The notes under the pieces are model-generated. The model had not been told where the DNA came from. It saw only the letters and a list, made by a program, of their open reading frames with translations, and did not search any database. DNA of 64,000 nt from a virus: the IMG/VR virus record IMGVR_UViG_3300029911_000010, positions 1 through 64,000 of that record. One strand, 5' to 3'. Of this stretch, positions 1 to 64,000 are shown piece after piece. A program made the position numbers and the translations under genes. The number at the start of each line of letters is the position of its first letter. Positions within the stretch are counted from its first letter, which is position 1.

Positions 1-1100
1 TTCCAGTGCCGCCTGGAGTGACATGTGCATCAAACGCAGGAGGGTCGCTCGGACCCAGATTGATCGATACAGTGGGAGGATCGATCGTGATAATCGGACA
101 CTGAACTTGAGGGATCAATACCTGCGGCAGCTGTAAATTGAGGCTGATCTCAAACGTACATGGATCAGCATACGTTCCAGTGCCGCCTGGAGTGACATGT
201 GCATCAAACGCAGGAGGGTCGCTCGGACCCAGATTGATCGATACAGTGGGAGGATCGATCGTGATAATCGGACACTGAACTTGCGGTATCTGTGGCAGCT
301 GCAGCTTAAGACTGATATCGAACTTGCATGGATCATCAGGCGCATTGGTTCCACTCGGTGTCACGATCGATCCTCCCACTGTATCGAAGTCGTACGGCTG
401 GTTGATATCGACGCTCGTCTCGACTTGGATCTGCGGACAGGGCACGTTGATCTGCGGAAGCTGCAGCTTAAGACTGATATCGAACTTGCATGGATCATCA
501 GGCGCATTGGTTCCACTCGGTGTCACGCTGGCCGTGAAATAAGCCGGCGAGCCAGACGGCTGATTGATGTCAGCGCTGGCTTCGATCTGAATCTGCGGAC
601 ACGGCACGTTGATCTGCGGCAGCTGCAGCTTTAGGTTGATGTCGAATTTACACGGGTCGTCTGGCGTGTTGGTGCCGCTGGGAGTCACGCTGACCGTAAA
701 GTAACCAGGCGAGTCGTACGGCTGGTTGATATCGACGCTCGTCTCGACTTGGATCTGCGGACAGGGCACGTTGATCTGCGGCAGCTGCAGCTTAAGATTG
801 ATGTCAAACTTGCAGGGATCACTATCCGTGTTGCTGCCGCTGTGATGCACATTGGCTGTGAAGTAACCTGGCGAGTCGTACGGCTGATTGACGTCGACAC
901 TGGTTTCAACTTGCAGCTGCGGACATGGAACGTGTATCTGGGGCAGCTGCAGCTTGATTTTGAAGTTGAAAAGACACGGGTCAGCCGGCGTGTTGAAGCC
1001 GTTGTGATCGTCACTGATGGTAAAGGACGGCGGATTGCCGTGCTGCAGCTCTCGGTAAATAGTCTGGATCTGAATCTGCGGACACGGCGGCTCTGGTATT
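1..1100 (-). repeat. Coding tandem repeats, 162-nt then 174-nt period, two Cys per unit
   Basis: ggatctgcggacagggcacgttgatctgcgg recurs at 427 and 751 (2x162). Positions 1-103 are repeated from 175 (174-nt offset). Confidence 0.9.
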
Positions 1101-1909
1101 TGCAGATGCAAAACCATCTGGGTTTTACATCTGTTGGTGCCGCACGGATCTTCGGAATTCTCGTTATAGATCCTCACCTCAGAAACAGGCATGGCAACAG
1201 CCGGTATCAAAACGATGGGGGCGACCTCGAATTCAATTTGCGGGCAGGGGACAGTCGCGATTTCCGGCGTGACCGGCAGTTCTTGGTTCACGCAGTCGGG
1301 AATGATCTGCGGCGACTCGGGAATCGCACAGTTCTTGATGATCGGTTCGCGAGTAATCTGAGGTAAAAACGGAACGTCGCACTTGTGCGTGTTGAATGCA
1401 GCACGGACCTTGTCGCCGCAAGGCTCAATAAGCGTCAGCGCCCAGATCGGGTTGGGAACACCCGAGATATTGTCGTAGTAGGGGTCGTCGTACAGGCTCA
1501 GACCGATTGGCCCGCCAGGATGATCGAAATCCAAGGTCTGCCCAACGTTGGCTGCTTCACATTCAGCCTGGGTTTCCCAGCCGCTGATAAAAGTACCCAA
1601 CGGTGCCATCGTCACTGACACGTTGCCCAGACCGCTATCCACGGCAGGAGCAATCAGGCCGGTCAAGGTAAAGCCTCCGCCAGCCATTGCGACAATGCGC
1701 CAGCTTTTGCTTACCGTCCAGCCGAATCCAGGTGAAAGTTGAAACGAACCTGTGACGTAGGTCATCCGGTAGCGGCCGGCCGGAAACGTAATTCCGCCGT
1801 TAAAGTAAACCGCGTCAGCCGAAATGATGTTGCCCGTGACCTCGTACGACGCACCGACCGGCACGTAAGTGCCGGCGGGTTGACTCGGTCCACAGGGTAC
1901 GAGCGACAT
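1..1909 (-). CDS. Repeat-containing tail fibre/appendage protein (3' end truncated by window; not in ORF track)
   Basis: Manual translation from ATG at 1909 (AAGGAGG upstream): MSLVPCGPSQPAGTYVPVG..., open to position 1. The C-terminal part has tandem ~54-58 aa repeats such as CPQIQVETSVDINQPYDSPGYFTVSVTPSGTNTPDDPCKFDINLKLQLPQINVP. Confidence 0.85.
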   Translation of the reverse strand, partial: MSLVPCGPSQPAGTYVPVGASYEVTGNIISADAVYFNGGITFPAGRYRMTYVTGSFQLSPGFGWTVSKSWRIVAMAGGGFTLTGLIAPAVDSGLGNVSVTMAPLGTFISGWETQAECEAANVGQTLDFDHPGGPIGLSLYDDPYYDNISGVPNPIWALTLIEPCGDKVRAAFNTHKCDVPFLPQITREPIIKNCAIPESPQIIPDCVNQELPVTPEIATVPCPQIEFEVAPIVLIPAVAMPVSEVRIYNENSEDPCGTNRCKTQMVLHLQIPEPPCPQIQIQTIYRELQHGNPPSFTISDDHNGFNTPADPCLFNFKIKLQLPQIHVPCPQLQVETSVDVNQPYDSPGYFTANVHHSGSNTDSDPCKFDINLKLQLPQINVPCPQIQVETSVDINQPYDSPGYFTVSVTPSGTNTPDDPCKFDINLKLQLPQINVPCPQIQIEASADINQPSGSPAYFTASVTPSGTNAPDDPCKFDISLKLQLPQINVPCPQIQVETSVDINQPYDFDTVGGSIVTPSGTNAPDDPCKFDISLKLQLPQIPQVQCPIITIDPPTVSINLGPSDPPAFDAHVTPGGTGTYADPCTFEISLNLQLPQVLIPQVQCPIITIDPPTVSINLGPSDPPAFDAHVTPGGTG

Positions 1910-1927
1910 CGAAGCCTCCTTGCTTCG
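1910..1927 (-). promoter_or_regulatory. CsrA/RsmA-type hairpin over RBS
   Basis: CGAAGC-AAGGAG-GCTTCG directly before ATG 1909. Confidence 0.7.
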
Positions 1928-1932
1928 TCGGT

Positions 1933-2985
1933 TCAACTCAAGATCTCAGACACTTCGCTGAACGGATGGTCGCTGTAACAAACAGTCAACCGGGTCATGT
2001 TCACGTCGATGATGACGGTGTGCATGGACGGTTCGATGCTGATGTTGACGCCCAGGCCGTTCAACAGCGACGCGAACTTGCCGCCGACGCCGTTGATTGA
2101 CCGGATGACTTCATTGCACCGTGGCCCGCCTTCCAACAGCCCATCCGACTCGTCTGAGTCACCCAGGGGCGGCGTCTCTCCGGGAAACAGCTTGGGCTCG
2201 TTGTTGCATACAGGTCCAGCGCCAGCGCCAACGTCGGCTCCGATCACCACGGCATTGTTGAAGTCTTCCTGCCGTAAAGCTGCATTGTACCCGGCGACGA
2301 ACCGAACGTCTCCTCGCAGGCATCGGGCTGTCACGTAGATCGTATCCTGGGCATTGGGAAAGTCCCAGACAACATCAGAGCAGCCGACCGGTGCCGTCAC
2401 GCGGACACGATTAAGGTTGGCAATGTTGATCGACGAGACATAACCGCCGGATACGTTCTGGACCAGCGCGGGTTCAACTACGCCAAAGCTGATGCTGCCA
2501 GTCAGATGCTCGCCATCGGTTAGCGTAGCGGCCAGATTCATCATGTCGCCGGTCACCAGATAGCCCGACCACAAAGGTTCAGGCGGGCATTCTGAAAGCA
2601 GATCGTTGGATACTTCAAATATCGGCGAGTCGCTGGATTCGCTGTAGCCGTAAGCCTGCTCGACGTCGTCGACGTGCTCGACGGCGTATTGCCCGTCCGT
2701 GACCAAATCGCGGGTAAACGTCAAAGGGCGCTGATATAGCCCCGGAGCGTCGCAGGCAAACGCGAAGGTGACGATGTTGCCGCTTCGAACCACCGAGTCA
2801 AGCCATACAGTATGCTGTCCGGCGATGTAGCCACTGTACAGCCCCATGACAAAGCCAGCGTCGACAACCGTGTTGTTATCCAGCACCTGTATCGTGCCGG
2901 CGCTGCCGATGGGGTTGGCTACCGTGTCGGTTATGAACGGGTAAGCTCTGAATCGGTTGGTGTTATAGAAGCCTGGCTGTGCCAT
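1933..2985 (-). CDS. Cys-rich tail/baseplate-associated protein, paralogue 1 of the N-x-x-R-x-YPF family
   Basis: N-terminal FYNTNRFRAYPF, C-terminal RSINGVGG; located in tail module. Confidence 0.7.
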   Translation of the reverse strand: MAQPGFYNTNRFRAYPFITDTVANPIGSAGTIQVLDNNTVVDAGFVMGLYSGYIAGQHTVWLDSVVRSGNIVTFAFACDAPGLYQRPLTFTRDLVTDGQYAVEHVDDVEQAYGYSESSDSPIFEVSNDLLSECPPEPLWSGYLVTGDMMNLAATLTDGEHLTGSISFGVVEPALVQNVSGGYVSSINIANLNRVRVTAPVGCSDVVWDFPNAQDTIYVTARCLRGDVRFVAGYNAALRQEDFNNAVVIGADVGAGAGPVCNNEPKLFPGETPPLGDSDESDGLLEGGPRCNEVIRSINGVGGKFASLLNGLGVNISIEPSMHTVIIDVNMTRLTVCYSDHPFSEVSEILS

Positions 2986-3005
2986 TTTCTAAAGTTCCTT
3001 TGTAA

Positions 3006-3833
3006 TCACGCAACACCGGTGAACGTGCTGCCGACCACTTCTATCACAGTGCCAACGGAAGTCGGATGAACACGCAGCACGGTATCCGCAGCCGTGTTGT
3101 TGTTGACCGTAAGCTTGACGTCGCCGTTATTATCCGGCCCGACGACGATCGTCTGCTGCCCGTCCGTGAACGTCAGCGTCTTGAGAAACTGCGGCGTCTT
3201 AAACAGAGAATACGGAAAGCACAGACGCCGTTGAAACAGCGGATCACCGACGACGTCTACGCGAACTGCCATAACCTTTTCAACTGCGGCGGTACAGGGG
3301 CCAGCGACGACGCTGCTTTCTTCCAGACTCAAAATCACGCCATCAGCGCCCATCATCCAGACATCACCGGAAAACACTGAGCCATCCGGCAGAACAATGC
3401 CACGAACACCGGTCTGCGGCGTCGGTACGCAGCAGGTGGCGGCAAATTCGGTCTGGGCAGCATTGAAGGCGAAAGAGCCTATGCCCCAGGTGCTGAACAC
3501 GGTCAACTGTTGGGGATCACCTATCAGCAAGCCCGCCGGCCGATTGAACGCATCGGTGAATACGACGTTGGACTGCGGAGTCGGCAAGTTAAATGAACCG
3601 CTGGCTCGCTGGGCGTTATCCTCGTCGCCCAGCCACAACGTGACCATGTCGTAAGCCACGTCGACCTGGCTCAATCTCATGTGCGGCTGACCACCAACCG
3701 GGTAGAAAATCGCATCTATGACCGTCCCTTCCAGAATGGTCTGACTGCCGTTGGTCAACGCGGAATTCATGGCAAATGGATAGTTGGTCGGCTGATTCTC
3801 GTTGCGCCATTCAGGAAACAAAATTTGCGCCAT
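3006..3833 (-). CDS. Tail/baseplate-associated protein, paralogue 2
   Basis: EWRNENQPTNYPF; GPDNNGDV motif. Confidence 0.7.
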   Translation of the reverse strand: MAQILFPEWRNENQPTNYPFAMNSALTNGSQTILEGTVIDAIFYPVGGQPHMRLSQVDVAYDMVTLWLGDEDNAQRASGSFNLPTPQSNVVFTDAFNRPAGLLIGDPQQLTVFSTWGIGSFAFNAAQTEFAATCCVPTPQTGVRGIVLPDGSVFSGDVWMMGADGVILSLEESSVVAGPCTAAVEKVMAVRVDVVGDPLFQRRLCFPYSLFKTPQFLKTLTFTDGQQTIVVGPDNNGDVKLTVNNNTAADTVLRVHPTSVGTVIEVVGSTFTGVA

Positions 3834-3842
3834 GACCGTCTC

Positions 3843-5474
3843 CTACAGTTCCTCGACCTCAAAATAGCCGAACCGGGCATATCCGCGATTGCAGTGAATT
3901 CCACAGTAGCCGGCAGCAGGAAGATACTGCGAGGTGGACAACGTCAGACTGACGGCGACAGACATGCCGGACAAGCTGTTCAGCTGGATAGCAATGTTGA
4001 CGTTAGCACCGGTGCCGGGCGTCACGTCAACAACCAGTTTGTACCAGATGTCCAGATTCAAGTTGGCGATGTCGGCAAACACCGGCTCAGGTATGAAGCC
4101 CGTTCCGTTAAACTGCAGAACGTTCAACTGCTGGGCGTCGTAGTCCAGCTGTATCAACATGTACACCGATCGGCCCGGATAAAGCGGATGCGGCCGGTAG
4201 TTGAGAACGATTCCGGCGTTGTGGCCGGTGTTCACCAGTCCGGACACCAGTTTGAATTCCGTGGTGTACCGCCGAGACAGCGGCTGATGATCGAAGCCTT
4301 CCCACAGCGCTATGTTGCGCTGGGTCGGCCCTATCAGTGTTTCCGTGGAGTAAGAGCGGTGATAAGGCGAGATAGTCGGGTCATCGGGAGCATCGTCGTC
4401 GACAAACTTCCACCGCCCGGATGCCGTAATCCAGTGCGGCGCAACGGAGTCAGACTCGCCAAATCCTTCGACGTAAGGCAACGATCCGGTCATCGGAATC
4501 GATTCGCTGTTACTGTGGCTGTGTTGGACGGAATCCGAATGCGTCGGCGGCATTGACTCGCTGACCGATTCGCTGTTCTGACTGCACTGATTAGGATAGT
4601 CGTTGGGTAGCTTGCCCGTCTCGTCAGGCAGCGTGTTTTTCTGACAGGCTACGGCGAGCGATAAGCCGCAATCCAGCACCACGCCACTGCCGTCCGTCAC
4701 AGCACCCATAATGGCACAACCATTGAAAACCACGTCGATGTTGCCATTGCAGTCTGGCGCAATAGTGTTCAAGAATTCAACGGGCTGAGGATCGCCGCAA
4801 GTTCCGCTTTCCGGCCGAGCGCCACAAATACCGGCAAACTCACGGAAGACGTTGGCCTGGTTGGTAGTGGACAAAACGTTGGGATCGCCGCCCGGTTGAG
4901 CGAGGCGAAAAACGATCACGTCGCGGACTACTCCGTCAATTTCGTGACTTTCCTTGCTGACCTGCAGCGGAGCGTCCACCTGCAGATTGACCATGCCGGT
5001 CATTGGCGTCATGTTCATGAACGCCAGGCTGCTGACCGGCAGCGGTCGGTAAGCTCGGGCTGCTCGGGGGCTCAGTAGTCCAGCCTCAGGCCCCGGCAAC
5101 CGGCCCGTATAGTTCTCGCCTACGCCTTCGCCGAAAACCACCCATCCGCCGACGCCGTCAGCCTGGCCTTGCAGCGGATAATGAACGTAGGGAGTCACCG
5201 GCTGGGCCATGCTGAATACGGCCACGGGGACAAAACTGGCATTGTCGGTGGGCGAAGCCGCCGCCTGAATGGTGATGCTGACCAGCGACGAAGTCACGCA
5301 CACACTGGCCAGGAACGGATACAGACCCAGCGTTGACGGATACTGCAGCTTCAAATCCGCCAGGATCGTGTAAGGCAGCATCTGCCCGTTCGAGTCAATG
5401 GAGGTTGCCGCGTCAGACAGCGGGTAAGGCCGTTCCTCGTTTGCGTCGTACCAGTGAAGGGCAATAGCGCTCAT
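3843..5474 (-). CDS. Tail/baseplate-associated protein, paralogue 3, with Ser/acidic linker and C-terminal beta-sandwich (lectin-like) domain
   Basis: Start re-called to ATG 5474 (ATGA overlap with upstream stop); WYDANEERPYPL; LNTIAPDCNGNI; linker SESVSES...SDS...SES. Confidence 0.7.
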   Translation of the reverse strand: MSAIALHWYDANEERPYPLSDAATSIDSNGQMLPYTILADLKLQYPSTLGLYPFLASVCVTSSLVSITIQAAASPTDNASFVPVAVFSMAQPVTPYVHYPLQGQADGVGGWVVFGEGVGENYTGRLPGPEAGLLSPRAARAYRPLPVSSLAFMNMTPMTGMVNLQVDAPLQVSKESHEIDGVVRDVIVFRLAQPGGDPNVLSTTNQANVFREFAGICGARPESGTCGDPQPVEFLNTIAPDCNGNIDVVFNGCAIMGAVTDGSGVVLDCGLSLAVACQKNTLPDETGKLPNDYPNQCSQNSESVSESMPPTHSDSVQHSHSNSESIPMTGSLPYVEGFGESDSVAPHWITASGRWKFVDDDAPDDPTISPYHRSYSTETLIGPTQRNIALWEGFDHQPLSRRYTTEFKLVSGLVNTGHNAGIVLNYRPHPLYPGRSVYMLIQLDYDAQQLNVLQFNGTGFIPEPVFADIANLNLDIWYKLVVDVTPGTGANVNIAIQLNSLSGMSVAVSLTLSTSQYLPAAGYCGIHCNRGYARFGYFEVEEL

Positions 5475-6952
5475 ACGCAACTCCCGCATCCGGCAGTAGG
5501 GCTGATGGGCGCTATCCGCGTCAGCGCCGCCCGAACCGGATAAGGCGGCGGCGACGTAGCCCAAAGACTCAACACGTTAGACGGTAAAGTCGCAGCTACA
5601 GTTGCCGGATCAGCTTGGCTACAAAGCTGGCCACTGGCGTCATAAACGTCCGGTGCGTGCGCTGACAACGTGATTGACAGAGAATCACCGGCATTACAAC
5701 CGTCCAGCGACAGACGAGTTCTGAACTTACTGGTGGCCTGGGTATCGACATAGTCGAAGTTGGTGTCAAGAATCGGAAACACACCGGAGGGCAGATACGG
5801 CGTGTCGTTGTAGTTGGTGTCCGAGCCATTGCGAATTGTCTCGCGACAGCGCAGATTGATGTCGTTGCCGCGATCGGGAAGAAGCTGCATGGTTAAACGC
5901 AGCACCAGGGGTTTGATACAGCAGCTGGTCATGTTGCACATGAGCCCAGCTATGAACAAGTTGCAGTAGGGCTCGGCGTTGAACACCAGTTTCAACGGTT
6001 GAGCCAGACGGCAAGTGCGCTGGGCTTCCCAGCGGGCAATGTTGGCGGTGAACTGGTCCCGGATTGCCTCGGCAGTTACTCCCAGCGCCTGGTACTTGTT
6101 CCACAAGTTAGTCAGACCGCGATAAACCTTCACGAAGTCATCGTCGGTGCAGCACGGCGAACAGTCGTTGTACATCGTCAGTGCGTGAGCATCGGTCAGC
6201 ACTACTTTTCTGGGATCAGTGGTCGTCAACTCTACCGGGCGCTGCAGACGGTAACACCCACTGGCATCCCAGGTGAAATTGCCGTTGCTGGCCGGCGAAA
6301 TGGTGTTGATCGTGAAGATAGCCGGAACGGCATCTGCGCACCCAGGGTAACGCCCGACACCGTCTCCGGGGTTGGCCCGGATGGTAATTTTCTTAGTATA
6401 GCGTCCACCGTCGACCAACGCAGGGCTGGAGGACGTCAAGTTTACATTGTAGCCTTCAACCAACGTGACACTGCCCGTCAACTTGACCAGCCCCACGCGA
6501 ATTGATCTAACACGTTGAGGCAATTTCATAACCGCACGAGACGACAGAATACCATTGACGGGAGTGAAGCTTGAAGCATAGGTGACGCCGGCAGCGTACT
6601 GGGGAGGATACGTGTGCCGGGTTGCCCGTAGTACGCCGCTGTCGCCGATCCACTCCATGACCTCCAAGACGCTGCCGAAAAAAGACGATGAATAACTGGC
6701 AGCCGACGAGTCAAAGACCACGTTGCCGTTGACGTCGCTGATCGTAATGTCTCGCCGCGACGGCAAAGCTTGGTCGAATCCTGACAGGAAAGTTACGGAC
6801 AACGGCAATTCAAACGAGCACGAGTCATCGTCATAAGCTAGGAACATATCGCCGAAGATGTACCGCAGGTCATCAGACGGCGCAACGAAAGGATAATCCG
6901 TAGCCAGGCTAGGATCTTGGTTTACGCCGGTTGACTGCCACAACTCCGACAT
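5471..6952 (-). CDS. Cys-rich tail/baseplate-associated protein, paralogue 4
   Basis: Start re-called to MSELW (TAGGAG upstream); TDYPF; TINTISPASNGNF; DCSPCC. Confidence 0.7.
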   Translation of the reverse strand: MSELWQSTGVNQDPSLATDYPFVAPSDDLRYIFGDMFLAYDDDSCSFELPLSVTFLSGFDQALPSRRDITISDVNGNVVFDSSAASYSSSFFGSVLEVMEWIGDSGVLRATRHTYPPQYAAGVTYASSFTPVNGILSSRAVMKLPQRVRSIRVGLVKLTGSVTLVEGYNVNLTSSSPALVDGGRYTKKITIRANPGDGVGRYPGCADAVPAIFTINTISPASNGNFTWDASGCYRLQRPVELTTTDPRKVVLTDAHALTMYNDCSPCCTDDDFVKVYRGLTNLWNKYQALGVTAEAIRDQFTANIARWEAQRTCRLAQPLKLVFNAEPYCNLFIAGLMCNMTSCCIKPLVLRLTMQLLPDRGNDINLRCRETIRNGSDTNYNDTPYLPSGVFPILDTNFDYVDTQATSKFRTRLSLDGCNAGDSLSITLSAHAPDVYDASGQLCSQADPATVAATLPSNVLSLWATSPPPYPVRAALTRIAPISPTAGCGSCV

Positions 6953-6960
6953 CGCAGCTC

Positions 6961-7917
6961 CTACGAACAAACAACGCAACCAGTGTCATTAAGCTTGCTG
7001 CCCAGTACGACCTGATCCATGTTGATAACCTGTGACTGCAGGTTATTAACGAAGTTCGACAAAGTTGAATACTCGCTGCCGAACATCTCCAAATCCTTGG
7101 TGATCTGCTCCAATTCGGCGCACCCGCAGCACGGCTGACTGCAGCTGTCACCGATGGTTATGCCGTTTTGAATGCCGTCGATATTGACGCATTCATTACC
7201 GGAAATAACCGAAAAGTTCCCGCCCGGATCAGGTCCGATTCCGTTGATAGTCAGAATCGGATCGCCATTTTGGTTGCCCACGCAGACACAAGCCTCAACA
7301 AGACCTTCGCCCTGAATTGCCGATATCAGAATCTGCGGGTCCTGGCCGACTTGAACCACCGTGGTCAGCTGAACGTTCTGATCAGCCACCAGCACAATAT
7401 CGCCGTACAAAGGCTGGCTGATTTGAGCGCCGGCGGAAACCCGAATAGAGCTGACGCCTCGGATGATTGGTCGAATGCAGTCGGGATCGATAAGCGTGTT
7501 GGCGTAGTCGAAGTTGAACGATCCAACCGGTTGCAGGTCGATGTCATCCAGCCGGCCGATAACGATCTTGCCCACCGTGTCGGAAAAATCACCAATTCCG
7601 CCGACCGCGTAGACATTGCCGGGGGCGTGGCTGCTGCGTGCAATCAATGCCGTGGCCACACTGATCGGCGATCCGATCGCCGGCTGATAGCCGATGATGA
7701 TAGAAAATCCGGTGGCGTAGGCTGTCAGTGTCAGGATGAAAAAATGGCCTGGGTCGATGTTCAAGCCGGCATGGACAGGCAAGTCCAGCTCCAACATGAA
7801 CTCATCAGGGATCGTAAACGTTCCCGTCTGGTCAACGCCATCGCCGTTCTCTGCCAGCGGATAGCTGCGCTGGCTGTTGCTGTTTTGCCATTCTAAGGCC
7901 CAAATCCCGGCTGGCAT
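6961..7917 (-). CDS. Cys-rich tail/baseplate-associated protein, paralogue 5
   Basis: EWQNSNSQRSYPL; TINGIGPDPGGNF; SCSQPCCGC followed by a coiled coil. Confidence 0.7.
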   Translation of the reverse strand: MPAGIWALEWQNSNSQRSYPLAENGDGVDQTGTFTIPDEFMLELDLPVHAGLNIDPGHFFILTLTAYATGFSIIIGYQPAIGSPISVATALIARSSHAPGNVYAVGGIGDFSDTVGKIVIGRLDDIDLQPVGSFNFDYANTLIDPDCIRPIIRGVSSIRVSAGAQISQPLYGDIVLVADQNVQLTTVVQVGQDPQILISAIQGEGLVEACVCVGNQNGDPILTINGIGPDPGGNFSVISGNECVNIDGIQNGITIGDSCSQPCCGCAELEQITKDLEMFGSEYSTLSNFVNNLQSQVINMDQVVLGSKLNDTGCVVCS

Positions 7918-7934
7918 CCGTGCCTCCAGTCAAA

Positions 7935-9746
7935 TTAGAAGATCGACAGACTGTCATTGGTGGCGCTGCCGAGAATCGCGGTGATCCGGAGAATGCCAAC
8001 TTCACTGGTGTAACTGTCAGTCGACAGCCGCAATACCGTAAACAGGAAGTCGTCGCCGGCAGCCACGGAAATCACGTCGCTGACGACGTCGATGTACTGG
8101 TTGGCCACTGTCAATGTGGCCACCGTCACGATGTCGATGGCTGAGTCGCCAGACGGCAACAGAGTCGGACTGGCCAGTGACGAAGGAATTCGGCAGCCGG
8201 TAACGGTCAACTGCGGCAGCGTACCAGCGGCCCGGCCCAGCAACCGCAATCGCAACTGCATGACTGGATCGTTGAAGCTGAGAGTATCTGGAATGACGAA
8301 CCGTCCTCGAACTCCCTGCTGCTTGCCGGCGGCCATGCCCAGGTACATCACGTTCTGAAAATATTGCTCGGTGGCCTGGCCTACCTTGATCAAATCCGTG
8401 GTCAGCTCCTGGTCGAGATGGCTGGCAAAGATGATCTTTACCCGGCCGTGATGCACACGGGTCAACGGCGCTGGCAAAGGTGACAATTGTTCGTATGTCT
8501 GAAAGTCGCTGGACAGAAGGATGTTGGAGCTGCCGGCGTAAATGCCAGTGGCCACCGGCCCTCGGTGAAAAATACCATTGGCCTGATCCCACTGCTTGAT
8601 AGCCATCCAACCGCCCGGATCAACGTCGTCCTGCAGGTAACTCAAATCAAGCCTGAATTCCAAAGCTCCGGTGACTGCCGGCAAATCGGGATTGCCGTTG
8701 CAGGTAATGATCAATCGATTGTCGCGAGTGGTGCAGCTGGTCACCACGGTTTGATCCTGCAGGAACAACTGCTGGATCATGAATAATTCCAGCGTCCATT
8801 CGTACTTGTACGGACACTCGCCGAAGCTGTCGCTGAACGCAATGCTGTCCGACGTGCCGAGTGTCGGGTCCCAGGGAACACTGTCGTAACAGTCGCTGGT
8901 CCACCAGATACCGTTCTGGTCCATGATGACCAGGCCGCTGGCATCCTGGGGCACGGGAACGCCGTTGCGATACAGGATCGCGTTATCGGGCGGCAGAGGC
9001 GGCCAGGATCGCTGCAGGGGCACGTTGTTCCACAGGGTATAGCCGAAGACAGCTCCCGTTGGAGCTTTGCCGTCGAACATAGAGTGACCGGCCGGCAGCC
9101 AGCCTTCGATGTCCGGGTTGGGGCTGGTAATAACGTGGTTGTTGCCGATGCCGGGGTTGGTCGTGTCGCCGGCAGGCCGGGCTTTGAGCTTGAAGCGCAA
9201 ATGCCTATGACCGTTGATGAAATCTTCCACACGCGGGCAGACAAAGACATGACCCTGGCCGTCACACTTTAGCACGGGCACCGCAGCCACCGGCCGGTTC
9301 TGCGTCAGCTTGCCGGCCGTCAGACTGGACAAATACCAGGTACCGGCTGCCACGGTCTCGCCGGCGATGACTGCAGCCGTGAAATTCAAAGGAGCATATC
9401 CGTACAGCAGAATCTCAGCCATCGTCGGGCTGGCTTTGGACAGGATCACGCCCCAGACCTGCGTGGAGTCACCGATTACCAGGCTGCCGCTGCTGTCGAT
9501 CGAGGTGGATACCACCGCCGGTTCGTACTGGCCGCGTGCGGCGTTGAAGTAGACCGGCGTGCCGACGACGCAGATGGACGAGACCTGGGCCTCGGGAATG
9601 ATCACCTGGCTGCCCAGCCCGGCGGCGTTGAGCAGCTGATAGATGTACATGATGTTCTGCTGGAGTTGATCAACTGGAGCGTTGATCGACCCGGCGGAAA
9701 CCGGCTGCCCGGACATGACTTGCTGAATCAGTTGTTGCAGTCCCAC
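7935..9746 (-). CDS. Putative tail fibre/baseplate structural protein
   Basis: 603 aa, beta-rich; GTWYLSSLTAGKLT motif typical of phage structural proteins; GGAGG RBS. Confidence 0.6.
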   Translation of the reverse strand: MGLQQLIQQVMSGQPVSAGSINAPVDQLQQNIMYIYQLLNAAGLGSQVIIPEAQVSSICVVGTPVYFNAARGQYEPAVVSTSIDSSGSLVIGDSTQVWGVILSKASPTMAEILLYGYAPLNFTAAVIAGETVAAGTWYLSSLTAGKLTQNRPVAAVPVLKCDGQGHVFVCPRVEDFINGHRHLRFKLKARPAGDTTNPGIGNNHVITSPNPDIEGWLPAGHSMFDGKAPTGAVFGYTLWNNVPLQRSWPPLPPDNAILYRNGVPVPQDASGLVIMDQNGIWWTSDCYDSVPWDPTLGTSDSIAFSDSFGECPYKYEWTLELFMIQQLFLQDQTVVTSCTTRDNRLIITCNGNPDLPAVTGALEFRLDLSYLQDDVDPGGWMAIKQWDQANGIFHRGPVATGIYAGSSNILLSSDFQTYEQLSPLPAPLTRVHHGRVKIIFASHLDQELTTDLIKVGQATEQYFQNVMYLGMAAGKQQGVRGRFVIPDTLSFNDPVMQLRLRLLGRAAGTLPQLTVTGCRIPSSLASPTLLPSGDSAIDIVTVATLTVANQYIDVVSDVISVAAGDDFLFTVLRLSTDSYTSEVGILRITAILGSATNDSLSIF

Positions 9747-9748
9747 TG

Positions 9749-9764
9749 GACACCTCCGTGTGTC
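9749..9764 (-). promoter_or_regulatory. CsrA/RsmA-type hairpin over RBS
   Basis: GACAC-ACGGAG-GTGTC, 2 nt before GTG 9746. Confidence 0.7.
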
Positions 9765-9785
9765 GGCGCAAAAGTTGTTTAGAAA

Positions 9786-10454
9786 TTACTCCAGCGTGAC
9801 CTGCCACTCGATGCCGATCTGACTGGTTGACAGCTTGGTCTGCTGGTCGGCAGCCAGGAAGTAAAACCGGCTGAACACTATGTCGGTGGTCTTGTCGGCG
9901 GGGTTGATGATCGACACCAGAGCGCCGCCGTAGACGGTAGACCCAGCCGAGTCGCTGAACGCCTTGCCGTTGATGCCGGTGATGCCGTTGCTCATCGCGA
10001 ACATCGTCATGCGGTTGACGTCGGTGAACAGGGCCGGGTCGGATACGTCCAGCGTCGTGGCAACCAGCGGCACCCGCAAGTAGTCAGTGTCGCCACTGCT
10101 CGCCAATCCCAGATAGTATTCGATGCCGCCGGTGCGGTCGAAAGTCGGAGGCGACACCGGACCGCCGGAGTTTTTGAACTCCAGATACATTGCGTTGATC
10201 GTGTAGTTGCTGCCCGGCTGAGTCAGCGCCCTGACCGCCGCAGCTCCCCAGCTGTACAACACGTCGTTGTGCCGCCACGGGGTACGAGGCCGGGGGATAA
10301 ATCCCCTGCCACTGGCGCTGTGCATGACGATATGACGGTCATTGCCGATATGTATCGGGTCGAGTACGTAGCGTCCGGCGTCGAACCCGTCAGGCACCAT
10401 GTAGGCCCGAGCCTTGCCTTTCAACCATGCCGCAGGAATTCCTTCGCTAGTCAT
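9786..10454 (-). CDS. Baseplate/tail-fibre attachment protein (putative)
   Basis: 222 aa beta-rich with ..FSRF..K..IGIEWQVT ending; follows the wedge genes. Confidence 0.55.
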   Translation of the reverse strand: MTSEGIPAAWLKGKARAYMVPDGFDAGRYVLDPIHIGNDRHIVMHSASGRGFIPRPRTPWRHNDVLYSWGAAAVRALTQPGSNYTINAMYLEFKNSGGPVSPPTFDRTGGIEYYLGLASSGDTDYLRVPLVATTLDVSDPALFTDVNRMTMFAMSNGITGINGKAFSDSAGSTVYGGALVSIINPADKTTDIVFSRFYFLAADQQTKLSTSQIGIEWQVTLE

Positions 10455-10463
10455 GAATCGTCC

Positions 10464-12014
10464 TTATGCACAACGGCCGCCAACCTGGAAAATCCGAACC
10501 GACTCGCTTATGAACGACGGGTCGATGCCTTCGGAATACAGATTGCCAAGAAACACGGCCTGGGTTTCGCTGTACCCCGGTGCCTCTGGGGTGCCGGGTC
10601 CGTTCATTGTAATGGATGGATCGGCGTACGTCAGCTCAGCCAGCACAATCATCGCACATTGCGGCGGAATGACCATCCGCAACGCCTTCGCCGCCGTGAT
10701 GCCGACGCCCTGGGCACACGCGACGGTTTTGAGCCGCACCAGCATAACGTTGTTCCGCAGCACGTTCTGACACAGGAATTGCAGAGGGTTGATCGTTGCC
10801 GGCAGCGTCGGTGGATTGGGGTCTGTCGACTTGGCCGCTGCCGGCCGAGTGTCCAGCAGATTGGCCAGCGTATAGCCGGCATTAACGCCACGCTCGTGCA
10901 GCAGATCGAAAAATAGACTTACGTCGCCGGGAAAGCCGTCTACCTCGAAGCTTACTTTGACGAAACCATCGTCGTCCGTTACGGACGTGATCGGCACTGA
11001 GACGTTGCGGAAAATCAAGTCAGCGTAGAAGTCAGCCAGCAGCCAGCCACGTGACAGGCTCAGTCCCTTGACGTACTGGTATGCTGGCACCTGCCCGCGA
11101 TTGAATTCAAAGAACATCAGCGCATCAGTCAGCGGCTGATACTGCCGCAGCGTGTCACCGACGTTGACAATCGGCGTGGCCGCCAAATTGAACGAATACA
11201 CTTGCTGGTCGGTAATGACGATCAAGCGGTCAGGCTGGGTAACGATCAGCTGAACAATCTCACCGTCGCTCTGGCACAGCGGAACCCCGGCGATTGCCGA
11301 CCATGCACGATATAGATGCCGAAAGGCGCTGCCATCCACCAGGGCGTCGAACATCGCGTTGACAAAGTCCTTACCGGCCGGCGTGGACGGCGCATTGAGA
11401 TTCATCGCATAGCCGAACTGCTGATTGATGGCGTCACGATCGAACTGACCGCGAAGAATCCACAGGCTGCACTGCATGTCGACGACTTGACTGCCGGACA
11501 TCACCTCAATTTTGGGACACAGGGGATCGTTGAAAGGGTCGTCGCGGAAGATCAGCATTCCGTTTTTCAGCCAGTAGTCGACGTTGCAGATCAGCGTCCG
11601 GCTGGTGTTGGTCAAGCGATTGACGATGACAGGGGCCGCAACCATCCCGGCCGGTGCCGGGTAAGCCGGTAGGATCGTGCCGTTGTAGGGAGTGTCAAAC
11701 CGCGTGCTGCCGTCAAAGAAACTGATACCGTCACCGTAAGTCGGTATGCCATAGTTCTGATCCTTTTGACTCTTAATCAGCACCACCGGTTGGATCTGCT
11801 GCAAATGGGTCACAGGAATAGACTTACGGCTTATCGAAGCAAGCATGGCGTAGAAGTCGCTCAGCGCCTGATTGCCTGCGGCAGCGATCGCCACAAGCAA
11901 CGACTCGATCATGTCGCCGTTGTCGTAGGTGCTGCTCCACAGCGAGCCGATGGCTTCCAGCAGCTTACTGGGACTGTCCAGATCAGATTGCGGATATTGG
12001 TACATGTCTACCAT
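10464..12014 (-). CDS. Baseplate wedge subunit (gpI/gp7-like, putative)
   Basis: Downstream of the J-like gene; C-terminal LRMVIPPQ resembles wedge proteins. Confidence 0.55.
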   Translation of the reverse strand: MVDMYQYPQSDLDSPSKLLEAIGSLWSSTYDNGDMIESLLVAIAAAGNQALSDFYAMLASISRKSIPVTHLQQIQPVVLIKSQKDQNYGIPTYGDGISFFDGSTRFDTPYNGTILPAYPAPAGMVAAPVIVNRLTNTSRTLICNVDYWLKNGMLIFRDDPFNDPLCPKIEVMSGSQVVDMQCSLWILRGQFDRDAINQQFGYAMNLNAPSTPAGKDFVNAMFDALVDGSAFRHLYRAWSAIAGVPLCQSDGEIVQLIVTQPDRLIVITDQQVYSFNLAATPIVNVGDTLRQYQPLTDALMFFEFNRGQVPAYQYVKGLSLSRGWLLADFYADLIFRNVSVPITSVTDDDGFVKVSFEVDGFPGDVSLFFDLLHERGVNAGYTLANLLDTRPAAAKSTDPNPPTLPATINPLQFLCQNVLRNNVMLVRLKTVACAQGVGITAAKALRMVIPPQCAMIVLAELTYADPSITMNGPGTPEAPGYSETQAVFLGNLYSEGIDPSFISESVRIFQVGGRCA

Positions 12015-12027
12015 CCCATAATTAAAC

Positions 12028-12060
12028 CACCTCCCGTGTCATAAAGCGACACGGGAGGTG
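12028..12060 (-). terminator. Hairpin, probable terminator after the peptidase gene
   Basis: cacctcccgtgtc / gacacgggaggtg 13-bp stem followed by GTTTAATT on the minus strand. Confidence 0.55.
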
Positions 12061-12086
12061 ATCGACACAAGAGGTGCGTCCATCGC

Positions 12087-12914
12087 TTAAGCTGCCCGCC
12101 GCAGCAGCCGTTCGCGAAGCTTAGCTGCGTTGAACACCTTGAGATCAGCCAGCAGGTCGGACATGCCAAGACCGCTGGGACTCTTGAAGGTCTTCTGATT
12201 GATCCAGTCGGCTGAAACCGGAACGTAGGCTTCGTCGCAGATGCCATCCCAGAACGCCCAGGTCATCACCTGCGTAGCTGCCCAGGTGACACAGGTCAGT
12301 GTGTCGTTGCCGAAGTAGGCACCGATCGGCACGCAGTGACCGCCCCAGGTGCCTGGAGCGTTTTTGCCGGTGAAGCCGCCGGGAGGAACTCCCCATACGC
12401 CGCCGACCTGATTTTGCGCCGAGCTGGGCAAGTTCAAGCCGATGTTGACCGCACCAAACAGCTGAGTGGCGATCTTGACTTCATTGTGATTCTTGGGATC
12501 GATCGTGGCATAACCCAGGATCTTCTTGCCACCGATGCCGACGTGCATCCAGTAGTTCATCACGTCGACGATGGCGCAGCCGTTGTCGTTGGCACCAGTC
12601 TTGGGGTCATACGCGGCACCTTCCTCACCGGTGACCGCCACGTAGGCAGACTGAATCGCCGCATCGGGTGTGACGTACATTTTGCCGCTGGCCTTGACTG
12701 TCCAGATCTCGTCGATGTGGCCTGGCGAGGCACACGTGCAGTCACCTTCCGTATCATTGAGCATCATTTGGAAACCGGTCATGCCGCTGAGCCAGTTGAC
12801 CCGCAGCAGCGGATGGCTAGGCAACTTGGCGTGATCCAGGTAAGCGCCGAAGCGCGGAATCGACTTGTCGACTTTCTTGGCGTTTTTGCCAAGTTTGTAG
12901 TCCACGATACGCAT
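12087..12914 (-). CDS. Papain-like (peptidase C1-related) cysteine protease
   Basis: MMLNDTEGDCTCA (catalytic Cys), GGHCV (His), VTWA. Confidence 0.75.
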   Translation of the reverse strand: MRIVDYKLGKNAKKVDKSIPRFGAYLDHAKLPSHPLLRVNWLSGMTGFQMMLNDTEGDCTCASPGHIDEIWTVKASGKMYVTPDAAIQSAYVAVTGEEGAAYDPKTGANDNGCAIVDVMNYWMHVGIGGKKILGYATIDPKNHNEVKIATQLFGAVNIGLNLPSSAQNQVGGVWGVPPGGFTGKNAPGTWGGHCVPIGAYFGNDTLTCVTWAATQVMTWAFWDGICDEAYVPVSADWINQKTFKSPSGLGMSDLLADLKVFNAAKLRERLLRRAA

Positions 12915-12932
12915 ATTGGAATCCTTTCCGAA

Positions 12933-14570
12933 TTAGGCCGGCACAGGAATTTCACTGCTAACGTCGACGGCGACGTCTGAAACAGCAGTGAGAAACTGCA
13001 CCGTCCTCGGACTGATCATGGTTCCGTTCAATGACGGAACGATTAAGACTTCATCTGATCTCAGATAAACCATCTGACCGCTGGGCGCACGAATGCGACC
13101 AAAGATGTCGATGCTGCCGACACTCATGCCCTCGGGCAGCAAACTGCTGACTGCATCCTGTAGCGTTGAAGCGTAGAGCCGGCCGATAAAGCCCGTGCTA
13201 TTGACCGCCGCCGCCAACGTAGCCTGAATGGCGCTGACATCGGGGTCGGCCTGGTTGTAACGCTTGGCGATTCGCAGCGAGACTTGAGTGAAGCAGGGTA
13301 TCGCTGCCTTAACCAGCAGATCGCTTCCTACGCCACGATTGTCGTAACCTCCGGCAAAGCCCTGAATACAGTCTACTTGAGGCAGATAGCTGACGGTTAC
13401 CTGGTAGTTGGCCGTGGCCCCGACTGTCAAGTTTGTAGCCAGATCAGCGAAAGTGACGATCGAAGTTTGGTATCGGCTGTATACCCCTTCGCTGACAGTG
13501 ACGATGTCAGGTACAAAATCAGGTCCGCTCAGATCCAAACTTCGCACTTCCTGCAAGATCGACAGCGTACCGAAGTTAGCTGACGTTGGCTGGCGAATCG
13601 CGACGATCTCGTAAAACCCCGGCGCAGCGTCCCGCGTCAATGACGCCGACCATTGCCCGTTGCCGTTCTCGTCGACGGCGATCAACGTGCAAGGCATATT
13701 CAAAGTCAACGTGGCCAGCTGCGGAGTGGTTCGCACGTACCAGTCGATTCGGCCGCCGCCGACGCTGCCCGGAAAGATCGTGTGCTGATCCCGCAACATT
13801 TCTTCGTCACCACAGCCGATCACCGAGCCCACGACTCCAGCGAACGCCGCGTTGGCTCGCAACATGGCGGCCATGTTTACGCGGTTGCTGCTGGCTTTGG
13901 CGGCAATGCCCTGCTGGAATCGCGTCAGCAACTGATCGTTGGTTTCAGCGTTGACTCCGCCGATGAAGTCGTCCGTGGCATAGCTGGTCAGGTAGCCGGT
14001 AGGCAAAGCCGCCGGCACGACCAATGTATCCTTGGTCAGAATGTAGCTGTTGCCGACGTTAGTTGCCGTGACGCTGATGTTGAAAGCGTAGTTGCCGTCA
14101 TCAAGTTCTATCAGCAACACGTCTGACTGCCCGGTGACCTGAACTGCTTCCGGTTTGGCGGTGTACACCTGGTTGACGGCGAACTGCAGCCCGTTGGCCG
14201 TAAAGATGGCACCGCTGGCGATGGTGACGCTGGTAGATTGGGTTAGAACAATGGTGATCTGCCCGGTTGCAGTTGCTCCGGCTTGTCGTGTGACGTTCCA
14301 ATTCGACAGAATATCGTCGACTACTCCCGGATCGGCCAATGACGGGTTGGCTTCGACAGCCAGCAACGAACGAGCGTTGAGATAGTTATTGATCATCTCC
14401 TGCGTCATGGCCTGCAAGAGAGAGCCGTAGTAAACGATCGTATCGTGAATGACGCCGCGCTTGAGATCCAACGACGTGTTGGCCTCGGCTGCCAGTTGTG
14501 TGACTGTAGCCAAAGCCGCTGTAACGACAGTGGGGTCAAGCGAATCCAGAGTTGCGGGAACGATCGGCAT
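12933..14570 (-). CDS. Baseplate J-like (gp6) protein
   Basis: LSNWNVTRQAGATATGQI..., GGVNAETNDQLLTR signature. Confidence 0.85.
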   Translation of the reverse strand: MPIVPATLDSLDPTVVTAALATVTQLAAEANTSLDLKRGVIHDTIVYYGSLLQAMTQEMINNYLNARSLLAVEANPSLADPGVVDDILSNWNVTRQAGATATGQITIVLTQSTSVTIASGAIFTANGLQFAVNQVYTAKPEAVQVTGQSDVLLIELDDGNYAFNISVTATNVGNSYILTKDTLVVPAALPTGYLTSYATDDFIGGVNAETNDQLLTRFQQGIAAKASSNRVNMAAMLRANAAFAGVVGSVIGCGDEEMLRDQHTIFPGSVGGGRIDWYVRTTPQLATLTLNMPCTLIAVDENGNGQWSASLTRDAAPGFYEIVAIRQPTSANFGTLSILQEVRSLDLSGPDFVPDIVTVSEGVYSRYQTSIVTFADLATNLTVGATANYQVTVSYLPQVDCIQGFAGGYDNRGVGSDLLVKAAIPCFTQVSLRIAKRYNQADPDVSAIQATLAAAVNSTGFIGRLYASTLQDAVSSLLPEGMSVGSIDIFGRIRAPSGQMVYLRSDEVLIVPSLNGTMISPRTVQFLTAVSDVAVDVSSEIPVPA

Positions 14571-14578
14571 CCTTGCCT

Positions 14579-15058
14579 CTAGTTGTGAATCACCACCGGA
14601 ATCGGCAGAATCACAGGCCGGCTAGTCCCTGCCAGGCTGTTGATCTGCAAGTACAGTTTCAGTGTATCCGTCTGAACCGTCAATGATATCAGATCGACTG
14701 AATCAAGTCTTTCATCGTCAGGGTCAGTAGTGTCTTCCTCGGCTTGCAGGTTGGTTCGCACCTGCAACTCTGACAACCAGAACGCCTGCTCGGCGTCCAG
14801 CGTGGTCCGCAATTGACCGGTCTGGGCCAGCGACATGAAATCACAACCTCGCAGCGGCAGATAAAGCAAGGTGCCGGTGATCGTCAGGAATTCTACCAGC
14901 CATCGCTGCGCCAGTTTCTGAATGCCCGTGCAGATCTCGCCGGAAATGACGCCGGGGCCAGCCAGCTGATTGGAAAGAAGAACCTCTCCGGACAGCTTGG
15001 CTCCCTGGAAAGCCAGCACGTCGTAAGTACGACCGGCGTAGTTGGCGGCGCTGGACAT
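14579..15058 (-). CDS. Baseplate wedge gp25/gpW-like protein
   Basis: TGIQKLAQRWLVEFLTITGT...RGCDF, DERLDSVDL; directly upstream of J-like gene. Confidence 0.75.
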   Translation of the reverse strand: MSSAANYAGRTYDVLAFQGAKLSGEVLLSNQLAGPGVISGEICTGIQKLAQRWLVEFLTITGTLLYLPLRGCDFMSLAQTGQLRTTLDAEQAFWLSELQVRTNLQAEEDTTDPDDERLDSVDLISLTVQTDTLKLYLQINSLAGTSRPVILPIPVVIHN

Positions 15059-15522
15059 CAGACAGTTCCTGTTCCTTTGCTTTGCTTAGTCAGACCGCGA
15101 ACGTATTCAAGCTGACATTGCACCAGAGGCCCGCTGTCATCGCCGTGGCCGTTCTTGCGGCCCATGGCGTGACAGAACGTACGGGGACGTCGCATGGTGT
15201 GTCGCATACGCCAAGCCCGCTCCATTGCTGCCAGCAAGTCAATCTGCACTGTCGTGACCGCCAGATCACCGCTGGTGCCGGGGTTTTTTACGTCAGACAT
15301 CGCATCGGCAAACCATTGGTTGCTTTGTGTCCGGCTGAACATCTTTTCCATGCCCTGGAAATCGAACAGGTCGCCGTTCCAACCCTGCTTGTCGGGGATC
15401 AGCCATTGCGATTGTGCGCCAGTCAGAACGTTTTTCTGTTCTTCTTGCGCTTGCTCTTTGAGCTGGGTCACCTGCGTCTGCAGGACCGTGTCGGTATCAG
15501 CTCGTGCGTTTCCTTTGGCCAT
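15058..15522 (-). CDS. Hypothetical protein in baseplate module
   Basis: 154-aa ORF coupled to its neighbours. Confidence 0.6.
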   Translation of the reverse strand: MAKGNARADTDTVLQTQVTQLKEQAQEEQKNVLTGAQSQWLIPDKQGWNGDLFDFQGMEKMFSRTQSNQWFADAMSDVKNPGTSGDLAVTTVQIDLLAAMERAWRMRHTMRRPRTFCHAMGRKNGHGDDSGPLVQCQLEYVRGLTKQSKGTGTV

Positions 15523-15524
15523 GA

Positions 15525-16268
15525 CTAAGTTCCAAACGGGCTGAGGTTTTGTTCCTTGTTCAACAACTGCTGAATCTTAAGTTTGCGCTGGCTGATGGCA
15601 CCAGGAGTCAGCCGCAGCTTGTCGGCAATCTGCTGGTTGCTGAGCCGCTGAGCGCCACCCAGCCCCATCGACCATTCCATGATCTTCTTGTCGGTGGGCT
15701 CCAGATCGCCGTAGACCATATGCAAAAACGACTGGCCTGGCGCTGACTTGACGCCGGGGGAGTATCCGCCACCTTCGCCTGCCGTTTCGCCGAGCGAGTC
15801 AAAATAGCCGCTGCTCATGGGTGCTTGAAAGCTGCGGACGTAGGCAATGCGACGGACCGACAAGCCAGTGTGGTCGGCCAGTTCGTCCAGCGTGGCGTCT
15901 CGCCCCAGTTTGTCGTTGAGTTCAGTGCCGGATCGCTCCAGCAGCGAACGATCCAGCATCAACCGCTCAGGCACCCGCACTGGCGTGGTCGTCTTGGCGG
16001 AGTATCGTTTTAGTCCCTGCAACTGAGAGTACAGATGGTTTTTCAGCGAGCCGCGATCCGGGCTATAGGTCTGAAACGCGGACAATGCCAGCCGGCGGCC
16101 CTTGGCTTTGACCAGCGGATTAACATCGCCAACGTGAGTTCTGGCGGCCGACTCGATGATCGGATCAGCGGTATCCAGCAGCGCAGAGCTGGCTTGCGGA
16201 GATGGCTGGGCCTTCCAGGTCTTCCACTGGGATTCAATATCAGGCTCTTTTTCGTTTTGCCAGGCCAT
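15525..16268 (-). CDS. Sigma-70-family sigma factor-like protein (FliA/SigB-like size)
   Basis: Region 2-like AFQTYSPDRGSLKNH, VRVPE; region 3 ELNDKLGRDATLDELADHTGLS; region 4 LSNQQIADKLRLTPGAISQ. Confidence 0.85.
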   Translation of the reverse strand: MAWQNEKEPDIESQWKTWKAQPSPQASSALLDTADPIIESAARTHVGDVNPLVKAKGRRLALSAFQTYSPDRGSLKNHLYSQLQGLKRYSAKTTTPVRVPERLMLDRSLLERSGTELNDKLGRDATLDELADHTGLSVRRIAYVRSFQAPMSSGYFDSLGETAGEGGGYSPGVKSAPGQSFLHMVYGDLEPTDKKIMEWSMGLGGAQRLSNQQIADKLRLTPGAISQRKLKIQQLLNKEQNLSPFGT

Positions 16269-16270
16269 GG

Positions 16271-18085
16271 TTACTTCATCTCATAAGCCGGCAGCAACGG
16301 GGCTCCGGTCATCACGTTATTTCCGTAAAACGGATGGTGATCAATACTGGTCCGCTCTGCACCGTTTTCCGCTTCTGTCCTGACATGCGACAGTACGAAG
16401 CTGGTCGATGCTCTGCGTCCCTCGGCGTCAATCTCACAGGTGACACGCGTCACCTGTCCGTAAATATTCGAACCTAATTCGTCCTCGGCTCCGATGAACT
16501 TTTCCGGACTTCCGAGAATCTTCAAGTGTGAACCAGGTCCGATATCGAACCTCAGTTTACCCGAAATCGTTCCAACACGTCCACGAAGCGAGTTTTGAAT
16601 GAAAACACAGCGGGCATATTGCTGCAGCAACGTGGCAGCTTGAGGGATGAGATTGGCCGGCGTTGGTGGCTTGCCGTTGGACATGGCCGGCGGGACTGGC
16701 GGCGTTACGGTTGGCGTAGTCGCGGTCTGCGTAGCCGCATTGTTCAAAACTCCAGTGGTGTAGCCCAGGTTAGACGGTGAAGCACAGATCTCGCCGATCC
16801 AGGTCGGCACTCGCACATACAGGATCGCTCCGTCGCTGTCCCCCACGGCGTCAGAGGCGTAAGCGCCGGCGATACTGGACGGATCGCCTGTAGCCTTGTC
16901 GGTCACCGAAATGCCTGTCTCGGATTGAACTGCACCGTGTGCCACAACTGCCCGCAACGGCTTGGGCAAAGTCCCGGTCTGATCCAGATAATCGTACTCG
17001 TCGGGCGTTATCGTCCTCCAGATGCCGCCGCTGTAGCCGGGGCAGCTGGCGACGGCCACGGCCCGGTCGATCATCGGGCAAATGTCGATGCCGAATTCCG
17101 GACAGAACTTGCCGATCATGGCATCCCACAGTGTCAGATGCACTACTTCGCCGGCCAACAGATAAGACGTGGCTTTGGCTATGCCGTATTTGGCCTCGTC
17201 GACGTTCAACCCTATCATAGTTAAATTCAAGCTGTACTTATAAGGCAGACTTTGCAGCGGGCCAGCCCAAACTGGACTTTCGAATCTCGCTAATGCCTTG
17301 GCGGCTCGATCGTTTTTCTTGAGCAAATCAACACATTGCGCATTATTATCTGCGGCAGAAATGGCGTTTTCTGTTTCACCTAACGGCTGGAACCCTTCAA
17401 TCTGTGTCATGCCCCACATGAAATCTTTGAGTGTACCCCAGATATCGCCGCCTTTGTTCAAATCGTCAACAACGCTTGGTCCTCCTATCAGACTGCCTAG
17501 AAACGTGCCTTGATCTCCGATGCCGCTTTGGCCGGTGGGCAATGGAGCAATGATAGAAGGGAAGGTAAGGCTTTCGTGATTCTCCGGGTGACTGATCGAC
17601 GACAGAGAGCTGGTAAAGTTCATGTCCGTCAGCCAATGCAGCAAATGAACGACGAAGGTGATCTTGCCGCGAATTTTTGGCAGGGAAAACCCGACGTAGT
17701 AACCGTCGAAAATCACATTCTCACTGGTCGGCCACAATCGATCACCGGCTTCGGTTCTGTCGTTAGGCGAGAACTCTGACTGCGGGCCGAAAGTCAGCAT
17801 TACCTTAGCCGGCAGCATCGACGACATACTGCTCAGCGCCGAGTGAATGGCCGCATTCTGGTCGACGTGATTGGCATCTCGTCCTATCGCCAGCATGCAC
17901 ATGGATTCAGGAATCTCGTTGATGGCCCAACTGCCAGTCCACTGGACAACCTCAAAATTGATAACGATGGGAGTTACACCACTCGCATCAGCGGCGGATG
18001 CGGCGCTGTTGTCCAGTTGCAACGTTAGCGACTGGTTGTTGCCCAGTGTCGTGTAGGCCCAATTTTTAGCTGGCGCTTTGGCCAT
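16271..18085 (-). CDS. Baseplate hub protein (gp27/gpD-like, putative)
   Basis: VIFDGYYVG N-terminal barrel; C-terminal GKLRFDIGPGS...GQVTRVTCEID. Confidence 0.65.
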   Translation of the reverse strand: MAKAPAKNWAYTTLGNNQSLTLQLDNSAASAADASGVTPIVINFEVVQWTGSWAINEIPESMCMLAIGRDANHVDQNAAIHSALSSMSSMLPAKVMLTFGPQSEFSPNDRTEAGDRLWPTSENVIFDGYYVGFSLPKIRGKITFVVHLLHWLTDMNFTSSLSSISHPENHESLTFPSIIAPLPTGQSGIGDQGTFLGSLIGGPSVVDDLNKGGDIWGTLKDFMWGMTQIEGFQPLGETENAISAADNNAQCVDLLKKNDRAAKALARFESPVWAGPLQSLPYKYSLNLTMIGLNVDEAKYGIAKATSYLLAGEVVHLTLWDAMIGKFCPEFGIDICPMIDRAVAVASCPGYSGGIWRTITPDEYDYLDQTGTLPKPLRAVVAHGAVQSETGISVTDKATGDPSSIAGAYASDAVGDSDGAILYVRVPTWIGEICASPSNLGYTTGVLNNAATQTATTPTVTPPVPPAMSNGKPPTPANLIPQAATLLQQYARCVFIQNSLRGRVGTISGKLRFDIGPGSHLKILGSPEKFIGAEDELGSNIYGQVTRVTCEIDAEGRRASTSFVLSHVRTEAENGAERTSIDHHPFYGNNVMTGAPLLPAYEMK

Positions 18086-18848
18086 TGCGGATTTCCTCTT
18101 CGCGGTAAATCATCGCCAGCACCAGGCCGCCCAGCTTATAGGGGATCAACGGATGACTGGTCCACAACGACTGGAACAGGGCATAGTCGCCGGACGGCTG
18201 AACGCCAAATAGCTGCAAGCCGGTCGGCTCGCCGACAACTTTCAAGGCTTCGACAAGTTGACCCATGTCCCACTGCGGACGGTTGTAGCACCAGACTTTC
18301 CATTGCAGCGTGCCGCTTGTCGCGTTGGGTACCATGATCGAATAGCCGCTGCCAATTAGCGGAATGAAATCCAGCACCGTGGTGTAAAAGTTGTTTTGAA
18401 ATCCGGGAGAATGTTGCAGCACTTGAAATTGGTTGCCTCCCAGAGCAGTGACTGTGTAGTCGAAATAGGTCTGACCGGCTAGATCAGGTGCAGCCGGGGT
18501 GCCGTTCCATGACAGACCGCCCTGGGTATTACCCAGCGGCGTCGACCACAACTGCCAGGCGTTGCCGGTGACCAGATCGCTGGACGGGTAAGTGATGCGA
18601 GGGTCCAGCGCCGTGATGTAGTCAACCAGCTCGGTGGCTCCGATAAGCCCCAGCAGCTGAGCCGCACGATAGTTGAGCATGGCGCGGTCCGGGCTAGAGC
18701 CAAACAGAATCGAGCGGATCTGCTGAATGTAGGTTGGCAGCGTCAGCGCCCGGTATGAAGGATCAATTAGTTCCTCGCCGGGGCAGTCGTCCAGCGGCTG
18801 TTGGGAAGAGTCGATGTTGACCAGAAGATTTCTAGCGTGGTTAATCAT
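18066..18848 (-). CDS. Baseplate/tail-associated protein
   Basis: True start MINHARN at 18848 (ATGA overlap). The ORF-track extension to 19367 overlaps a real gene. Confidence 0.65.
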   Translation of the reverse strand: MINHARNLLVNIDSSQQPLDDCPGEELIDPSYRALTLPTYIQQIRSILFGSSPDRAMLNYRAAQLLGLIGATELVDYITALDPRITYPSSDLVTGNAWQLWSTPLGNTQGGLSWNGTPAAPDLAGQTYFDYTVTALGGNQFQVLQHSPGFQNNFYTTVLDFIPLIGSGYSIMVPNATSGTLQWKVWCYNRPQWDMGQLVEALKVVGEPTGLQLFGVQPSGDYALFQSLWTSHPLIPYKLGGLVLAMIYREEEIRNGQSAS

Positions 18849-19318
18849 TTGTCGGGTATCACCATGAGATTCATCGTCCACTGCACCAGAAACAAACTCG
18901 GGTCCACGACGTCGCCGGTGATGTCGGACACGAACGCCTGTAACGTCGTACTGCTGCCGATCAGGATATTGACCGGCGTCGGGCGAGCCGACAAGCGATA
19001 CTGCTTGTACCACTTGAGCATTTTTTCCAACCCGTGCTGGCCGTCGTCGCCAGGAGCGCAGCTTTTGGCAAACGACAAACCCGAGATGGACATGGTGCCG
19101 ATCCGTTCGCCGAACACGTAAATATAGATGTCTCCGCCCAGCGTGTGCAGAAACTGATAGCTGGAAGACTGAGCAACGGTCATCCGCGTGATGATCGATT
19201 TCTGCTGAGCAAAAAGAATGGACGGGTTGGGGCTGACCAGAGGTTTGGGCAACACGGCTGCCACGCCAGGATCGTTCATGGCAACCACTCGCCCAGGCAC
19301 TCCGGAAAACAGAATCAT
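18845..19318 (-). CDS. Tail-tube-like baseplate/tube initiator protein
   Basis: YQFLHTLGGDIYIYVFGERIGTMSISG; directly after the tape measure gene. Confidence 0.65.
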   Translation of the reverse strand: MILFSGVPGRVVAMNDPGVAAVLPKPLVSPNPSILFAQQKSIITRMTVAQSSSYQFLHTLGGDIYIYVFGERIGTMSISGLSFAKSCAPGDDGQHGLEKMLKWYKQYRLSARPTPVNILIGSSTTLQAFVSDITGDVVDPSLFLVQWTMNLMVIPDK

Positions 19319-19326
19319 GTCCTCTC

Positions 19327-22300
19327 CTACTTGGAAGCTCCGTCAGGTATAACAGCATGGCCGACACCGGGGCTGCCGGCTGTCGTACCCGTTCCGCTAG
19401 ATACAGCTCGATTGTCCTCCGTGATCTTCATATCTCCGACTATGCGCAAAACCTGACCTTCGGCAAGCTGCACGGTCATCGTGCGCCCAGCCTGCTCGAC
19501 CTGTCCGCTACGCAGACGCTGACCGTAGATAGCTTCCACGTCGCCAGCCGAGTCGATGTTGCGCTTGCCGATCTTGTGTCCGGTTGGCTTGCCGTCCTTC
19601 CCAATCTCGTCAACAGTAGTGTAGAATCCGCTGGCGGCCTGCAGCTCCATGCGTGAGACGGCGGCTTCGCCGTACTTATTGGCGAACATCTCGCGGCCTT
19701 TGACCCCGCCGTTCTCGTACTCCTCGTACAGCTGCATGAAGGCTTTTTCGTCGTCCGCATCTTTGATACCGCCTTTTTCTCGGCCGACTTTGAGAAGTTC
19801 CTTACGACCGCTGACCAGGCTGGCGGTGATCTCCCGCCCGTGCTCGGTTTGCATGATCGCCGACAGTTGTTGCAGCTTGGCTCTACCCTCCGGGGTGCGT
19901 GAATCAACGGACATGCCATAGGCATCCAACAGCGACGTGGCCACGTCCATGCCGGGCTTTTGTATTAGATCACGCTGCTCTTTGGCTTGCTCGCTCTGAT
20001 AGTCGTAAACCTTGTGAGCCGCTATCACGTCTTCGACCGACACGCCGCCGCGACGCTCGTCGATGTTCAGCTTGCGCACGTCGTCAACGGATACGCCCAG
20101 TCGTGTTGCTGTATCACCGATCCGCCCTTTGGTCGCCGCCAGTTCATCGAGCGTGTGTTTCTCCTGATCGGACAACTCCTTGCCTTCGGCTTTGTTTTTC
20201 AGCGCCGGCGCTGCCTGCACCTCAAGCTCGCCGGCACGGCTGATATCAGCAAGCTCACGGTCATCCAGGACGTGACCTAGTCGCAGAGCCGCACGCCGTA
20301 CGTTCTGACGCAAGGCGGCGGTAGTTGCGATGGTATTAGAATTGATGCCGCCTCGCAGCAGCAGCGGCTTGGCTTTGTCGACAATGTCTTGCTCTGCCGG
20401 CGTCAACGTGGCTCCGGCAGCCTGACGAACCTGTAGATCTTCGGCCTGCTTAATTGTCTTCTGTTCATCTGGCGTCATGTTCTGAGCACGGGCATCCAGC
20501 TTCTGCAACTGATTCTGGTACAGCCGAATGTCGCGGGCCTCGCCTTCGCTGGCATCGTGAGCCAGCTTGACAGTCTTCTCGTCGACTCCCGCCGCCTTGG
20601 CCATCGCCGTGACATCGGCGGCATCCCAGTGATAAACGCCTTTCTCGTCGACCCGGCCCCACTGACGGCCGCCCAGCAGTTGTTTCTGTCGCAAACCTTC
20701 TGATTCAAAGAATAACTGCCGTTGTTTCTCCAGCTCAGCCGGTGCCAGGTGTTGTTGGGCCAGAGCAGTATCCGCGTGCGCCTGCCTGATTTCCCTGGCT
20801 TGTGTCATCGTCGTCTTGTCGGCGTCGGTCCAGGTAGTGGAATCACGCTGGGCGATCTCGTCAGCGGCGGCAGATATGCGTCGCTGTGCGGGGTCCAGCT
20901 TGGATTCCACCTGGCGACGTAACGAAGCTGTCGCATCGAGCTTGGCCAGGTCTTCGGGCTTGAGATCACCCATCGCCACTCGCTCCTGGGCGTAACGCAG
21001 ACGCCCGACTGCGTCGCTGGCTGTAGTCATCTGAGCCATGGCCTGTTGCCGAATCTCCGCAGCCTTGGCCTGATCAACTGACGGATTCAACCGACCGGCG
21101 ATCAAGTGCTCTACGACGCCATCGGAATACTCGAACGCCATCTCCCGCAACCGCTCGTTGGCAGTCCTGATGGTCTTGGCTTCGTCAATGCCCTGCTGTC
21201 CGAAGGTGCGGATGGATGCGTTGCTGGTCAGCAGCTTATCGGCCACGGATTCGCTCATTTGAATGCGTGACAACGTCTGTGCAGCGAAGTCCTTGCCTTC
21301 GGCGGTGTTGAACATGTTGTCCAGCCGCTCATTACGTTCCTTAGCCGTAGCCACCCGCATTTTAGGCTTGCCGTCTTCCATAACCGGTTTGCCGGCTGCG
21401 TCTGTATCAGCTACCAGACCGCCGAATACTTCGTCGACCTTGGCCAACTCTGTTGCGCGTTTCTGGTGATCAGCTTTGTTCAGAGCATGGCTGGTATCAC
21501 CGATGGTCACCGGCTCACTTTCACCGCTCAAGTCCACGCCGATGCCGGCAAACGACTGCTGGGCGTTGGTGGAGATCGTCTGCAGTGTCTGGATCTCCTT
21601 GCGGATTCTCGTTGAAATCCGCGACTGGTCTTCCGGTTTGGTTGCCGCTGCGTACTGCCGCTGTAATGTCTCAAGCAGATCCTGCTGACGTTTAAGATCG
21701 GCCATGGCCGGAGCGACGTGTGTCCGCACGTCTTCGATCTTGACGCCACCCAGCGTTTCCGCCGCCAGGCCGTACAGCTCGTTGTCGTTGCCGCCTTCAT
21801 TCTCGCCCAGGCGCTGCAGATAGCTTACTGCCCGTCGCATCATGCTGCCGCGACCCAGCGGCGACAGCGCTGACTGAATGGCACCGGTAAACTGATTTTG
21901 CTGCTGAATGCGGAAAGTCTGCTCCTGCAACGGTTTATTGGCGGCGATGAAGAAGTTCTGGCTATTGCCCAGGTACGCCATGTCTGGACTGTAGCGGATG
22001 GTCTGATCCCAGTGACCCTTAAAGCTTTCGGCCATGGTCTGAAAAAACTCAGTGGGGTTTTTGCCGCTGGCCTGCAGCTGGGCCATAAGCTTCACGCCGC
22101 CTTCGGTCTTGCCTAGTTCATCTTTGAAGATGTCACCCATGACTTTCCGGCGCTGCTCATCGTCAGCGAACGCCGAAGCATCCATGTCCAGTATCCGCTG
22201 GGCTGCTGCCTGCCCGGCGATCTGTCCTGCTTCGTACTGGTCCTTCCCCCGTATACCCTGGCGTCCCAGCTCTCCGGCGATGAAGCTGGTTGCGTGGCGT

Positions 22301-23937
22301 CCCAGCCACGGTTGAAAGTCAGCTGCTGACTGTTCTCGCCGCACAACATCACCCAACTGTCCGCTGTCAACATACTGACGGTTGGCGAAGCGCTGCTGCA
22401 ACATCGTCTGGATGTCAGCCGGGTTTATGCCGGCATCAGAGAACATGCGAACAAACTGAGGTTCCTTGATGTCGCTGAATTTATGCGTAACGCCTTTGAA
22501 GCTGTAGGTGTCTAGCCCGGTGGTCGGCGCATTTCGCAAAGCCTCAACAAACTGTCCAGCTTCGGTATCCGGGCCTAACTTGTTGGTTTCAGCTAACCGC
22601 AAGGCCAGACCGAATCGATTGGCCATGGCGCTGCCGGCTGCGTTGGTCCGCAGGTTGGCGTCCAGCTGCGTCAACTGATCGGGAGTGTACTTGCCCCAGG
22701 CGACATCGGCGGCATAACCGCCGGCACGGTAGGCCCCGCCGAAAGCGGCGGCTCCCTGGGCAGCCTGAACGCCGAAGATCGGCTCGATGCCCATCTGTTG
22801 AGCCCGTGCGCTGGCGTGCTCCTGCAGCATCATCATCGCGTCCATGCTCAACCCGGTGGAGGTTGCCAGGTTGTGAGTCATGCGGACCATCGAGTCCAGC
22901 CGGGCTGGATTGATCTGTCCGACACTGCCATTGGTCATCTTCTCTAAAGCGTTGATGAGTTCAGACATTGGCGCATTGGGTCGACCCATGTCGCCGAAGA
23001 TGTCACGCACGGCCGAGATAGCCTGCACGTATCCCTTAAGCGTGTTATTCACCCGGCCGGAATCGAAGCTCATGATGCGCTTGGATACTTCACTGTCTCC
23101 CAGCATTTTCTCGATGTCTTCGGGTTTCAGCTTTTCAAGATCGAGTTGTTGAGCACCGCTGACTGCGTCTCGCTTAGTTGGCAAGCCAACTGTCTGCCTG
23201 AGAGCCGCTGCTTCCAACGTCGGCCGGTCAATCATCCCCAGCCGATCCATCGGCGTTCCCCGCATGCCTGGGATCATCCCACGCAGAGACATCTGCTCAT
23301 ACAGTTCGCCGACGCGGCCTGCGGTAAGACCACCGGTTTCCCGGCCGCCGCCCGTGGTGTACAAATCCGTGAACATGTCACGAGCCGACTGAGCTACCCT
23401 TTCCGGGTCCATTCCCAGACGGCCAGTGACTGGATCAATGCGATACCGTCCGGCGCTCATCACGCGGCCGGCCATGACAGCACCAGACCCGTAGACGCCC
23501 GACATGTCGTCTAGCATCTCGGGAAACATTTTAGCCAACAGAGGGCTGGCCGTGACCATGGCGTCCGACAAACCCCGGCTGGCTCTAATTTGCTCGGCTC
23601 CCCAGGACGTGCCGGTAATCCGGGCCATACCCCGCATGGTGCTGATCCATGATTCGCGATCCATCTCCGCTGCCTGTGTCTGCAGCTGCATTGTCTGCTG
23701 GTAGTAACGACGAGCCTGCATGGAATCGTAAATGTTGCGATCGTGTCCCAGCCCCATCGGCGAATAACCCAGCTTGTTGAACAAGCCTCCCAGCATGCTG
23801 TTGGCCAGCATGCCGATAAGCGGATTTTCTTGTGCAAAAGGCATCCCCTCGAATCCGGTGGAAAACGTGGGATCTACTCCGGAAGCCAGTGGGGCGTAGC
23901 TTTGACCGAAAAAATTTTCCGCTTGTTGTTCGGGCAT
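19327..23937 (-). CDS. Tape measure protein
   Basis: 1536 aa, Ala/Gln/Gly/Met-rich and helical; downstream of the chaperone pair and upstream of baseplate genes. Confidence 0.8.
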   Translation of the reverse strand: MPEQQAENFFGQSYAPLASGVDPTFSTGFEGMPFAQENPLIGMLANSMLGGLFNKLGYSPMGLGHDRNIYDSMQARRYYQQTMQLQTQAAEMDRESWISTMRGMARITGTSWGAEQIRASRGLSDAMVTASPLLAKMFPEMLDDMSGVYGSGAVMAGRVMSAGRYRIDPVTGRLGMDPERVAQSARDMFTDLYTTGGGRETGGLTAGRVGELYEQMSLRGMIPGMRGTPMDRLGMIDRPTLEAAALRQTVGLPTKRDAVSGAQQLDLEKLKPEDIEKMLGDSEVSKRIMSFDSGRVNNTLKGYVQAISAVRDIFGDMGRPNAPMSELINALEKMTNGSVGQINPARLDSMVRMTHNLATSTGLSMDAMMMLQEHASARAQQMGIEPIFGVQAAQGAAAFGGAYRAGGYAADVAWGKYTPDQLTQLDANLRTNAAGSAMANRFGLALRLAETNKLGPDTEAGQFVEALRNAPTTGLDTYSFKGVTHKFSDIKEPQFVRMFSDAGINPADIQTMLQQRFANRQYVDSGQLGDVVRREQSAADFQPWLGRHATSFIAGELGRQGIRGKDQYEAGQIAGQAAAQRILDMDASAFADDEQRRKVMGDIFKDELGKTEGGVKLMAQLQASGKNPTEFFQTMAESFKGHWDQTIRYSPDMAYLGNSQNFFIAANKPLQEQTFRIQQQNQFTGAIQSALSPLGRGSMMRRAVSYLQRLGENEGGNDNELYGLAAETLGGVKIEDVRTHVAPAMADLKRQQDLLETLQRQYAAATKPEDQSRISTRIRKEIQTLQTISTNAQQSFAGIGVDLSGESEPVTIGDTSHALNKADHQKRATELAKVDEVFGGLVADTDAAGKPVMEDGKPKMRVATAKERNERLDNMFNTAEGKDFAAQTLSRIQMSESVADKLLTSNASIRTFGQQGIDEAKTIRTANERLREMAFEYSDGVVEHLIAGRLNPSVDQAKAAEIRQQAMAQMTTASDAVGRLRYAQERVAMGDLKPEDLAKLDATASLRRQVESKLDPAQRRISAAADEIAQRDSTTWTDADKTTMTQAREIRQAHADTALAQQHLAPAELEKQRQLFFESEGLRQKQLLGGRQWGRVDEKGVYHWDAADVTAMAKAAGVDEKTVKLAHDASEGEARDIRLYQNQLQKLDARAQNMTPDEQKTIKQAEDLQVRQAAGATLTPAEQDIVDKAKPLLLRGGINSNTIATTAALRQNVRRAALRLGHVLDDRELADISRAGELEVQAAPALKNKAEGKELSDQEKHTLDELAATKGRIGDTATRLGVSVDDVRKLNIDERRGGVSVEDVIAAHKVYDYQSEQAKEQRDLIQKPGMDVATSLLDAYGMSVDSRTPEGRAKLQQLSAIMQTEHGREITASLVSGRKELLKVGREKGGIKDADDEKAFMQLYEEYENGGVKGREMFANKYGEAAVSRMELQAASGFYTTVDEIGKDGKPTGHKIGKRNIDSAGDVEAIYGQRLRSGQVEQAGRTMTVQLAEGQVLRIVGDMKITEDNRAVSSGTGTTAGSPGVGHAVIPDGASK

Positions 23938-23942
23938 CTGGT

Positions 23943-24482
23943 TTACCGCCTCATCGGCGTACGACTACGCCGTCTTTTTTGCCGCTTCTCCGCTTGTGCC
24001 GCCCGCTGCCGCTCGACGCGAAGCTGCGGGTTGTTCGTAACTTTCGCTGCCTTCTCTTCTTCCAGGCTTTTCAACCAGCGGGCTGCCTCTTCTTCCGCCT
24101 TGCGCTTGAATTCCGGGTCGGCCGGATCTTCACCGAAAGCATTGATGTAAGCCTGCCGGGCCTCGTCGACCATCTGCCTGTTGCGCTCCTTCTTACCCTT
24201 ATGCCACGGCTTAATCCGTTGCAGGTAAGACTCGAACGTGTCCTGGGCGCTGTCCTGCGACTGCTTGAAACTATCCGACGTCAGGCTTCCATTAGCCAAC
24301 TGTGCCAGATAGAACCGGTACGCCGCATCCACGGTCTCGGCCGTCTTCTTCCTCTCCAGCCCGTCCAACAAAATAGTCAGCCGCTTCCACCAATTGCCGT
24401 CCAGCAGCCGAGCCTTGGAGAAATCGATCAGGCCCCCGACCGCAGCGTCCACTATCAGGGCGCAGCCACGGTCGGTTTCCAA
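23943..24482 (-). CDS. Tail assembly chaperone, -1 frameshift (GT-type) extension
   Basis: Overlaps the upstream gene in the -1 frame. Its first start is a TTG inside the slippery G GAT TTT T site; precedes the tape measure gene. Confidence 0.65.
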   Translation of the reverse strand: METDRGCALIVDAAVGGLIDFSKARLLDGNWWKRLTILLDGLERKKTAETVDAAYRFYLAQLANGSLTSDSFKQSQDSAQDTFESYLQRIKPWHKGKKERNRQMVDEARQAYINAFGEDPADPEFKRKAEEEAARWLKSLEEEKAAKVTNNPQLRVERQRAAQAEKRQKRRRSRTPMRR

Positions 24483-25669
24483 AAATCCGTGTTGGCTGTC
24501 AACGCCTCCAGTCTCGCCACCAGACGGTTAAAACGGTTGCACTGCTGCTGCATAATCCGAACGATCGATTCGTTCTTCAAAACGTTTTTCAGCATGTACT
24601 CTTCGATCTGCTCCAACGGCCGGGCGTTCTGATCGGTTTCCCAGTAAGCCGTCGCATTGGGATTCCTGGTGACATCCAGCCCATCCGGCAGATCGTGATC
24701 GAATTGATCGCTGCGCATCCGCTGCAGCTGCAAATGCAGCCGGTGACGGTTTAGCCGTTCAAAGAAGTCCATGTCATTGGTGATCTTGCGTGTACTCTTT
24801 TCCGAGAAGCACTGGTCGAAGCACGCGTCGATCTCTCGGGTGGCCAGAGTTCTGAACACCACCGTCAAAGCGCCGCCCAGCAGGTGATATTCCTTGACGA
24901 AAGGAATCTCGCCCAGGATGGCCTGCAAAAACGCCTGCTTCTCGTCCAGCGGCGGCTCGGGCTCGTCGGGCAGGGACAAATCCCACCGGCAATGCGGGCA
25001 GTTAGTCAGCGGGGCCAACGGGCTCTCCGTGCGGTTCATCGCCGCTGCCTCCTGCGGCGTCGGCGGAGAAGTCAGCTCGCCGGCGGCCTGCTGACGGGCT
25101 TTGGGATTACCGGCCGGCTTAGGCGTCGCTGCCTGCGGCTGCGACGGAGCCGTGTCGACAAACTGCATGTTCTTCTGCCACTCAGGTGGATTAGTCAAAG
25201 CTTCGGTGGCGGCAGCCTGCTGCGCCTGGGTGCTGATTTCATCCATGGCGTCCTTGAGAATGCCGGCGTACTTGGCCTGCTGCTCGGGCGGCAGCTGTTC
25301 AATGGGGATCGTGTTGACCTGTAACGGCGGTGTGCTGGGGTCAATCGTCGGCATCAGCTTGGCCTGTGCCATTTCGTCTTTGATTTCCTTGGCGATCTTC
25401 TGTATCGCCGGAGCCATGTCCTGCGGGATAGGCTGACCTTCAACCCAGCCGATCTGCCGCAGAAGCTTTCGCTCTGCCGGCAGCAACCGTGCCGGGTCCA
25501 TCAGCTTGACCGGCTTGCCGGCAGGCAAAGGCATGGTGCCGATGACGCCGGGAGGCAAACCCGCTGCCGGCGGCACGTTGAACGCCTGGGCGGTTGCAAC
25601 CTGCTGTCCGGCAGTGAACTGCGCGGCTGCAACGGGTTGACTGGGGCGGATCGAAATACTCTTGGCCAT
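24455..25669 (-). CDS. Tail assembly chaperone (G-type) with Pro/Ala-rich N-terminus and CxxC
   Basis: Position before the TMP; VVFRTLATREID motif; ends ...ANTDFWKPTVAAP. Confidence 0.6.
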   Translation of the reverse strand: MAKSISIRPSQPVAAAQFTAGQQVATAQAFNVPPAAGLPPGVIGTMPLPAGKPVKLMDPARLLPAERKLLRQIGWVEGQPIPQDMAPAIQKIAKEIKDEMAQAKLMPTIDPSTPPLQVNTIPIEQLPPEQQAKYAGILKDAMDEISTQAQQAAATEALTNPPEWQKNMQFVDTAPSQPQAATPKPAGNPKARQQAAGELTSPPTPQEAAAMNRTESPLAPLTNCPHCRWDLSLPDEPEPPLDEKQAFLQAILGEIPFVKEYHLLGGALTVVFRTLATREIDACFDQCFSEKSTRKITNDMDFFERLNRHRLHLQLQRMRSDQFDHDLPDGLDVTRNPNATAYWETDQNARPLEQIEEYMLKNVLKNESIVRIMQQQCNRFNRLVARLEALTANTDFWKPTVAAP

Positions 25670-25698
25670 GATCTAACTCCTCTAAAGTTGTTTTGCGA

Positions 25699-28422
25699 TC
25701 ACCGGATGATCACGTAGTCAGTCTCCGGTGTACCCGTGGTAAAGTCGGCTATGTCGGTCGTCTCGTAAGTTGCTCCGCGATCCTGAGCATAGCCCTTGTC
25801 AGGATCGAAAAACGTCATCTTGTCAACTTGCAACAGTGTCTGGCTGGTCCAGTTGTCGTTGCCGGGCCACGGCATCTGCTGCTGTCCCTGATACGTTACA
25901 GGATTTTCGTCCCAGCCGCTGCCGCCGGACGCCATTTTCAAACGCTGCATCATCTGCCAGCGACTCTCGGGAAACTTGAACTGATTGGTGCCGTACTGCT
26001 GGTCTTTGTCGCGATACGAGAAGTGGGCCTGCTTTATAACCGTGTCGTCGCCAGGTTCATTAGGCTTGTACAGGTAGTTGGCAAAAACCGAGTCGTAGAA
26101 CGTAGTGCTGCCGGATTCTTCCTCACTGATCGCCTGGGACGCCTCGGCGAATGCCGAAGCGACGTCGCCGGGCTTGAGATTGCCGACAAAGGGAGCCCCT
26201 TCGCCAGCAGCAAAGCCGCCAGTGGCTGCCACAGCGCCTTGCACGACGATCGGCCCCAGATACACTGCCGCCCCGCCTACGATCAATTCTCCCGAAAGAA
26301 CGGCGGCGCTGGCGGTAAAGTTGTAGGTGGCTGTCGCCTCAAAGCTTCCGCTGCCGCCGCCGGCTGAACCGATCCACAGATTTATCGACTCACCGGCGAA
26401 TGTGTCGACCGTGCTGCCGTTGAAGACAACCTGGTTCTGTCCGGAGTCGGCGTCCAGGACGATCAGGCCAGTCTGGCTGTCGCCGCCGCCGGTGCGCATG
26501 TAGATCGTGCCGCCCCAGGCCACCACCCCGGCGTTAGGACTCTTAAGTACGATGCCGCCCATGACCACGTCTTCGCCGACCTTGTTGTCGAACTCCATGA
26601 CAAAGCCTGGGGCCTGACTCTCCAGCAGTATGCCGCCCTGGGTGGCATTGCCACCGAGCATCTGCAAATTGTGCTCAGCCTTGATCCGCACGTCGTTCTG
26701 GTTTGCCGTGATATCGACGCTGTTGTAGGCCCGCTGGATGATGTCGTAGCCGGCCATGGTGACAGCCGACCGACCCGGCAGGTTGTACACGCTGCCAGGA
26801 CACTCAAAACGGATGTTGCCGGCGGTCATGACGATCGCCGAGCCGTAGCCATCGTAGATGACCACGCCGCCATCGGGGAGGAAGTTGATGCCGGCTTCAC
26901 GTTGATAGTAATTGACGTCGTTGTACCGCTTGTCGATCTTGACCGTCTTGGGTTGCGGCGGCTGCATGTACAGCTGGCCGTTCAGATCGTCAAACGAGAG
27001 CTTGTCTTGCACCGCCTGGGGACCGTTGGCGTTGGGCAGATCCGACTCCTGCGGCACTTTGTAGTCGCCCTTGTGGTAATGAAACGGATGCACAGCCTGC
27101 CAGTTGGCGGCATAGGTTACCACATCGTCCAGCGCCGAGGCCGCCAACAAGTGAGGCGTGGCTCCCTTAAAGTTCAGATCCTGAACCTTGTGCGGATCAC
27201 CGTTGCCGAACTGACCGCTAAACTTGTAGTTGTTCTTGCGAGCATCGTCGCCGCCGTTCTGGTCTTCCGGCAGCTTCATCTCCTTGGCTACCGGGATCAG
27301 CACACGTTTGGCGATTATGATCTGCTTGGCGCTCTCAACCATGTAGGTGCCATCCAGCGCCACCATCTCGCGGAACAATCCCAGATCCGGCGATTCAGTC
27401 GGATCGTCTTTGTAGAATCGCTTTTTGGCGGTGTTGCCGGGCGAGGGGACCATGAGCGTACGCAGCCGTCCCTGCCCCAGGTAACCGCCGTGTTCCATCC
27501 AGCGGGCAATGGTCTGTACGTCTTCCTCGCCGTCAGCCAGGTCGTAAGCCCCCTTGGCAATGCTGTACTGCACCTGGGTGGGGTCGAACTCGTAATGCAG
27601 CTGCTGACCGGTGTCGTACAAACCCAGGGCTTCCCAGGGATAAGTGTATTCGGCCTGCACCAGACGGTTCTCGCCTTCGTCCAGCCTGGCAGTGTAGTCG
27701 TGAGCGGCGGATTGCACGTCCAGTTGGATGCCGGCCAGGCGGGTATAGCTGTCGAAGTAGTTGAGGAACAACCCGCAAGCCTCGTTGACTCGCAAGTAAG
27801 TCTGCCAGCTGTCAATCAGGAACTCGATGCCGGTCTCGGTGCTCAAGGCGTACTCACCGGAAATCGAGTCAATCGGACGGCCGGCGGAGAAGTCCAGCAG
27901 GTCGCCCCGATGAAACAAGTTCTTGGTCGGCAGCTTGTAAGCATCCTCCCGCTTGATACCTGCCTGGCCGCCCTGGACGTGCCAGTCGGGCACCAGCAGC
28001 GAAGGGTCCTGGTTGGCAATCGGGTAGGAGCCGATGATCACGCCGTGCGTGCGGCCGGCGGGAACCCATACGACAACGTGACAGCCGGCTGGCAGCGTGC
28101 CGGAATGCCGTACGCCAAAGGGGGCATGGCCTGATTCACTCAGCGAGCAGCATCCCAGAGGCGCTTTAACTCCATCCAGCTGTACTTTGTACCAGTGGGC
28201 ATGCGCCAGTGGGTAGACGATCATCCCACAGTGCAGACCGTTGGCGTTGGCGTGATTCAGCCATTCGAGCGGCATGCCCCTGTGCGGATCTGCCGCAGGC
28301 TGCTTGGTGGCCCTGGAAATAAGGTTATGACTGTGGTGGTGATCTACCAGATCGGTTATGCGACGGTCATAGGGGATATGACCGCCAATGCGGCTTGCGG
28401 AATGGCCGTCACGCGGAGGCAT
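25699..28422 (-). CDS. Baseplate central spike (gp5/VgrG-like, putative)
   Basis: N-terminal OB-like LPAGCHVVVW..GVIIG; C-terminal beta-helix-like repeats GSAIVMTAGNIRFECPG...NDVRIKAEHNLQM. Confidence 0.6.
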   Translation of the reverse strand: MPPRDGHSASRIGGHIPYDRRITDLVDHHHSHNLISRATKQPAADPHRGMPLEWLNHANANGLHCGMIVYPLAHAHWYKVQLDGVKAPLGCCSLSESGHAPFGVRHSGTLPAGCHVVVWVPAGRTHGVIIGSYPIANQDPSLLVPDWHVQGGQAGIKREDAYKLPTKNLFHRGDLLDFSAGRPIDSISGEYALSTETGIEFLIDSWQTYLRVNEACGLFLNYFDSYTRLAGIQLDVQSAAHDYTARLDEGENRLVQAEYTYPWEALGLYDTGQQLHYEFDPTQVQYSIAKGAYDLADGEEDVQTIARWMEHGGYLGQGRLRTLMVPSPGNTAKKRFYKDDPTESPDLGLFREMVALDGTYMVESAKQIIIAKRVLIPVAKEMKLPEDQNGGDDARKNNYKFSGQFGNGDPHKVQDLNFKGATPHLLAASALDDVVTYAANWQAVHPFHYHKGDYKVPQESDLPNANGPQAVQDKLSFDDLNGQLYMQPPQPKTVKIDKRYNDVNYYQREAGINFLPDGGVVIYDGYGSAIVMTAGNIRFECPGSVYNLPGRSAVTMAGYDIIQRAYNSVDITANQNDVRIKAEHNLQMLGGNATQGGILLESQAPGFVMEFDNKVGEDVVMGGIVLKSPNAGVVAWGGTIYMRTGGGDSQTGLIVLDADSGQNQVVFNGSTVDTFAGESINLWIGSAGGGSGSFEATATYNFTASAAVLSGELIVGGAAVYLGPIVVQGAVAATGGFAAGEGAPFVGNLKPGDVASAFAEASQAISEEESGSTTFYDSVFANYLYKPNEPGDDTVIKQAHFSYRDKDQQYGTNQFKFPESRWQMMQRLKMASGGSGWDENPVTYQGQQQMPWPGNDNWTSQTLLQVDKMTFFDPDKGYAQDRGATYETTDIADFTTGTPETDYVIIR

Positions 28423-28533
28423 GGTTGCCTTTCGTTTGGACGTATTGGGCTCTTAATGGCCCTGGAGGCGGACCGCACACACGGCCCGCCTCAGCGTCAA
28501 TTGGGCTATTCAGTTTTTCTTACCCAGCCTGGC

Positions 28534-29004
28534 CTACTTGTTTTCCAGACTGGCGAACATGAACGTCATGGCTTCGTTGATGATCATGTCCTGCGAGGCC
28601 ACGCTGAGGCCGACCTGGGTCAGCACGGCGTTGTCCAGCGTGTAATTGTTGGTGCCGCCGCCAGCCGTGGCGGCCGGGGCTGTACCCTGTTGGCAGCTCA
28701 CACCGAACTGCAGGCTGATGTTCTTAGGGCTGCAGACGTCGCCGAAGCCGGTGTAGATGGCCGACGACGACGCGGACGGGCCGATGACGCGATTGGCGTT
28801 CATCTGCCCGTTGGTGCGGCCGCCGACGTAATACTGGTCGGTTTCGCCGACGCCGTACAGACGGGTGACAGTCTGGGCATACTGGAACTGCAGCTGCTGA
28901 ATCAGCAGATTGGTCCCGAGCGTGCCGAAAGTGGCCTTGGCACCGTCAGCGGTGAAGGTGCCGGCAATGTTGCTCACGTTGCGTTGGAATACATCGTTTG
29001 GCAT
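28534..29004 (-). CDS. Tail tube protein
   Basis: 156 aa after the sheath; LIQQLQFQYAQTVTRLYGVG..YYVGGRTNGQMNANR; IINEAMTFMF. Confidence 0.85.
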   Translation of the reverse strand: MPNDVFQRNVSNIAGTFTADGAKATFGTLGTNLLIQQLQFQYAQTVTRLYGVGETDQYYVGGRTNGQMNANRVIGPSASSSAIYTGFGDVCSPKNISLQFGVSCQQGTAPAATAGGGTNNYTLDNAVLTQVGLSVASQDMIINEAMTFMFASLENK

Positions 29005-29006
29005 TG

Positions 29007-29081
29007 TCAGATCTCCGTATCTGAGCCCTGATGGGCATTGTTGCGCGGCTTATTGCCGCTGACTCGTCATCCGTGACGAGT
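29007..29081 (-). promoter_or_regulatory. Two CsrA/RsmA-type hairpins in the tube-gene leader
   Basis: TCAGAT-ACGGAG-ATCTGA (29007-29024) and ACTCGTC-ACGGAT-GACGAGT (29062-29081). Confidence 0.75.
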
Positions 29082-29152
29082 AGACTCTTGTAGTTTAACC
29101 GACAGGGTAAGGGTGTGTCTAATCGCAGAGACGACGGAGAAGACGCAGGTAC

Positions 29153-29347
29153 TTACGATACTTTCTTTCCAGACGTGTTATGAGTTCGATTAGGACCGCG
29201 TCGTCGCACCACAGCGCCCCACCGATGAAGATTTTCACGCATCGTCCCAAACGATCTATCAAACAAAGTAGCCAGGGACGCGACGGTTTCACCCGCAACG
29301 TACCTGGCTACTATTTCATCTTTCGGCAAATCAGTGGTTCTCGGCAT
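29153..29347 (-). CDS. Small helix-turn-helix protein between sheath and tube genes
   Basis: EIVARYVAGETVASLATLFDRSFGTMRENLHRWGAVVRR, an HTH pattern common in homing-endonuclease DNA-binding modules. Confidence 0.55.
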   Translation of the reverse strand: MPRTTDLPKDEIVARYVAGETVASLATLFDRSFGTMRENLHRWGAVVRRRGPNRTHNTSGKKVS

Positions 29348-29390
29348 TAAATCAGTGTACCGACCTTTATGTCAATAACCACTAAACAAT

Positions 29391-32231
29391 TTAGACAATA
29401 AGATGAATTTCAAAAACGTTCAAGGGGTAGGGGATGGTAATGTTGAGGAGCAACACATACCGATCCGCCAGCAGCAAACTCGGCTGCAACGAGACGATCT
29501 GGGCATCGATCAGCTGCGGGCCGAGCGTCTTCTTGATCGAGACGTTCAACGTGCTGACCAGCTGGCCAACCACGTTGGCCAACAGCGCCTGCATTGACGG
29601 GGTGACGTTGCAGACACCGATGTACGGCGCGAACTCATTGGCGAACTGGTACGAGATCGAGTCCACGTTCCGGGTCACCATTTCTTCACGCTGATTGATA
29701 TCGGCGTAGCTGCCCGTAGTCAACGCGTGCCGCGAGTAGACCTCGCCGGCCGGCGACTGCGTAACGATCCAAACGCCCGAACCAGCCATGGTGTTCAACT
29801 GCGCGGAGTTGAACTTGCTGGTGGTGCGGCTCAAATCGTCGTAGCCGGTGATAGCCAGATTGGTCAAGCCCTGTTGCGGCACGACACCAGCCGACAAGCC
29901 CGCCAGGCTGCAGCAAAGGAAGAAGCCGTCCATGAGCGTACCGCCGGAGCCGATCTGATCGGGCCAGACGGCACGGATGCGGCGATCGCCCCAGGAGCCC
30001 GCTGCCTTGCCGATAGCCGCAGCTTCGTCGGTGGTGCTGAGATTACGCCACACTTCGATGCGCTGGGCATGCGACACCGCAATGGACGGTCCACTGAGCA
30101 GTCGCAGCTGGTCTTCGCTCTGGACGACGTCGATCACGTACTCCTGGTAGGTCTCGTTGCCGAAACCGTCAGTTCCGTAGAACGTGCGGACAACGTCGCC
30201 CGACTGGACAGCATTGGTGATGAAACCAGCGTTGGCTGCCGGCACGATCACGATCGTGTACTCGGTGCCGATTGCGTCGGGGTCGGCGCTGATGGTGCCC
30301 AGTGCCACGTTGCCGTCCGTGGTCGTGGCAGCGAGGTAACCGGTAATCTCGCTGCCGGCGCTGACGATCGGAATCGTCGGAATGCCCGTCAGGCTGAACC
30401 AGGCGACACGCCACAGATCCTGCTCGGGGCTGGACTGGTCGTCGACGTGGGCGGCAAACAGGTTTTGCACCTGCACGTCGTGTGTCAGCGGCACCAGACC
30501 GTAGACGTCGTCACGGCCGGTGATCACGCTGAGCACCTGCACCCAGGCGTCAAGGCTGGTCGGATCGGTGACCGCCGTGTACATGACCATCGTACCGTTG
30601 GAGTTTTCCAGGGCCTTGAACACGCCCCACTTGAGGGGGTTGTCCACGTCCAGCGCACCGGGGATTTGATCGATGTTGGCCACGTCATCAATGCCGTTGA
30701 CCTGATTGGCCAGCGTCGGCAGCCAATACCGTGCCTGCAGATAGACCTGGCTGTATGCCTGTCCGGCATCCGATTCCAGCGGCAACGGCAGCGGGATGCC
30801 GTTCTGCGTCCACGTCGGATCGTATGCTTCGATGCCCGAGTGAATGGTAAGCTGAATGTCGGTCATGTCGAAGTTGGTCAGCGGAGCAAAACCAATGCGG
30901 TCCTGATCGACTTCCAGGACGGGCTTCTTGATGAACAGCTGCACTTCGGCAATCGTGCCGGAAGTGACCTGGGCTGGAATGTTGTTGCCCAACACCACCG
31001 TGCTGACGCGGCCGTTGGTCTGAGCCGTCGCCGGAATGTAGTATCGCTCGCCCAGCGCCAAGCCGGTGCCGGTGAAACTGATCGTCACGCCCTTGGTGCC
31101 GACTGCCGTGACGGCAGCGGAAACAGTGACGGCGGTAGGACCGCTGACGTCGCTGCCGGTGTCGGTCGTGACAGTGATCGCACCGCCGCCATTGGCGAAC
31201 TTGCCGCCCTTGGTGACAGTGACGATGTAGAGCGTGTCGGCCACACCGGTATACGGCGTAGTTGCGTGTCCAGCCGTGTCATTGGCCTGCGGTGTCGGAG
31301 CCGCGAAAGCGCCGGTGACGTTGACGACAAACCGCATGCCGGCAATCAGGTCGTCAGGGCTGACGCCCTGTACATCGGCTGAGTCGGAGTCAGCAGTCAG
31401 GTGACCGCCGGAGTCCAAATTAAACGTGACGGTCACGCCTCGGGTGCCGACTGGGGTGGCCGTGCCGCGAGCGCTGGGCACCAGGATCGCCTGATCGTCC
31501 AACCCACTGGCGGAGATCACGCGAAGTTGTGCCGTGGGCAGATTCCCGCCGGTCGAGCTGGTGGTCACGATGAGCGTGTACTGCTCATTGACGGCACCGG
31601 TCGGATAGGGGTCGTAGCTGGCGGCGCTGGCCGACACCGCTTTGACAGCGTTGTAGGGGCCGCGAGTCTGGCTGACCGAAGCCGTGGCCGAGCTGGTCGT
31701 CTGATTGCCGGTGTCGGAAATGACCGTGCCGATGACGGCACCAACCGGATCGGTCAACAGACCGTTGACGTAGCTCCATTGCGTGATGCCGCCGGCGATG
31801 TCCCACCGCAGCTTAATCAGGTCGCCGACCTGCACGTCGCGATCGTACAGCGACGTGTCGCGGGCGTAGGTGCCATTGGTGGCGAAGTTGAAGCTGTTGG
31901 AGTGGATCTGGTTGAACTTGCCAGCCACCGACGCGATGTCCGTGACACCGGCCTGGCCGCTGTCAAAGTAGCGCAGAATGGCGTTCTGGATGAACAGCTT
32001 GGTGTACGACTGATCGACGACACCGCCAGCGGGGCGACTGGGCCAGCTGATGACCAGATCGTCGAGCGGGTCGTAAATGCCGACCAGGCCGAAAGCCTGT
32101 TCGGTCGACTGGGCATAGCGAATCAGTTGGGCGTTGCCGCCGCTGATGTGGGCTTGCAGCGGGGTTTCCGCGACGTTGGGGGCGACGTTGAAATCTTGAA
32201 AGACTTGAACTTGGGGGATGACATAAACCAT
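29391..32231 (-). CDS. Contractile tail sheath protein
   Basis: N-terminal YVIPQVQVFQ; C-terminal RHALTT..REEMVTRNVDSI..YIG..NVT..IPYPLNVFEIHL. Confidence 0.9.
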   Translation of the reverse strand: MVYVIPQVQVFQDFNVAPNVAETPLQAHISGGNAQLIRYAQSTEQAFGLVGIYDPLDDLVISWPSRPAGGVVDQSYTKLFIQNAILRYFDSGQAGVTDIASVAGKFNQIHSNSFNFATNGTYARDTSLYDRDVQVGDLIKLRWDIAGGITQWSYVNGLLTDPVGAVIGTVISDTGNQTTSSATASVSQTRGPYNAVKAVSASAASYDPYPTGAVNEQYTLIVTTSSTGGNLPTAQLRVISASGLDDQAILVPSARGTATPVGTRGVTVTFNLDSGGHLTADSDSADVQGVSPDDLIAGMRFVVNVTGAFAAPTPQANDTAGHATTPYTGVADTLYIVTVTKGGKFANGGGAITVTTDTGSDVSGPTAVTVSAAVTAVGTKGVTISFTGTGLALGERYYIPATAQTNGRVSTVVLGNNIPAQVTSGTIAEVQLFIKKPVLEVDQDRIGFAPLTNFDMTDIQLTIHSGIEAYDPTWTQNGIPLPLPLESDAGQAYSQVYLQARYWLPTLANQVNGIDDVANIDQIPGALDVDNPLKWGVFKALENSNGTMVMYTAVTDPTSLDAWVQVLSVITGRDDVYGLVPLTHDVQVQNLFAAHVDDQSSPEQDLWRVAWFSLTGIPTIPIVSAGSEITGYLAATTTDGNVALGTISADPDAIGTEYTIVIVPAANAGFITNAVQSGDVVRTFYGTDGFGNETYQEYVIDVVQSEDQLRLLSGPSIAVSHAQRIEVWRNLSTTDEAAAIGKAAGSWGDRRIRAVWPDQIGSGGTLMDGFFLCCSLAGLSAGVVPQQGLTNLAITGYDDLSRTTSKFNSAQLNTMAGSGVWIVTQSPAGEVYSRHALTTGSYADINQREEMVTRNVDSISYQFANEFAPYIGVCNVTPSMQALLANVVGQLVSTLNVSIKKTLGPQLIDAQIVSLQPSLLLADRYVLLLNITIPYPLNVFEIHLIV

Positions 32232-32234
32232 TGT

Positions 32235-32296
32235 GAGCCTCCGTGCTCCTGCACTGAGTTATCGAGCAACCGAAGACGATTATCCGTAACCGTCTT
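32235..32296 (-). promoter_or_regulatory. Two CsrA/RsmA-type hairpins in the sheath-gene leader
   Basis: GAGC-ACGGAG-GCTC (32235-32248) and AAGACGGTT-ACGGAT-AATCGTCTT (32273-32296). Confidence 0.75.
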
Positions 32297-33029
32297 ACAC
32301 CTCATTCGGTCGAATCTGAAAACTGAGGTCTACATGCCGCAATGGCAATGCTTCCGGAATCACTTTCCACGTTTCCTGGTAAGCCCATCCGACCGTGATG
32401 GGCACCACGTAGTTCTGCTGCGATTCCTCAACCTCACTAATTGCTCCAACCTCAGTGACTGAAAACTTCACCAGGCTGAGCTTTTCTTTGACCACCGGAG
32501 CAAACTGGGTCAATTCCCGTTGCGTCTCGGTTGCCAGGATCTCACAACTCGCACCCGTTCCTTGGATGCAAAACAAGGTGTGACTTCCGACCCAGAGCGT
32601 GACGTAGTCAACGTTGCCTTGTTTGTCTGTGCCCGCACAGTCGTCGAGGACAATCCTCAAGTTCTGGTAGGCGTTGCGTTTCAACAAGATTGCCGGACGC
32701 TTTTCAACAAGATCGCCAAGCCATCTGTGAACGCTTTCAATGAGTATACCGGACGACGGGGCGTTCTGCCAAATTGCCGCTGCCAGCGCCGGATCTTCGA
32801 TAAAGTCGGGATTGGAATAGTGATTGATCAACAGGCGGCGGATGGCACCAGTCAGTCGCAAAGGCCGCCAGCCGGCATGGCAGATGGCCCCGGCCACTTC
32901 GTGGGAATCGCCCAGCTGCCGCCTGTCCTGCGTCGGAGCTTCCGGAGGGAGCGGCGGGCACCAGGTCTGCGTGTCATCCAGCAGTTTCTGAAACAGTGTC
33001 TTGTCGAGCCGCAGGGATGGATTGCTCAT
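32295..33029 (-). CDS. Tail completion/terminator protein (putative)
   Basis: Start re-called to MSNPSL (ATGA overlap); KRPAILLKR; lies between neck and sheath genes. Confidence 0.6.
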   Translation of the reverse strand: MSNPSLRLDKTLFQKLLDDTQTWCPPLPPEAPTQDRRQLGDSHEVAGAICHAGWRPLRLTGAIRRLLINHYSNPDFIEDPALAAAIWQNAPSSGILIESVHRWLGDLVEKRPAILLKRNAYQNLRIVLDDCAGTDKQGNVDYVTLWVGSHTLFCIQGTGASCEILATETQRELTQFAPVVKEKLSLVKFSVTEVGAISEVEESQQNYVVPITVGWAYQETWKVIPEALPLRHVDLSFQIRPNEV

Positions 33030-33274
33030 TTTTGTTTCTCCACCAGCGATCGACACATTCCGGTCACCTGATCGATGACCATGTCACGTTGAAACAGCTG
33101 GCGGAACACGTCGACTGGAGCTACTTCGTGTTTCTTGATGCTCAACCTGTCGATGAACGGATTTCGTGGCTTGGACGTCGCAGGCCGTGGTGGCGGCGTG
33201 CCCGGCGTGGAGCCGGACAGGCTTAGCGGAGCATAGCGGCCAAACTGTGATTGATCGGGAGGTAGGTAGGGCAC
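33026..33274 (-). CDS. Small Pro-rich hypothetical protein
   Basis: GTG start after AAGGAGG; stop coupled to the next gene. Confidence 0.55.
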   Translation of the reverse strand: MPYLPPDQSQFGRYAPLSLSGSTPGTPPPRPATSKPRNPFIDRLSIKKHEVAPVDVFRQLFQRDMVIDQVTGMCRSLVEKQK

Positions 33275-33275
33275 G

Positions 33276-34163
33276 TTACCAGACCTCCTTGAGCATCGGG
33301 TCAAAGCTTTCCAGCTGCTGCGGAATCTTGATGCCGTAGATCGGGCTGGACGCAGGTATCAGCCGCATCTCGACGTCAGCGGAAATCGGCACGCCGCGAA
33401 CTTCAACGGTGTTCTCCACTGAGTGGACAAACCAGCGGTCGTCACTGACTTTGTTCACCCAGATGTCCTGCTCGGTGACCATCCAGATGTTGGCCATGTG
33501 AGATTTGACCGTGGTGTCAGCCGTGGTGCCCCGTGTAGGGTCCTGGTTGTAGTGAACGCGGCGGGGGCTCATCGACACCCAGGTACAGCCGGCAGGGTAG
33601 AAGTAACCGCAGTAGAAGCCTGTGCCAAAGCAATACGGGCAGGCGTCATTGGTAATCTCTTTAGTCAGCGGGTCCAGACAAACCGGGCAGGGCGTGCCAG
33701 TGACGCGGCGCTTGAGCAGGTAACCCAGCTGGCCGCCCGGACCTTTCTTGAGCGCCAAAATCTCCTGCCGCAGCCGCTCGCGGGCAATCCGCCACCAGCG
33801 AAACTCCAGTGTGCCCCACAAACCGGTAGGCTCACTGAGATATGTGCCGGCCAGCGTGGTCAGCTGGATGCGATAGAAACACCATTTAGTCTTTCCCCAA
33901 ATACGTTGTGCGGGGTCGACCATGTAAAAAATATTGGTCACTGGAAGGCCAACGTCAATCCAATCGTCAGCTAGAGGATTGTCACTTTGACCTACTTGAA
34001 GTGTAAACGTGTAAGGTCCTGGGTCGAGAAAACTGTGTTTCAGCTCGTAAAATATAACAGTTCCGCCGCGAGTCATATAGCTGACGACAACTCTATCGAA
34101 GGCATTGTCGCAGACCGGTAGGCAGGGCGAGCACGACGATGTTGCGTTGAAATTAGATTGCAT
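33276..34163 (-). CDS. Head-closure/neck protein with Zn-finger insert (putative)
   Basis: GTPCPVCLD...CPYCFGTGFYCGY; C-terminal beta-barrel DRWFVHSV. Confidence 0.6.
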   Translation of the reverse strand: MQSNFNATSSCSPCLPVCDNAFDRVVVSYMTRGGTVIFYELKHSFLDPGPYTFTLQVGQSDNPLADDWIDVGLPVTNIFYMVDPAQRIWGKTKWCFYRIQLTTLAGTYLSEPTGLWGTLEFRWWRIARERLRQEILALKKGPGGQLGYLLKRRVTGTPCPVCLDPLTKEITNDACPYCFGTGFYCGYFYPAGCTWVSMSPRRVHYNQDPTRGTTADTTVKSHMANIWMVTEQDIWVNKVSDDRWFVHSVENTVEVRGVPISADVEMRLIPASSPIYGIKIPQQLESFDPMLKEVW

Positions 34164-34177
34164 TTACACTCTTCTAA

Positions 34178-35101
34178 TCATACCGAACCGTAGTCCGAGC
34201 CGTAACTGCCGGCACACTCGTGCATGGAAATTTGCAATTTCTTAAGCTGCCTGAACTCATCCCATTGCTGCTTGTGCATCTGGTAGGCCGCCAGGTACTC
34301 ACGCTCCTTGTCCTTGTCGCCGACCAGCTGGCCGCCGCCCTGCAGGTTGGCTTTGTTGCGGCGGTAGTGTGCGGCGGCCATTTGATACAAATATCCAGAC
34401 GCGGCGCTGAGCCATTCCTGTTTCCACGGAAAGTTTCGGCTGTCAAATCGTAGTCTGATTCGCGGCGGCATGTCGTTGAAGTCAGCCAGGGGCTTGGTCA
34501 GGGCGATCGTCAGCTGCTCGTCGGAAAATTCCAGATCGTCCAGCAGATACTGATTCTCAACCGGCGAGGAATCGACGATGCTCATCCGCAACTCGTTGAT
34601 CGTCGGCGGCCCGTCCGTGTGCGTATACCCAGGCGTGTTGAAGCCGAACAAGCTGCGCTCGACGCTTAGCAGCCCGTCGTTGATCAGGACGATGTCGCCC
34701 TCACGCACCAGCGCCCATGACAACCGATAGATGCCACTCTGGCCGTAGATGCTGCTAGGGATTGGCGCTCGAACGACGCCGTTGGTCGCATCGATCACGC
34801 TGCCCTCGGATACCTTGATGTTTTGCGGGCCTTGATTGAAGCCGCTGAACTCAGCAATTCGCAGGATAACTTGAGTGTTCAGGCTGTCGTCGTTGTCGCT
34901 GTCGCTGAAATCGATCGAACCTGATTCGCTGACTTCGGCCGGGGTGAACAGATCCACAGGATTGCCGGTGCGGTCGCGGAAAGTCTGCTCCAGCGTTACG
35001 TTCACGCCTTCCTGGCAGATGAACGCTTTGATGCGAGTGAGAACCGGGCAGCCGTCCATGGCGGGGATGCCCGGCGTGATCACATTCAGATCTGCCGTCA
35101 A
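34178..35101 (-). CDS. Neck/head-tail adaptor protein (putative)
   Basis: Start re-called to TTG 35101 after AAGGAGG; LLDDLEFSDEQL..FNDMPP..YRRN. Confidence 0.6.
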   Translation of the reverse strand: MTADLNVITPGIPAMDGCPVLTRIKAFICQEGVNVTLEQTFRDRTGNPVDLFTPAEVSESGSIDFSDSDNDDSLNTQVILRIAEFSGFNQGPQNIKVSEGSVIDATNGVVRAPIPSSIYGQSGIYRLSWALVREGDIVLINDGLLSVERSLFGFNTPGYTHTDGPPTINELRMSIVDSSPVENQYLLDDLEFSDEQLTIALTKPLADFNDMPPRIRLRFDSRNFPWKQEWLSAASGYLYQMAAAHYRRNKANLQGGGQLVGDKDKEREYLAAYQMHKQQWDEFRQLKKLQISMHECAGSYGSDYGSV

Positions 35102-35143
35102 AGTAAGCCTCCTTGCTTGACTGAAATTCATTGTAACCGGGAC

Positions 35144-35171
35144 TTGACTCATCCGTCCAACGCTATACACT
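35144..35171 (+). promoter_or_regulatory. Sigma-70-type promoter for the plus-strand RNA unit
   Basis: TTGACT-16 bp-TACACT. Confidence 0.6.
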
Positions 35172-35203
35172 TCCGTTGTGAATCGTTTCCCACGCCCAAC
35201 CCC

Positions 35204-35300
35204 GACGAGCCCTAGCAGCCGCTGAACGCGGTTTGTTTCGTTGCGGTTTCTTCCCTCTGCAATCCTAGCAAACTACGTCCGGCGGCTCCTGGGGCTCGTC
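35204..35300 (+). ncRNA. ~100-nt elongated hairpin RNA of unknown family
   Basis: GACGAGCCC...GGGCTCGTC closes a long interrupted stem; the non-Watson-Crick pairs that can form are G-U on the plus strand. Confidence 0.55.
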
Positions 35301-35305
35301 TTCGC

Positions 35306-35378
35306 CAGGGCGTACGGTAGCGGCCAACCGGTGTGTTTCGGGAACACAAAATCGTGAGTTCGACTCTCACTGCCCTGA
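35306..35378 (+). tRNA. tRNA-Pro(CGG), CCA not encoded
   Basis: Acceptor CAGGGCG/TGCCCTG-A, D stem CGGT/ACCG, anticodon arm TGTGT-TTCGGGA-ACACA, T arm GTGAG-TTCGACT-CTCAC. Confidence 0.9.
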
Positions 35379-35400
35379 CTAACCTGATAGCTAAAAAAGA

Positions 35401-35457
35401 GCACGACCGAATGGTCGTGCCCATGGCCAGACCGGGGTGGGGAAACCCGGTCTGGCT
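35401..35457. terminator. Two hairpins between convergent units
   Basis: gcacgacc-gaat-ggtcgtgc and gccagaccggg...cccggtctggc. Confidence 0.5.
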
Positions 35458-35512
35458 GCGGTCAGTTTACAAAAGTTGTTTTACGGCTGATGAAGTTCAT
35501 GCAAACTTCACG

Positions 35513-36223
35513 TTACTGCGGATCAAACGGCTCGGGCTTGCTGACCTTGTCGTCTTCGGCCGCCATCTTCTCCGCGTACTCCTTGATGGCCTGGTTGACG
35601 GCCGCCTCGAACATGGTGACGTGCTCATCAGAGATCGCCGCCCGAATCTCGCCGTCGCTGCAGCCGTAATAGATGTCGTAACGGACAAACGCATCCGTGA
35701 ACCACTTGAGCGTATCCGGGTTGATCTTCTTGACGTCGATAGAAATAGCCAGGCCGCCCATGATGGTTTTTGCCATCTTTATACCGGGAGACACCTCTTT
35801 CAGATCCTTTTCAATCTGCTCGGCCACCCGACTGGCCACCGTGTCCTGCGCCGACTTTAACGAGCTGCGGCCCCAGCGCACCCGATCGCGGGCAGCCTCA
35901 ATCTTGCTCAGGATTTCGGCCGCAGAGTCATCCTCGTCGACTTGCAGAACGCCGAAGGGGCGGTTGGACATCATGGACATCATCGATCCGAATATCGTTT
36001 CCATCAGCGCCCCGACCGGATCGTCGCTGTCGGCTTTCTCGCTTTCCGCCGGAACGTTCGGGTCAGCCACCAAGACGGTAACCTCCATGTGGTAGGTGAA
36101 ATGTTTAATAACCTGCACGAGATATCGACGGTCCTGCCTGCTCTTGACGACAACCGAGTCGCCGTCCTTGAGCTTGTTGATGAGTTGATCCAAATTGTCC
36201 GACATGTTGAACTGGTAAATCAT
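35513..36223 (-). CDS. Hypothetical acidic protein
   Basis: 236-aa ORF with GGAG RBS. Confidence 0.7.
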   Translation of the reverse strand: MIYQFNMSDNLDQLINKLKDGDSVVVKSRQDRRYLVQVIKHFTYHMEVTVLVADPNVPAESEKADSDDPVGALMETIFGSMMSMMSNRPFGVLQVDEDDSAAEILSKIEAARDRVRWGRSSLKSAQDTVASRVAEQIEKDLKEVSPGIKMAKTIMGGLAISIDVKKINPDTLKWFTDAFVRYDIYYGCSDGEIRAAISDEHVTMFEAAVNQAIKEYAEKMAAEDDKVSKPEPFDPQ

Positions 36224-36245
36224 GACATATCTCCGAGAGTGAAAG

Positions 36246-36283
36246 TCAAAAAGTGACCGGGCGGCGCTCGCTCACCGCCCGGT
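36246..36283 (-). terminator. Intrinsic terminator
   Basis: gaccgggcgg...ccgcccggtc stem followed by CACTTTTTG. Confidence 0.65.
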
Positions 36284-36311
36284 CCACACAACACAAGGCA
36301 TTTCGCTGAAA

Positions 36312-37328
36312 CTACTTGGCCGATGCAACGGTCACATTACCCGGATGCACCGCAAACACGTGGGTGGCGTACAGGTCGGCCGACTTGTCCGGCAGCGTCA
36401 CTGGAGTATCCATGTTGACCATGGACGCCCACACTGACTTGTCGACAACACCGGCATCCATCCAGGCCGGATACGTCGAAGGCAGCACCACGCTGTCGCC
36501 TTCACGCCACTTGTCGAGGGTGTCAACCAAAGCTTCGGGGACGACTTTGGTAAATCCGTGTTCATCGGCGACGTACTTGACCACGCCACGGCTGGAGCTG
36601 GAAAACCATCCACGAGAGTACACGCGGATCACCGCAAAGCGATGCGGCGTGGTATCGTGAAACAAATCGAATGCCGAGCTGATGCTGGCGCTGCTGCCGA
36701 ACGTACCGAAGGTGAACACGCAGCAAATCGCCCCGATCGCCAGCGCTGCCATGGTCCAGCTGAGACTTTGGCGAAAGCCCCGGCCACGACCGACAAAGAA
36801 ACCACCCAGCAGCACGAACTGCGCCAAGACCGCCAGCAAGATGACCGTGCCCCGGAACACCGGGCCGAACATGGCTCCGAAGATACAGAAGAACAGCACG
36901 AACACGATCGACGCGATCACCGCGTTGCGCATTCGAGCGAAGAACGAAAAGCGCGGGCCGAACAGGTGGTCAGCGATGTTGGATGCAGTGTCGTAGCCGC
37001 TGACGGCCCGGTGACGGCCAGCGGGCGAAACGGGGGGATCGACCGGAACTTCGGTGCCGCTGGTACGGTAATCGTCGGGCGTGACCGGCTCCGAGACTGG
37101 TTCGACGGTGTCGGCGTCGAGAATGGACGGATCGCGGTCGGCGTCCGTGCGGATAGTTCGCTGGCGCACCTGGGGTCGGGCGGGCAGCACCGTGCGGGTC
37201 GGCGGGGCGGGCTCGAAGCCGCCCTGGTCAGACGTGCCAGTCTGTTGTCGGGCAACGGCGTCGGACAAGGCATCTCCGAGACGTGAAGGACCAATTTCCG
37301 GGTTTCCCGGATTGTTAGAACGTGCCAC
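36312..37328 (-). CDS. Membrane protein (3 TM helices, disordered N-terminus)
   Basis: GTG start after AAGGAG; hydrophobic segments AVIASIVFVLFFCIF, TVILLAVLAQFVLL, WTMAALAIGAICCVF. Confidence 0.7.
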   Translation of the reverse strand: MARSNNPGNPEIGPSRLGDALSDAVARQQTGTSDQGGFEPAPPTRTVLPARPQVRQRTIRTDADRDPSILDADTVEPVSEPVTPDDYRTSGTEVPVDPPVSPAGRHRAVSGYDTASNIADHLFGPRFSFFARMRNAVIASIVFVLFFCIFGAMFGPVFRGTVILLAVLAQFVLLGGFFVGRGRGFRQSLSWTMAALAIGAICCVFTFGTFGSSASISSAFDLFHDTTPHRFAVIRVYSRGWFSSSSRGVVKYVADEHGFTKVVPEALVDTLDKWREGDSVVLPSTYPAWMDAGVVDKSVWASMVNMDTPVTLPDKSADLYATHVFAVHPGNVTVASAK

Positions 37329-37392
37329 AACGTGCTCCTTTCGAGAGCAGAAGGTGATGAGACCTTTTTCCACCGGAACATCCGGCGGAGAG

Positions 37393-38490
37393 TTATTTGA
37401 CGAGGTAGTCAGCCTGTACGATCTGGCTGACTCCGTTTCCGGTGAGCTTCACCGAATGACAGCTGTACGGGTTGAGTTCGTTGAAGCTGGCTAGGCGGGC
37501 GACGGCCTTGTCTTCTCGACAGACCAGGTGGCCTTTGGACCGCCAGGCGGGCATGTGGTTCGTGCTGATCGAGCAGGGCATTGTGCGATACAAGATTCGT
37601 CGCAGCGCACGGGCAGCCGGGATGCCTGGAATCGGCCCGGTGAACGACAACTCAAGGAAGTTGTTTTCCCATTCCGGATTGCGGCCGGTTATGCCCAGAT
37701 GAATCCGAGTCAGTGCGCCGGCGAAATACCGGGCCAGCCGCATTATATGATCTTCCCGATTGGCCAGCGGGTACAGCTTCTCGTACTGTTTGAGATAATA
37801 GCCGATCGTATCTTCGCTGATCGGCTGCGACCAGCCATACCGCTTGAGATCATTGATCACGTTGACATTGGTCGGCAACAGAACGTGTCGTTCCATCAGC
37901 GGCAGCAAAGAATCGGCCGTAGTGCTGAACGTCGTCTCGCTGACCTTGCTGCTTTCCTTGAAAGGCACGACGAACGATAAGCCCAGGATCTTAACCAGGT
38001 TTTCAAACCCGGCGGTGTACAGTGCCGCATCCTTGCGGGCTTGCTCGGCTCTCTCGTAAAACAGGTGCGGAGCAGACACGTCTTCCAACCTGACGACAGC
38101 CTGAATGCCGCCAGAGTAGTAAGGCTGTACCCGATCTTGTAAACACTTAAGCGTCTTGAGCGCCATAAGCTCGGCGACATCCACGCCGGAGCCGTCCGGC
38201 TTTTCAGAACCCCAAGGCACCAAAAATGGAATAGGCCGAAACTCTGTCATCGAAGAGCTGATGACGTTGCGAATGGCCACAATCGATTCAGGACTGGGGC
38301 GGGGGCCGTACCGCACCTGTCCGGATGAGATGATCGCATCGGTGACAAGATCAAGCCTCTCACTGTGAGAGATCTTGTTGATGTTTGGAAACTCGCTGAT
38401 CAGAAACTGTCTGATCAAAGGCGAGTACGGATCATCGAACGATGTTTCGATGTCGTAGTATCCCGAACGTGATGAGCATTCCGAGGGCAT
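37393..38490 (-). CDS. DIT1/PvcA (isonitrile synthase)-like protein, divergent
   Basis: IPFLVPWGSEK..D.AELMALKTL..L..RVQPYYSGGIQAVVRLED and C-terminal MPAWRS resemble the PvcA/IsnA pattern. Confidence 0.5.
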   Translation of the reverse strand: MPSECSSRSGYYDIETSFDDPYSPLIRQFLISEFPNINKISHSERLDLVTDAIISSGQVRYGPRPSPESIVAIRNVISSSMTEFRPIPFLVPWGSEKPDGSGVDVAELMALKTLKCLQDRVQPYYSGGIQAVVRLEDVSAPHLFYERAEQARKDAALYTAGFENLVKILGLSFVVPFKESSKVSETTFSTTADSLLPLMERHVLLPTNVNVINDLKRYGWSQPISEDTIGYYLKQYEKLYPLANREDHIMRLARYFAGALTRIHLGITGRNPEWENNFLELSFTGPIPGIPAARALRRILYRTMPCSISTNHMPAWRSKGHLVCREDKAVARLASFNELNPYSCHSVKLTGNGVSQIVQADYLVK

Positions 38491-38501
38491 ATTCGATCCT
38501 T

Positions 38502-38726
38502 TCATGTTTGACTAAGTTCGATCATCTTCGCCGCAATTGCGCTCAGCGTGTCAGCGGAGTAGCGGTTGGCTTCCGGATATCCGTCGTTAGGTTTATGTAG
38601 AAAATAAAAATAAACGCTCCCTTCGTATCGCCAGATCTCGCCGAGCAATACGTGCGATTGCAGCCACACGGCAATGACGACGATGTCTTTCGGATCGCCG
38701 GCAAACACGAGTTCAAATTCAGGCAT
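38502..38726 (-). CDS. Small hypothetical protein
   Basis: MPEFELVF... after GAGGAG. Confidence 0.6.
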   Translation of the reverse strand: MPEFELVFAGDPKDIVVIAVWLQSHVLLGEIWRYEGSVYFYFLHKPNDGYPEANRYSADTLSAIAAKMIELSQT

Positions 38727-38804
38727 TCTTCTCCTCTGATGATGAGAACAAGGAACAGTAGGACTTGGGACCCGTGACAACCGGAACGTCCGGTGGTCAG
38801 TTCC

Positions 38805-39030
38805 TTAGGCCGGCGGGATCTCATCCTCCCGCCGGCTCCCTCGGAGTTTGCAGCCCTGGTCTACTCGCTGGCCAAGGCTGCGGGTTGTGAAAGCGCCGCG
38901 ACAACAATCAAGCTGTCGCGGCGAAGCGTCGCTATTGATCAGGCGGCAGATGACGCATTCTGCTAGGATACTTTCACGCACGCACTACGACCTCGGCCGG
39001 GTCAGTGACGGTGTTAATCAGATAAGGCAT
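38805..39030 (-). pseudogene. Small gene frameshifted by a 4-bp GTGC duplication
   Basis: AAGGAG + ATG 39030; GTGCGTGCGTG at 38975-38985. Removing 4 nt gives one 73-aa ORF. Confidence 0.4.
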
Positions 39031-39046
39031 GACTGACTCCTTGGGT

Positions 39047-39084
39047 GAAAAGATAAAAGAAGAAGGCCGGCGAAAGGCCGGCCT
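39047..39084 (-). terminator. Intrinsic terminator after the glycosyltransferase gene
   Basis: aggccggc...gccggcct stem followed by TCTTCTTTTATCTTTT. Confidence 0.65.
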
Positions 39085-39140
39085 CGGAAAGATACTTATC
39101 CTTCACTTCTTTTGACGTGTTTTGGGCCGAAATTTAGCCC

Positions 39141-40478
39141 CTAAATCAGTCTGAAACCAGGGTACCTTTTGTCGTCTTTCAGAGCGCACATGTCAGCCCG
39201 GAGCATGACTAACTCAAGCTCGGACGCCGACCGTTTACGCTCGGGAAAGAAAAACTCATTGGGCGGGGTGATCTGCGAACATTCAGCCATGTCAAAACGG
39301 CACTGGACGCCGGGCATCTGGACGGCAAATTCCTTGTGGGTGTAGTACAGGAAGCTGTTTTTGTTGAAGCGGGTCTTGTGGTTGGGGTTCATGTCAGCCA
39401 GCAGCGGCGTGACGATCCTGGGGTCGGCGATGCGGCCGGTCATCTGACCGGCGGCGTTGGTTTCGATAATGACGCGGGGATCGGCGATGTAAGGCGTGGT
39501 GTCGGGCACCCTGACGCTCAGCCAACCGGTCGGCACCAGCGCTCGATAACAGCTGTTCATGAAACCAACCTGGTACTCCTTGGGGATCATTTCCATGACG
39601 TGACTGGCAATGATATGGCCGTAGCGGTTGGTGCCGTTGATGCCGGGCTTGTCGGGAGCCCAGCGGCCGTTGGTCCATTCCACTTCCAGATCCAGCAACG
39701 GCAGTTTACTGCGCCGGCACCATTCAGTGATTAACGGATAGAGGTAGTTACGCCGGTTGACGGCGGTTTGGGTCTGAATCGCCTGGCTGCGCAGCTTAAC
39801 GGTGTTGGAGTCATGCACGCGATACAGATAGCCGCAGTGATTGGTGTAGTGAAACTTAGCCCCAGAAATATAAGTTCGGCAGATCAGATCGTGATCGTCG
39901 CCGACGCTGAGCTTGGGATCGTGGCCGCCGGCATTGTAGTAGGCTTCCCGGCTCCAGGCCCGGACATGATCCGGAGCGAAATAGACTTCACAGAGCGACC
40001 GGGGTGTGATGTCAAACATCCGGGTGGCGATGTAGCGGATGCCGTAAAACTCCACCGGGTAGTTCTCCCAGCCGTAGGCCGTGCTGTAGCCCCAGGTCTC
40101 GATTGACTCGTCATGCCGCAGGAACACTGCCACGTCGCTGTAGACGAAGCCAGCGCCGCCGGCGATGCCCTCGGCGACCTTGGCCAGGGTGTCGGGGGTG
40201 AGCAGATCGTCGTGGTCCATCTCCAGAAAGGCGTCGCCCTTGCATAGGTCGCAGGCTTCGGCCTTGAGGGCTCCGATATTATCGCTGTTGCACTGGCTGT
40301 CGAAGACCTTGATGCGCTCGTCATCCAGGTTCAGCTTCTGCCCCTTGGCCGGGCCATTTAGCACGATAACCCATTCCCAGGTGGGATAGTTCTGCAGCTT
40401 GATGGCGTCGTAGACGTCGTTGAGAAACTTTGGGTTGTTGGTTGGCGTAAACAGGCTGATCAAAGGTTTGTTTGTCAC
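39141..40478 (-). CDS. GT2 glycosyltransferase fused to a degenerate methyltransferase-like domain
   Basis: ISLFTPT, WEWVIV, EMDHDD (DxD), GDDHDL, YLYRVH; C-terminal ASHVMEMI..YRALVPTGWLSVRVP..NPNHK. Confidence 0.85.
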   Translation of the reverse strand: MTNKPLISLFTPTNNPKFLNDVYDAIKLQNYPTWEWVIVLNGPAKGQKLNLDDERIKVFDSQCNSDNIGALKAEACDLCKGDAFLEMDHDDLLTPDTLAKVAEGIAGGAGFVYSDVAVFLRHDESIETWGYSTAYGWENYPVEFYGIRYIATRMFDITPRSLCEVYFAPDHVRAWSREAYYNAGGHDPKLSVGDDHDLICRTYISGAKFHYTNHCGYLYRVHDSNTVKLRSQAIQTQTAVNRRNYLYPLITEWCRRSKLPLLDLEVEWTNGRWAPDKPGINGTNRYGHIIASHVMEMIPKEYQVGFMNSCYRALVPTGWLSVRVPDTTPYIADPRVIIETNAAGQMTGRIADPRIVTPLLADMNPNHKTRFNKNSFLYYTHKEFAVQMPGVQCRFDMAECSQITPPNEFFFPERKRSASELELVMLRADMCALKDDKRYPGFRLI

Positions 40479-40675
40479 TAGATCACCAGATGAATCTTTG
40501 TTTGAGACAGATCGGCGGGAAGATCGCATTGCAAGTCGACGTGAAGGATCTGCCCGTCGTATTCCATGTCCTGAATTTTTACGTCGACGCCGTACAGCGT
40601 TTTAATCAAATGACAGCGCAGAATCAACCACAGGACAGCGTCGCCAACGGTAGCTTGAGGTTCTGATTCAAACAT
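40478..40675 (-). CDS. Small hypothetical protein
   Basis: 65 aa; stop overlaps the GT start (TAGTG). Confidence 0.5.
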   Translation of the reverse strand: MFESEPQATVGDAVLWLILRCHLIKTLYGVDVKIQDMEYDGQILHVDLQCDLPADLSQTKIHLVI

Positions 40676-40758
40676 AGCGATGAGTGTAACAAGACGGCGT
40701 CGCCAACGGTAGCTTGAGGTTCTGATTCAAACATAGCGATGAGTGTAACAAGACGGCG
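40638..40758. repeat. Perfect 59-bp tandem duplication
   Basis: gcgtcgccaacggtagc...gtgtaacaagacg at 40638 and 40697. Confidence 0.95.
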
Positions 40759-40858
40759 AGCCTGACCGAAGCCAGGCTCGCCGGGTGCGTCCATGCACTA
40801 TACAAGGCAGCGTCGTGCCGCCAGGCCCTGGGCCGAAGCCCAAAGCTCTAAGCTTCCC

Positions 40859-41239
40859 TTAAGCGGCCACTTGGACGTCGTCGCTGTCCGACGTGTCCCA
40901 GCAGGGGTTGGCCCCTGCCAGCGTGCCGTTGTTGAGAGTCAGCATCTTACTGGCACCGCTGGTCAGGTCGACCATGATCGGTGTCGGTGTGCTGATGATG
41001 GTGATGTCTCCCCGATCGATCGCGTCGGCGAATGCCTGGTGCTGCCGTCGAGCAGTCGAGCGGTCGGGACCCTGCCCGATGGCCTCAAGGATGTTGCCGA
41101 ACACGCTGTACTGCTCGTTGTTGGCGAGCTTGACGCCGTGCGGCGGAAGGAACCCGAAATTGCGTTCCTGGCCGCAGGTATTCTGTACCGTGCTGGTCAG
41201 GCAAGATTTGTCGAAATGTCCGGATCGTTCACTCATTGT
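40859..41239 (-). CDS. Small putative virion protein
   Basis: Start MSERSG after CAGGAG; ends DTSDSDDVQVAA. Confidence 0.65.
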   Translation of the reverse strand, partial: TMSERSGHFDKSCLTSTVQNTCGQERNFGFLPPHGVKLANNEQYSVFGNILEAIGQGPDRSTARRQHQAFADAIDRGDITIISTPTPIMVDLTSGASKMLTLNNGTLAGANPCWDTSDSDDVQVAA

Positions 41240-41322
41240 AATTCTCCTGATTTCAAAGTTCGCAGGCAACCACCGGCGGATAAATTTGAGCCCAAACTCC
41301 GCCGGCAGTCGCCATCGATTCG

Positions 41323-41769
41323 TTAAGCCCGTGCAGCGGGCTGTTGATATTGCGTGGCTTGGGCTGCCTTGATCGTCAGGATCGAGTTGTAGAGCAGCGG
41401 GTTCTGCGCCAGACTGGCGGCAGCCTGCTTAACTGCAACGGCGTGCTCCTGGGTGGCGGCGGCCTTCGTCCGGCCATTCATGCCGTTGGCGCTCATGTAG
41501 CCGTCCAGCTCGGCGATCATCTTGCCGAACGGACTGGGATTGGCGGCAGCGGCTTGCTTCTGGTAGCGGGGGTCTTCTTCGATGGTTCGCAGGCGGGAAG
41601 CCAGGTCCAGGAGTTCCTGGGCCTGAATCTGGTCAGCAGGGGCGATGCCGGCGCTGGCCAGCTTGCTGAAAAATACTTCAGCGCTGACGTTGGTGAAAAG
41701 AGTGTTGTAGGCCGTCTGGAAGTCGGGAAGGGCCGGGGTCGATGCTTGGGCTTGAGTTTGGGCAGACAC
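41323..41769 (-). CDS. Ala-rich K-x-A head-associated protein
   Basis: GTG start after hairpin RBS; KQAA, KAAA, KQAA, KAAQ. Confidence 0.7.
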   Translation of the reverse strand: MSAQTQAQASTPALPDFQTAYNTLFTNVSAEVFFSKLASAGIAPADQIQAQELLDLASRLRTIEEDPRYQKQAAAANPSPFGKMIAELDGYMSANGMNGRTKAAATQEHAVAVKQAAASLAQNPLLYNSILTIKAAQATQYQQPAARA

Positions 41770-41890
41770 GATAGTCCTCCGTGACAAGTTACAGGCCCGA
41801 TCCTTTCAGGCCACTGCATGAATATTAACCGGCAGGGGGCAGGGGATGCAAGCGCCGATGGTTTACAAAGGTTGTTTTGCGATAGCTAAA

Positions 41891-41916
41891 GAAAAGCCGC
41901 CGGGTGGCGGCTTTTC
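41891..41916 (-). terminator. Intrinsic terminator (possibly bidirectional)
   Basis: gaaaagccgcc-gggt-ggcggcttttc. Confidence 0.65.
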
Positions 41917-41999
41917 GATGATGATCACTTGTCAGGTGACGAATCTGTCGGATGGGATGAATCTGTCGGACGGGTGGCAGAGTCGACGACAACAAAAGG

Positions 42000-42617
42000 T
42001 CAGTCGTTTTCGACTTTCGTATCATCCAGCACGTCGCTTCCACATACCGGACATATATCGTCTTCAGCGCCAAGCGTGAAATCGCAAGACGTGCAAACCC
42101 TGCCGCCGTGCGATTTTGCCGCCGTACGATTGAGTTCAGTGTCGGCAATGTATCTCTCGCGTGATCGTCTGTGCATCTCGTCGTAGCAGCTGCACGGTTC
42201 CAGCGCTGCGTACCTGTTTGCCGCGATACAGCCGGGACATCGGTAATAATGCAACGGCTCTGCACCGTAGGAGGATACACGTTGCAGTATCGATAAAATG
42301 CGCAACTGCGGAGTATCGACGCTGGTGATCACGCTATTGAAGTAAGCTGATTTCACCAATCCTTCAATTTTCATCACTTCGTTGATCATCATCAGATAGA
42401 AAGCGACGCAGCATTCAGGCACGTTTGAATGCAAACCGCACGTCGCGTCGTGTACCGTCTTGGGATCGTTGGTTGATAGTCCGAGACGACGTACCAGATC
42501 GACGCCTTCGGGGGATGACTTGAAATCGAATTTATATTTCTTCACGGGAAACTCCAGGTTAGTAGTCTTTGTGGTCGCAAAGCCAGTCGACAACATGAGA
42601 CGCGTGCAGACACTCAC
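42000..42617 (-). CDS. Cys-rich hypothetical protein with C-terminal zinc ribbon
   Basis: CTSC...CPVCG; start uncertain. Confidence 0.6.
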   Translation of the reverse strand: MSVCTRLMLSTGFATTKTTNLEFPVKKYKFDFKSSPEGVDLVRRLGLSTNDPKTVHDATCGLHSNVPECCVAFYLMMINEVMKIEGLVKSAYFNSVITSVDTPQLRILSILQRVSSYGAEPLHYYRCPGCIAANRYAALEPCSCYDEMHRRSRERYIADTELNRTAAKSHGGRVCTSCDFTLGAEDDICPVCGSDVLDDTKVEND

Positions 42618-42813
42618 AATCTACTACTTCGCCACTGGTTCCGGAATAGATTGTGACATCACACATTTGGGTCTCGTAGTTTAATCTGACCGTGAACAAA
42701 CACGGATGCTCACGCGGTGTGACAAATGTTCCAGCCATGTCGCAAGCTACGTGTGAAAGCAAATCAAAATTAGGTTCTTGCATGATGCCTTTGGGTTGAA
42801 TGACAGGGGTCAA
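42559..42813 (-). CDS. Small hypothetical protein
   Basis: ORF coupled to upstream gene. Confidence 0.5.
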   Translation of the reverse strand: MTPVIQPKGIMQEPNFDLLSHVACDMAGTFVTPREHPCLFTVRLNYETQMCDVTIYSGTSGEVVDCECLHASHVVDWLCDHKDY

Positions 42814-43037
42814 TTGTTATCGTTTTCTGGTTCTGGTCCCCATTCCTCGGTGTCGGGGCCGATCAGTTCCAGGTTGGGGAGAGCGTCGAGGTTTTCCATC
42901 CGCTTGCCGGTTACCTCGCGGATGGCATTGCGAAGTTTGCGGGCCAGCTGCCGGTAATGCTTGTAAGGCGGCTGCGACTCCAAGGATTTGATCAGCTCTT
43001 TCACAACCGGGCCGGGAATCTTGGCATAGCTCTTCAT
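42810..43037 (-). CDS. Small hypothetical protein
   Basis: TAAGGAG RBS. Confidence 0.65.
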   Translation of the reverse strand: MKSYAKIPGPVVKELIKSLESQPPYKHYRQLARKLRNAIREVTGKRMENLDALPNLELIGPDTEEWGPEPENDNN

Positions 43038-43621
43038 GAGGCTCCTTATTTTTTACGGCGCTCATTCATCCACTGATCCATCGTCTTACCGTCGAACACG
43101 TCTCGCTCGACTTCGTCCATGCTGTTCAAGATGAACATCCGTACGAGCAGCAGGACACAGAACAAAATAACAAGGCCAACGACCATCGTGCCGATAACTT
43201 CCATGTAGACTCCTGGTTAGCGGGTAAGAAAAATCCGCAGTCGACGCGATGGGATGAAAGTCTATACGACCAACCGCTGCGGAGCCGGCCGGAGTACGTG
43301 CAAGCTCTCTACGGAAGCTCGCAGTCCCGTCTAAACACAGCATTGGGGACCTGCCGCGTCATCGCTCACGTCAATCACGATTACGTTTCAATCATACGTC
43401 GCGGGGGCTTAGTTTCGTCAGATGCTTTTTGCAAAGCCACGATCGCATTCAAAGCAGCCGCCAACACGGACACGGATCGATAGGGGATTGTAACGCGGAC
43501 AATTTCTGTGCCGCCAAGCAAGGGATCGGTTGTGATCACCAGCTGCGTTGCCGCTTCATTATCTTCAACACCTATGAATGGTTCCAGTGAAAGTCAACTC
43601 AGGTAAGGATGCGACGTTGAC

Positions 43622-43840
43622 TCAGTCGGCCAGCTTCAAGTTCAAATCGGCCAGCACGCGTTCGATTTCACGCAAGCTGACCCGACCGAAATTCTTGTAA
43701 GCCAGAAGGTCATCAGGCGTCTTTGCGATAAGCTCTCTGATGGTGTTGACGTTGGCCTTGAACAAACATCTGCGGGCTCGATGTGATGACAAGTGCAACA
43801 GTTCGACGCTGCGATCGAGAACATTGATTTCTTCTGACAT
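43622..43840 (-). CDS. Stand-alone RNA polymerase alpha C-terminal domain protein
   Basis: LDRSVELLHLSSHRARRCL..NVNTIRELIAKTPDDLLAYKNFGRVSLREIERVL matches the RpoA CTD pattern (L.L.VR..NCL...I.DL......LLK..N.G.KSL.EI...L). Confidence 0.9.
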   Translation of the reverse strand: MSEEINVLDRSVELLHLSSHRARRCLFKANVNTIRELIAKTPDDLLAYKNFGRVSLREIERVLADLNLKLAD

Positions 43841-43928
43841 GGAAACTCCGGGTTAGAGGTCACTGGGTAGGGGAATGCCCGCGTGGGCTAAACTCTCTCA
43901 TTTCTTTTGACGCATTTCAAGTTGAAAT

Positions 43929-44960
43929 TTACGTCGCAACCGCCTGAGCCGTAACATGCGGGCATTGGCCGTAGATATGCTTGGCTTTGTTACAGTTAGA
44001 ACACAACAGTTGCCAATTGTCCTTCGGAAATCCGGCAGCTTTAAGCCGGCGGTAAAGCCTTAATCCGCCGCTGCCGTGTGCTCGACGATCATCAGCCCCC
44101 TTACCGTCGATGTGATCAATTTCTAGAAACTGCGGCAATGTTTCCGGACAACCAGGACACGAACATTTACTACCGTAGGCTTCGATGATTTCGGCGCGGA
44201 GTCGATCATGCTTGCGATTAGATTTTTTCCGACTCATTATCAAATGCCGCTCACACATTGTCTTGTCTTCGACTGCAAGTTGATCACAGTGCTGGGCAAC
44301 ACAAATCCCTTTGTCTTTCCGATTAGCGTAATCGTTCTTGTCTTCTTCTCGACAGTCGTCGCAATACCTATTGACTCCGTTGGTCGGTTTATCGCATTGC
44401 GTGCATTTGCCAGCCTGCTGTCGCTCCGCTGTTTTCTGCCGCCTTACTTCTCGGCACTGATCACATCGGACAGTCCCCGGTTCAACATAAGCCGGGCAGC
44501 TTTGACACAGACCGGCACGAAGACGAGCGTTGTAACGCGGAATATCTTCGATTCGTTCCAGCTGCAAAGCGTAACAGTACCGACAACGATCCTGCTCGGC
44601 ATCAATGTAAAACGCGCCGCATTCGATGCAAATCCCCTGAGCAAGCCGCTCAGCGGATTCGGTCTCTTTGATCGCTTGAGATTGCACGGCAAGTTCGGCA
44701 GCAGTCATAATCTGCCGGTTTCGTTGCTTTATAAGACACAGATCACAGTAAACTGAATCAACACCGGCCGGTTGTGTACAGCCAGTCGTCACGCATAAAC
44801 CGGTCTGCTTGCGTCGAAGATATTTCTCGTGATCTTTTTGCTTAGCGACATCTGTGTGATACTGACATCTAGCTTTTCCCGGTAAAGCCGGTTGACTGCA
44901 CGAACAACATAAACCCCGTTCACGCCGACTTCGTTGTACATCTGCCGAATGAATCGCCAT
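43929..44960 (-). CDS. HNH endonuclease with six N-terminal Cys4/Cys3His zinc-finger repeats
   Basis: G[LIK]C-x2-4-C-x~10-C-x2-[CH] six times; LEIDHIDG...QLLCSNCNKAK. Confidence 0.85.
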   Translation of the reverse strand: MAIHSADVQRSRRERGLCCSCSQPALPGKARCQYHTDVAKQKDHEKYLRRKQTGLCVTTGCTQPAGVDSVYCDLCLIKQRNRQIMTAAELAVQSQAIKETESAERLAQGICIECGAFYIDAEQDRCRYCYALQLERIEDIPRYNARLRAGLCQSCPAYVEPGTVRCDQCREVRRQKTAERQQAGKCTQCDKPTNGVNRYCDDCREEDKNDYANRKDKGICVAQHCDQLAVEDKTMCERHLIMSRKKSNRKHDRLRAEIIEAYGSKCSCPGCPETLPQFLEIDHIDGKGADDRRAHGSGGLRLYRRLKAAGFPKDNWQLLCSNCNKAKHIYGQCPHVTAQAVAT

Positions 44961-44972
44961 GACGAACTCCTT

Positions 44973-45010
44973 AAAAACAGAGACCGTTCGAGAATTATCT
45001 CGAACGGTCT
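44973..45010 (-). terminator. Perfect 13-bp hairpin plus U tract after the capsid gene
   Basis: AGACCGTTCGAGA-TAAT-TCTCGAACGGTCT then CTGTTTTT. Confidence 0.7.
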
Positions 45011-45011
45011 A

Positions 45012-45040
45012 AGTCTAGTCAGAGTTGTAAGCGAAGTCAA
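45012..45040 (-). promoter_or_regulatory. Sigma-70-type promoter
   Basis: TTGACT-17 bp-TAGACT immediately after the MCP stop. Confidence 0.55.
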
Positions 45041-45979
45041 TCAGACAAAGTCCGCACGGGCCAGCCCTGACGTGAAGCCAATCGTGCCGCCCATGGTCTC
45101 ATAGGCGAAAAATTCCAACATAAAGGCTTCGCGCCTAATGTACATAGTCGTGTCTTCAAGCACATAGGACTTGCCGATGAACTTGGGATCACTGAACATG
45201 TACATCGTGTTGGTCGGGACCAGACCCTTCTTGATCGTGATCACCCAGGTCTTGCCCATGAACTCCTGGAGCGTCCAGCCGTTCTTCATGATGTCCTGAG
45301 ACAGGTCGCCACCCATCTCGTTGCGGCCGAACTTGCACACATCCTTGATCGTGATGTGGTTGATGAGGATCGTGTGGACCTCCAGCGAGCTGGGGGTGTT
45401 GGGCATGATCTTCATCGCATCTTCCAGCGTATCGCGGGTGATGCCACCGGCAATCACTTCGTACTGGACGACGCCGCTGGTCGGGACAACCAGGCCGGGG
45501 CCGACGATCGCGGTGTTGATGGCGCGGATGAATTTAGAATCTTCCTCTGCCAACATGTCCTTGATCGCGTTATCACTGAGCACCTGGCGGATGTCCATGA
45601 TCCAGGTCCGCAGCTCGTCCACGTCTTTGGTGAAACGGGGCGTGACGATACGGTCGAACATGACGCGGTAGCGGGGACCGCGAATGTACAGGTTCTGCGG
45701 CAAGGTCGCGAACGCGATGCTGATGGCAGCAGGCGAATTCGGTTCCTTGTCGACCACCTTGACCGGCTTGTCGGTGTCGACCTGGCGGTCCAGCTCATCG
45801 TTGCCGATGGGCGTGGCCGGCAGGATGCGGCGGTAAAAGCCGTCTTCACGCATCTTCGTACGCGTGAAGTCGTTGATGGAATCTTCGGCCTGTTTGATCA
45901 GGCCGTTATCACGAGAGCCAAGCTGCTGAAAAAGCGTTTGATTCAGCAGCTTAGTTTCTTCGGGGGAGAGCTGAACCAT
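45041..45979 (-). CDS. Major capsid protein (HK97 fold)
   Basis: 312 aa; REDGFYRRIL, FDRIVTPRFTKDVDEL, AEEDSKFI, FFAYETMGGTIG; follows protease, scaffold and decoration genes. Confidence 0.85.
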   Translation of the reverse strand: MVQLSPEETKLLNQTLFQQLGSRDNGLIKQAEDSINDFTRTKMREDGFYRRILPATPIGNDELDRQVDTDKPVKVVDKEPNSPAAISIAFATLPQNLYIRGPRYRVMFDRIVTPRFTKDVDELRTWIMDIRQVLSDNAIKDMLAEEDSKFIRAINTAIVGPGLVVPTSGVVQYEVIAGGITRDTLEDAMKIMPNTPSSLEVHTILINHITIKDVCKFGRNEMGGDLSQDIMKNGWTLQEFMGKTWVITIKKGLVPTNTMYMFSDPKFIGKSYVLEDTTMYIRREAFMLEFFAYETMGGTIGFTSGLARADFV

Positions 45980-45984
45980 TTTTA

Positions 45985-46026
45985 GATCCTCCGTGATCAG
46001 TTAAAAGTCACCGCCATCCTTGGCGG
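45985..46026 (-). promoter_or_regulatory. Two CsrA/RsmA-type hairpins in the MCP leader
   Basis: GATC-ACGGAG-GATC (45985-45998) and CCGCC-AAGGAT-GGCGG (46011-46026). Confidence 0.75.
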
Positions 46027-46048
46027 CATGAAACACTCTGCCATCAGC

Positions 46049-46591
46049 TTAGGCGCTGGGGGGCAGATACACAGGCCAGAAGGCAACCGCCTCATAGCCA
46101 TAACCGTTGTCGACCAATCCACGCGACACAACGCCGCAGATCGTGTTCGTGCCGAGCGTGCCCGGCGTGAGCATACCTGCCAGCACCGCACCGCTGTTGA
46201 CCAGGGGGCTGGTCAGGTGGGTGTTGGGCGGGTAGGTCTGGGTGTCGTCGTAGTTGGTCGAAACCAACTCGTAGGCACCGACCGCGACCAGGAACATCAG
46301 CACGCCGGTCGGATTGATGGCAATGAAGACGTCCTTGGTGGTCGCAGCATCACCGCCGTCATTCTGCACGTCGGGGTCATCCGACGCCTGGAAATTGAAC
46401 AGCGGCATGACCGGACTGTTACCCACGCCCAAGACCGCGTAGCCATTGGCATTCAGGGAGCAGCAAGCCCCCGGCGGCACACGAGTCTGGACGGACGGAT
46501 CGAACTTGCCCTCGAAATCGAGAGCATTGGGACGCGGCCAGCCCTTGAGGGGGTTGAGCGTCTGGGAAGTCATTTGACGAGGAGCAGCCAT
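46049..46591 (-). CDS. Capsid decoration/cement protein (putative)
   Basis: Start MAAPRQ; beta-rich, immediately upstream of MCP; leader nearly identical to the MCP leader. Confidence 0.7.
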   Translation of the reverse strand: MAAPRQMTSQTLNPLKGWPRPNALDFEGKFDPSVQTRVPPGACCSLNANGYAVLGVGNSPVMPLFNFQASDDPDVQNDGGDAATTKDVFIAINPTGVLMFLVAVGAYELVSTNYDDTQTYPPNTHLTSPLVNSGAVLAGMLTPGTLGTNTICGVVSRGLVDNGYGYEAVAFWPVYLPPSA

Positions 46592-46661
46592 TTTAAGATC
46601 CTCCGTGATCAGTTGGAAACGAGCCATCCATCCTTGGAGGCCCTAATTCGTTGGTGAAAAC

Positions 46662-47126
46662 TTATCCTTCTTTGTTGACGAGCCGTTCGAGACCAAGCCC
46701 GTTGAACAAACGACGATCGGAATCCATCATGTTCGACGTGTGAGCGCCGACCACGACGGTGTTTGGAAGCTTTTCCAGCAACACCGAGCCGCCGTCAGAT
46801 GCCTGCTTCTCGGCGGCACCCAGGCGATCCTTGGGATGGGCGGATTTGAGCTGTGCCAGTTCGGCTTTGGCTTCCGCCAGCTTGGTAACGGCCGAACCGA
46901 GGATGGCCAGCGTTTCGTTGTGGCTGGCCAGCTTGGTGGTCATCGTGTCGGTTTGATTCTTGCCGAGAACGCCGGAATCGACCATCTGCTGGACGAGTCC
47001 GGGAATCCGCTCGGCGGCGGTCTTCTGTGCTCCGCGAATCTCCGTGACTTCGTCCACTGCACGCTTACCCAGCGCACTGGACACTTCTACGAAGCGGAGC
47101 ATGTTGTTTGCGAGTTCGGGTTTCAT
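46662..47126 (-). CDS. Helical K-x-A head/scaffold-associated protein
   Basis: Start MKPEL after hairpin RBS; KTAA, KSAH, KQAS. Confidence 0.65.
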   Translation of the reverse strand: MKPELANNMLRFVEVSSALGKRAVDEVTEIRGAQKTAAERIPGLVQQMVDSGVLGKNQTDTMTTKLASHNETLAILGSAVTKLAEAKAELAQLKSAHPKDRLGAAEKQASDGGSVLLEKLPNTVVVGAHTSNMMDSDRRLFNGLGLERLVNKEG

Positions 47127-47162
47127 TGTGACAGCCTCCATGCTGCTTGTTGGGTTGATTTC

Positions 47163-48491
47163 TTACCGGACAGCCGCTGCAGCGGCTTGCTTTTGACGGC
47201 TGCGGCCGATCACCTCAACGAGATAAGCTCGGGCCGCCTGCTTAACTTGTTCGCTGACACCGGCGTCAGCGGCTGCCACCTGCATGCCTGGAGGCGGGCC
47301 ACCGGCTCCCGGAGGAGGGCCACCCATGCCTGGAGGCGGGCCACCGGCTCCCGGAGGAGGGCCACCCATGCCCGGAGGGCCGCCAGCGCCTGGAGGCGGG
47401 CCACCGGCCCCCGGAGGGCCACCGGCACCACCGCCGCCGGCCTGTTCTTCCTGGTAGGCCTGCATGAACTGCTCGGGCGTGATGCCCATCTGTTGCAGCA
47501 TGGCCATGATTTGTTGAATATCGCCGCCACCGCCGCCAGAAGGGTCATCGCCGCCGGAGGGATCGCCGCCCGGAGGCGGGCCACCAGCGCCAGGGGGAGG
47601 GCCGCCCATGCCGGGAGGGGGAGCGCCGCCGCCTGCGGGATCTTCGTCACCGCCGGGAGGAGGAGCGCCGCCGCCGTCTTCGCCCTTGCCGTCGCCGCCG
47701 GCCTTCACCCGCTGCTGCACACGCTGCTGGCAGTAGTTAATGACGCGATCGGCATCGGATTCGGCTTCCTTGATGATTTCCACCAGGGTGTCCTGCACCA
47801 TGCGGTCGGCGGCAGCCTTGTCCATCGTGCCGTCGATCAAGCCGGCCAGTTCCCAGCCTGCCTGGCGGCTGAGTTGAGGATTGACCGGTTGAGCCACCTG
47901 CTGGGCAGTCTGCTGGGGCTGGGCAGCTGCGCCTTCCTTGGTGACGTTGGTCTGCACTTCATTGGCGATCTGGGCACAGAGAAGCTCACCCAACGAAGAG
48001 ATCTCGCCGGCCAGCTTCTGCAGCGGGTCATTGGCCAGATCGGTGGCGTACTTGCCGCCATTGAGTTCGCTGTTGTCGGTGCGGGCCGGATGGGTGGTGG
48101 GCTTCTTGTAGCCCTTGTCTTCCTTGGTGGTCTTGGTCTTGGGCACGTCCTCCCCGGTCGGCGTGGCTCGAAGCCCAATGTTGTACTGGTCGGCCTCGGC
48201 AGTCCCCGGCTCACCTACGCCACCGGACTTGGCAGTGCCGGCTTCGGGTGTGGAGTCGACCGAGGGCTTGCCCTGGTCGGCCTTGACGTCCTTGGTGTTC
48301 TCGGCCGAGCGGAAGCCTTCTTTGGCTTTCTCGGTCCGGTCGTCGACCTTTTTCACGGGGTGAGTGGTTTCGCCGCCGATGCTTCCGGGTTCAGTGTGAG
48401 CCTCGGCAGTCTTGGCAATCGTTGAAGCGGCGCTGGATTCCACGCGAGCAAGATACGCTTCGATCGTGGAAAGCTGGTGTTGAGCAGACAT
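47163..48491 (-). CDS. Scaffold-like protein with Gly/Pro low-complexity tail
   Basis: Between protease and MCP; repeated GGPPPG(A/M); K-x-A motifs. Confidence 0.65.
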   Translation of the reverse strand: MSAQHQLSTIEAYLARVESSAASTIAKTAEAHTEPGSIGGETTHPVKKVDDRTEKAKEGFRSAENTKDVKADQGKPSVDSTPEAGTAKSGGVGEPGTAEADQYNIGLRATPTGEDVPKTKTTKEDKGYKKPTTHPARTDNSELNGGKYATDLANDPLQKLAGEISSLGELLCAQIANEVQTNVTKEGAAAQPQQTAQQVAQPVNPQLSRQAGWELAGLIDGTMDKAAADRMVQDTLVEIIKEAESDADRVINYCQQRVQQRVKAGGDGKGEDGGGAPPPGGDEDPAGGGAPPPGMGGPPPGAGGPPPGGDPSGGDDPSGGGGGDIQQIMAMLQQMGITPEQFMQAYQEEQAGGGGAGGPPGAGGPPPGAGGPPGMGGPPPGAGGPPPGMGGPPPGAGGPPPGMQVAAADAGVSEQVKQAARAYLVEVIGRSRQKQAAAAAVR

Positions 48492-48537
48492 CCTTGTCTC
48501 CTAAAATTGCATCCTGCTGATCGGCCGAGGCTCGGCC

Positions 48538-50022
48538 TCACATCACCTTATTCTGCCCGATAGCAAGGGACGCTGTCAAATGGAAGTCGTGGTCACTGGC
48601 TGCCATTCTGTACAAGGCAGCCAGTTTGTAAAGACCGTAGTCCTCGGCAAGTTCGCCGGCACCGGGTACGTCCGAAGCCGACTTTTCTAAAGTTGATTTG
48701 CATTCCGGGGTCGGCAAATGCCGCAATTCGCACCGCATGGCACGCTCGGCAGCCGCATCCTGGGTCAACCCGTGAGACCCCTGGAGGTTGCGAGCAAGGG
48801 CTCTGATCGGTGTCGTGGCGACAGCGTCGGAACACGCATATTTGTTGAACGATAACCGGGCGTCAAACTTGGGATTCTGCGCAATCGTCGTGAAAATACC
48901 CGGCAGGCAGACCGAAGCCGCCTTGACAAGATCCGGTCGGCTGGTCCAACGGGCAAAGTCGGCCAGGGTCAACATCACCTTCTGATCAGCCAGGGCTCCC
49001 AATGACGCAGCAGCCTTTTCGCTGCCGGGCATGCCCAGCAAGGCCAGCTGCTCGTCGCTGATCGTTCCCTGCACGACAGGGTGGAAACTCTTGCGCACCG
49101 GCTCGGACGGCCGCATCCCTTGTTCCTGCCGGGCCAGCGCCATGGCCAGCTTGGTCTGCCCCATTAGCTTGGAATTCCAGTTGTAGGGAAAATCCTGGCT
49201 CAGACACACCGCCAGCGGCGCAGTGACGTTAAGCATTTCAGCCATCTCGGCTCCGGGGATGAAATCCTGGTGACTGGCGGCTTTCTCCAGCCAGTCAGCC
49301 TTGGTGCCGTAGGCCGTGCGATCAGCCGGCCGAAACACGTCAGAAATGTCGAAAAACGATGGCGTCGGATTATCGACGTGCAGGATGTGTCCGTCGAAGG
49401 CGACCTTGGCCAGATTCTTGGAGCAGCCGCCGTACTTGCAGGTTCCCTCGGTGCAGTATTCCTCACGGGTGCGAGCCTTGTGCTGGCAGCCGCTGCAGAC
49501 GTCAAAAGGCACCCGGCAAGCCATCGAGACTGCCAGGTCTTCGTCCTTAGCCAGCTTCTCCAGCTCTCGGCTGGCGACAAAGCCACCGTTGCGATCCGCC
49601 GCCGACTTCTCTCCGTTGAGCGCCGCCAGCAGCTCAACGCGGCTCATCGGCAGATTCATCGCCGACTTTTCCACCCGGCCGTAGCTTAGCCGTGGATCTT
49701 TGTTCTGGTGGTTGCGATACCAGCGGGCGTACTTCTCAAACGTATTGTGATAATCCTTGAGCGTCTGCTCGGTCCAACCGTCGCCGTTGCGATTAGGTCC
49801 CCACTTCTCGGTAGAGCCCATGGCCAGCAAGTGAACCGGCACTTCGTCCTTGGCAAACTTGATGGAGTCCAGGATGTCCAGGAACGCCGGAGCCGTAGCC
49901 CCGGCCAGCTTTATGAAGTCGCTGCGATCGCTGCCGATCAGACCGCGACTGGAGACCTTGATCATCTGCGCAATGGGCTGGTCCCAATTCCATCCTGACG
50001 GGCTGAAAATCTTGATCATCAT
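48538..50022 (-). CDS. Prohead (capsid maturation) serine protease with Zn-finger insert
   Basis: NRNGD, RNHQN (His), VSMAC (Ser), CSGC..YC, FFDISDV.RPAD. Confidence 0.75.
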   Translation of the reverse strand: MMIKIFSPSGWNWDQPIAQMIKVSSRGLIGSDRSDFIKLAGATAPAFLDILDSIKFAKDEVPVHLLAMGSTEKWGPNRNGDGWTEQTLKDYHNTFEKYARWYRNHQNKDPRLSYGRVEKSAMNLPMSRVELLAALNGEKSAADRNGGFVASRELEKLAKDEDLAVSMACRVPFDVCSGCQHKARTREEYCTEGTCKYGGCSKNLAKVAFDGHILHVDNPTPSFFDISDVFRPADRTAYGTKADWLEKAASHQDFIPGAEMAEMLNVTAPLAVCLSQDFPYNWNSKLMGQTKLAMALARQEQGMRPSEPVRKSFHPVVQGTISDEQLALLGMPGSEKAAASLGALADQKVMLTLADFARWTSRPDLVKAASVCLPGIFTTIAQNPKFDARLSFNKYACSDAVATTPIRALARNLQGSHGLTQDAAAERAMRCELRHLPTPECKSTLEKSASDVPGAGELAEDYGLYKLAALYRMAASDHDFHLTASLAIGQNKVM

Positions 50023-50031
50023 CGACTCCTG

Positions 50032-51441
50032 CTATTGATGCTGACGGGCGGCGTGCAGCTTGTCCAGTATAGCCTGGGCTTCGGGATGTTCCTGCATGTA
50101 CTGTTGATGTGACGCCAAAGTGGCATTGCGCTGTTGTACGTACGGATCGTAGCCTTTACCTAATAGCAACGGACCTGCCAGCGTCGCCGCAATCTGCGCT
50201 CCCGTACCGCCTCCACGACTCCACAGACTGGGTTTCGCAAGACCACGGCCAGCTGATAAAACACCAGGCAGAGCTTCACCGTGAATACCGAGCGGCAGCT
50301 CGGCATTAACGTTTGCCATAATATCAGTCGGGAACGGGCTCTTGGGGTCGGCGGCCAAACGTTGCACGGTATTCAGAATGCCGGCTGACTGAGGCGTCGG
50401 CGCAGCCGGACCGGTAGCCATGTGGTCGTTGAACAGCCGGTGAAAAGCGTCTGCTCGGGTGGCGTAGTCTGGCATGTTCGATCCCGAACCAACGCCGCCT
50501 TGCTGTTCGTGATCATACAGATCACGGAGAAACTGCGTAGCACTGGCGACGTGGTTGGCCCGCGTCTGCCCAGTCGAGTTGGCCAGCATCGTTGATTTGG
50601 ACATATCGCCCAGCCCGTGCGATGCAGCTGTGTCTTGCAGCAATTTGGTCTGCTCTGGCGTGAATTTAGAGTAGTCGCTCACCGGTGAGCTGGGATTCAT
50701 GGCCCGAATTGCCGCAAGCTGCACGTTACGACCGCCATCTACGAGCGTCTTATAAACGGCAGGCGGTACTTTGCCTTCAATACCTTTCATGAACGCGTCG
50801 GTGTTGACCATTGAGTCTATGCCGCCTCTTAGCCCCAGCCAGTCAACACCCTTATGCAAGTTGTTCATGGCCGCGTTGTAGGCCGGGCGACCGACTAGAT
50901 TCCAGCTGGCAAGACCGCCGATACCTAAACCCACGTTAGATCCGGCGTTGCTGATCATGTCGTTAAGACCACGCGGAAAATCAGTCATTAGCTTGACGGC
51001 GTTGGAGTGCCCTTGCCAGGCTGCGTCCTGTTGTGCGTTGTTGAGTTCCTGGGCTTGCTGCAAATTCTTCGTGGCTGAACCATCCGGCGGGTTCATGTAA
51101 TTGCCCAGCTGCTTCAAGCCGTAATGCAGACCGCCGCCGATGGCACCGCCGGCCAAAGCTCCGGTCAAGGCGCTGCGCCACGGATGCTTTTCGCGTCCGG
51201 GCTCGTCGTTCATGTAGTCGCTGGCCATGCCAATGCCGCCGCCGATGCCGGCACCCGCCAGACCAGCCAGCAGTGAATCGCCACCGACAGCGTACGGATT
51301 TGCCGGTGCTGCCGGTGCTGCCGGTGCTGCCGCACCGGTCTTTTTCAGGCCGGCCTTTTTAACCATCCGGACGGCGCAGGCTCGCTTGGCCAGAATGTCG
51401 CTGGCTTCCTTGACGGTCATGTTTTTTAAGTCAAGCGGCAT
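50032..51441 (-). CDS. Putative internal virion/ejection protein with glycine-zipper segments
   Basis: LLAGLAGAGIGGGIG, ALTGALAGGAIGGG; K-x-A-rich N-terminal leader. Confidence 0.6.
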   Translation of the reverse strand: MPLDLKNMTVKEASDILAKRACAVRMVKKAGLKKTGAAAPAAPAAPANPYAVGGDSLLAGLAGAGIGGGIGMASDYMNDEPGREKHPWRSALTGALAGGAIGGGLHYGLKQLGNYMNPPDGSATKNLQQAQELNNAQQDAAWQGHSNAVKLMTDFPRGLNDMISNAGSNVGLGIGGLASWNLVGRPAYNAAMNNLHKGVDWLGLRGGIDSMVNTDAFMKGIEGKVPPAVYKTLVDGGRNVQLAAIRAMNPSSPVSDYSKFTPEQTKLLQDTAASHGLGDMSKSTMLANSTGQTRANHVASATQFLRDLYDHEQQGGVGSGSNMPDYATRADAFHRLFNDHMATGPAAPTPQSAGILNTVQRLAADPKSPFPTDIMANVNAELPLGIHGEALPGVLSAGRGLAKPSLWSRGGGTGAQIAATLAGPLLLGKGYDPYVQQRNATLASHQQYMQEHPEAQAILDKLHAARQHQ

Positions 51442-51447
51442 CTGATC

Positions 51448-52854
51448 CTACTTTTTGACGTTGCCCGGCTGCGGAGCTGCCGGCTTAGGCATCGGGTCAA
51501 CAGGAGCCGGCTGGGTATCCTTGAGACCTTTTTCAAGATCCAGCATCTGCCCGTGCTCGAACGGTTGGACGTTGCCCTGGAGATATCGCTGCAGATGCGA
51601 ACGCATGAGCGCCGGCTGAGAAGCGGCACGGGGCGTAAGCCGCGAGATCTCGTTATAGGCGTGCAGCACTTCGTCGGGTTCATGACCACCGATCACGGGA
51701 TCATTCATCATGTCAGACAGCATCGACTGTGTCTGAATCTGCTGCAGCTTGGCGGCATGCCTGGGATCTTCCAGTTCTTCATAGGGTCCGGCTACTGGAT
51801 CACCGGACTCCTGCTTAAAAGGGTTGAGAACTTCTCCAAACAGATTCTTGGCGTCGCTGACCATGTCCATCAGCTTGATCGGCGTGGCTGCCGACTTAGT
51901 CAATAGATTGAACGACGCGTCCTTGACTGGTCCGTGAATCAGCGGACCCAGGATATCCTGCTTGTGGATTTCGGCCGCCGTCTTGGCGGCGGCTTCCGCA
52001 TTGCGAAACTGGATGACGTCCTTGGCCAGCTTGACGCAGCGGGTCAGCGCCGACCAGGGCATCTGTTGCGGCTCGACGGCGACGACCTGCTTGCCCCAGT
52101 TGACGCTGTCGCCTCGAAGCGAGTTCTCGGCCATCTTGTTACGAGTGAATACCCAGTCCATCACCGCCTGGCCGTTGGCACCGTGATAAACTTCGGCGGT
52201 TTTTTCCACCAGGGCGAAAGGCAAATGCCGCTCCGGCGACTGACGGAAGTAGTCACCTAGTTCGCCCATGGCTCCGATCAGCTTCTGGTAAGCGTCGCTG
52301 GCGTTGACGCGGGCGTCAGCCGCCTGCTTGGTCAACTTCTCGTCCAGACCCATCGCCAGCGACAATGCCGACTTCTTGGGACACGTGCAATGCTCCATCG
52401 GACGATGGCATTCTTTGCAGTGGTCAGCCGTCTTGAGCAGGCCGGCCACCTGGATTGAAGCCGCCTTGATCATCGACACGTTCGGCTGGCGGAGATTGTG
52501 ATCAAGGAAGAACGCCGGGCCACTGCCATACTCGTTTGACACGGTGGCGTAAGCCTCGTCGGCTGCCGTCTTGACCTGCTTGGGCCAGATGCGATCGATT
52601 ACCTGGTCGGGATCTGCCAGGGGAAAGTCGGCGAACTTTTCCAGGGCATTGTCGTTCTCCTGCCGCTGGTAAGTCTGCCGCCCGGTGTTGTAGGCGTACG
52701 ATGCAAAGCGAACCATGTCCGGACCCCAGCTGGAGTCGCGGGCGATCTTCTCGATCGCATCGACAGGAGACATCTCGTCTTCATCGACCAAGGTCACTGC
52801 TTGCTTGACGGCAAGAATGACTTTGTTTTCAGCTTCCTTGCTGAGCGTCTGCAT
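51448..52854 (-). CDS. K-x-A-rich head protein
   Basis: 468 aa with many KxA motifs; hairpin RBS. Confidence 0.7.
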   Translation of the reverse strand: MQTLSKEAENKVILAVKQAVTLVDEDEMSPVDAIEKIARDSSWGPDMVRFASYAYNTGRQTYQRQENDNALEKFADFPLADPDQVIDRIWPKQVKTAADEAYATVSNEYGSGPAFFLDHNLRQPNVSMIKAASIQVAGLLKTADHCKECHRPMEHCTCPKKSALSLAMGLDEKLTKQAADARVNASDAYQKLIGAMGELGDYFRQSPERHLPFALVEKTAEVYHGANGQAVMDWVFTRNKMAENSLRGDSVNWGKQVVAVEPQQMPWSALTRCVKLAKDVIQFRNAEAAAKTAAEIHKQDILGPLIHGPVKDASFNLLTKSAATPIKLMDMVSDAKNLFGEVLNPFKQESGDPVAGPYEELEDPRHAAKLQQIQTQSMLSDMMNDPVIGGHEPDEVLHAYNEISRLTPRAASQPALMRSHLQRYLQGNVQPFEHGQMLDLEKGLKDTQPAPVDPMPKPAAPQPGNVKK

Positions 52855-53908
52855 GTTGGTCCTCCTGACCAGTCGGCTTTCTCGGCGCTGGCAATGCCAG
52901 TTTCTCGATGCCGTCCATTGTACGCGGTTTTCGCCCAGACGAAAGTTCGAGCATTTCGTGGGTACGCAGCTCTGCGGCCGCGTCGTCGTAACGTTCCACC
53001 GGTTTGCCAGTAATCAGCTTCCTGCCCTTTTCACCGACCGCCCAGTTCAATCCTTTGAGCGTGGCGGCGATGTTGCTGAGCAGCTGGCTTTGCGGCACAC
53101 CGTCGCCAGCCGCCGCTTGTTCCATGGTCTTGATTTGTATATGCACCTGAAACAGATCCATGACATTGAAGCGATTGACTTCGAAATTCTGCGCAGCCAT
53201 CGCTGAGCGGTGCTTCAAACGAGTAAACGTATGATTGTCCAACCACGGAGCAACGTCGTCCTTGCCCTGGGCGATTACGCCTTTGTGGAATCCGCACTGC
53301 AGGATGTAGTCCAACACCGCAGGCCCGCCGAAGTAGGCGAACATTTTGGTCGTCGGGTCGAAAAACGGTTCACTCAGCGGCGAGCGGCTGAACGTCATCA
53401 TCTGCGGATTGTCGGGGTCATTATTGTTGTTGCGCTGCGGCTGATTCATCGTTTGATCCAGCCCGGCGTTGATGGCGGCTTCGTACGCCGGCATCAGCAC
53501 GCGGTCGACAATCCAGCCGGTGTTTTTCAACCGCCCACGCACGTCGAAGAACATGGCGGAATACCACCGAATCATCTCCGGTCGTGTACCCAGCTCGTCG
53601 GCGATGACCTGGTCGGTACAGCCGTTGAGAATGCGGGACTCGATGATAGTGATCATCCGGTTGTTGACCTGCTGCTCGGAGTACAGCTGGTAAGCCAGGA
53701 AGACCCCCAAGTCGCGCCAAGCCAGCTGCTCCCGCGTAGCCTGATCAGCCGAGCGGTATCGCAGCACGAATTCCCTGAACCGTCGGACGTACTCGTCGTC
53801 GCTCTTGACGCATCGCTTGACCGGCGTGTTGTCGATCATCTGCAACACACGATCAAACCGCCACCCTGGCGGTCGGAACGGACTGAATCTGTGAAACCTG
53901 ACTTGCAC
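52829..53908 (-). CDS. Hypothetical protein, possible HTH
   Basis: TDQVIADELGTRPEMIRWY. Confidence 0.65.
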   Translation of the reverse strand: MQVRFHRFSPFRPPGWRFDRVLQMIDNTPVKRCVKSDDEYVRRFREFVLRYRSADQATREQLAWRDLGVFLAYQLYSEQQVNNRMITIIESRILNGCTDQVIADELGTRPEMIRWYSAMFFDVRGRLKNTGWIVDRVLMPAYEAAINAGLDQTMNQPQRNNNNDPDNPQMMTFSRSPLSEPFFDPTTKMFAYFGGPAVLDYILQCGFHKGVIAQGKDDVAPWLDNHTFTRLKHRSAMAAQNFEVNRFNVMDLFQVHIQIKTMEQAAAGDGVPQSQLLSNIAATLKGLNWAVGEKGRKLITGKPVERYDDAAAELRTHEMLELSSGRKPRTMDGIEKLALPAPRKPTGQEDQHADAQQGS

Positions 53909-53919
53909 GATTTACCTTT

Positions 53920-54264
53920 CTACGGTTGTTCACGAAAACATTCAGGCAGAGGAGCATCGAAAACTTTGAGCTTCGTGTTGGCCTCACCGACCAAGCGATC
54001 GAGAACGTCGGCATCATCACCCGGATTGGTGCCATCAGGCAGCCCGATCATAAAACGCGGACCACCGGGACTGAATACGTTAATCGTCTTGACCTTGTTG
54101 CGTCGTATGATCCGACCAAAGTTCCATTTCGAAGACGTCGGATCAGCTTCCAGCCATGTCATGATCTCCGGGGTGACTTCAACTTGTCGGTTGAACGGTT
54201 TGATAAAGTTTCCTTGTTCTGGAGCCAGTTCGCCACATTCGCGTGGGTCATTCCACCATTCCAT
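53920..54264 (-). CDS. Hypothetical protein
   Basis: GAGGAG RBS, 114 aa. Confidence 0.6.
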   Translation of the reverse strand: MEWWNDPRECGELAPEQGNFIKPFNRQVEVTPEIMTWLEADPTSSKWNFGRIIRRNKVKTINVFSPGGPRFMIGLPDGTNPGDDADVLDRLVGEANTKLKVFDAPLPECFREQP

Positions 54265-54282
54265 GGAAAACTCCTCTTAGTC

Positions 54283-54891
54283 TTAAGCTCCGGTACCGAT
54301 ACTTTCATGTGAGCGCACGGCGATGCGGTACGTGCCGGTTGCGGCCAGCTTGACGTACAGTTTACGGTTTACGCCGATGTTGCGGTTGGGCAGAGCGTCC
54401 TGATTTTTGAATGTGATATCCAAATTGGCGTGCAGCGGGCTCGCACCGGTGATGGTTGCAAACACCCGGTACAGTTCCTGCTCAGCCGAAGGAATCTGTA
54501 CTTGGGCAGTGCCGCCAACCGCGTCGGCCGTCCACGACTGGTCAGTGACGATGTTAAAGTCATCCACGACTTCCAACACCCGATGGCTGGTGTTGTAGCC
54601 GGACGTGGGGCTGCTGGCCACGACAACCACATCGCCTACCTTACAAGCCAGGGCGCTGTTGGGATTCATTTCAACGTAGCAATAGCCGTTGCCGTCGTTG
54701 GTGATCAGGTACACCGGCACGGCCACCAGCGGCGACGCGAACGCCCGGCTAAACAAATCGGCGGTCACGGTTCCGCCGCCGATCAGAATGATCGTGATGT
54801 AGTCCAACGTGCAGCGGCCGGGGTAAGACAAAGCCACGATCTGATTGGAGCCAACGGTGGTCACGGAAAATTCTTTTTCGTATGGCGTCAC
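54283..54891 (-). CDS. Beta-rich putative virion surface protein
   Basis: KVGDVVVVASS..GYN..HRV insert domain; hairpin RBS CTGGC-ACGGAG-GCCAG. Confidence 0.65.
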   Translation of the reverse strand: MTPYEKEFSVTTVGSNQIVALSYPGRCTLDYITIILIGGGTVTADLFSRAFASPLVAVPVYLITNDGNGYCYVEMNPNSALACKVGDVVVVASSPTSGYNTSHRVLEVVDDFNIVTDQSWTADAVGGTAQVQIPSAEQELYRVFATITGASPLHANLDITFKNQDALPNRNIGVNRKLYVKLAATGTYRIAVRSHESIGTGA

Positions 54892-55149
54892 TTGTGCTGG
54901 CCTCCGTGCCAGTGAAAGTAAAATGCGTCGGCAGCTTCGATAAGCGGGCCGCGAATTTCAGGGTGCAAATCCTTGAGTCGTTTAGACGACTTCTGACAGT
55001 TACAGGCTCGACACAACCGGACAGCGTTACCGGGTTTCAAGCCGTTTCCTCGCGATAACGGTCGAACGTGATCGGTACAGGTCGCGGTTGCTTTGACGTA
55101 TGACGGTCAAACGGCTGTACCTATCGTTGAGCAGGTCTAGTGCTTGCAT
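54888..55149 (-). pseudogene. Degenerate HNH homing endonuclease remnant
   Basis: MQALDLLNDRYSRLTVIRQS in one frame; TDHVRPLSRG..NAVRLCRACNCQK in the +1 frame with no start. Confidence 0.7.
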
Positions 55150-55151
55150 GA

Positions 55152-57878
55152 TCAGTCTCCAGATTCTTCCATATCTGGGTCTTGTATTTCGTCGAGTCGT
55201 GGCTCGATTGTCTTCTCCTTTAGGAATAACACTATATCTGCGAGGCTTTCAAAGGCATTTCGCAGCGAATCTTCCATCTCCGGCAAAGAATTTTTGCCAT
55301 ACCGCTCCTTGAAATCATCTTGATGCCAGTAAAAAAGGAAGAGCAACCGGCCCAGCTTGTCGACGGCTTTCATCAGGTCAGGCAAGTGGCGGTCCACCAG
55401 CGAGTCCTGCCGCACCGACTTGAGCATGCCGGAGATCATCGAAGTGTCGAACACCTCTTTCTGCCCTTCCTGGCCGGCTTGCTGGGCAGTCTGCACCGCC
55501 TTCTGGTCGGGCATCAGGAATGGATCATAGATCCGAGGATCAGTCTGCGAGCTGTCCAACCCCGACACCGGCACATGCTCGCTCTGGGGATAGATGGCGT
55601 TGACTGAATTGTAGCCGACCTGTTCACTACCGTACTCGGGAGCCGGCATGACTGGGGCGTAGGGGCCACCGGACTGCAGATCGCCGCTGGGATAGTAGCC
55701 TGCGGTCTTTTCTCGCGGATAGCTCTTGGCGTATACGACGCGGTACTGCACCGGCGATCCGCTCATGCCGTTGCTGTGAACCTGGGCTTGCTTGAGCATC
55801 GCGGCTGCTTCGCTTTCGCCGAGCCCGTGATCGCGAATCAGACAGAACAGACCATGCCGCCACGGCATGCGCTCGCAGCCTCGCTTGATGGTCTGAATGG
55901 ACACTTCGCTGTGATCGCCCCACATCTTCATGGACGCGGTCTTGGTGGTGAACAGCAGTTGAATGTCACCGATGTCGCCGGGGACGATCGGCTTGGGGTC
56001 TGAGCCGTCTGAGTCCCAACCAACCGGGCCGCCGATACTGCTCTTGCTGGGACCGTCGCCGTCGTCTTTCTTGGGCTTGGGCGGATCTTTGAGCTTCATG
56101 AACTTGAAAGTATCGGGCACGTGCAACGTGCCGGCAGCCGCCCGCAACTTGGTGCCGGGGCGGTCGTTGATCACTAGCAAAGCATCGTAGTTGCTGACAT
56201 AGCCGCCGTCGCCGGAATAGGACGAAGGCTCAGTCACCTTGGGCAAACCGCTGGCACGCCCGGCTTTCCAGTCCTCGTAGCCCTTGAAGTCGACCTTGTA
56301 ACGCTTGTCCTCGTAAACCTTGCTGACAACAAACGGGACAGTGCCCTCTCCGGCCTGGTTGATCGCCAGGTAGGTGCCGCCCTTGGACAACGTCTCGGAG
56401 TTGCCCAGACCTTTGAACCATTCGCGGAAATCGTTCTCCGACTCGATTGTTTTGGTCCACAACGACGTGCGGTGACCGTTAAGCCACGACTTCTCGCCGT
56501 CGCCCAATCGCACCACCGTACAAAAGTTCTTTTGCCCGTCGTTGGCACTGGGGGCCTGGACCACCAGCATGCGGCCGAATTCGCCGGGCTTCTCCAGCAC
56601 TTCGTAGATGCCGGTCTCGTGCGGATTTGTCAGTTCCGTTCGCACTTGAGTGTTGTACGCATGGCTGATTTCGTCGCCCTTGCGCTCGTCCTTGACCAGA
56701 TAGCCGTGGTGCAGGAGCTTTTCTTTATCCTTCTCGGGAAGTTCCTTGTTGACCGTGAGGCTGACATCCGGGTCAGTGAGAATCTTGACCTTGGGCTTCT
56801 TGTCATCTTCGGGCGGCTGGGCTTCCTTAAGCAGCGAAAAATCCAGTTCACTTCGCGGCTTGTTCGGCGCAATGCGGGTTTCCCACTCGGCTCCTTTGAT
56901 CAGGCAGTTGGCGGCTTCCTCGGCTGCCTGCTTGATTCGCAGGCCGACGCGATGGAAGAAATCGCTGCCATAGAACTTATCGAAGGCGACCTTGATGCCG
57001 GGGTAGCGCTGGGAGATGTTGTAGGCTCCTTCCAGCAGGCTGACATCGGTCGCCAGGAAGTCTTCCAGCGACAGTGGGACGTCGGCTAAGGCCGCCTTGA
57101 CGGGGCTGGCGGGCAGCTTGCTGACGTCAACTTTGCGATCGGCCGGGGCGTTGGGCCATAGGAAGTTGGCTTGCTTGGTGGCAATGGCCGCCAGCAACGG
57201 CAGCGCCGGCACCGCCCAACCGGCCACGTCGCGATTGCCGACGCGGATGTAATCCGGCAGCGGTGATTCCGCAGACCGACCTTCGCGGGCGGCAGCAGCT
57301 TTGGCCTGTAGTCGCTCCAGAGCACTGCCGTATTTGTTGTGCGGCGGCGGATAGCTGAGACGTTCGATGTTGGGGGCAATGCCGCCCAGCTGCCAGGTAT
57401 CCTTGGCCGAGCCTTCGCCCAGGACGTGCGGCTTGCGGCTGAGGATGTAGTTGACCCAGTTTTCCTTCATGGGCACGAAGGAGTCCTGATTCTTGATATA
57501 CAAAAGCTCGTGGCCCTTGAGATCACCGTTGAGGAAGAAGATCGGGGCGTACAGCCACTGCTTGCCGATCTTGAAGCCGAACACGCCGACAGCCTTGGTG
57601 TTGTCGTCGTTGCGGTCGACCAGCTGGAAGCCGACGATGTAGTCGATCAGGCGGGGAGCCTTATCCTTGAGATAGGCATACCCAAGTGAAGAGAAGGATT
57701 GCTCAAAGCCCTGCTCCTGCTCGCCGCCGATGCTCGCCCATTTGATGCCGGGACCCTTGGCCAGTCCGCGAATGTGCATGACCAGCTGCAGCGGTGTCGC
57801 GTCGCTGGTGTAAAATTGACCGGCATCCGTAGCGTGCTTGATGAACGTAATGTGCTTCCGTGCAGTTGTAATTGCCAT
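55152..57878 (-). CDS. Large K-x-A-containing head-associated protein
   Basis: 908 aa; hairpin RBS CTTTTC-ACGGAC-GGAAAG; KxA motifs in linkers. Confidence 0.7.
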   Translation of the reverse strand: MAITTARKHITFIKHATDAGQFYTSDATPLQLVMHIRGLAKGPGIKWASIGGEQEQGFEQSFSSLGYAYLKDKAPRLIDYIVGFQLVDRNDDNTKAVGVFGFKIGKQWLYAPIFFLNGDLKGHELLYIKNQDSFVPMKENWVNYILSRKPHVLGEGSAKDTWQLGGIAPNIERLSYPPPHNKYGSALERLQAKAAAAREGRSAESPLPDYIRVGNRDVAGWAVPALPLLAAIATKQANFLWPNAPADRKVDVSKLPASPVKAALADVPLSLEDFLATDVSLLEGAYNISQRYPGIKVAFDKFYGSDFFHRVGLRIKQAAEEAANCLIKGAEWETRIAPNKPRSELDFSLLKEAQPPEDDKKPKVKILTDPDVSLTVNKELPEKDKEKLLHHGYLVKDERKGDEISHAYNTQVRTELTNPHETGIYEVLEKPGEFGRMLVVQAPSANDGQKNFCTVVRLGDGEKSWLNGHRTSLWTKTIESENDFREWFKGLGNSETLSKGGTYLAINQAGEGTVPFVVSKVYEDKRYKVDFKGYEDWKAGRASGLPKVTEPSSYSGDGGYVSNYDALLVINDRPGTKLRAAAGTLHVPDTFKFMKLKDPPKPKKDDGDGPSKSSIGGPVGWDSDGSDPKPIVPGDIGDIQLLFTTKTASMKMWGDHSEVSIQTIKRGCERMPWRHGLFCLIRDHGLGESEAAAMLKQAQVHSNGMSGSPVQYRVVYAKSYPREKTAGYYPSGDLQSGGPYAPVMPAPEYGSEQVGYNSVNAIYPQSEHVPVSGLDSSQTDPRIYDPFLMPDQKAVQTAQQAGQEGQKEVFDTSMISGMLKSVRQDSLVDRHLPDLMKAVDKLGRLLFLFYWHQDDFKERYGKNSLPEMEDSLRNAFESLADIVLFLKEKTIEPRLDEIQDPDMEESGD

Positions 57879-57947
57879 TGCTTTCCGTCCGTGAAAAGGG
57901 CATCAGTTTATTTCACTATAACAACCTACCGCCTAATGCTCCAAATA

Positions 57948-60900
57948 TCACGGGTTGTTACTGGCGGCTGGGTTCGGACGAACGACTCGCCCAATTTGCT
58001 GCCCCATCGAGTTTTGAGCTGTCCAATCGATCCAGGCCCCTGGTGTTTTAGCTGCCTGCTCTTCCAACTTGGCGACGCGAAATCGGTCAAAATCCCACAA
58101 TGTCTTGCGGGCAGCCTGTTGCCCGGCTCCGTGATCCGCCGATGCGAACATGTCTCGCGGGTCGGTTCCCCCGGACCATCCGCCGGCCGTGTCTTGTTGT
58201 ATGCGATCAGTGACGCGACGGGCTCCGCCGAATAACGCTTCGCCTAGACCGCCTCCGATAGTCTTGACGCCGGTTGTTCCAGTCGGCGTAACATTGGCCA
58301 GCGCTTTTACACCGGCAGGGATTTCAACGACTGGATTAAACGAATGACGCGTAGGAGTCATTCGCTTACTCTCGTCGTTGATCTGCATACCGGTGCCGAC
58401 TGCGTAGTTCACTCCCATGCGCAAAGGCATACCTTCGATCGACCCGTCCCAGTTGCTGACACCGGTATAGTCTGCTCCCCGATTCAACGCTACGCGGGCG
58501 TCTGTGCCGGCATCGCCGAAAACACGAGCAGGGATGAACGTCGTCGGCATGGCAGCTGTCATGCCAGTCATGCCCAAATTCATTCCATCACGCCAATTGA
58601 ACTTGCTTGGATCTTTCCACGTCTCGTCGCTGATAGGATCGATCAATGAACGATTGACCTCCTCGTTGGCCGCCACCGCCCCTTCGGTCGAATTTATCTG
58701 GTTGACACCTTCCATAACCCACGGAATATACGGACTTAACTTGTTCAATGCAGCACCGGTACGTGAAACGCCTCTGGCGAAAGGCGTCATCTTGGCAAAC
58801 TGTTCGACGTTTCTCGTAGCATTCCCTGTCCAGGCAAAACGACTCATCGGCATATATCCGCCGCTGGTGCCACGTGCCAGGTTGCTGCCTAACCGGTAAG
58901 TGTTGGCAGCTCCAGCCGCTGCCGGCGCTGCCATGCGATTCCATGCAACCAGACGAGCAGCGTCAACTGCGACAGGTGCCATCAATGTCATCCGACCGGC
59001 GTGCAACATTTGACTCGTGCGTTGATCGGATATACCGCGTTCACGCATCAGCTGATCGTATTTGGTAGACTTAGTCTGTTTCGTCAAATCCAGTAACTGC
59101 TCGGCCTGGTTTGTCGTCTGTGTAAGCTGATCCCACAGTTGTTTGCGTGTTTCGTAGTCAGCGCCGCTGGACTGGTTGTACTGCTGAATCAACTGATTTC
59201 GCTGTGCAACAGCGGCATTAAGCTGATTGTCCATGGCGACGATCTGAGGATCGGCTTTCATCTGCTGAGTCACCTCAGCCATAATTTTGAGAGTGTCCGG
59301 CGACGGCTGCGACTCTTCGGCGGCAGGAGTCGGAGTTGACGGAGTCGTAGCTGCCGGAGCAGGCGGTCCCATGACCGGGGCCGCCGGCGTCGGGGCCGGA
59401 GCCGCCGGCGCTACCACCGCAGGCTGCGGGGCAGGAACTGCAGGGACTGGCGTCGCGGGCGGGGTCGGACTTGCAGGAGCAACTGATGTCGACAACGGAG
59501 GTAGCTGAGGCCGAGATGGCTGCTTTGCCAGACTGCCGAGCCAGCGCTCGGGATTGTCGAGGTGACCGTCTGTTTCACGTTGCTGTCCTCCGAATAGTCC
59601 TTTTGTCAGCGAACCCAGAGCGCTGTAGTCCAAATTGCCAAAGATCGCCGCCGGAGCCAGCGGTCCCAGTTTGTTGATCAGCGGGGCTTCCATGCCCAGC
59701 ATCTTGCCCCCCATCAGCGAATTAGGGCTGTAGCTGTCAAAGAAGTGTTGCGGCTTGTACGGCTCGGGCTTCGGCGCTGCAGAAGCTAGCGGCGATGCTG
59801 GAGCGGTCGGAGCCGTAGGAGCTGAGATCGATCCGCCAGCCGGCTTGCTGCCGTCCGTGGCAGATCCCCCGGAGCCGCCGCTTAACTCGGCGCTGACTTT
59901 GAGACCAGCCTCCGGCGTGTGAATCAAGCCCTGCCGCCCAAAGTCTACTGCCTTAGCCAGGCTGGGCACGAAGCTGGTGCCTTCTTCGTCGCTGACTGCG
60001 CCGCGATGGGCAGCGTCCAGCAACGAGCCCTTGAGACCCGATCCATACATACGGACCATCCAGTCCGGGTCTTGTGCCAGGTTAGCCATGCCCCGAACCA
60101 TCTCGGCCTTGAAAGGCGGTGGCTTGTCGTGAACCTTGACCTTCTTGACGCCGAACTCCGCCAGATCCTTCTGCACGGACGGGCGGATCTTGGTGCCGAT
60201 CGAGTAATGCAACACCGGCTTCTCAAGATACTTGTCGCGGGCCAGCGACGGCTCTACATCCTGAGCGTCTTTGCGGGGTTCGTAGATGTGCTCCAGCGTT
60301 GAGTACGGCACCATGTCGTCGGGAACGTATTCGCCCATCTCATCCGTCAGTCGAACGTGATTGATCAGTCCACGGCTCAGCAGCTCGACGTTGCGGCGGT
60401 GAGCCTTGATGCCGGCGTTGCTCATTGCGTCGCCAAACACCTTGGTGAAGTACCGCCGGCCTTCGCCAATGCCCTTGTGTTCTACCACCTTGGCGGGATT
60501 GGGCCAGCCCTCGGAGATCACGTCTCCGGCTTCCACCCGGTCACCGGGGTTGACAGTGAGGTTATGACCAGCCGCAACGTAGTGTCGCTCGCCGCCGATC
60601 CAGGCGTACTTGCCGCCGGCCGGAGCATCTTCGGATCGTCCCACTGGTCCGTCCACTTCACTGTGAGTGGCACCGCCCTTGAACACTTTAGGCACCTGGA
60701 TCATCTGACTGATGGTATCAAAGCCGCTGACCGCCTTGCCCTCGCCGGCCACGCCGCCGGTGTGCTTGGAACTGAGCTGTGCCTGACTCAAAGGCTCGCT
60801 GAACGCCTGGACGGCGGCCAAGCCCGGCAACTCGCCCCTACCCGGCAGCGTACCGTTCTCCCGCACGCCGGCATCGCGGGCATAGATGCCACCTTCGATG

Positions 60901-62915
60901 CTGCCGCCAATGATCGGGCTACGCACCAGGATGCGACCCAGACCACGGTGTTTGAGGTCGGCGGCGATCTTGGGCGTGATAACCGTGTTGCGTTTATACG
61001 GCCCCGTGTCCTTGGCCAGCAGCGCTCCTTCATTGTCCGGATCTTCGGTGTCGACCGGCATCCCCCGCATGTTATCGCGGTTGTCGCCTTGATTCTCGTG
61101 ATCATTGTCGACAACGACCAGCCGGTGAGCTACCTGGTTGAGCTGCTTAGAGTTCGAGACGATCGCCCCGTTGGCAAGGACGAACAGGTGGTCCGGGTGG
61201 TCTACTTCGATGTCGTAGGTTGGCACCACGCCGACGTACTCCTTCTCGACGTAGGAGTAAACAAAGTCGTCTTGACGGGTCTGCGGTTCCATCCCTTGCA
61301 GCAAATCAGCCAACACCTGGGCTTTGCGACCGGGCAGCGGGATGTATCGGGCGAACTTGAGGATCGAGTCGCGGTTGTTGATGACGATGCACCACCCGTC
61401 ATGGTTTCCCTTTTCGGCGACATCGACCCGTCGTATCGGACAGGAGTGGATGCCGAACCGTAGGGCCAATAGATCGCGGACGGTATAGACCATGATCTCT
61501 GACGTCATCGTGAGGATGATCGCGGGGACCGTCGAGTTATTGGTCAGCGTGACGCATCCGTCCGATTCATAGACGCCAGCGATCATCGCCGCGACGGATG
61601 GGTTGTCCCATCGGTACGCCTCGGACGGGACGCACTTCTCGTGGGCGAACTTGCCGAGCACACCCAGTTTCCGCAACCAAGTTCGCAGCCGGTTCCGCTG
61701 TCCGTGCCCGGTACGTTGCCGATCTAGGACGGCGTATTCGTAGGGGTGGCCTTCGCCTCGCCATCGCAGTTCCAAACCCAAGGTGATCAAGTAATCGCGT
61801 AGGTAGTCGACGAGGACCTGATCGGCGGTCGACAGGTAGACCGTACTGCCCGTCAGGCCACCGTCCCCTAGCAATAAGCCCAGGAGCAATGCGCGAGGCT
61901 CGGACGAGCCTATGGCCCGGTCGTAACCGTCGGCAAGTCCTTGGATCGGAGTCAGGCGGAATCCGAATCCGGCCCGGCTCAAGGGTAGCTGCGTCGGCGT
62001 GAGAATCGAGTTCTTGTCACCATGTGTCGTGCCGGCCCGACCACGCCGCATTGTCGCCAAGACCTTATGGTTTTCGGTTGCCTCGACTGTGATAAATGAG
62101 TCACGGGCCTTGCCAACGCGGAAGCGATAACGCCACACGTCCTTCGGCCCGTTGTCGAATGCGGCTGTGACCTTGACGGGGAACGTATGACCGGAGGCAT
62201 CGGCCCCCAAGACGAAATCACCTGATTTGAGCTGCTCAATGTTACAGGACTCGCCATACGGTAGTCGCACCTGTGTGCCACGGGCCAAACACAGAAAGCC
62301 CGCGTCCTGGGTGGCAAACTTGACGTCTATGACGCCCTTACGGGCACCGTAGGAGCCGGCCCAGTATTCCCAGGGGCGAAGACCCTCGCTGTAGCTCCGC
62401 ATGACCGGCACCGGAATGACGTTGCCCCGGTGATCGGCGTAAAGCATATCCGAGCCCAGGAGGCTGGACAGGTTCATCTTGTTGCCCCGGCCAGCGCCGG
62501 CCAGCTGGTGAGCCAGGGGATTGTCGTTGGCCTTGGCTTCGTTGAAGACGGCTTCCTGCTGCTCTTTCTGTCTGTCGCCGACCGTGCGGATCAACAACTG
62601 CTCACGCTTGTTATCGTCCAGCGTGTCGTCGTCTAGAATGCGATGGATCTTGGGTTCAATCTGATTGCGAAAGTCGGTTGATGCCTGGCTCTTGCGCAGA
62701 TGCCTGAGACCAAACGAAAAGCCTCCCGTATCCTGGGCCACCTGCCGGCCGATGTTGGCAATCTTGTGGGAGATATCGCGATAGCGGTCCGGGTACCGGC
62801 GGGCTACGTCGCCAAGAAGCTTGCCCAGCGATTTTTTATCCAAGGTGCGATCGTAGTCTCGCATGTCCTCGGGAAGGGCATCGTTGACCAGAAGTTGTCC
62901 CAGGGTCGTCTGCAC
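57948..62915 (-). CDS. Split multisubunit RNA polymerase beta' C-terminal subunit with intein and ~650-aa C-terminal extension
   Basis: TTLGQLLVN, GRGN, SYSEGL..EYW..YGARKG (F-loop/bridge helix), QAFSEPLSQAQLSSKHTGG (trigger loop), RRNVELL; no NADFDGD. Confidence 0.9.
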   Translation of the reverse strand: MQTTLGQLLVNDALPEDMRDYDRTLDKKSLGKLLGDVARRYPDRYRDISHKIANIGRQVAQDTGGFSFGLRHLRKSQASTDFRNQIEPKIHRILDDDTLDDNKREQLLIRTVGDRQKEQQEAVFNEAKANDNPLAHQLAGAGRGNKMNLSSLLGSDMLYADHRGNVIPVPVMRSYSEGLRPWEYWAGSYGARKGVIDVKFATQDAGFLCLARGTQVRLPYGESCNIEQLKSGDFVLGADASGHTFPVKVTAAFDNGPKDVWRYRFRVGKARDSFITVEATENHKVLATMRRGRAGTTHGDKNSILTPTQLPLSRAGFGFRLTPIQGLADGYDRAIGSSEPRALLLGLLLGDGGLTGSTVYLSTADQVLVDYLRDYLITLGLELRWRGEGHPYEYAVLDRQRTGHGQRNRLRTWLRKLGVLGKFAHEKCVPSEAYRWDNPSVAAMIAGVYESDGCVTLTNNSTVPAIILTMTSEIMVYTVRDLLALRFGIHSCPIRRVDVAEKGNHDGWCIVINNRDSILKFARYIPLPGRKAQVLADLLQGMEPQTRQDDFVYSYVEKEYVGVVPTYDIEVDHPDHLFVLANGAIVSNSKQLNQVAHRLVVVDNDHENQGDNRDNMRGMPVDTEDPDNEGALLAKDTGPYKRNTVITPKIAADLKHRGLGRILVRSPIIGGSIEGGIYARDAGVRENGTLPGRGELPGLAAVQAFSEPLSQAQLSSKHTGGVAGEGKAVSGFDTISQMIQVPKVFKGGATHSEVDGPVGRSEDAPAGGKYAWIGGERHYVAAGHNLTVNPGDRVEAGDVISEGWPNPAKVVEHKGIGEGRRYFTKVFGDAMSNAGIKAHRRNVELLSRGLINHVRLTDEMGEYVPDDMVPYSTLEHIYEPRKDAQDVEPSLARDKYLEKPVLHYSIGTKIRPSVQKDLAEFGVKKVKVHDKPPPFKAEMVRGMANLAQDPDWMVRMYGSGLKGSLLDAAHRGAVSDEEGTSFVPSLAKAVDFGRQGLIHTPEAGLKVSAELSGGSGGSATDGSKPAGGSISAPTAPTAPASPLASAAPKPEPYKPQHFFDSYSPNSLMGGKMLGMEAPLINKLGPLAPAAIFGNLDYSALGSLTKGLFGGQQRETDGHLDNPERWLGSLAKQPSRPQLPPLSTSVAPASPTPPATPVPAVPAPQPAVVAPAAPAPTPAAPVMGPPAPAATTPSTPTPAAEESQPSPDTLKIMAEVTQQMKADPQIVAMDNQLNAAVAQRNQLIQQYNQSSGADYETRKQLWDQLTQTTNQAEQLLDLTKQTKSTKYDQLMRERGISDQRTSQMLHAGRMTLMAPVAVDAARLVAWNRMAAPAAAGAANTYRLGSNLARGTSGGYMPMSRFAWTGNATRNVEQFAKMTPFARGVSRTGAALNKLSPYIPWVMEGVNQINSTEGAVAANEEVNRSLIDPISDETWKDPSKFNWRDGMNLGMTGMTAAMPTTFIPARVFGDAGTDARVALNRGADYTGVSNWDGSIEGMPLRMGVNYAVGTGMQINDESKRMTPTRHSFNPVVEIPAGVKALANVTPTGTTGVKTIGGGLGEALFGGARRVTDRIQQDTAGGWSGGTDPRDMFASADHGAGQQAARKTLWDFDRFRVAKLEEQAAKTPGAWIDWTAQNSMGQQIGRVVRPNPAASNNP
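61152..62291 (-). mobile_element. Intein (380 aa) with LAGLIDADG homing endonuclease
   Basis: CLARGTQV start, TENH block B, LLGLLLGDG and IAGVYESDG, YDIEVD..H.FVLANGAIVSN|S end. Confidence 0.92.
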
Positions 62916-63002
62916 CGTTCATTGCCTACTCTGCAAAAATTGATTTGTAATAGGCGACCGCCGTCTGGAGTCCGGCGGCCGCCTCATGGATTCCCCCGCA
63001 AA

Positions 63003-63995
63003 TCATTTCTCGTCCATGTCATTGGACAAATCAGCCAACGGATCGTGCCGTTCAACCGCAACCGGCTCGGCGGATTCAGCTTTGGCGGCCGCCACCACCG
63101 GATCTTCGTCTGCCGCCGACTGCGTGGGCACCGTCTGCACCTGCACGGTTTCTTTCTTGCCCTTGGGCCGCTTGCCGCCCTTGCCGATCGGGCCGTGGGG
63201 CCTTTCGCCCTCCAAACCCATCGCGTTGTGGGCTGCCGTCACTACCGGGTCCAGTGACCGGCCCGTGCTGACCGGCACTGAGTCGTCTTCGGCCATCCCC
63301 TCACCGCCCTTGACGAAGGAGGAAAAGTCGCCCAGCTGCACTGCCGACGAATCGGGCTCTTCGACAATCGGGGGCGGCCGCACCTTGCCGAACATCTGCC
63401 GGGCCAGGTCGGCTCCGTCCTTAACCGCCGGCACCAGCTTGATGCGCTGGGCCTGCTCTTCGGTGGCCCGACTGCGAGCGATGCCCAAATCGATCGCCGC
63501 CTGAATGCGGCGCTCGCACTCAGGCGTGAACACTTCCACATAGATCGGATGCGTGCCGCCGTCTGCTAAGGCCGCGAAGATCGCGTCAGCGGCTGCCGTA
63601 ACGCCGCTCTTATCCTTCACGCGGATCGGCGTGACCACGTCACCAGCCCCGGCAGCCTGGTATACCTGTCCGGCAATACGAGGATCGCGACGGGAGTCGG
63701 CCGGCACCAAGGTGCCATCCCGCATGCGCTTGAGGGGTTCCATGGGAACGTCCACCGGACCTTTGGGCTGCCCCATCTGGCTACGGGCCGAGCCTCCCGA
63801 GCGGTAATACTGATCCGTGTTGGTATCGCCGGCCAGCTGCACCGGCGTTCGGGCAGTCTGCAACGGACCACCGGGTCGACCACGTCGGGTCATGGCGTTT
63901 CGGTTGTTGATTGCCGACGCTCCTCGGGGAGCGTAGTAGGCGGCATCCGCCGTCATGTTCGGATTGCGGGGTGCCCCCGAGTCGGCGACTTGCAC
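63003..63995 (-). CDS. Hypothetical protein with acidic/disordered C-terminus (5' end may lie outside the window)
   Basis: Long ORF, frame open to the window edge. Confidence 0.6.
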   Translation of the reverse strand: MQVADSGAPRNPNMTADAAYYAPRGASAINNRNAMTRRGRPGGPLQTARTPVQLAGDTNTDQYYRSGGSARSQMGQPKGPVDVPMEPLKRMRDGTLVPADSRRDPRIAGQVYQAAGAGDVVTPIRVKDKSGVTAAADAIFAALADGGTHPIYVEVFTPECERRIQAAIDLGIARSRATEEQAQRIKLVPAVKDGADLARQMFGKVRPPPIVEEPDSSAVQLGDFSSFVKGGEGMAEDDSVPVSTGRSLDPVVTAAHNAMGLEGERPHGPIGKGGKRPKGKKETVQVQTVPTQSAADEDPVVAAAKAESAEPVAVERHDPLADLSNDMDEK

Positions 63996-64000
63996 GACAG

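Follow-up and report, generated by a model that had tools for sequence, protein, structure and literature searches.

Putative CsrA operator hairpins at gene starts of an uncultivated jumbo phage that encodes a tandem CsrA

The ribosome-binding sites of capsid, candidate tail sheath, baseplate and further genes in an uncultivated phage of about 220 kb lie in small hairpins with GGA-containing loops. The original prediction, made from a window of 64,000 nucleotides (positions 1 to 64,000 of the 104,427-bp record analysed here), had listed 22 minus-strand stem–loop–stem strings at 16 gene starts. All 22 strings were recovered where it had placed them, and mapping them to start positions gives the same number of starts: 1909, 7917, 9746, 12914, 14570, 29004, 32231, 35101, 41769, 45979, 46591, 47126, 48491, 52854, 54891 and 57878 (minus strand, as are all window features below). 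The starts cited as hairpin-free, 43037, 44960 and 37328, have plain unstructured Shine–Dalgarno sequences (SDs), as described. Five of the 22 hairpins have stems of only 3 bp, which singly are not beyond chance, and the short-stem hairpins (3–4 bp), about half of all, are absent from the predicted minimum-free-energy fold in a 120-nt context. Family searches assign most of the target genes to no recognised family.

The major capsid protein gene (45041..45979; 312 aa; phrog_2522 major head protein, E 4e-9; 108 relatives in IMG/VR) has its SD in the hairpin GATC-ACGGAG-GATC (45985..45998), and a second leader hairpin, CCGCC-AAGGAT-GGCGG (46009..46028), lies about 27 nt upstream of the SD site, with a closing-pair probability (P) of 1.0 in context. 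This second hairpin registered as a weak terminator-like site too. A 180-aa gene that lies upstream repeats the capsid gene's ribosome-binding region almost exactly, with GATC-ACGGAG-GATC at its SD (46597..46610) and a second leader hairpin, TCC-AAGGAT-GGA (46627..46638; P = 0.97 in context). The 946-aa candidate tail sheath gene (29391..32231) is a weak match to PF04984 Phage_sheath_1, at 21.8 bits under a 31.4-bit cut-off; its SD lies in GAGC-ACGGAG-GCTC (32235..32248), and AAGACGGTT-ACGGAT-AATCGTCTT stands upstream in its leader (32273..32296). After the sheath gene, a 156-aa gene carries TCAGAT-ACGGAG-ATCTGA at its SD (29007..29024; P = 0.81) and ACTCGTC-ACGGAT-GACGAGT upstream (29062..29081; ΔG −9.8 kcal/mol, P = 1.0). 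The baseplate wedge gene (12933-14570; phrog_6 baseplate wedge, E 6e-16) has GGC-AAGGAT-GCC across its start codon (14566..14577), a 3-bp stem that is weak alone, as is that of GGA-AAGGAT-TCC (12918..12929) at the SD of a 275-aa gene.

Hairpins also hold the SDs of genes of 603 aa (GACAC-ACGGAG-GTGTC, 9749..9764), 636 aa (CGAAGC-AAGGAG-GCTTCG, 1910..1927; ΔG −7.2 kcal/mol, P = 1.0), 307 aa (AAGC-AAGGAG-GCTT, 35105..35118), 154 aa (CAGC-ATGGAG-GCTG, 47132..47145) and 202 aa (CTGGC-ACGGAG-GCCAG, 54897..54912). A 148-aa gene combines a 3-bp SD hairpin (GTC-ACGGAG-GAC, 41774..41785) with a leader pentaloop (GGCCTGA-AAGGA-TCGGGCC, 41794..41812; ΔG −10.5 kcal/mol, P = 0.9), and a 908-aa gene has CTTTTC-ACGGAC-GGAAAG at its SD (57881..57898; G–U pairs in the stem) and TGC-ACGGAA-GCA, of 3 bp, in its first codons (57853..57864). 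Start codons are spanned by GGC-ACGGAT-GCC in a 318-aa gene (7913..7924; 3-bp stem) and AGAC-AAGGAT-GTCT in a 442-aa gene (48486..48499; P = 0.98). The SD of a 468-aa gene lies in the pentaloop TGGTC-AGGAG-GACCA (52857..52871; P = 0.95). At least two hairpins are missing from the original list: TCAGC-AAGGAA-GCTGA in codons 4–9 of this 468-aa gene (52829..52844; P = 1.0) and GCC-ATGGAC-GGC (35051..35062), 54 nt downstream of the hairpin at 35105..35118.

Across the record, 24 A.GGA. hexaloops with a Watson–Crick stem of at least 4 bp lie on the coding strand, whereas permuting 3′ flanks among motif copies (100 permutations) gives about 2.1–2.2, with a maximum of 7; the enrichment that the original prediction proposed to look for is present, and with stems of at least 5 bp it is 10 versus 0.5 expected. 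The antisense strand of the record has no hexaloop excess (1 versus 0.9), and the same record-wide permutation gives none for loops starting with a base other than A, for penta- or heptaloops, or for the control loops A.CCA., A.GAG. and A.AGG. When flanks are permuted within the same positional class, 17 of the 43 A.GGA. motifs in the SD zone fall in hairpins of at least 3 bp, compared with 1.5 expected (p ≤ 0.0005), and such hairpins are also in excess in upstream leaders (4 versus 0.8) and over the initial 40 coding nucleotides (3 versus 0.55). The original prediction had proposed a regulon over the virion genes, which is borne out in part. Hairpins do sit on capsid, candidate sheath and baseplate genes, but a bias to the structural half of the record is not significant: 16 of 46 called genes carry one in 1–58 kb and 8 of 40 in 58–104 kb (Fisher p = 0.15).

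Each of these 24 loops begins with A. Position 2 is C (11), A (10) or U (3), position 6 is G (13), U (7), A (3) or C (1), and the core GGA is invariant; the closing pair is C–G in 21. Such detail (C–G closure, fixed A, second-base C) goes beyond the needs of an SD. The SELEX consensus of CsrA, RUACARGGAUGU, is presented as a hexaloop with AC/GU pairing on stems mostly of 4 bp or less (review PMC7652899), and judged by sequence, the loop and closure of the phage hairpins match the CsrA SELEX/RsmE consensus, AC-ARGGAU-GU / CANGGANG. Neighbouring hairpins are also paired at 10–63 nt, the distances that a CsrA dimer bridges in published work (PMC7652899), with 15 pairs versus 2.7 expected in the related genome G001 and 4 strict pairs versus 0.76 in G000 (the present record).

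A search of the rest of the genome for csrA (PF02599), suggested with the original prediction, located the gene in the phage itself, 18 kb beyond the window (record 82054-82482, plus strand); the record has just one other candidate gene on that strand. It is a tandem fusion, with two CsrA domains in one 142-aa open reading frame (PF02599, 110.8 bits), both of which retain the β1 L-x-L-S-R motif and the equivalents of R44 and E46. The AlphaFold2 model (pLDDT 91.5) predicts twice five strands plus helix; a Foldseek search with it returned no match to CsrA chains, and among solved structures the phage protein is most closely related to the CsrAs of Geobacillus and Bacillus (5dmb, 1t3o). The gene has a σ70-like promoter and its own terminator. 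Its SD lies inside the hairpin ATCGA-AAGGAG-TCGAT, the only plus-strand hairpin of the record with a stem of at least 4 bp; the csrA SD hairpin is likewise the sole such plus-strand hairpin in G001, and in G002 and G006 a hairpin also sits at this SD. Escherichia coli CsrA represses its own translation at its own SD (PMC7652899). The companion suggestion of GGA-rich sponge RNAs found no counterpart, with no Csr/Rsm sponge RNA detected, and a search for the antagonist FliW showed none to be encoded.

CsrA is near-core in the clade: of 40 related jumbo-phage records, 31 carry csrA, as do 24 of the 27 that are at least 90% complete. Genome sizes of the relatives are roughly 155–235 kb. Across 70 capsid-gene loci, hairpins show a roughly tenfold enrichment that is confined to the sense strand. 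Compensatory stem changes, sought as evidence of covariation, occur in the capsid SD hairpin across about 60 relatives: 74% of cells pair versus 54.5% after shuffling, and the covariation score of 0.44 (0.15 when shuffled) was reached in 0 of 500 shuffles. Both sheath-leader hairpins are retained in G001 with different stems, as ATTGGC-ACGGAG-GCCAGT at the SD of the orthologous leader and TGTTGAG-ACGGAT-CTCGACA in the same upstream place, and other relatives have TTCTCGC-ATGGAG-GCGAGGA at the sheath SD. Whole-genome counts (observed/expected, stem ≥4 bp, coding strand) are 24/2.1, 54/8.3 and 16/2.7 in the csrA-positive G000, G001 and G022, and the complete csrA-negative genomes G037 (3/4.5) and G012 (5/3.8) have no excess. 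AT-rich csrA-carrying relatives show weak enrichment (G011, 6 versus 3.9; G034, 11 versus 4.2). The complete genome G035 is enriched (15 versus 3.7 expected) although no csrA is detectable in it, so a phage copy of csrA is not strictly required.

The closest named single-domain CsrAs to the phage protein all belong to Planctomycetota, which are probably the hosts; the phage has its own split RNA polymerase. In the Planctomycetota with these CsrAs, a flagellin gene lies directly downstream of csrA with its SD in CAATC-A[U/C]GGAG-GAUUG, and a flgA-like gene carries GCGAC-AUGGAG-GUCGC. Elsewhere in two such genomes, 400 kb of chromosomal DNA shows no hairpin excess (10 versus 12.4 expected), and 2 of its 227 SD-zone motifs lie in hairpins, compared with 12 of 75 in G000 and 28 of 164 in G001.

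We propose, with a probability of about 0.7, that the hairpins are putative CsrA-family operator sites of a translational regulon internal to the phage. Given operator-type hairpins on virion-gene ribosome-binding sites and a fused CsrA of its own, the phage probably controls the translation of its particle proteins through a borrowed bacterial regulator. The tandem CsrA would act as a pre-formed pseudo-dimer whose two RNA-binding faces clamp the SD- or start-codon-bearing ANGGAN hexaloop and, in six to eight leaders, a second GGA hairpin 20–56 nt away, with host CsrA possibly acting alongside. Clamping would prevent 30S loading on the mRNAs for capsid, sheath, baseplate and further proteins, and on the csrA mRNA itself as autorepression, so that translational control may set when, or in what quantity, the most abundant particle proteins are made. 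We infer here the binding by CsrA, repression rather than activation or stabilisation, and which CsrA acts. Placing a repressor operator on the late proteins needed most has no obvious adaptive value, and this counts against the proposal.

An unlikely alternative is that host CsrA alone reads the hairpins and the phage protein targets host mRNAs (flagellin, defence, metabolism), as published proposals on phage csrA, which concern host manipulation, would suggest. The retained excess in G035 and the resemblance of the phage sites to the hairpin in the flagellin leader of the putative hosts favour it; the csrA SD's own placement in such a hairpin, the near-core status of CsrA and the loss of the excess in two complete csrA-less relatives speak against it. 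Phage and host CsrA may share specificity, and to that extent this alternative overlaps with the phage-internal regulon. We consider it distinctly improbable that the hairpins act without any protein, keeping the SD single-stranded in the loop and so boosting or tuning the translation of highly expressed genes. The sites do fall on likely high-copy proteins (capsid, sheath), GGAG(G) in a loop is a good SD and short stems would melt easily, but this leaves unexplained the copies away from SDs, the pairing of sites at 19–63 nt, the fixed first-loop A and C–G closure, the GGAU, GGAA and GGAC loops, the hexaloop-only excess and the co-occurring csrA gene; the frequent second-loop C gives no better anti-SD pairing, and random genes of related bacterial genomes lack such hairpins (2 of 227).

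Phages also use other factors of this kind, such as T4 RegB and RegA and the MS2 coat protein, and functions are unassigned for most of the phage's genes, so that a RegB-like endonuclease cutting SDs at GGAG, or a repressor resembling RegA or the coat protein, can be imagined. We hold this to be very improbable: the invariant core is GGA rather than GGAG, the motif is the CsrA consensus base for base, and it is CsrA that the phage encodes; a RegB family search gave no match, its own control being equally silent. Finally, GC-rich leaders around SDs could generate such hairpins as a chance or compositional artefact, given the 3-bp stems in 5 of 22 and the possibility that complementary bases follow GGAGG by chance. 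This we reject as hardly credible, in view of the permutation nulls within positional class (p ≤ 0.0005), the flat strand, loop-size and motif controls, the covariation in relatives and the flat GC-matched bacterial DNA.

As the original prediction had supposed, a literature search found no paper on a phage-internal CsrA regulon, nor did it find a tandem CsrA fusion. Phage csrA is presumed in published work to manipulate the host, with phage targets unnamed, and co-occurs with host CsrA; knock-down of gp28, the CsrA homologue of E. coli phage PTXU04, gives smaller plaques. The earlier phage CsrAs (PTXU04 gp28, the RsmM type of P. aeruginosa phages, those of IMG/VR surveys) are alike in being phage-borne, but here dense, clade-conserved operator hairpins lie on the phage's own genes. 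RsmQ of plasmid pQBR103 is likewise a CsrA-family regulator on a mobile element, described on host mRNAs, with no dense self-target set reported for the plasmid. E. coli CsrA and Pseudomonas RsmE/RsmA share the site grammar (GGA hexaloop, AC/GU closure, short stems, SD overlap), and gammaproteobacterial Csr/Rsm systems show the dual-site bridging over 10–63 nt and csrA autorepression proposed for the phage; the phage differs in its viral regulon, its single-chain protein and the lack of a detected CsrB/RsmY/RsmZ-type sponge RNA. The MS2/PP7 coat protein operators and T4 RegA also pair a phage protein with a small hairpin or site containing the ribosome-binding site to set translation timing or dose; these proteins belong to unrelated families, recognise other RNA motifs and repress replicase or early genes, not major virion genes. 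In Bacillus subtilis and other flagellated bacteria, CsrA represses flagellin (hag) with FliW partner switching, and there too CsrA occupies two sites, on the SD of the mRNA of a very abundant self-assembling structural protein. The phage differs in lacking FliW, in its fused double-domain regulator and in having many targets, capsid, tail and other phage genes, instead of one; Planctomycetota show the csrA–flagellin gene order together with an SD hairpin like those of the phage.

All 22 stem-loop strings that the original prediction had read as a CsrA/RsmA-type regulon are present on the minus strand, each at its predicted position, and they are carried by 16 gene starts, as claimed. Their excess over background is strong, with flat controls for strand, loop size and motif. 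When the 3′ flanks were permuted among all copies of a given loop motif across the whole record, the coding strand contained 24 A.GGA. hexaloops with stems of at least four Watson–Crick pairs compared with 2.1–2.2 expected, and 10 with at least five pairs compared with 0.5 expected. No such excess was detected in the record on the opposite strand, for loops of five or seven bases or with a first base other than A, or for the control loops A.CCA., A.GAG. and A.AGG. Under a null confined to the SD zone, 17 of 43 motifs lie in hairpins (stems of at least 3 bp) compared with 1.5 expected (p ≤ 0.0005), and an excess is also detected in upstream leaders and in the initial 40 nt of coding sequence. 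Hairpins with long stems are predicted to form in context (P of 0.8–1.0) and those with 3–4-bp stems are mostly not, so the case rests on complementarity statistics rather than on energy.

These hairpins match the features reviewed for CsrA sites base for base. Such sites present GGA within a hairpin loop, usually of six bases, with flanking AC and GU that pair mutually and stems of mostly no more than four pairs; the SELEX consensus is RUACARGGAUGU (PMC7652899). Compared with the CsrA/RsmE operator hairpin (RUACARGGAUGU / CANGGANG), the phage set shows the same A-initial GGA hexaloop, to which the excess is confined, and the same C–G closure with an AC…GU flank, C–G being the closing pair in 21 of 24 hairpins. 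The 17 SD-zone hairpins overlap the SD or start codon, as operators of this type do, with GGA starting at −9 to −14, or at −2, relative to the start. A single CsrA dimer is able to bridge two sites 10–63 nt apart (PMC7652899), and dual sites are likewise found here: two hairpins lie 20–56 nt apart in six to eight leaders of the window, those of the capsid gene and of the preceding 180-aa gene, of the tail sheath candidate and of the 156-aa gene that follows it, and of genes of 148, 468 and 908 aa. In G001, a complete related genome, 15 neighbouring hairpin pairs are spaced at 19–63 nt compared with 2.7 expected.

A search of the record for csrA (PF02599), in line with the check that the original prediction had proposed, revealed a gene for a tandem CsrA–CsrA protein of 142 aa on the plus strand at record 82054–82482 (L001:1501–1929), 18 kb past the end of the window. 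The two domains lie in one open frame; the open reading frame matches PF02599 with 110.8 bits against a 27-bit cut-off (Pfam), and the genome search returned two stretches of 69.4 and 45.7 bits. Nearly all genes of the record are on the minus strand, and a crude gene call gives just two candidates on the plus strand, of which tandem csrA is one. The RNA-binding residues, sought as L2, L4 and R6 of β1 and R44 and E46 of β5 in both halves as required for two binding faces, were judged on an alignment of 27 tandem homologues and on pairwise alignments to 5dmb and 1t3o. M1, L2, S5, R6, R44 and E46 are invariant in the first half and R122 and E124 in the second, and the L-V-L-S-R segment is present in both, the RNA-binding residues of β1 and β5 being retained in each half. 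For a CsrA pair fused in one chain, the interleaved dimeric β-sandwich would be expected within that chain. An AlphaFold2 model (pLDDT 91.5, pTM 0.82) is confident and compact, with five strands in the CsrA order and a helix, twice; Foldseek against single PDB chains gave RsmF/RsmN as the best match (E of 0.2) and none that was significant, an uninformative outcome because an interleaved dimer is here compared chain by chain. Around 25 tandem proteins of this family are known from metagenomes, including one encoded on an 854-kb contig.

The csrA gene is preceded by a σ70-like promoter-like site (TTGACT-16-TATCAT with TG upstream) and followed by a long GC-rich hairpin and then Ts, as in a terminator hairpin. 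CsrA is known to block its own translation at its own SD (PMC7652899), and the SD of the phage gene lies inside ATCGA-AAGGAG-TCGAT, the sole plus-strand ANGGAN hairpin in the record with a stem of at least four pairs. In G001, where csrA is on the minus strand, just two hairpins with such stems occur on that strand, and csrA has one of them. This putatively autoregulatory hexaloop hairpin was detected only among nearer relatives (4 of around 26 loci), and the csrA loci of more distant relatives have two unstructured GGA motifs in its place.

No blastn match to 7.9 kb of the window was found in the INPHARED phage collection (50,697 records), and the record itself (104,427 bp, of which the window is bases 1–64000) is estimated by CheckV to be 47% complete. 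IMG/VR contains 108 relatives of the capsid protein, mostly on contigs of 155–235 kb, so the phage is a member of a large clade of uncultivated jumbo phages. CsrA is encoded by 31 of 40 related records and by 24 of the 27 with a completeness of 90% or more. Across 70 non-identical 7-kb capsid loci, hairpins with at least four pairs are enriched around tenfold on the sense strand only (112 compared with 11.0). The covariation that the operator proposal predicts among related phages is observed at the capsid SD: in an ungapped alignment of 69 sequences, scored over the five pairs adjoining the loop, 74% of cells are paired compared with 54.5% after shuffling, and the covariation score of 0.44 (0.15 shuffled) was reached by 0 of 500 shuffles and was lower in slid registers. 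The stem occurs as GATC, GCAC, TTTC, AAAC, TAAC, GGAAC, AGAAC, AAGAC and GGAC; C–G closes 51 of 60 distinct rows, the next pair is A–U in 35, and the consensus across relatives is GAAC-ANGGAG-GUUC. The sheath leader retains both hairpins in G001, with unrelated stems in place of those seen here.

Whole-genome counts on the coding strand (at least four pairs; observed/expected) are 24/2.1 in this record, 54/8.3 in G001, 16/2.7 in G022, 11/4.2 in G034 and 6/3.9 in G011, related genomes that all carry csrA, and 15/3.7 in G035, 3/4.5 in G037 and 5/3.8 in G012, complete genomes in which a local profile search confirmed that csrA is absent. The counts are suggestive of a link between the hairpins and a phage-borne csrA copy, though not a strict one; as an absolute rule it is rejected, because G035 has hairpins and no csrA.

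All of the nearest single-domain CsrAs with a name come from Planctomycetota (Tepidisphaeraceae, Phycisphaerae). In 80 loci around the csrA genes that encode them, the gene directly downstream is flagellin (Flagellin_N and Flagellin_C). A conserved hairpin, CAATC-A[U/C]GGAG-GAUUG, contains the flagellin SD (L187:10394–10411, and at the same place in around 40 loci, L186–L251), and GCGAC-AUGGAG-GUCGC is found at a flgA-like gene around 9 kb upstream. A flagellar CsrA regulon thus seems to exist in this phylum, and its hairpins are of the same type as GATC-ACGGAG-GATC at the phage capsid gene. The hairpin is not the usual way in which these bacteria build their ribosome-binding sites, since 400 kb sampled at regular intervals from two such chromosomes shows no excess (10 compared with 12.4 expected). 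Hairpins of at least four pairs hold 2 of 227 SD-zone motifs in this bacterial background, compared with 12 of 75 in the phage and 28 of 164 in G001. In the bacteria the hairpin thus marks flagellar genes beside csrA; in the phage, it marks numerous genes.

Cleavage of GGAG by a T4 RegB-type enzyme would call for a RegB homologue and an invariant GGAG and is unlikely, as the loops include GGAU, GGAA and GGAC; RegB (PF10715) itself gave no matches, but the control of the same search was also silent. The hairpins are probably CsrA operators, a putative role read from the sequences, with the phage tandem CsrA as the most likely regulator and host CsrA possibly sharing the sites. By default, sites of this type would act through repression by occlusion of the SD. 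A GGA-rich sponge RNA, for which the original prediction had proposed a search, was not found, with no match to Rfam Csr/Rsm families in the 104 kb of the record and no non-coding cluster of at least three hairpins seen there. The sole Rfam match in the record is the orphan motif CyVA-1 (RF02965, 47 bits; record 82558–82635, minus strand; L125:18558–18635), which has one AAGGAG loop and lies flanked by the convergently oriented csrA and 2H-phosphoesterase genes; in this motif the loop of the second hairpin contains a conserved CGAAGGAGAA. As a csrA-linked sponge it is rejected, because only 2 of 40 relatives have CyVA-1 and there it is not beside csrA. FliW (PF02623) has no match in this record or five complete relatives, in a search that matched the control genomes; FliW of the host could act on the system.

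A bolder and less likely reading of these observations, with a probability of about 0.3, is that an entire jumbo-phage clade has moved an ancestral flagellin-homeostasis circuit onto virion assembly. It would give a DNA phage a late-gene switch that is autonomous and post-transcriptional. CsrA encoded by the phage, expressed early and autoregulated, would silence mRNAs for the capsid and tail proteins of greatest abundance, acting through flagellin-type operator hairpins. In this phage CsrA is a single-chain pseudo-dimer, which might stay separate from host CsrA and not respond to host FliW. Repression would last until relieved, either through titration by accumulating late mRNAs or through a phage antagonist tied to assembly.

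Phage csrA alleles have been described (Sobrero and Valverde 2020; Campa et al. 2021), and phage-borne csrA has been catalogued since 2020, the prevailing idea being host manipulation with no target known; knock-down of one phage csrA led to smaller plaques. Full-text literature searches turned up no account of CsrA operators on the genes of a phage itself, of a tandem CsrA or, in agreement with the original prediction, of a phage-wide CsrA regulon. This genome and more than 100 relatives provide a concrete set of candidate targets among genes of the phage itself (capsid, sheath, baseplate and csrA), together with a natural single-chain CsrA, so that the function of viral CsrA could be tested directly using one small protein and leader RNAs. 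Should the reading be correct, the few translational control devices known from phages would be joined by a bacterial global regulator, and the phage capsid gene and host flagellin would present a case of operator mimicry.

The proposed restriction to virion genes stands only in part. Hairpins are present at 16 of 46 genes in the structural half and at 8 of 40 in the remainder of the record, a non-significant difference (p = 0.15). The virion label itself rests on the major head protein (45041–45979) and baseplate wedge protein (12933–14570), both from family searches, and a weak family match for the tail sheath candidate (29391–32231), all on the minus strand, as most hairpin-bearing genes have no PHROGs or Pfam family. 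Plain GGAGAC-type SDs and no hairpins are found at the minus-strand genes identified by family search as split RNA polymerase β/β′ (window 57948–62915; record 65106–68012 and 68163–71477; two with LAGLIDADG homing-endonuclease-like insertions) and ribonucleotide reductase (record 75479–78832, with an ATP-cone and a LAGLIDADG insertion).

This second, unstructured SD class, GGAGAC followed after 3–5 bases by ATG, is common among hairpin-less genes, and in the sequence has minus-strand starts at record 72532, 74147, 75326, 78832 and 79314 (71–79 kb) and window 3833 and 48491. In two minus-strand hairpins the hexaloop opens with the gene's own start codon: CGAC-ATGGAG-GTCG of a 389-aa gene (record 75317–75330) and AGTC-ATGGAA-GATT of an 876-aa polyprotein (record 81950–81963). 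At window 18066–19367 (minus strand), a 433-aa ORF and a 157-aa ORF (18845–19318) overlap in different frames, which may reflect a frameshift or a miscall, as the crude gene call leaves 18086–18844 unassigned. The ribosome-binding regions at window 45979–46005 (capsid gene) and 46591–46617 (preceding 180-aa gene), both on the minus strand, are near-identical over around 25 nt, AACTGATCACGGAGGATCT..AAAATGG.

Follow-up and report, generated by a model that had tools for sequence, protein, structure and literature searches.

The open reading frame (ORF) at positions 57948-62915 on the minus strand of the DNA analysed here (the window, 64,000 nucleotides from the 104-kb IMG/VR virus record IMGVR_UViG_3300029911_000010) encodes the C-terminal half of beta' of a phage-encoded, bacterial-type RNA polymerase (RNAP), and is the sole beta'-C copy within that record. 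Taken together, our observations are best explained if the product is the precursor of the beta'-C subunit of a phage RNAP clade in which beta' is split, an enzyme that is probably sigma-directed and probably delivered with the virion; we hold this explanation as a whole with good confidence.

The beta'-C precursor and its parts

The ORF has a GTG start and encodes 1655 aa. An earlier note on this DNA, made from the sequence alone, had placed its end at 59900, after about 1005 aa. This was wrong, as the frame runs on to 57948, and 59900 marks the exact end of family conservation, at aa 1005. The features of the ORF are as follows.

57948..62915 (-), whole ORF, the beta'-C precursor, made up of extein N, intein, extein C and C-terminal tail
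62292..62915 (-), extein N part, aa 1-208, from TTLG to the first bridge-helix half (GARKG...AGFL), corresponding to E. coli beta' ~589-796
61152..62291 (-), intein, aa 209-588, 380 aa, LAGLIDADG (Pfam LAGLIDADG_3, 6.5e-18)
59901..61151 (-), extein C part, aa 589-1005, with the second half of the bridge helix, the former zinc site, the trigger loop and the C-terminal beta' fold
60873..61100 (-), former Zn2 site, H606, G670, Y678 and D681, placed by alignment columns
60762..60776 (-), trigger-loop tip, L714-S-S-K-H718 (M-R-T-F-H in bacteria)
57948..59900 (-), C-terminal tail, aa 1006-1655, 650 aa, placed by the drop in conservation at aa 1005

The protein had been judged alignable to cellular RpoC by eye, and in a phmmer comparison with the PDB it matched bacterial beta' at 3e-27, far beyond chance, in two blocks (aa 1-209 and aa 643-880), with query residues 132-209 aligned to residues 720-797 of the E. 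coli chain. Pfam RNA_pol_Rpb1_5 (PF04998) was matched at 5e-10. The AlphaFold model of aa 589-1005 had a pLDDT of 87 and a pTM of 0.86, and in Foldseek the whole of this model matched bacterial beta' along its full length (E 5e-17, TM 0.59-0.71, query-normalised), the matches being bacterial beta' chains and one modelled RpoC. The proposal that a multisubunit phage RNAP has its beta'-C as a separate subunit, encoded by this gene, is supported.

The N-terminus reads V/M-QTTLGQLL. A start at TTLG, already proposed for this protein, is borne out by the homologues, nearly all of the ~120 listed beginning at or within a few residues of TTxGQLL. The suggestion that the split lies near but before the cyanobacterial rpoC1/rpoC2 break also proved correct: because cyanobacterial rpoC2 chains align from residue 7-12 onward with query residue 18-22, the phage break falls ~10 residues ahead of the rpoC2 start. 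In cyanobacteria and plastids beta' is likewise cut after the catalytic double-psi barrel; the phage arrangement differs in this earlier break and in the fusion of the N-half to beta. The phage N-half terminates ~60 residues short of the end of the gamma subunit.

The intein, which is absent from the text of the earlier note, divides the bridge helix in two. It has the features of a class-1 intein, namely Cys1 (C209), a TxxH block B (TENH), a C-terminal Asn (N588, in the ending ...IVSN) and a +1 nucleophile (S589), along with two LAGLIDADG motifs; its penultimate residue is Ser, where His is usual. Of 119 homologues examined for the insert, at least 85 are without it and 29 could not be scored; in the intein-free homologues the junction reads GFL followed directly by SKQLNQ, an intact host site. 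An intein in the bridge-helix region is found in at least eight homologues, in some of them at the same site and in others 8 residues upstream. The insertion falls between the equivalents of E. coli beta' L796 and T797, and splicing would be needed to rebuild the bridge helix.

The tail consists of Gly/Ser and Pro/Ala linkers, a Gln-rich helical stretch and a Gly/Ala/Met-rich region. We found no Pfam match for it and no shorter standalone homologue; searches of the genome for a paralogue and of 89 related loci for a homologue were negative, and the ESM Atlas returned sub-threshold viral hypotheticals only. The tail evolves fast and is an addition confined to the closest relatives. Our best guess is that it serves as a capsid-targeting or ejection segment, possibly one that is cleaved off.

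Loss of the zinc site and a distinct trigger loop

The bridge helix reads GARKGVIDVKFATQDAGFL / SKQLNQVAHRLVV, with GARKG at aa 190, and the trigger loop reads SEPLSQAQLSSKHTGG as against GEPGTQLTMRTFHTGG in bacteria. Alignment confirmed what had been seen in the letters, that the bridge helix and the trigger-loop His are kept and that LSSK takes the place of MRTF: the bacterial trigger-loop His is matched by H718, the trigger-loop Met-Arg pair (M932/R933) is absent and L714-S715 occupy its positions. The reported loss of all four zinc-binding Cys held as well, since H606, G670, Y678 and D681 stand in columns that hold Cys in 13/13 bacteria (C814, C888, C895 and C898 of E. coli, by offset). 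Indeed, Cys is entirely absent from the conserved core. Bacterial enzymes use the trigger-loop Met and Arg in catalysis, and the zinc site is considered important for RNAP assembly. With neither Arg nor Met in its trigger loop, the activity of the phage enzyme could be altered.

The Cys tetrad is present in all 13 bacteria, in 20/20 phage RNAPs of single-chain form, in Salmonella phage Arash and in the Vibrio phages. Of seven basal split loci, five keep all four Cys; in the other two, no Cys was read at the first position. In the remaining 84 of 91 closer loci all four are gone and the positions read x-G-Y-D. Judged from these alignments, the zinc site was lost within the phage clade, as a derived state, and the loss is not a feature of the capture of the gene. 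The trigger loop is distributed differently: every split member, Arash included, has an x-x-K-H tip, which reads L/I-S-S/A-K-H throughout the related loci, so that Lys adjoins the catalytic His and the Arg of bacteria is missing. On the sequences compared, the LSSK-type trigger loop is a mark of the whole split clade. In beta', every bacterium sampled keeps the zinc site as well as Met and Arg in the trigger loop. Here, by comparison, is a large natural family in which the whole zinc site was dropped in one step and the trigger loop rewired while the remainder stayed strongly conserved; it thereby offers ready-made material on what the zinc site and these trigger-loop residues are really needed for.

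Phylogeny and relatives

More than 580 homologues were found, and 92 IMG/VR contigs carry the gene, whose synteny is conserved. Relatives in IMG/VR were recovered by profile; a single-protein scan of that collection returned no close relatives, and megablast of 24 kb against phage records gave no match. An identical protein is also encoded on a 183-kb contig. In the trees, which were unrooted, came from a quick search and were built from sets without an archaeal outgroup or phiKZ/AR9 sequences, 13/13 sampled bacterial beta' lay beyond a long branch (SH-aLRT 100), the split forms including Arash, Vibrio D181 and L238 made up one group (SH-aLRT 98), and 19/20 single-chain forms fell outside that group. 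Phylogenetically, the gene is part of a large radiation confined to phages, which includes the single-chain beta-beta' forms, Arash and the Vibrio phages. Within it is a clade whose beta' is always split at TTxG, with Arash and Vibrio phages D69/D148/D181 as its cultured members.

These results bear on the reading that the gene is what remains of a host rpoC, decaying or without catalytic activity, which lost its zinc-binding and trigger-loop residues through relaxed selection. The absence of four zinc Cys as well as the trigger-loop Met and Arg is in keeping with such decay. Given, however, that the core is 60-70% identical over hundreds of homologues with sharp domain borders, that the substitutions are themselves conserved (x-G-Y-D in the 84 loci and the Lys-His tip throughout), that the predicted fold is intact, and that the gene is nested in no sampled bacterial group, we regard decay as very improbable. 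The narrower scenario raised beforehand, a host fragment nested shallowly within a bacterial clade, is rejected by the long branch that sets it apart from the 13 sampled bacteria and by the hundreds of phage homologues.

Five relatives that are 93-100% complete have one beta'-C gene each, and in three of the five Sigma70_r2 scored above its cut-off. Family contigs have been binned into metagenome-assembled genomes (MAGs) of seven or more unrelated taxa, which makes the MAG labels uninformative as to host.

Partner subunits and gene neighbourhood

The remaining subunits had been expected outside the window. A search for NADFDGD- and beta-like genes found both in the record, just beyond the window and directly upstream of beta'-C on the same strand of the same contig. 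The neighbouring features are as follows.

Genome 68163-71585 (-), 1140-aa ORF, front part of beta (N-terminal ~800 aa), with Rpb2_2/3/6 domains
Genome 65106-68120 (-), 1004-aa ORF, the rest of beta fused to beta'-N, with Rpb2_6 and Rpb1_2
63003..64000 (-), 339-aa ORF, running to 64022, the last of three small ORFs between beta'-N and beta'-C
55152..57878 (-), 908-aa downstream gene, conserved and syntenic with beta'-C (tblastn matches in 81/89 related loci)

The 1004-aa ORF aligns with beta' residues 166-561, including FNADFDGD, and this beta/beta'-N fusion carries two further inteins. The upstream beta frame contains a single in-frame TGA, which falls within a conserved motif, so that synthesis of the partner needs either read-through or a ribosomal hop, unless the record has an assembly error. 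An alternative genetic code was ruled out, as TGA ends 31 of 82 ORFs and lies inside none of the long ones, which points to table 11.

In more than 80 loci betaN, betaC and beta'N follow one another, and beta'C comes after a gap of at least 1 kb. The 339-aa ORF in this gap has a homologue, among the related loci searched, only in the closest relative (L075). It can be dismissed as a part of beta', since its sharing of the same frame is coincidental and two TGAs and a non-coding-looking 87-nt spacer intervene. A group I or group II intron between beta'-N and beta'-C was likewise rejected, Rfam giving nothing at E<=1 bar a chance sRNA match. The 908-aa gene reaches 54% identity in related loci and matched no Pfam or PHROG family; PHROG annotation of 19 neighbouring genes returned almost nothing. 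A weak major-head match lies 12 kb downstream of beta'-C on the same strand. The 104-kb record, 47% complete, yielded no gene for sigma, alpha or omega.

A model for the enzyme and its probable delivery in the virion

The closest characterised counterpart is the RNAP of phage Arash (OQ632216), which is made up of Gp206 (beta/beta'-N) and Gp216 (beta'-C) and has the same two-piece beta' and the same start motif as the window (PMC10585845). Split and start motif are also shared by the RNAP of Vibrio phages D69/D148/D181. In both Arash and the Vibrio phages the trigger-loop tip has a Lys before the His and the RNAP genes lie in the structural block, those of Arash being flanked by portal and capsid genes. 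However, their beta'-C proteins are only 25-29% identical to that of the window, keep the four zinc Cys, and at ~606-610 aa have neither tail nor intein; their genomes are ~180-187 kb, compared with an estimated ~220 kb for the phage of the window.

Since the near-complete relatives carry one RNAP set, since sigma is found in three of five of them, and since no alpha was found in the 47%-complete record, the gene content suggests that the enzyme probably works as a sigma-directed beta-beta' core. By analogy with Arash, in whose virions mass spectrometry found Gp206 and Gp216 among the most abundant proteins (PMC10585845), and given that the gene studied here sits in a block of head genes, the capsid probably contains the enzyme and delivers it along with the DNA, so that transcription can start. 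Arash is the one cultured relative that bears on packaging, and a distant one.

It is possible, if to our minds unlikely, that the product is instead a functional RNAP subunit made only after infection for middle or late genes, like the phiKZ nvRNAP, and absent from the virion. The virion link is known from Arash and not from this phage, the Arash authors themselves warn that abundant enzymes can co-purify with particles (PMC10585845), and sigma in the relatives would fit an ordinary intracellular holoenzyme. Synthesis after infection alone sits less well with the single RNAP gene set of complete relatives, with the location of the genes inside the head-gene block both in this phage and in Arash, and with the abundance of the two Arash subunits in purified particles.

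We therefore prefer delivery in the virion and propose the following model. The mature core (aa 1-208 joined to aa 589-1005) would assemble with the beta/beta'-N protein encoded 2.2 kb upstream, which would supply the NADFDGD Mg site and the beta lysines. The sub-branch that holds the window has exchanged its four zinc Cys for x-G-Y-D with no change in predicted fold. More tentatively, and with less than even confidence in the full set of claims, we suggest that the zinc-free beta' folds and works, that Lys beside His is a distinct catalytic solution, that the tail is a capsid or ejection module, and that the RNAP is both sigma-dependent and virion-delivered. The enzyme is a compact one, of two polypeptides, with no alpha found in the record and sigma in most of the complete relatives, and it may travel in the virion. 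If it does, it would broaden the range of routes by which phages gain independence from host transcription, in a phage family that is common in metagenomes and essentially unstudied.

Relation to other RNA polymerases

With the C-terminal half of bacterial RpoC the window protein has in common Rpb1 domain 5, the GARKG bridge helix, the trigger-loop His and the overall fold. It differs from it in being a separate polypeptide without the Zn2 Cys tetrad, in having LSSK for MRTF, and in having no lineage-specific inserts but an added bridge-helix intein and a 650-aa orphan tail.

RNAPs of the phiKZ/AR9 type are likewise encoded by phages, have a beta' split after the barrel, lack alpha and omega, and include one set packaged in the virion (PMC7598289). 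Those phages have two RNAP sets, no sigma and a beta in two or three pieces (Sokolova et al., 2020, PMC7598289), whereas the family of the window has one set, sigma in its relatives and a beta fused to beta'-N. No phiKZ-type protein was matched at E<=1e-5, and the sequence is far closer to bacteria. This lack of a match indicates distance from the phiKZ group, though not the independent capture that the earlier note had proposed.

The mReC lineage (multimeric-RNAP-encoding Caudovirales) is also known from uncultured large phages, with a bacterial-like beta/beta' that carries NADxDGD and branches apart from cells (PMC7481178). The window RNAP could be a plain member of it, with nothing new, a view we think rather doubtful. 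Weinheimer and Aylward (2020) described 97 phage contigs whose beta and beta' align to COG0085/0086, have NADxDGD and form a clade apart from cells (PMC7481178), and the window RNAP has the same sequence characters in its NADFDGD and its strong beta/beta' matches. Yet that paper mentions neither a split beta', nor a beta-beta' fusion, inteins or zinc, and its example RNAPs are separate proteins, with a beta of ~1000 aa and a beta' of ~900 aa (PMC7481178). Moreover, a search of the 104-kb record for the Gp23-type capsid marker of mReC, PF07068, gave nothing at E<=1. A major capsid protein was detected in only 8 of the 97 mReC contigs (PMC7481178), and a TerL of the PF03237 type found no match in our 47%-complete record.

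We place the window RNAP in the split clade, within a phage radiation that also holds the single-chain beta-beta' RNAPs from IMG/VR. These have the same compact bacterial-type core and fall with the phage sequences in the tree. One open frame of ~2020-2300 aa takes in beta, beta'-N and beta'-C in 67 of 75 loci, and in contrast to the window protein the single-chain forms keep both the zinc Cys and a trigger loop of the MRTF/MKTF type.

Organisation of the split RNA polymerase genes

The window's gene encodes the C-terminal half of the RNA polymerase (RNAP) beta' subunit (beta'-C) as a separate protein. The virus record, of which the window forms the first 64 kb, is 104,427 nt long and 47% complete (CheckV); the nearest complete relatives are 208-235 kb.

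RNAP genes and their parts
Window 57948-62915, minus strand: beta'-C ORF, 1655 aa, GTG start
beta'-C aa 1-208: N-terminal extein part, aligned with bacterial beta' between TTVGR and the mid-point of the bridge helix
beta'-C aa 209-588: intein, with Cys1, TENH block, two LAGLIDADG motifs (Pfam 6.5e-18), C-terminal Asn and +1 Ser
beta'-C aa 589-1005: C-terminal extein part, where the bridge helix picks up again (SKQLNQVAHRLVV), followed by the trigger loop and the remainder of the beta' fold
beta'-C aa 1006-1655: tail joined by low-complexity linkers, without detectable relatives
Between beta'-N and beta'-C: three small ORFs of 258, 104 and 339 aa
Genome 65106-68120, same strand: beta/beta'-N ORF, 1004 aa, the rest of beta plus a second intein
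Genome 68163-71585, same strand: beta ORF, 1140 aa, Rpb2 domains 2, 3 and 6, intein after GDKM

Query residues 132-209 pair with E. coli residues 720-797 in the alignment. Identity across the family is 50-77% per 25-residue window as far as aa 1005 and collapses beyond it, the drop falling exactly at position 59900, where the earlier note had ended the feature. The AlphaFold prediction for aa 589-1005 has high confidence (pLDDT 87, pTM 0.86) and recovers the bacterial beta' fold, overlaying bacterial beta' chains full-length (Foldseek E 5e-17, TM 0.59-0.71). The start of the protein at TTLG, noticed earlier, was upheld: nearly all of about 120 listed homologues start at the motif or a few residues off, which makes the TTLG start a family trait. 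The split had also been placed near but before the cyanobacterial rpoC1/rpoC2 break. Since residue 7-12 of cyanobacterial rpoC2 chains pairs with query residue 18-22, the phage break indeed lies about 10 residues earlier than the rpoC2 start. The upstream N-half stops about 60 residues short of the gamma subunit end.

The partner subunits, expected beyond the window, lie directly upstream on the same strand of the same record, and both the beta-like and the NADFDGD-bearing gene were found there. The 1004-aa ORF runs unbroken into beta' residues ~166-561, FNADFDGD included, and shares its frame with the 1140-aa ORF, the two being separated by a single TGA in the conserved GRxGNKG motif; TGA is an ordinary stop in the rest of the genome. 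The site (genome 68121-68165, or L003:6121-6165 in the stretch holding the partner genes) is 4.1 kb past the window end, and the sequence around it, SGRYG-TGA-GDKGVVSSIIP, is conserved and in frame to the ATG of the next ORF. Conservation of the 258- and 104-aa ORFs is limited to the nearest relatives. Neither alpha nor a convincing sigma was found in this half-genome.

A large phage family distinct from bacterial RNAPs

The window's ORF belongs to a large family of phage RNAPs. Query aa 590-1010 gave 589 matches at E<=1e-5 among 5.8 billion proteins, the best homologues being 60-70% identical on contigs of up to about 250 kb, and a profile scan gave 92 IMG/VR contigs. In practically all, betaN, betaC and beta'N are contiguous; after a spacing of 1 kb or more come beta'C and then a conserved 908-aa gene. 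A second IMG/VR scan, seeded with bacterial beta'-N, gave a wider set of phage RNAPs sharing 25-38% identity with that of the window; a single open frame of ~2020-2300 aa spans beta, beta'-N and beta'-C in 67 of its 75 loci, the single-chain forms.

Trees of the beta'-C module (IQ-TREE quick search, SH-aLRT support) are unrooted, with an absent archaeal outgroup, limited and pattern-biased bacterial sampling, and long branches. In the 38-row tree, a branch longer than 2 changes per site (support 100) separates all 12 bacteria from all phages. Most of the 12 are Bacillota, and single sequences carry the labels Actinomycetota-type (Nanopelagicales), Alphaproteobacteria, Bacteroidota-type (Sediminibacterium) and Planctomycetota-type (Gemmataceae). 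In the 53-row tree, where bacteria again stand alone (support 100), the split forms make up one group with support 98, comprising the window's family, a divergent split locus (L238), Gp216 of Salmonella phage Arash and the Vibrio phage D181 protein, and 19 of 20 single-chain forms fall outside it. This grouping is compatible with a single origin of the split. The separation of bacteria with full support in both trees, with no shallow nesting in a host clade, means that beta'-C is not a recent host fragment. Thus the earlier interpretation is supported in part, with the partners located and the host-fragment scenario rejected; independent capture is a hypothesis. Unlike the other 19 single-chain rows, the single-chain beta-beta' of IMGVR_UViG_3300033068_002150 (L187) adjoins the bacterial branch; either long branches or a distinct lineage may explain this.

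Family contigs of up to 211 kb (L090-L098) are binned into GTDB MAGs labelled Gemmataceae, Nanopelagicales, Clostridia, Aquaspirillum, Planctomycetia, Alphaproteobacteria and Sediminibacterium. These placements are probably binning artefacts, of no use for host assignment. One 'Aquaspirillum' MAG (G003) holds three different phage-type beta'-C genes (L174, L175, L180; open frames of 638-645 aa), and an Rpb1_5 search detected no cellular rpoC in it.

Loss of the zinc site and change of the trigger loop

As first noticed by eye, all four zinc-binding Cys are lost: H606, G670, Y678 and D681 occupy the four columns that hold Cys in 13/13 bacteria, and the beta'-C core has zero Cys. By simple offset (S589 aligned with T797), H606 is E. 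coli position 814, in agreement with the known zinc ligand numbering. The tetrad is present in bacteria, all 20 single-chain forms, Arash, Vibrio and the seven basalmost split loci, which share 41-49% identity with the window (CCCC in five; in the other two the first position does not read as Cys). In all 84 closer or comparable loci the four Cys positions are gone together, nearly always as x-G-Y-D. Because Cys is kept outside and basally and lost jointly in all 84 loci, the zinc-free state is a derived trait fixed across a large sub-clade and not decay, and the site was lost a single time within the split clade.

The replacement of trigger-loop MRTF by LSSK with the His kept was likewise seen in the alignment, the tip reading L-S-S-K-H for bacterial M-R-T-F-H. 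Lys before His without Arg is common to every split member, including Arash, and single-chain forms retain M-R/K-x-F-H; the change marks the whole split clade, a cultured phage included.

Inteins and the C-terminal tail

Most homologues have no intein, their junction reading GFL|SKQLNQ. In at least eight others the bridge-helix region is interrupted by an insert, either at the window's site (GFL|C) or at a second position eight residues further upstream (TKF|C). This sporadic, site-specific distribution is what a homing intein gives, and the bridge helix is an intein hot spot. There would be no bridge helix without intein splicing. Two further inteins lie in the RNAP genes at genome 65106-71585 (L003:3106-9585): that in beta, after GDKM, reads CFDTE...WSQN|S and the other, after LNPLGVISR, reads CYDDQ...IAGN|T. 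A LAGLIDADG insert is also present in ribonucleotide reductase (genome 75479-78883).

Tails of more than 100 aa (291-836 aa) are limited to 19 of the 84 zinc-free loci, and 17 of the 19 share at least 59% identity with the window. The window's own tail had no match in the searches run; the tail is an orphan confined to the closest relatives. Tails of some relatives (P0027, P0048, P0036, P0026) carry acylphosphatase-like, P-loop kinase (AAA_18/AAA_33) and DUF5661 domains, reminiscent of the multi-domain 'polyvalent' proteins injected by phages.

Comparison with known phage RNAPs

Phage beta/beta' as a general phenomenon is already known: Weinheimer and Aylward, 2020 described 97 metagenomic phage contigs (mReC) whose beta/beta' can be aligned with cellular homologues and form branches separate from cells (PMC7481178). 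The mReC RNAPs that they list are separate proteins (beta ~1000 aa, beta' ~900 aa), whereas the window's beta' is split and its N-half fused to beta. That paper makes no mention of split beta', fusion in mReC phages, inteins, zinc or virions, and the Gp23-type capsid marker of mReC was not found in the window's 104,427-nt record. RNAPs of phiKZ/AR9 type come as two sets with split beta and no sigma; in contrast, the five relatives of the window that are 93-100% complete have one set each, and three of them a sigma-70-type gene. No phiKZ/AR9-type protein matched the window's beta'-C at E<=1e-5, these being too distant. In the 2026 jumbo-phage review, a term search turned up neither Arash nor the window's RNAP family. 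Added here are the single zinc loss within the split clade, the clade-wide trigger-loop change, the grouping of split forms in the tree, the bridge helix as an intein hot spot, and the orphan tail restricted to the closest relatives.

A proposed model for assembly and packaging

We propose that the beta'-C precursor is spliced, that beta'-C would then join beta/beta'-N in a core without alpha and omega, that a phage sigma would recognise promoters, and that the RNAP is probably packaged in the virion. Packaging is suggested by analogy with Arash, because Gp206 (beta/beta'-N) is the most-detected protein of its purified particles and Gp216 (beta'-C) is in the top five, with a sigma factor and helicase likewise detected (PMC10585845), and because of gene position: the Arash RNAP genes lie between portal and capsid genes, and a weak major-head match lies 12 kb downstream of the window's beta'-C on the same strand.

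The closest complete relative, IMGVR_UViG_3300020202_000001 (L263; 224 kb, terminal repeats), encodes a 256-aa sigma-70-type protein (124048-124242) with no counterpart in the window's half-genome. The 908-aa protein (window 55152-57878, minus strand) is without Pfam or PHROG match; its gene is conserved immediately after beta'-C in 81 of 89 related loci, and the product is another candidate for an RNAP-associated or virion protein.
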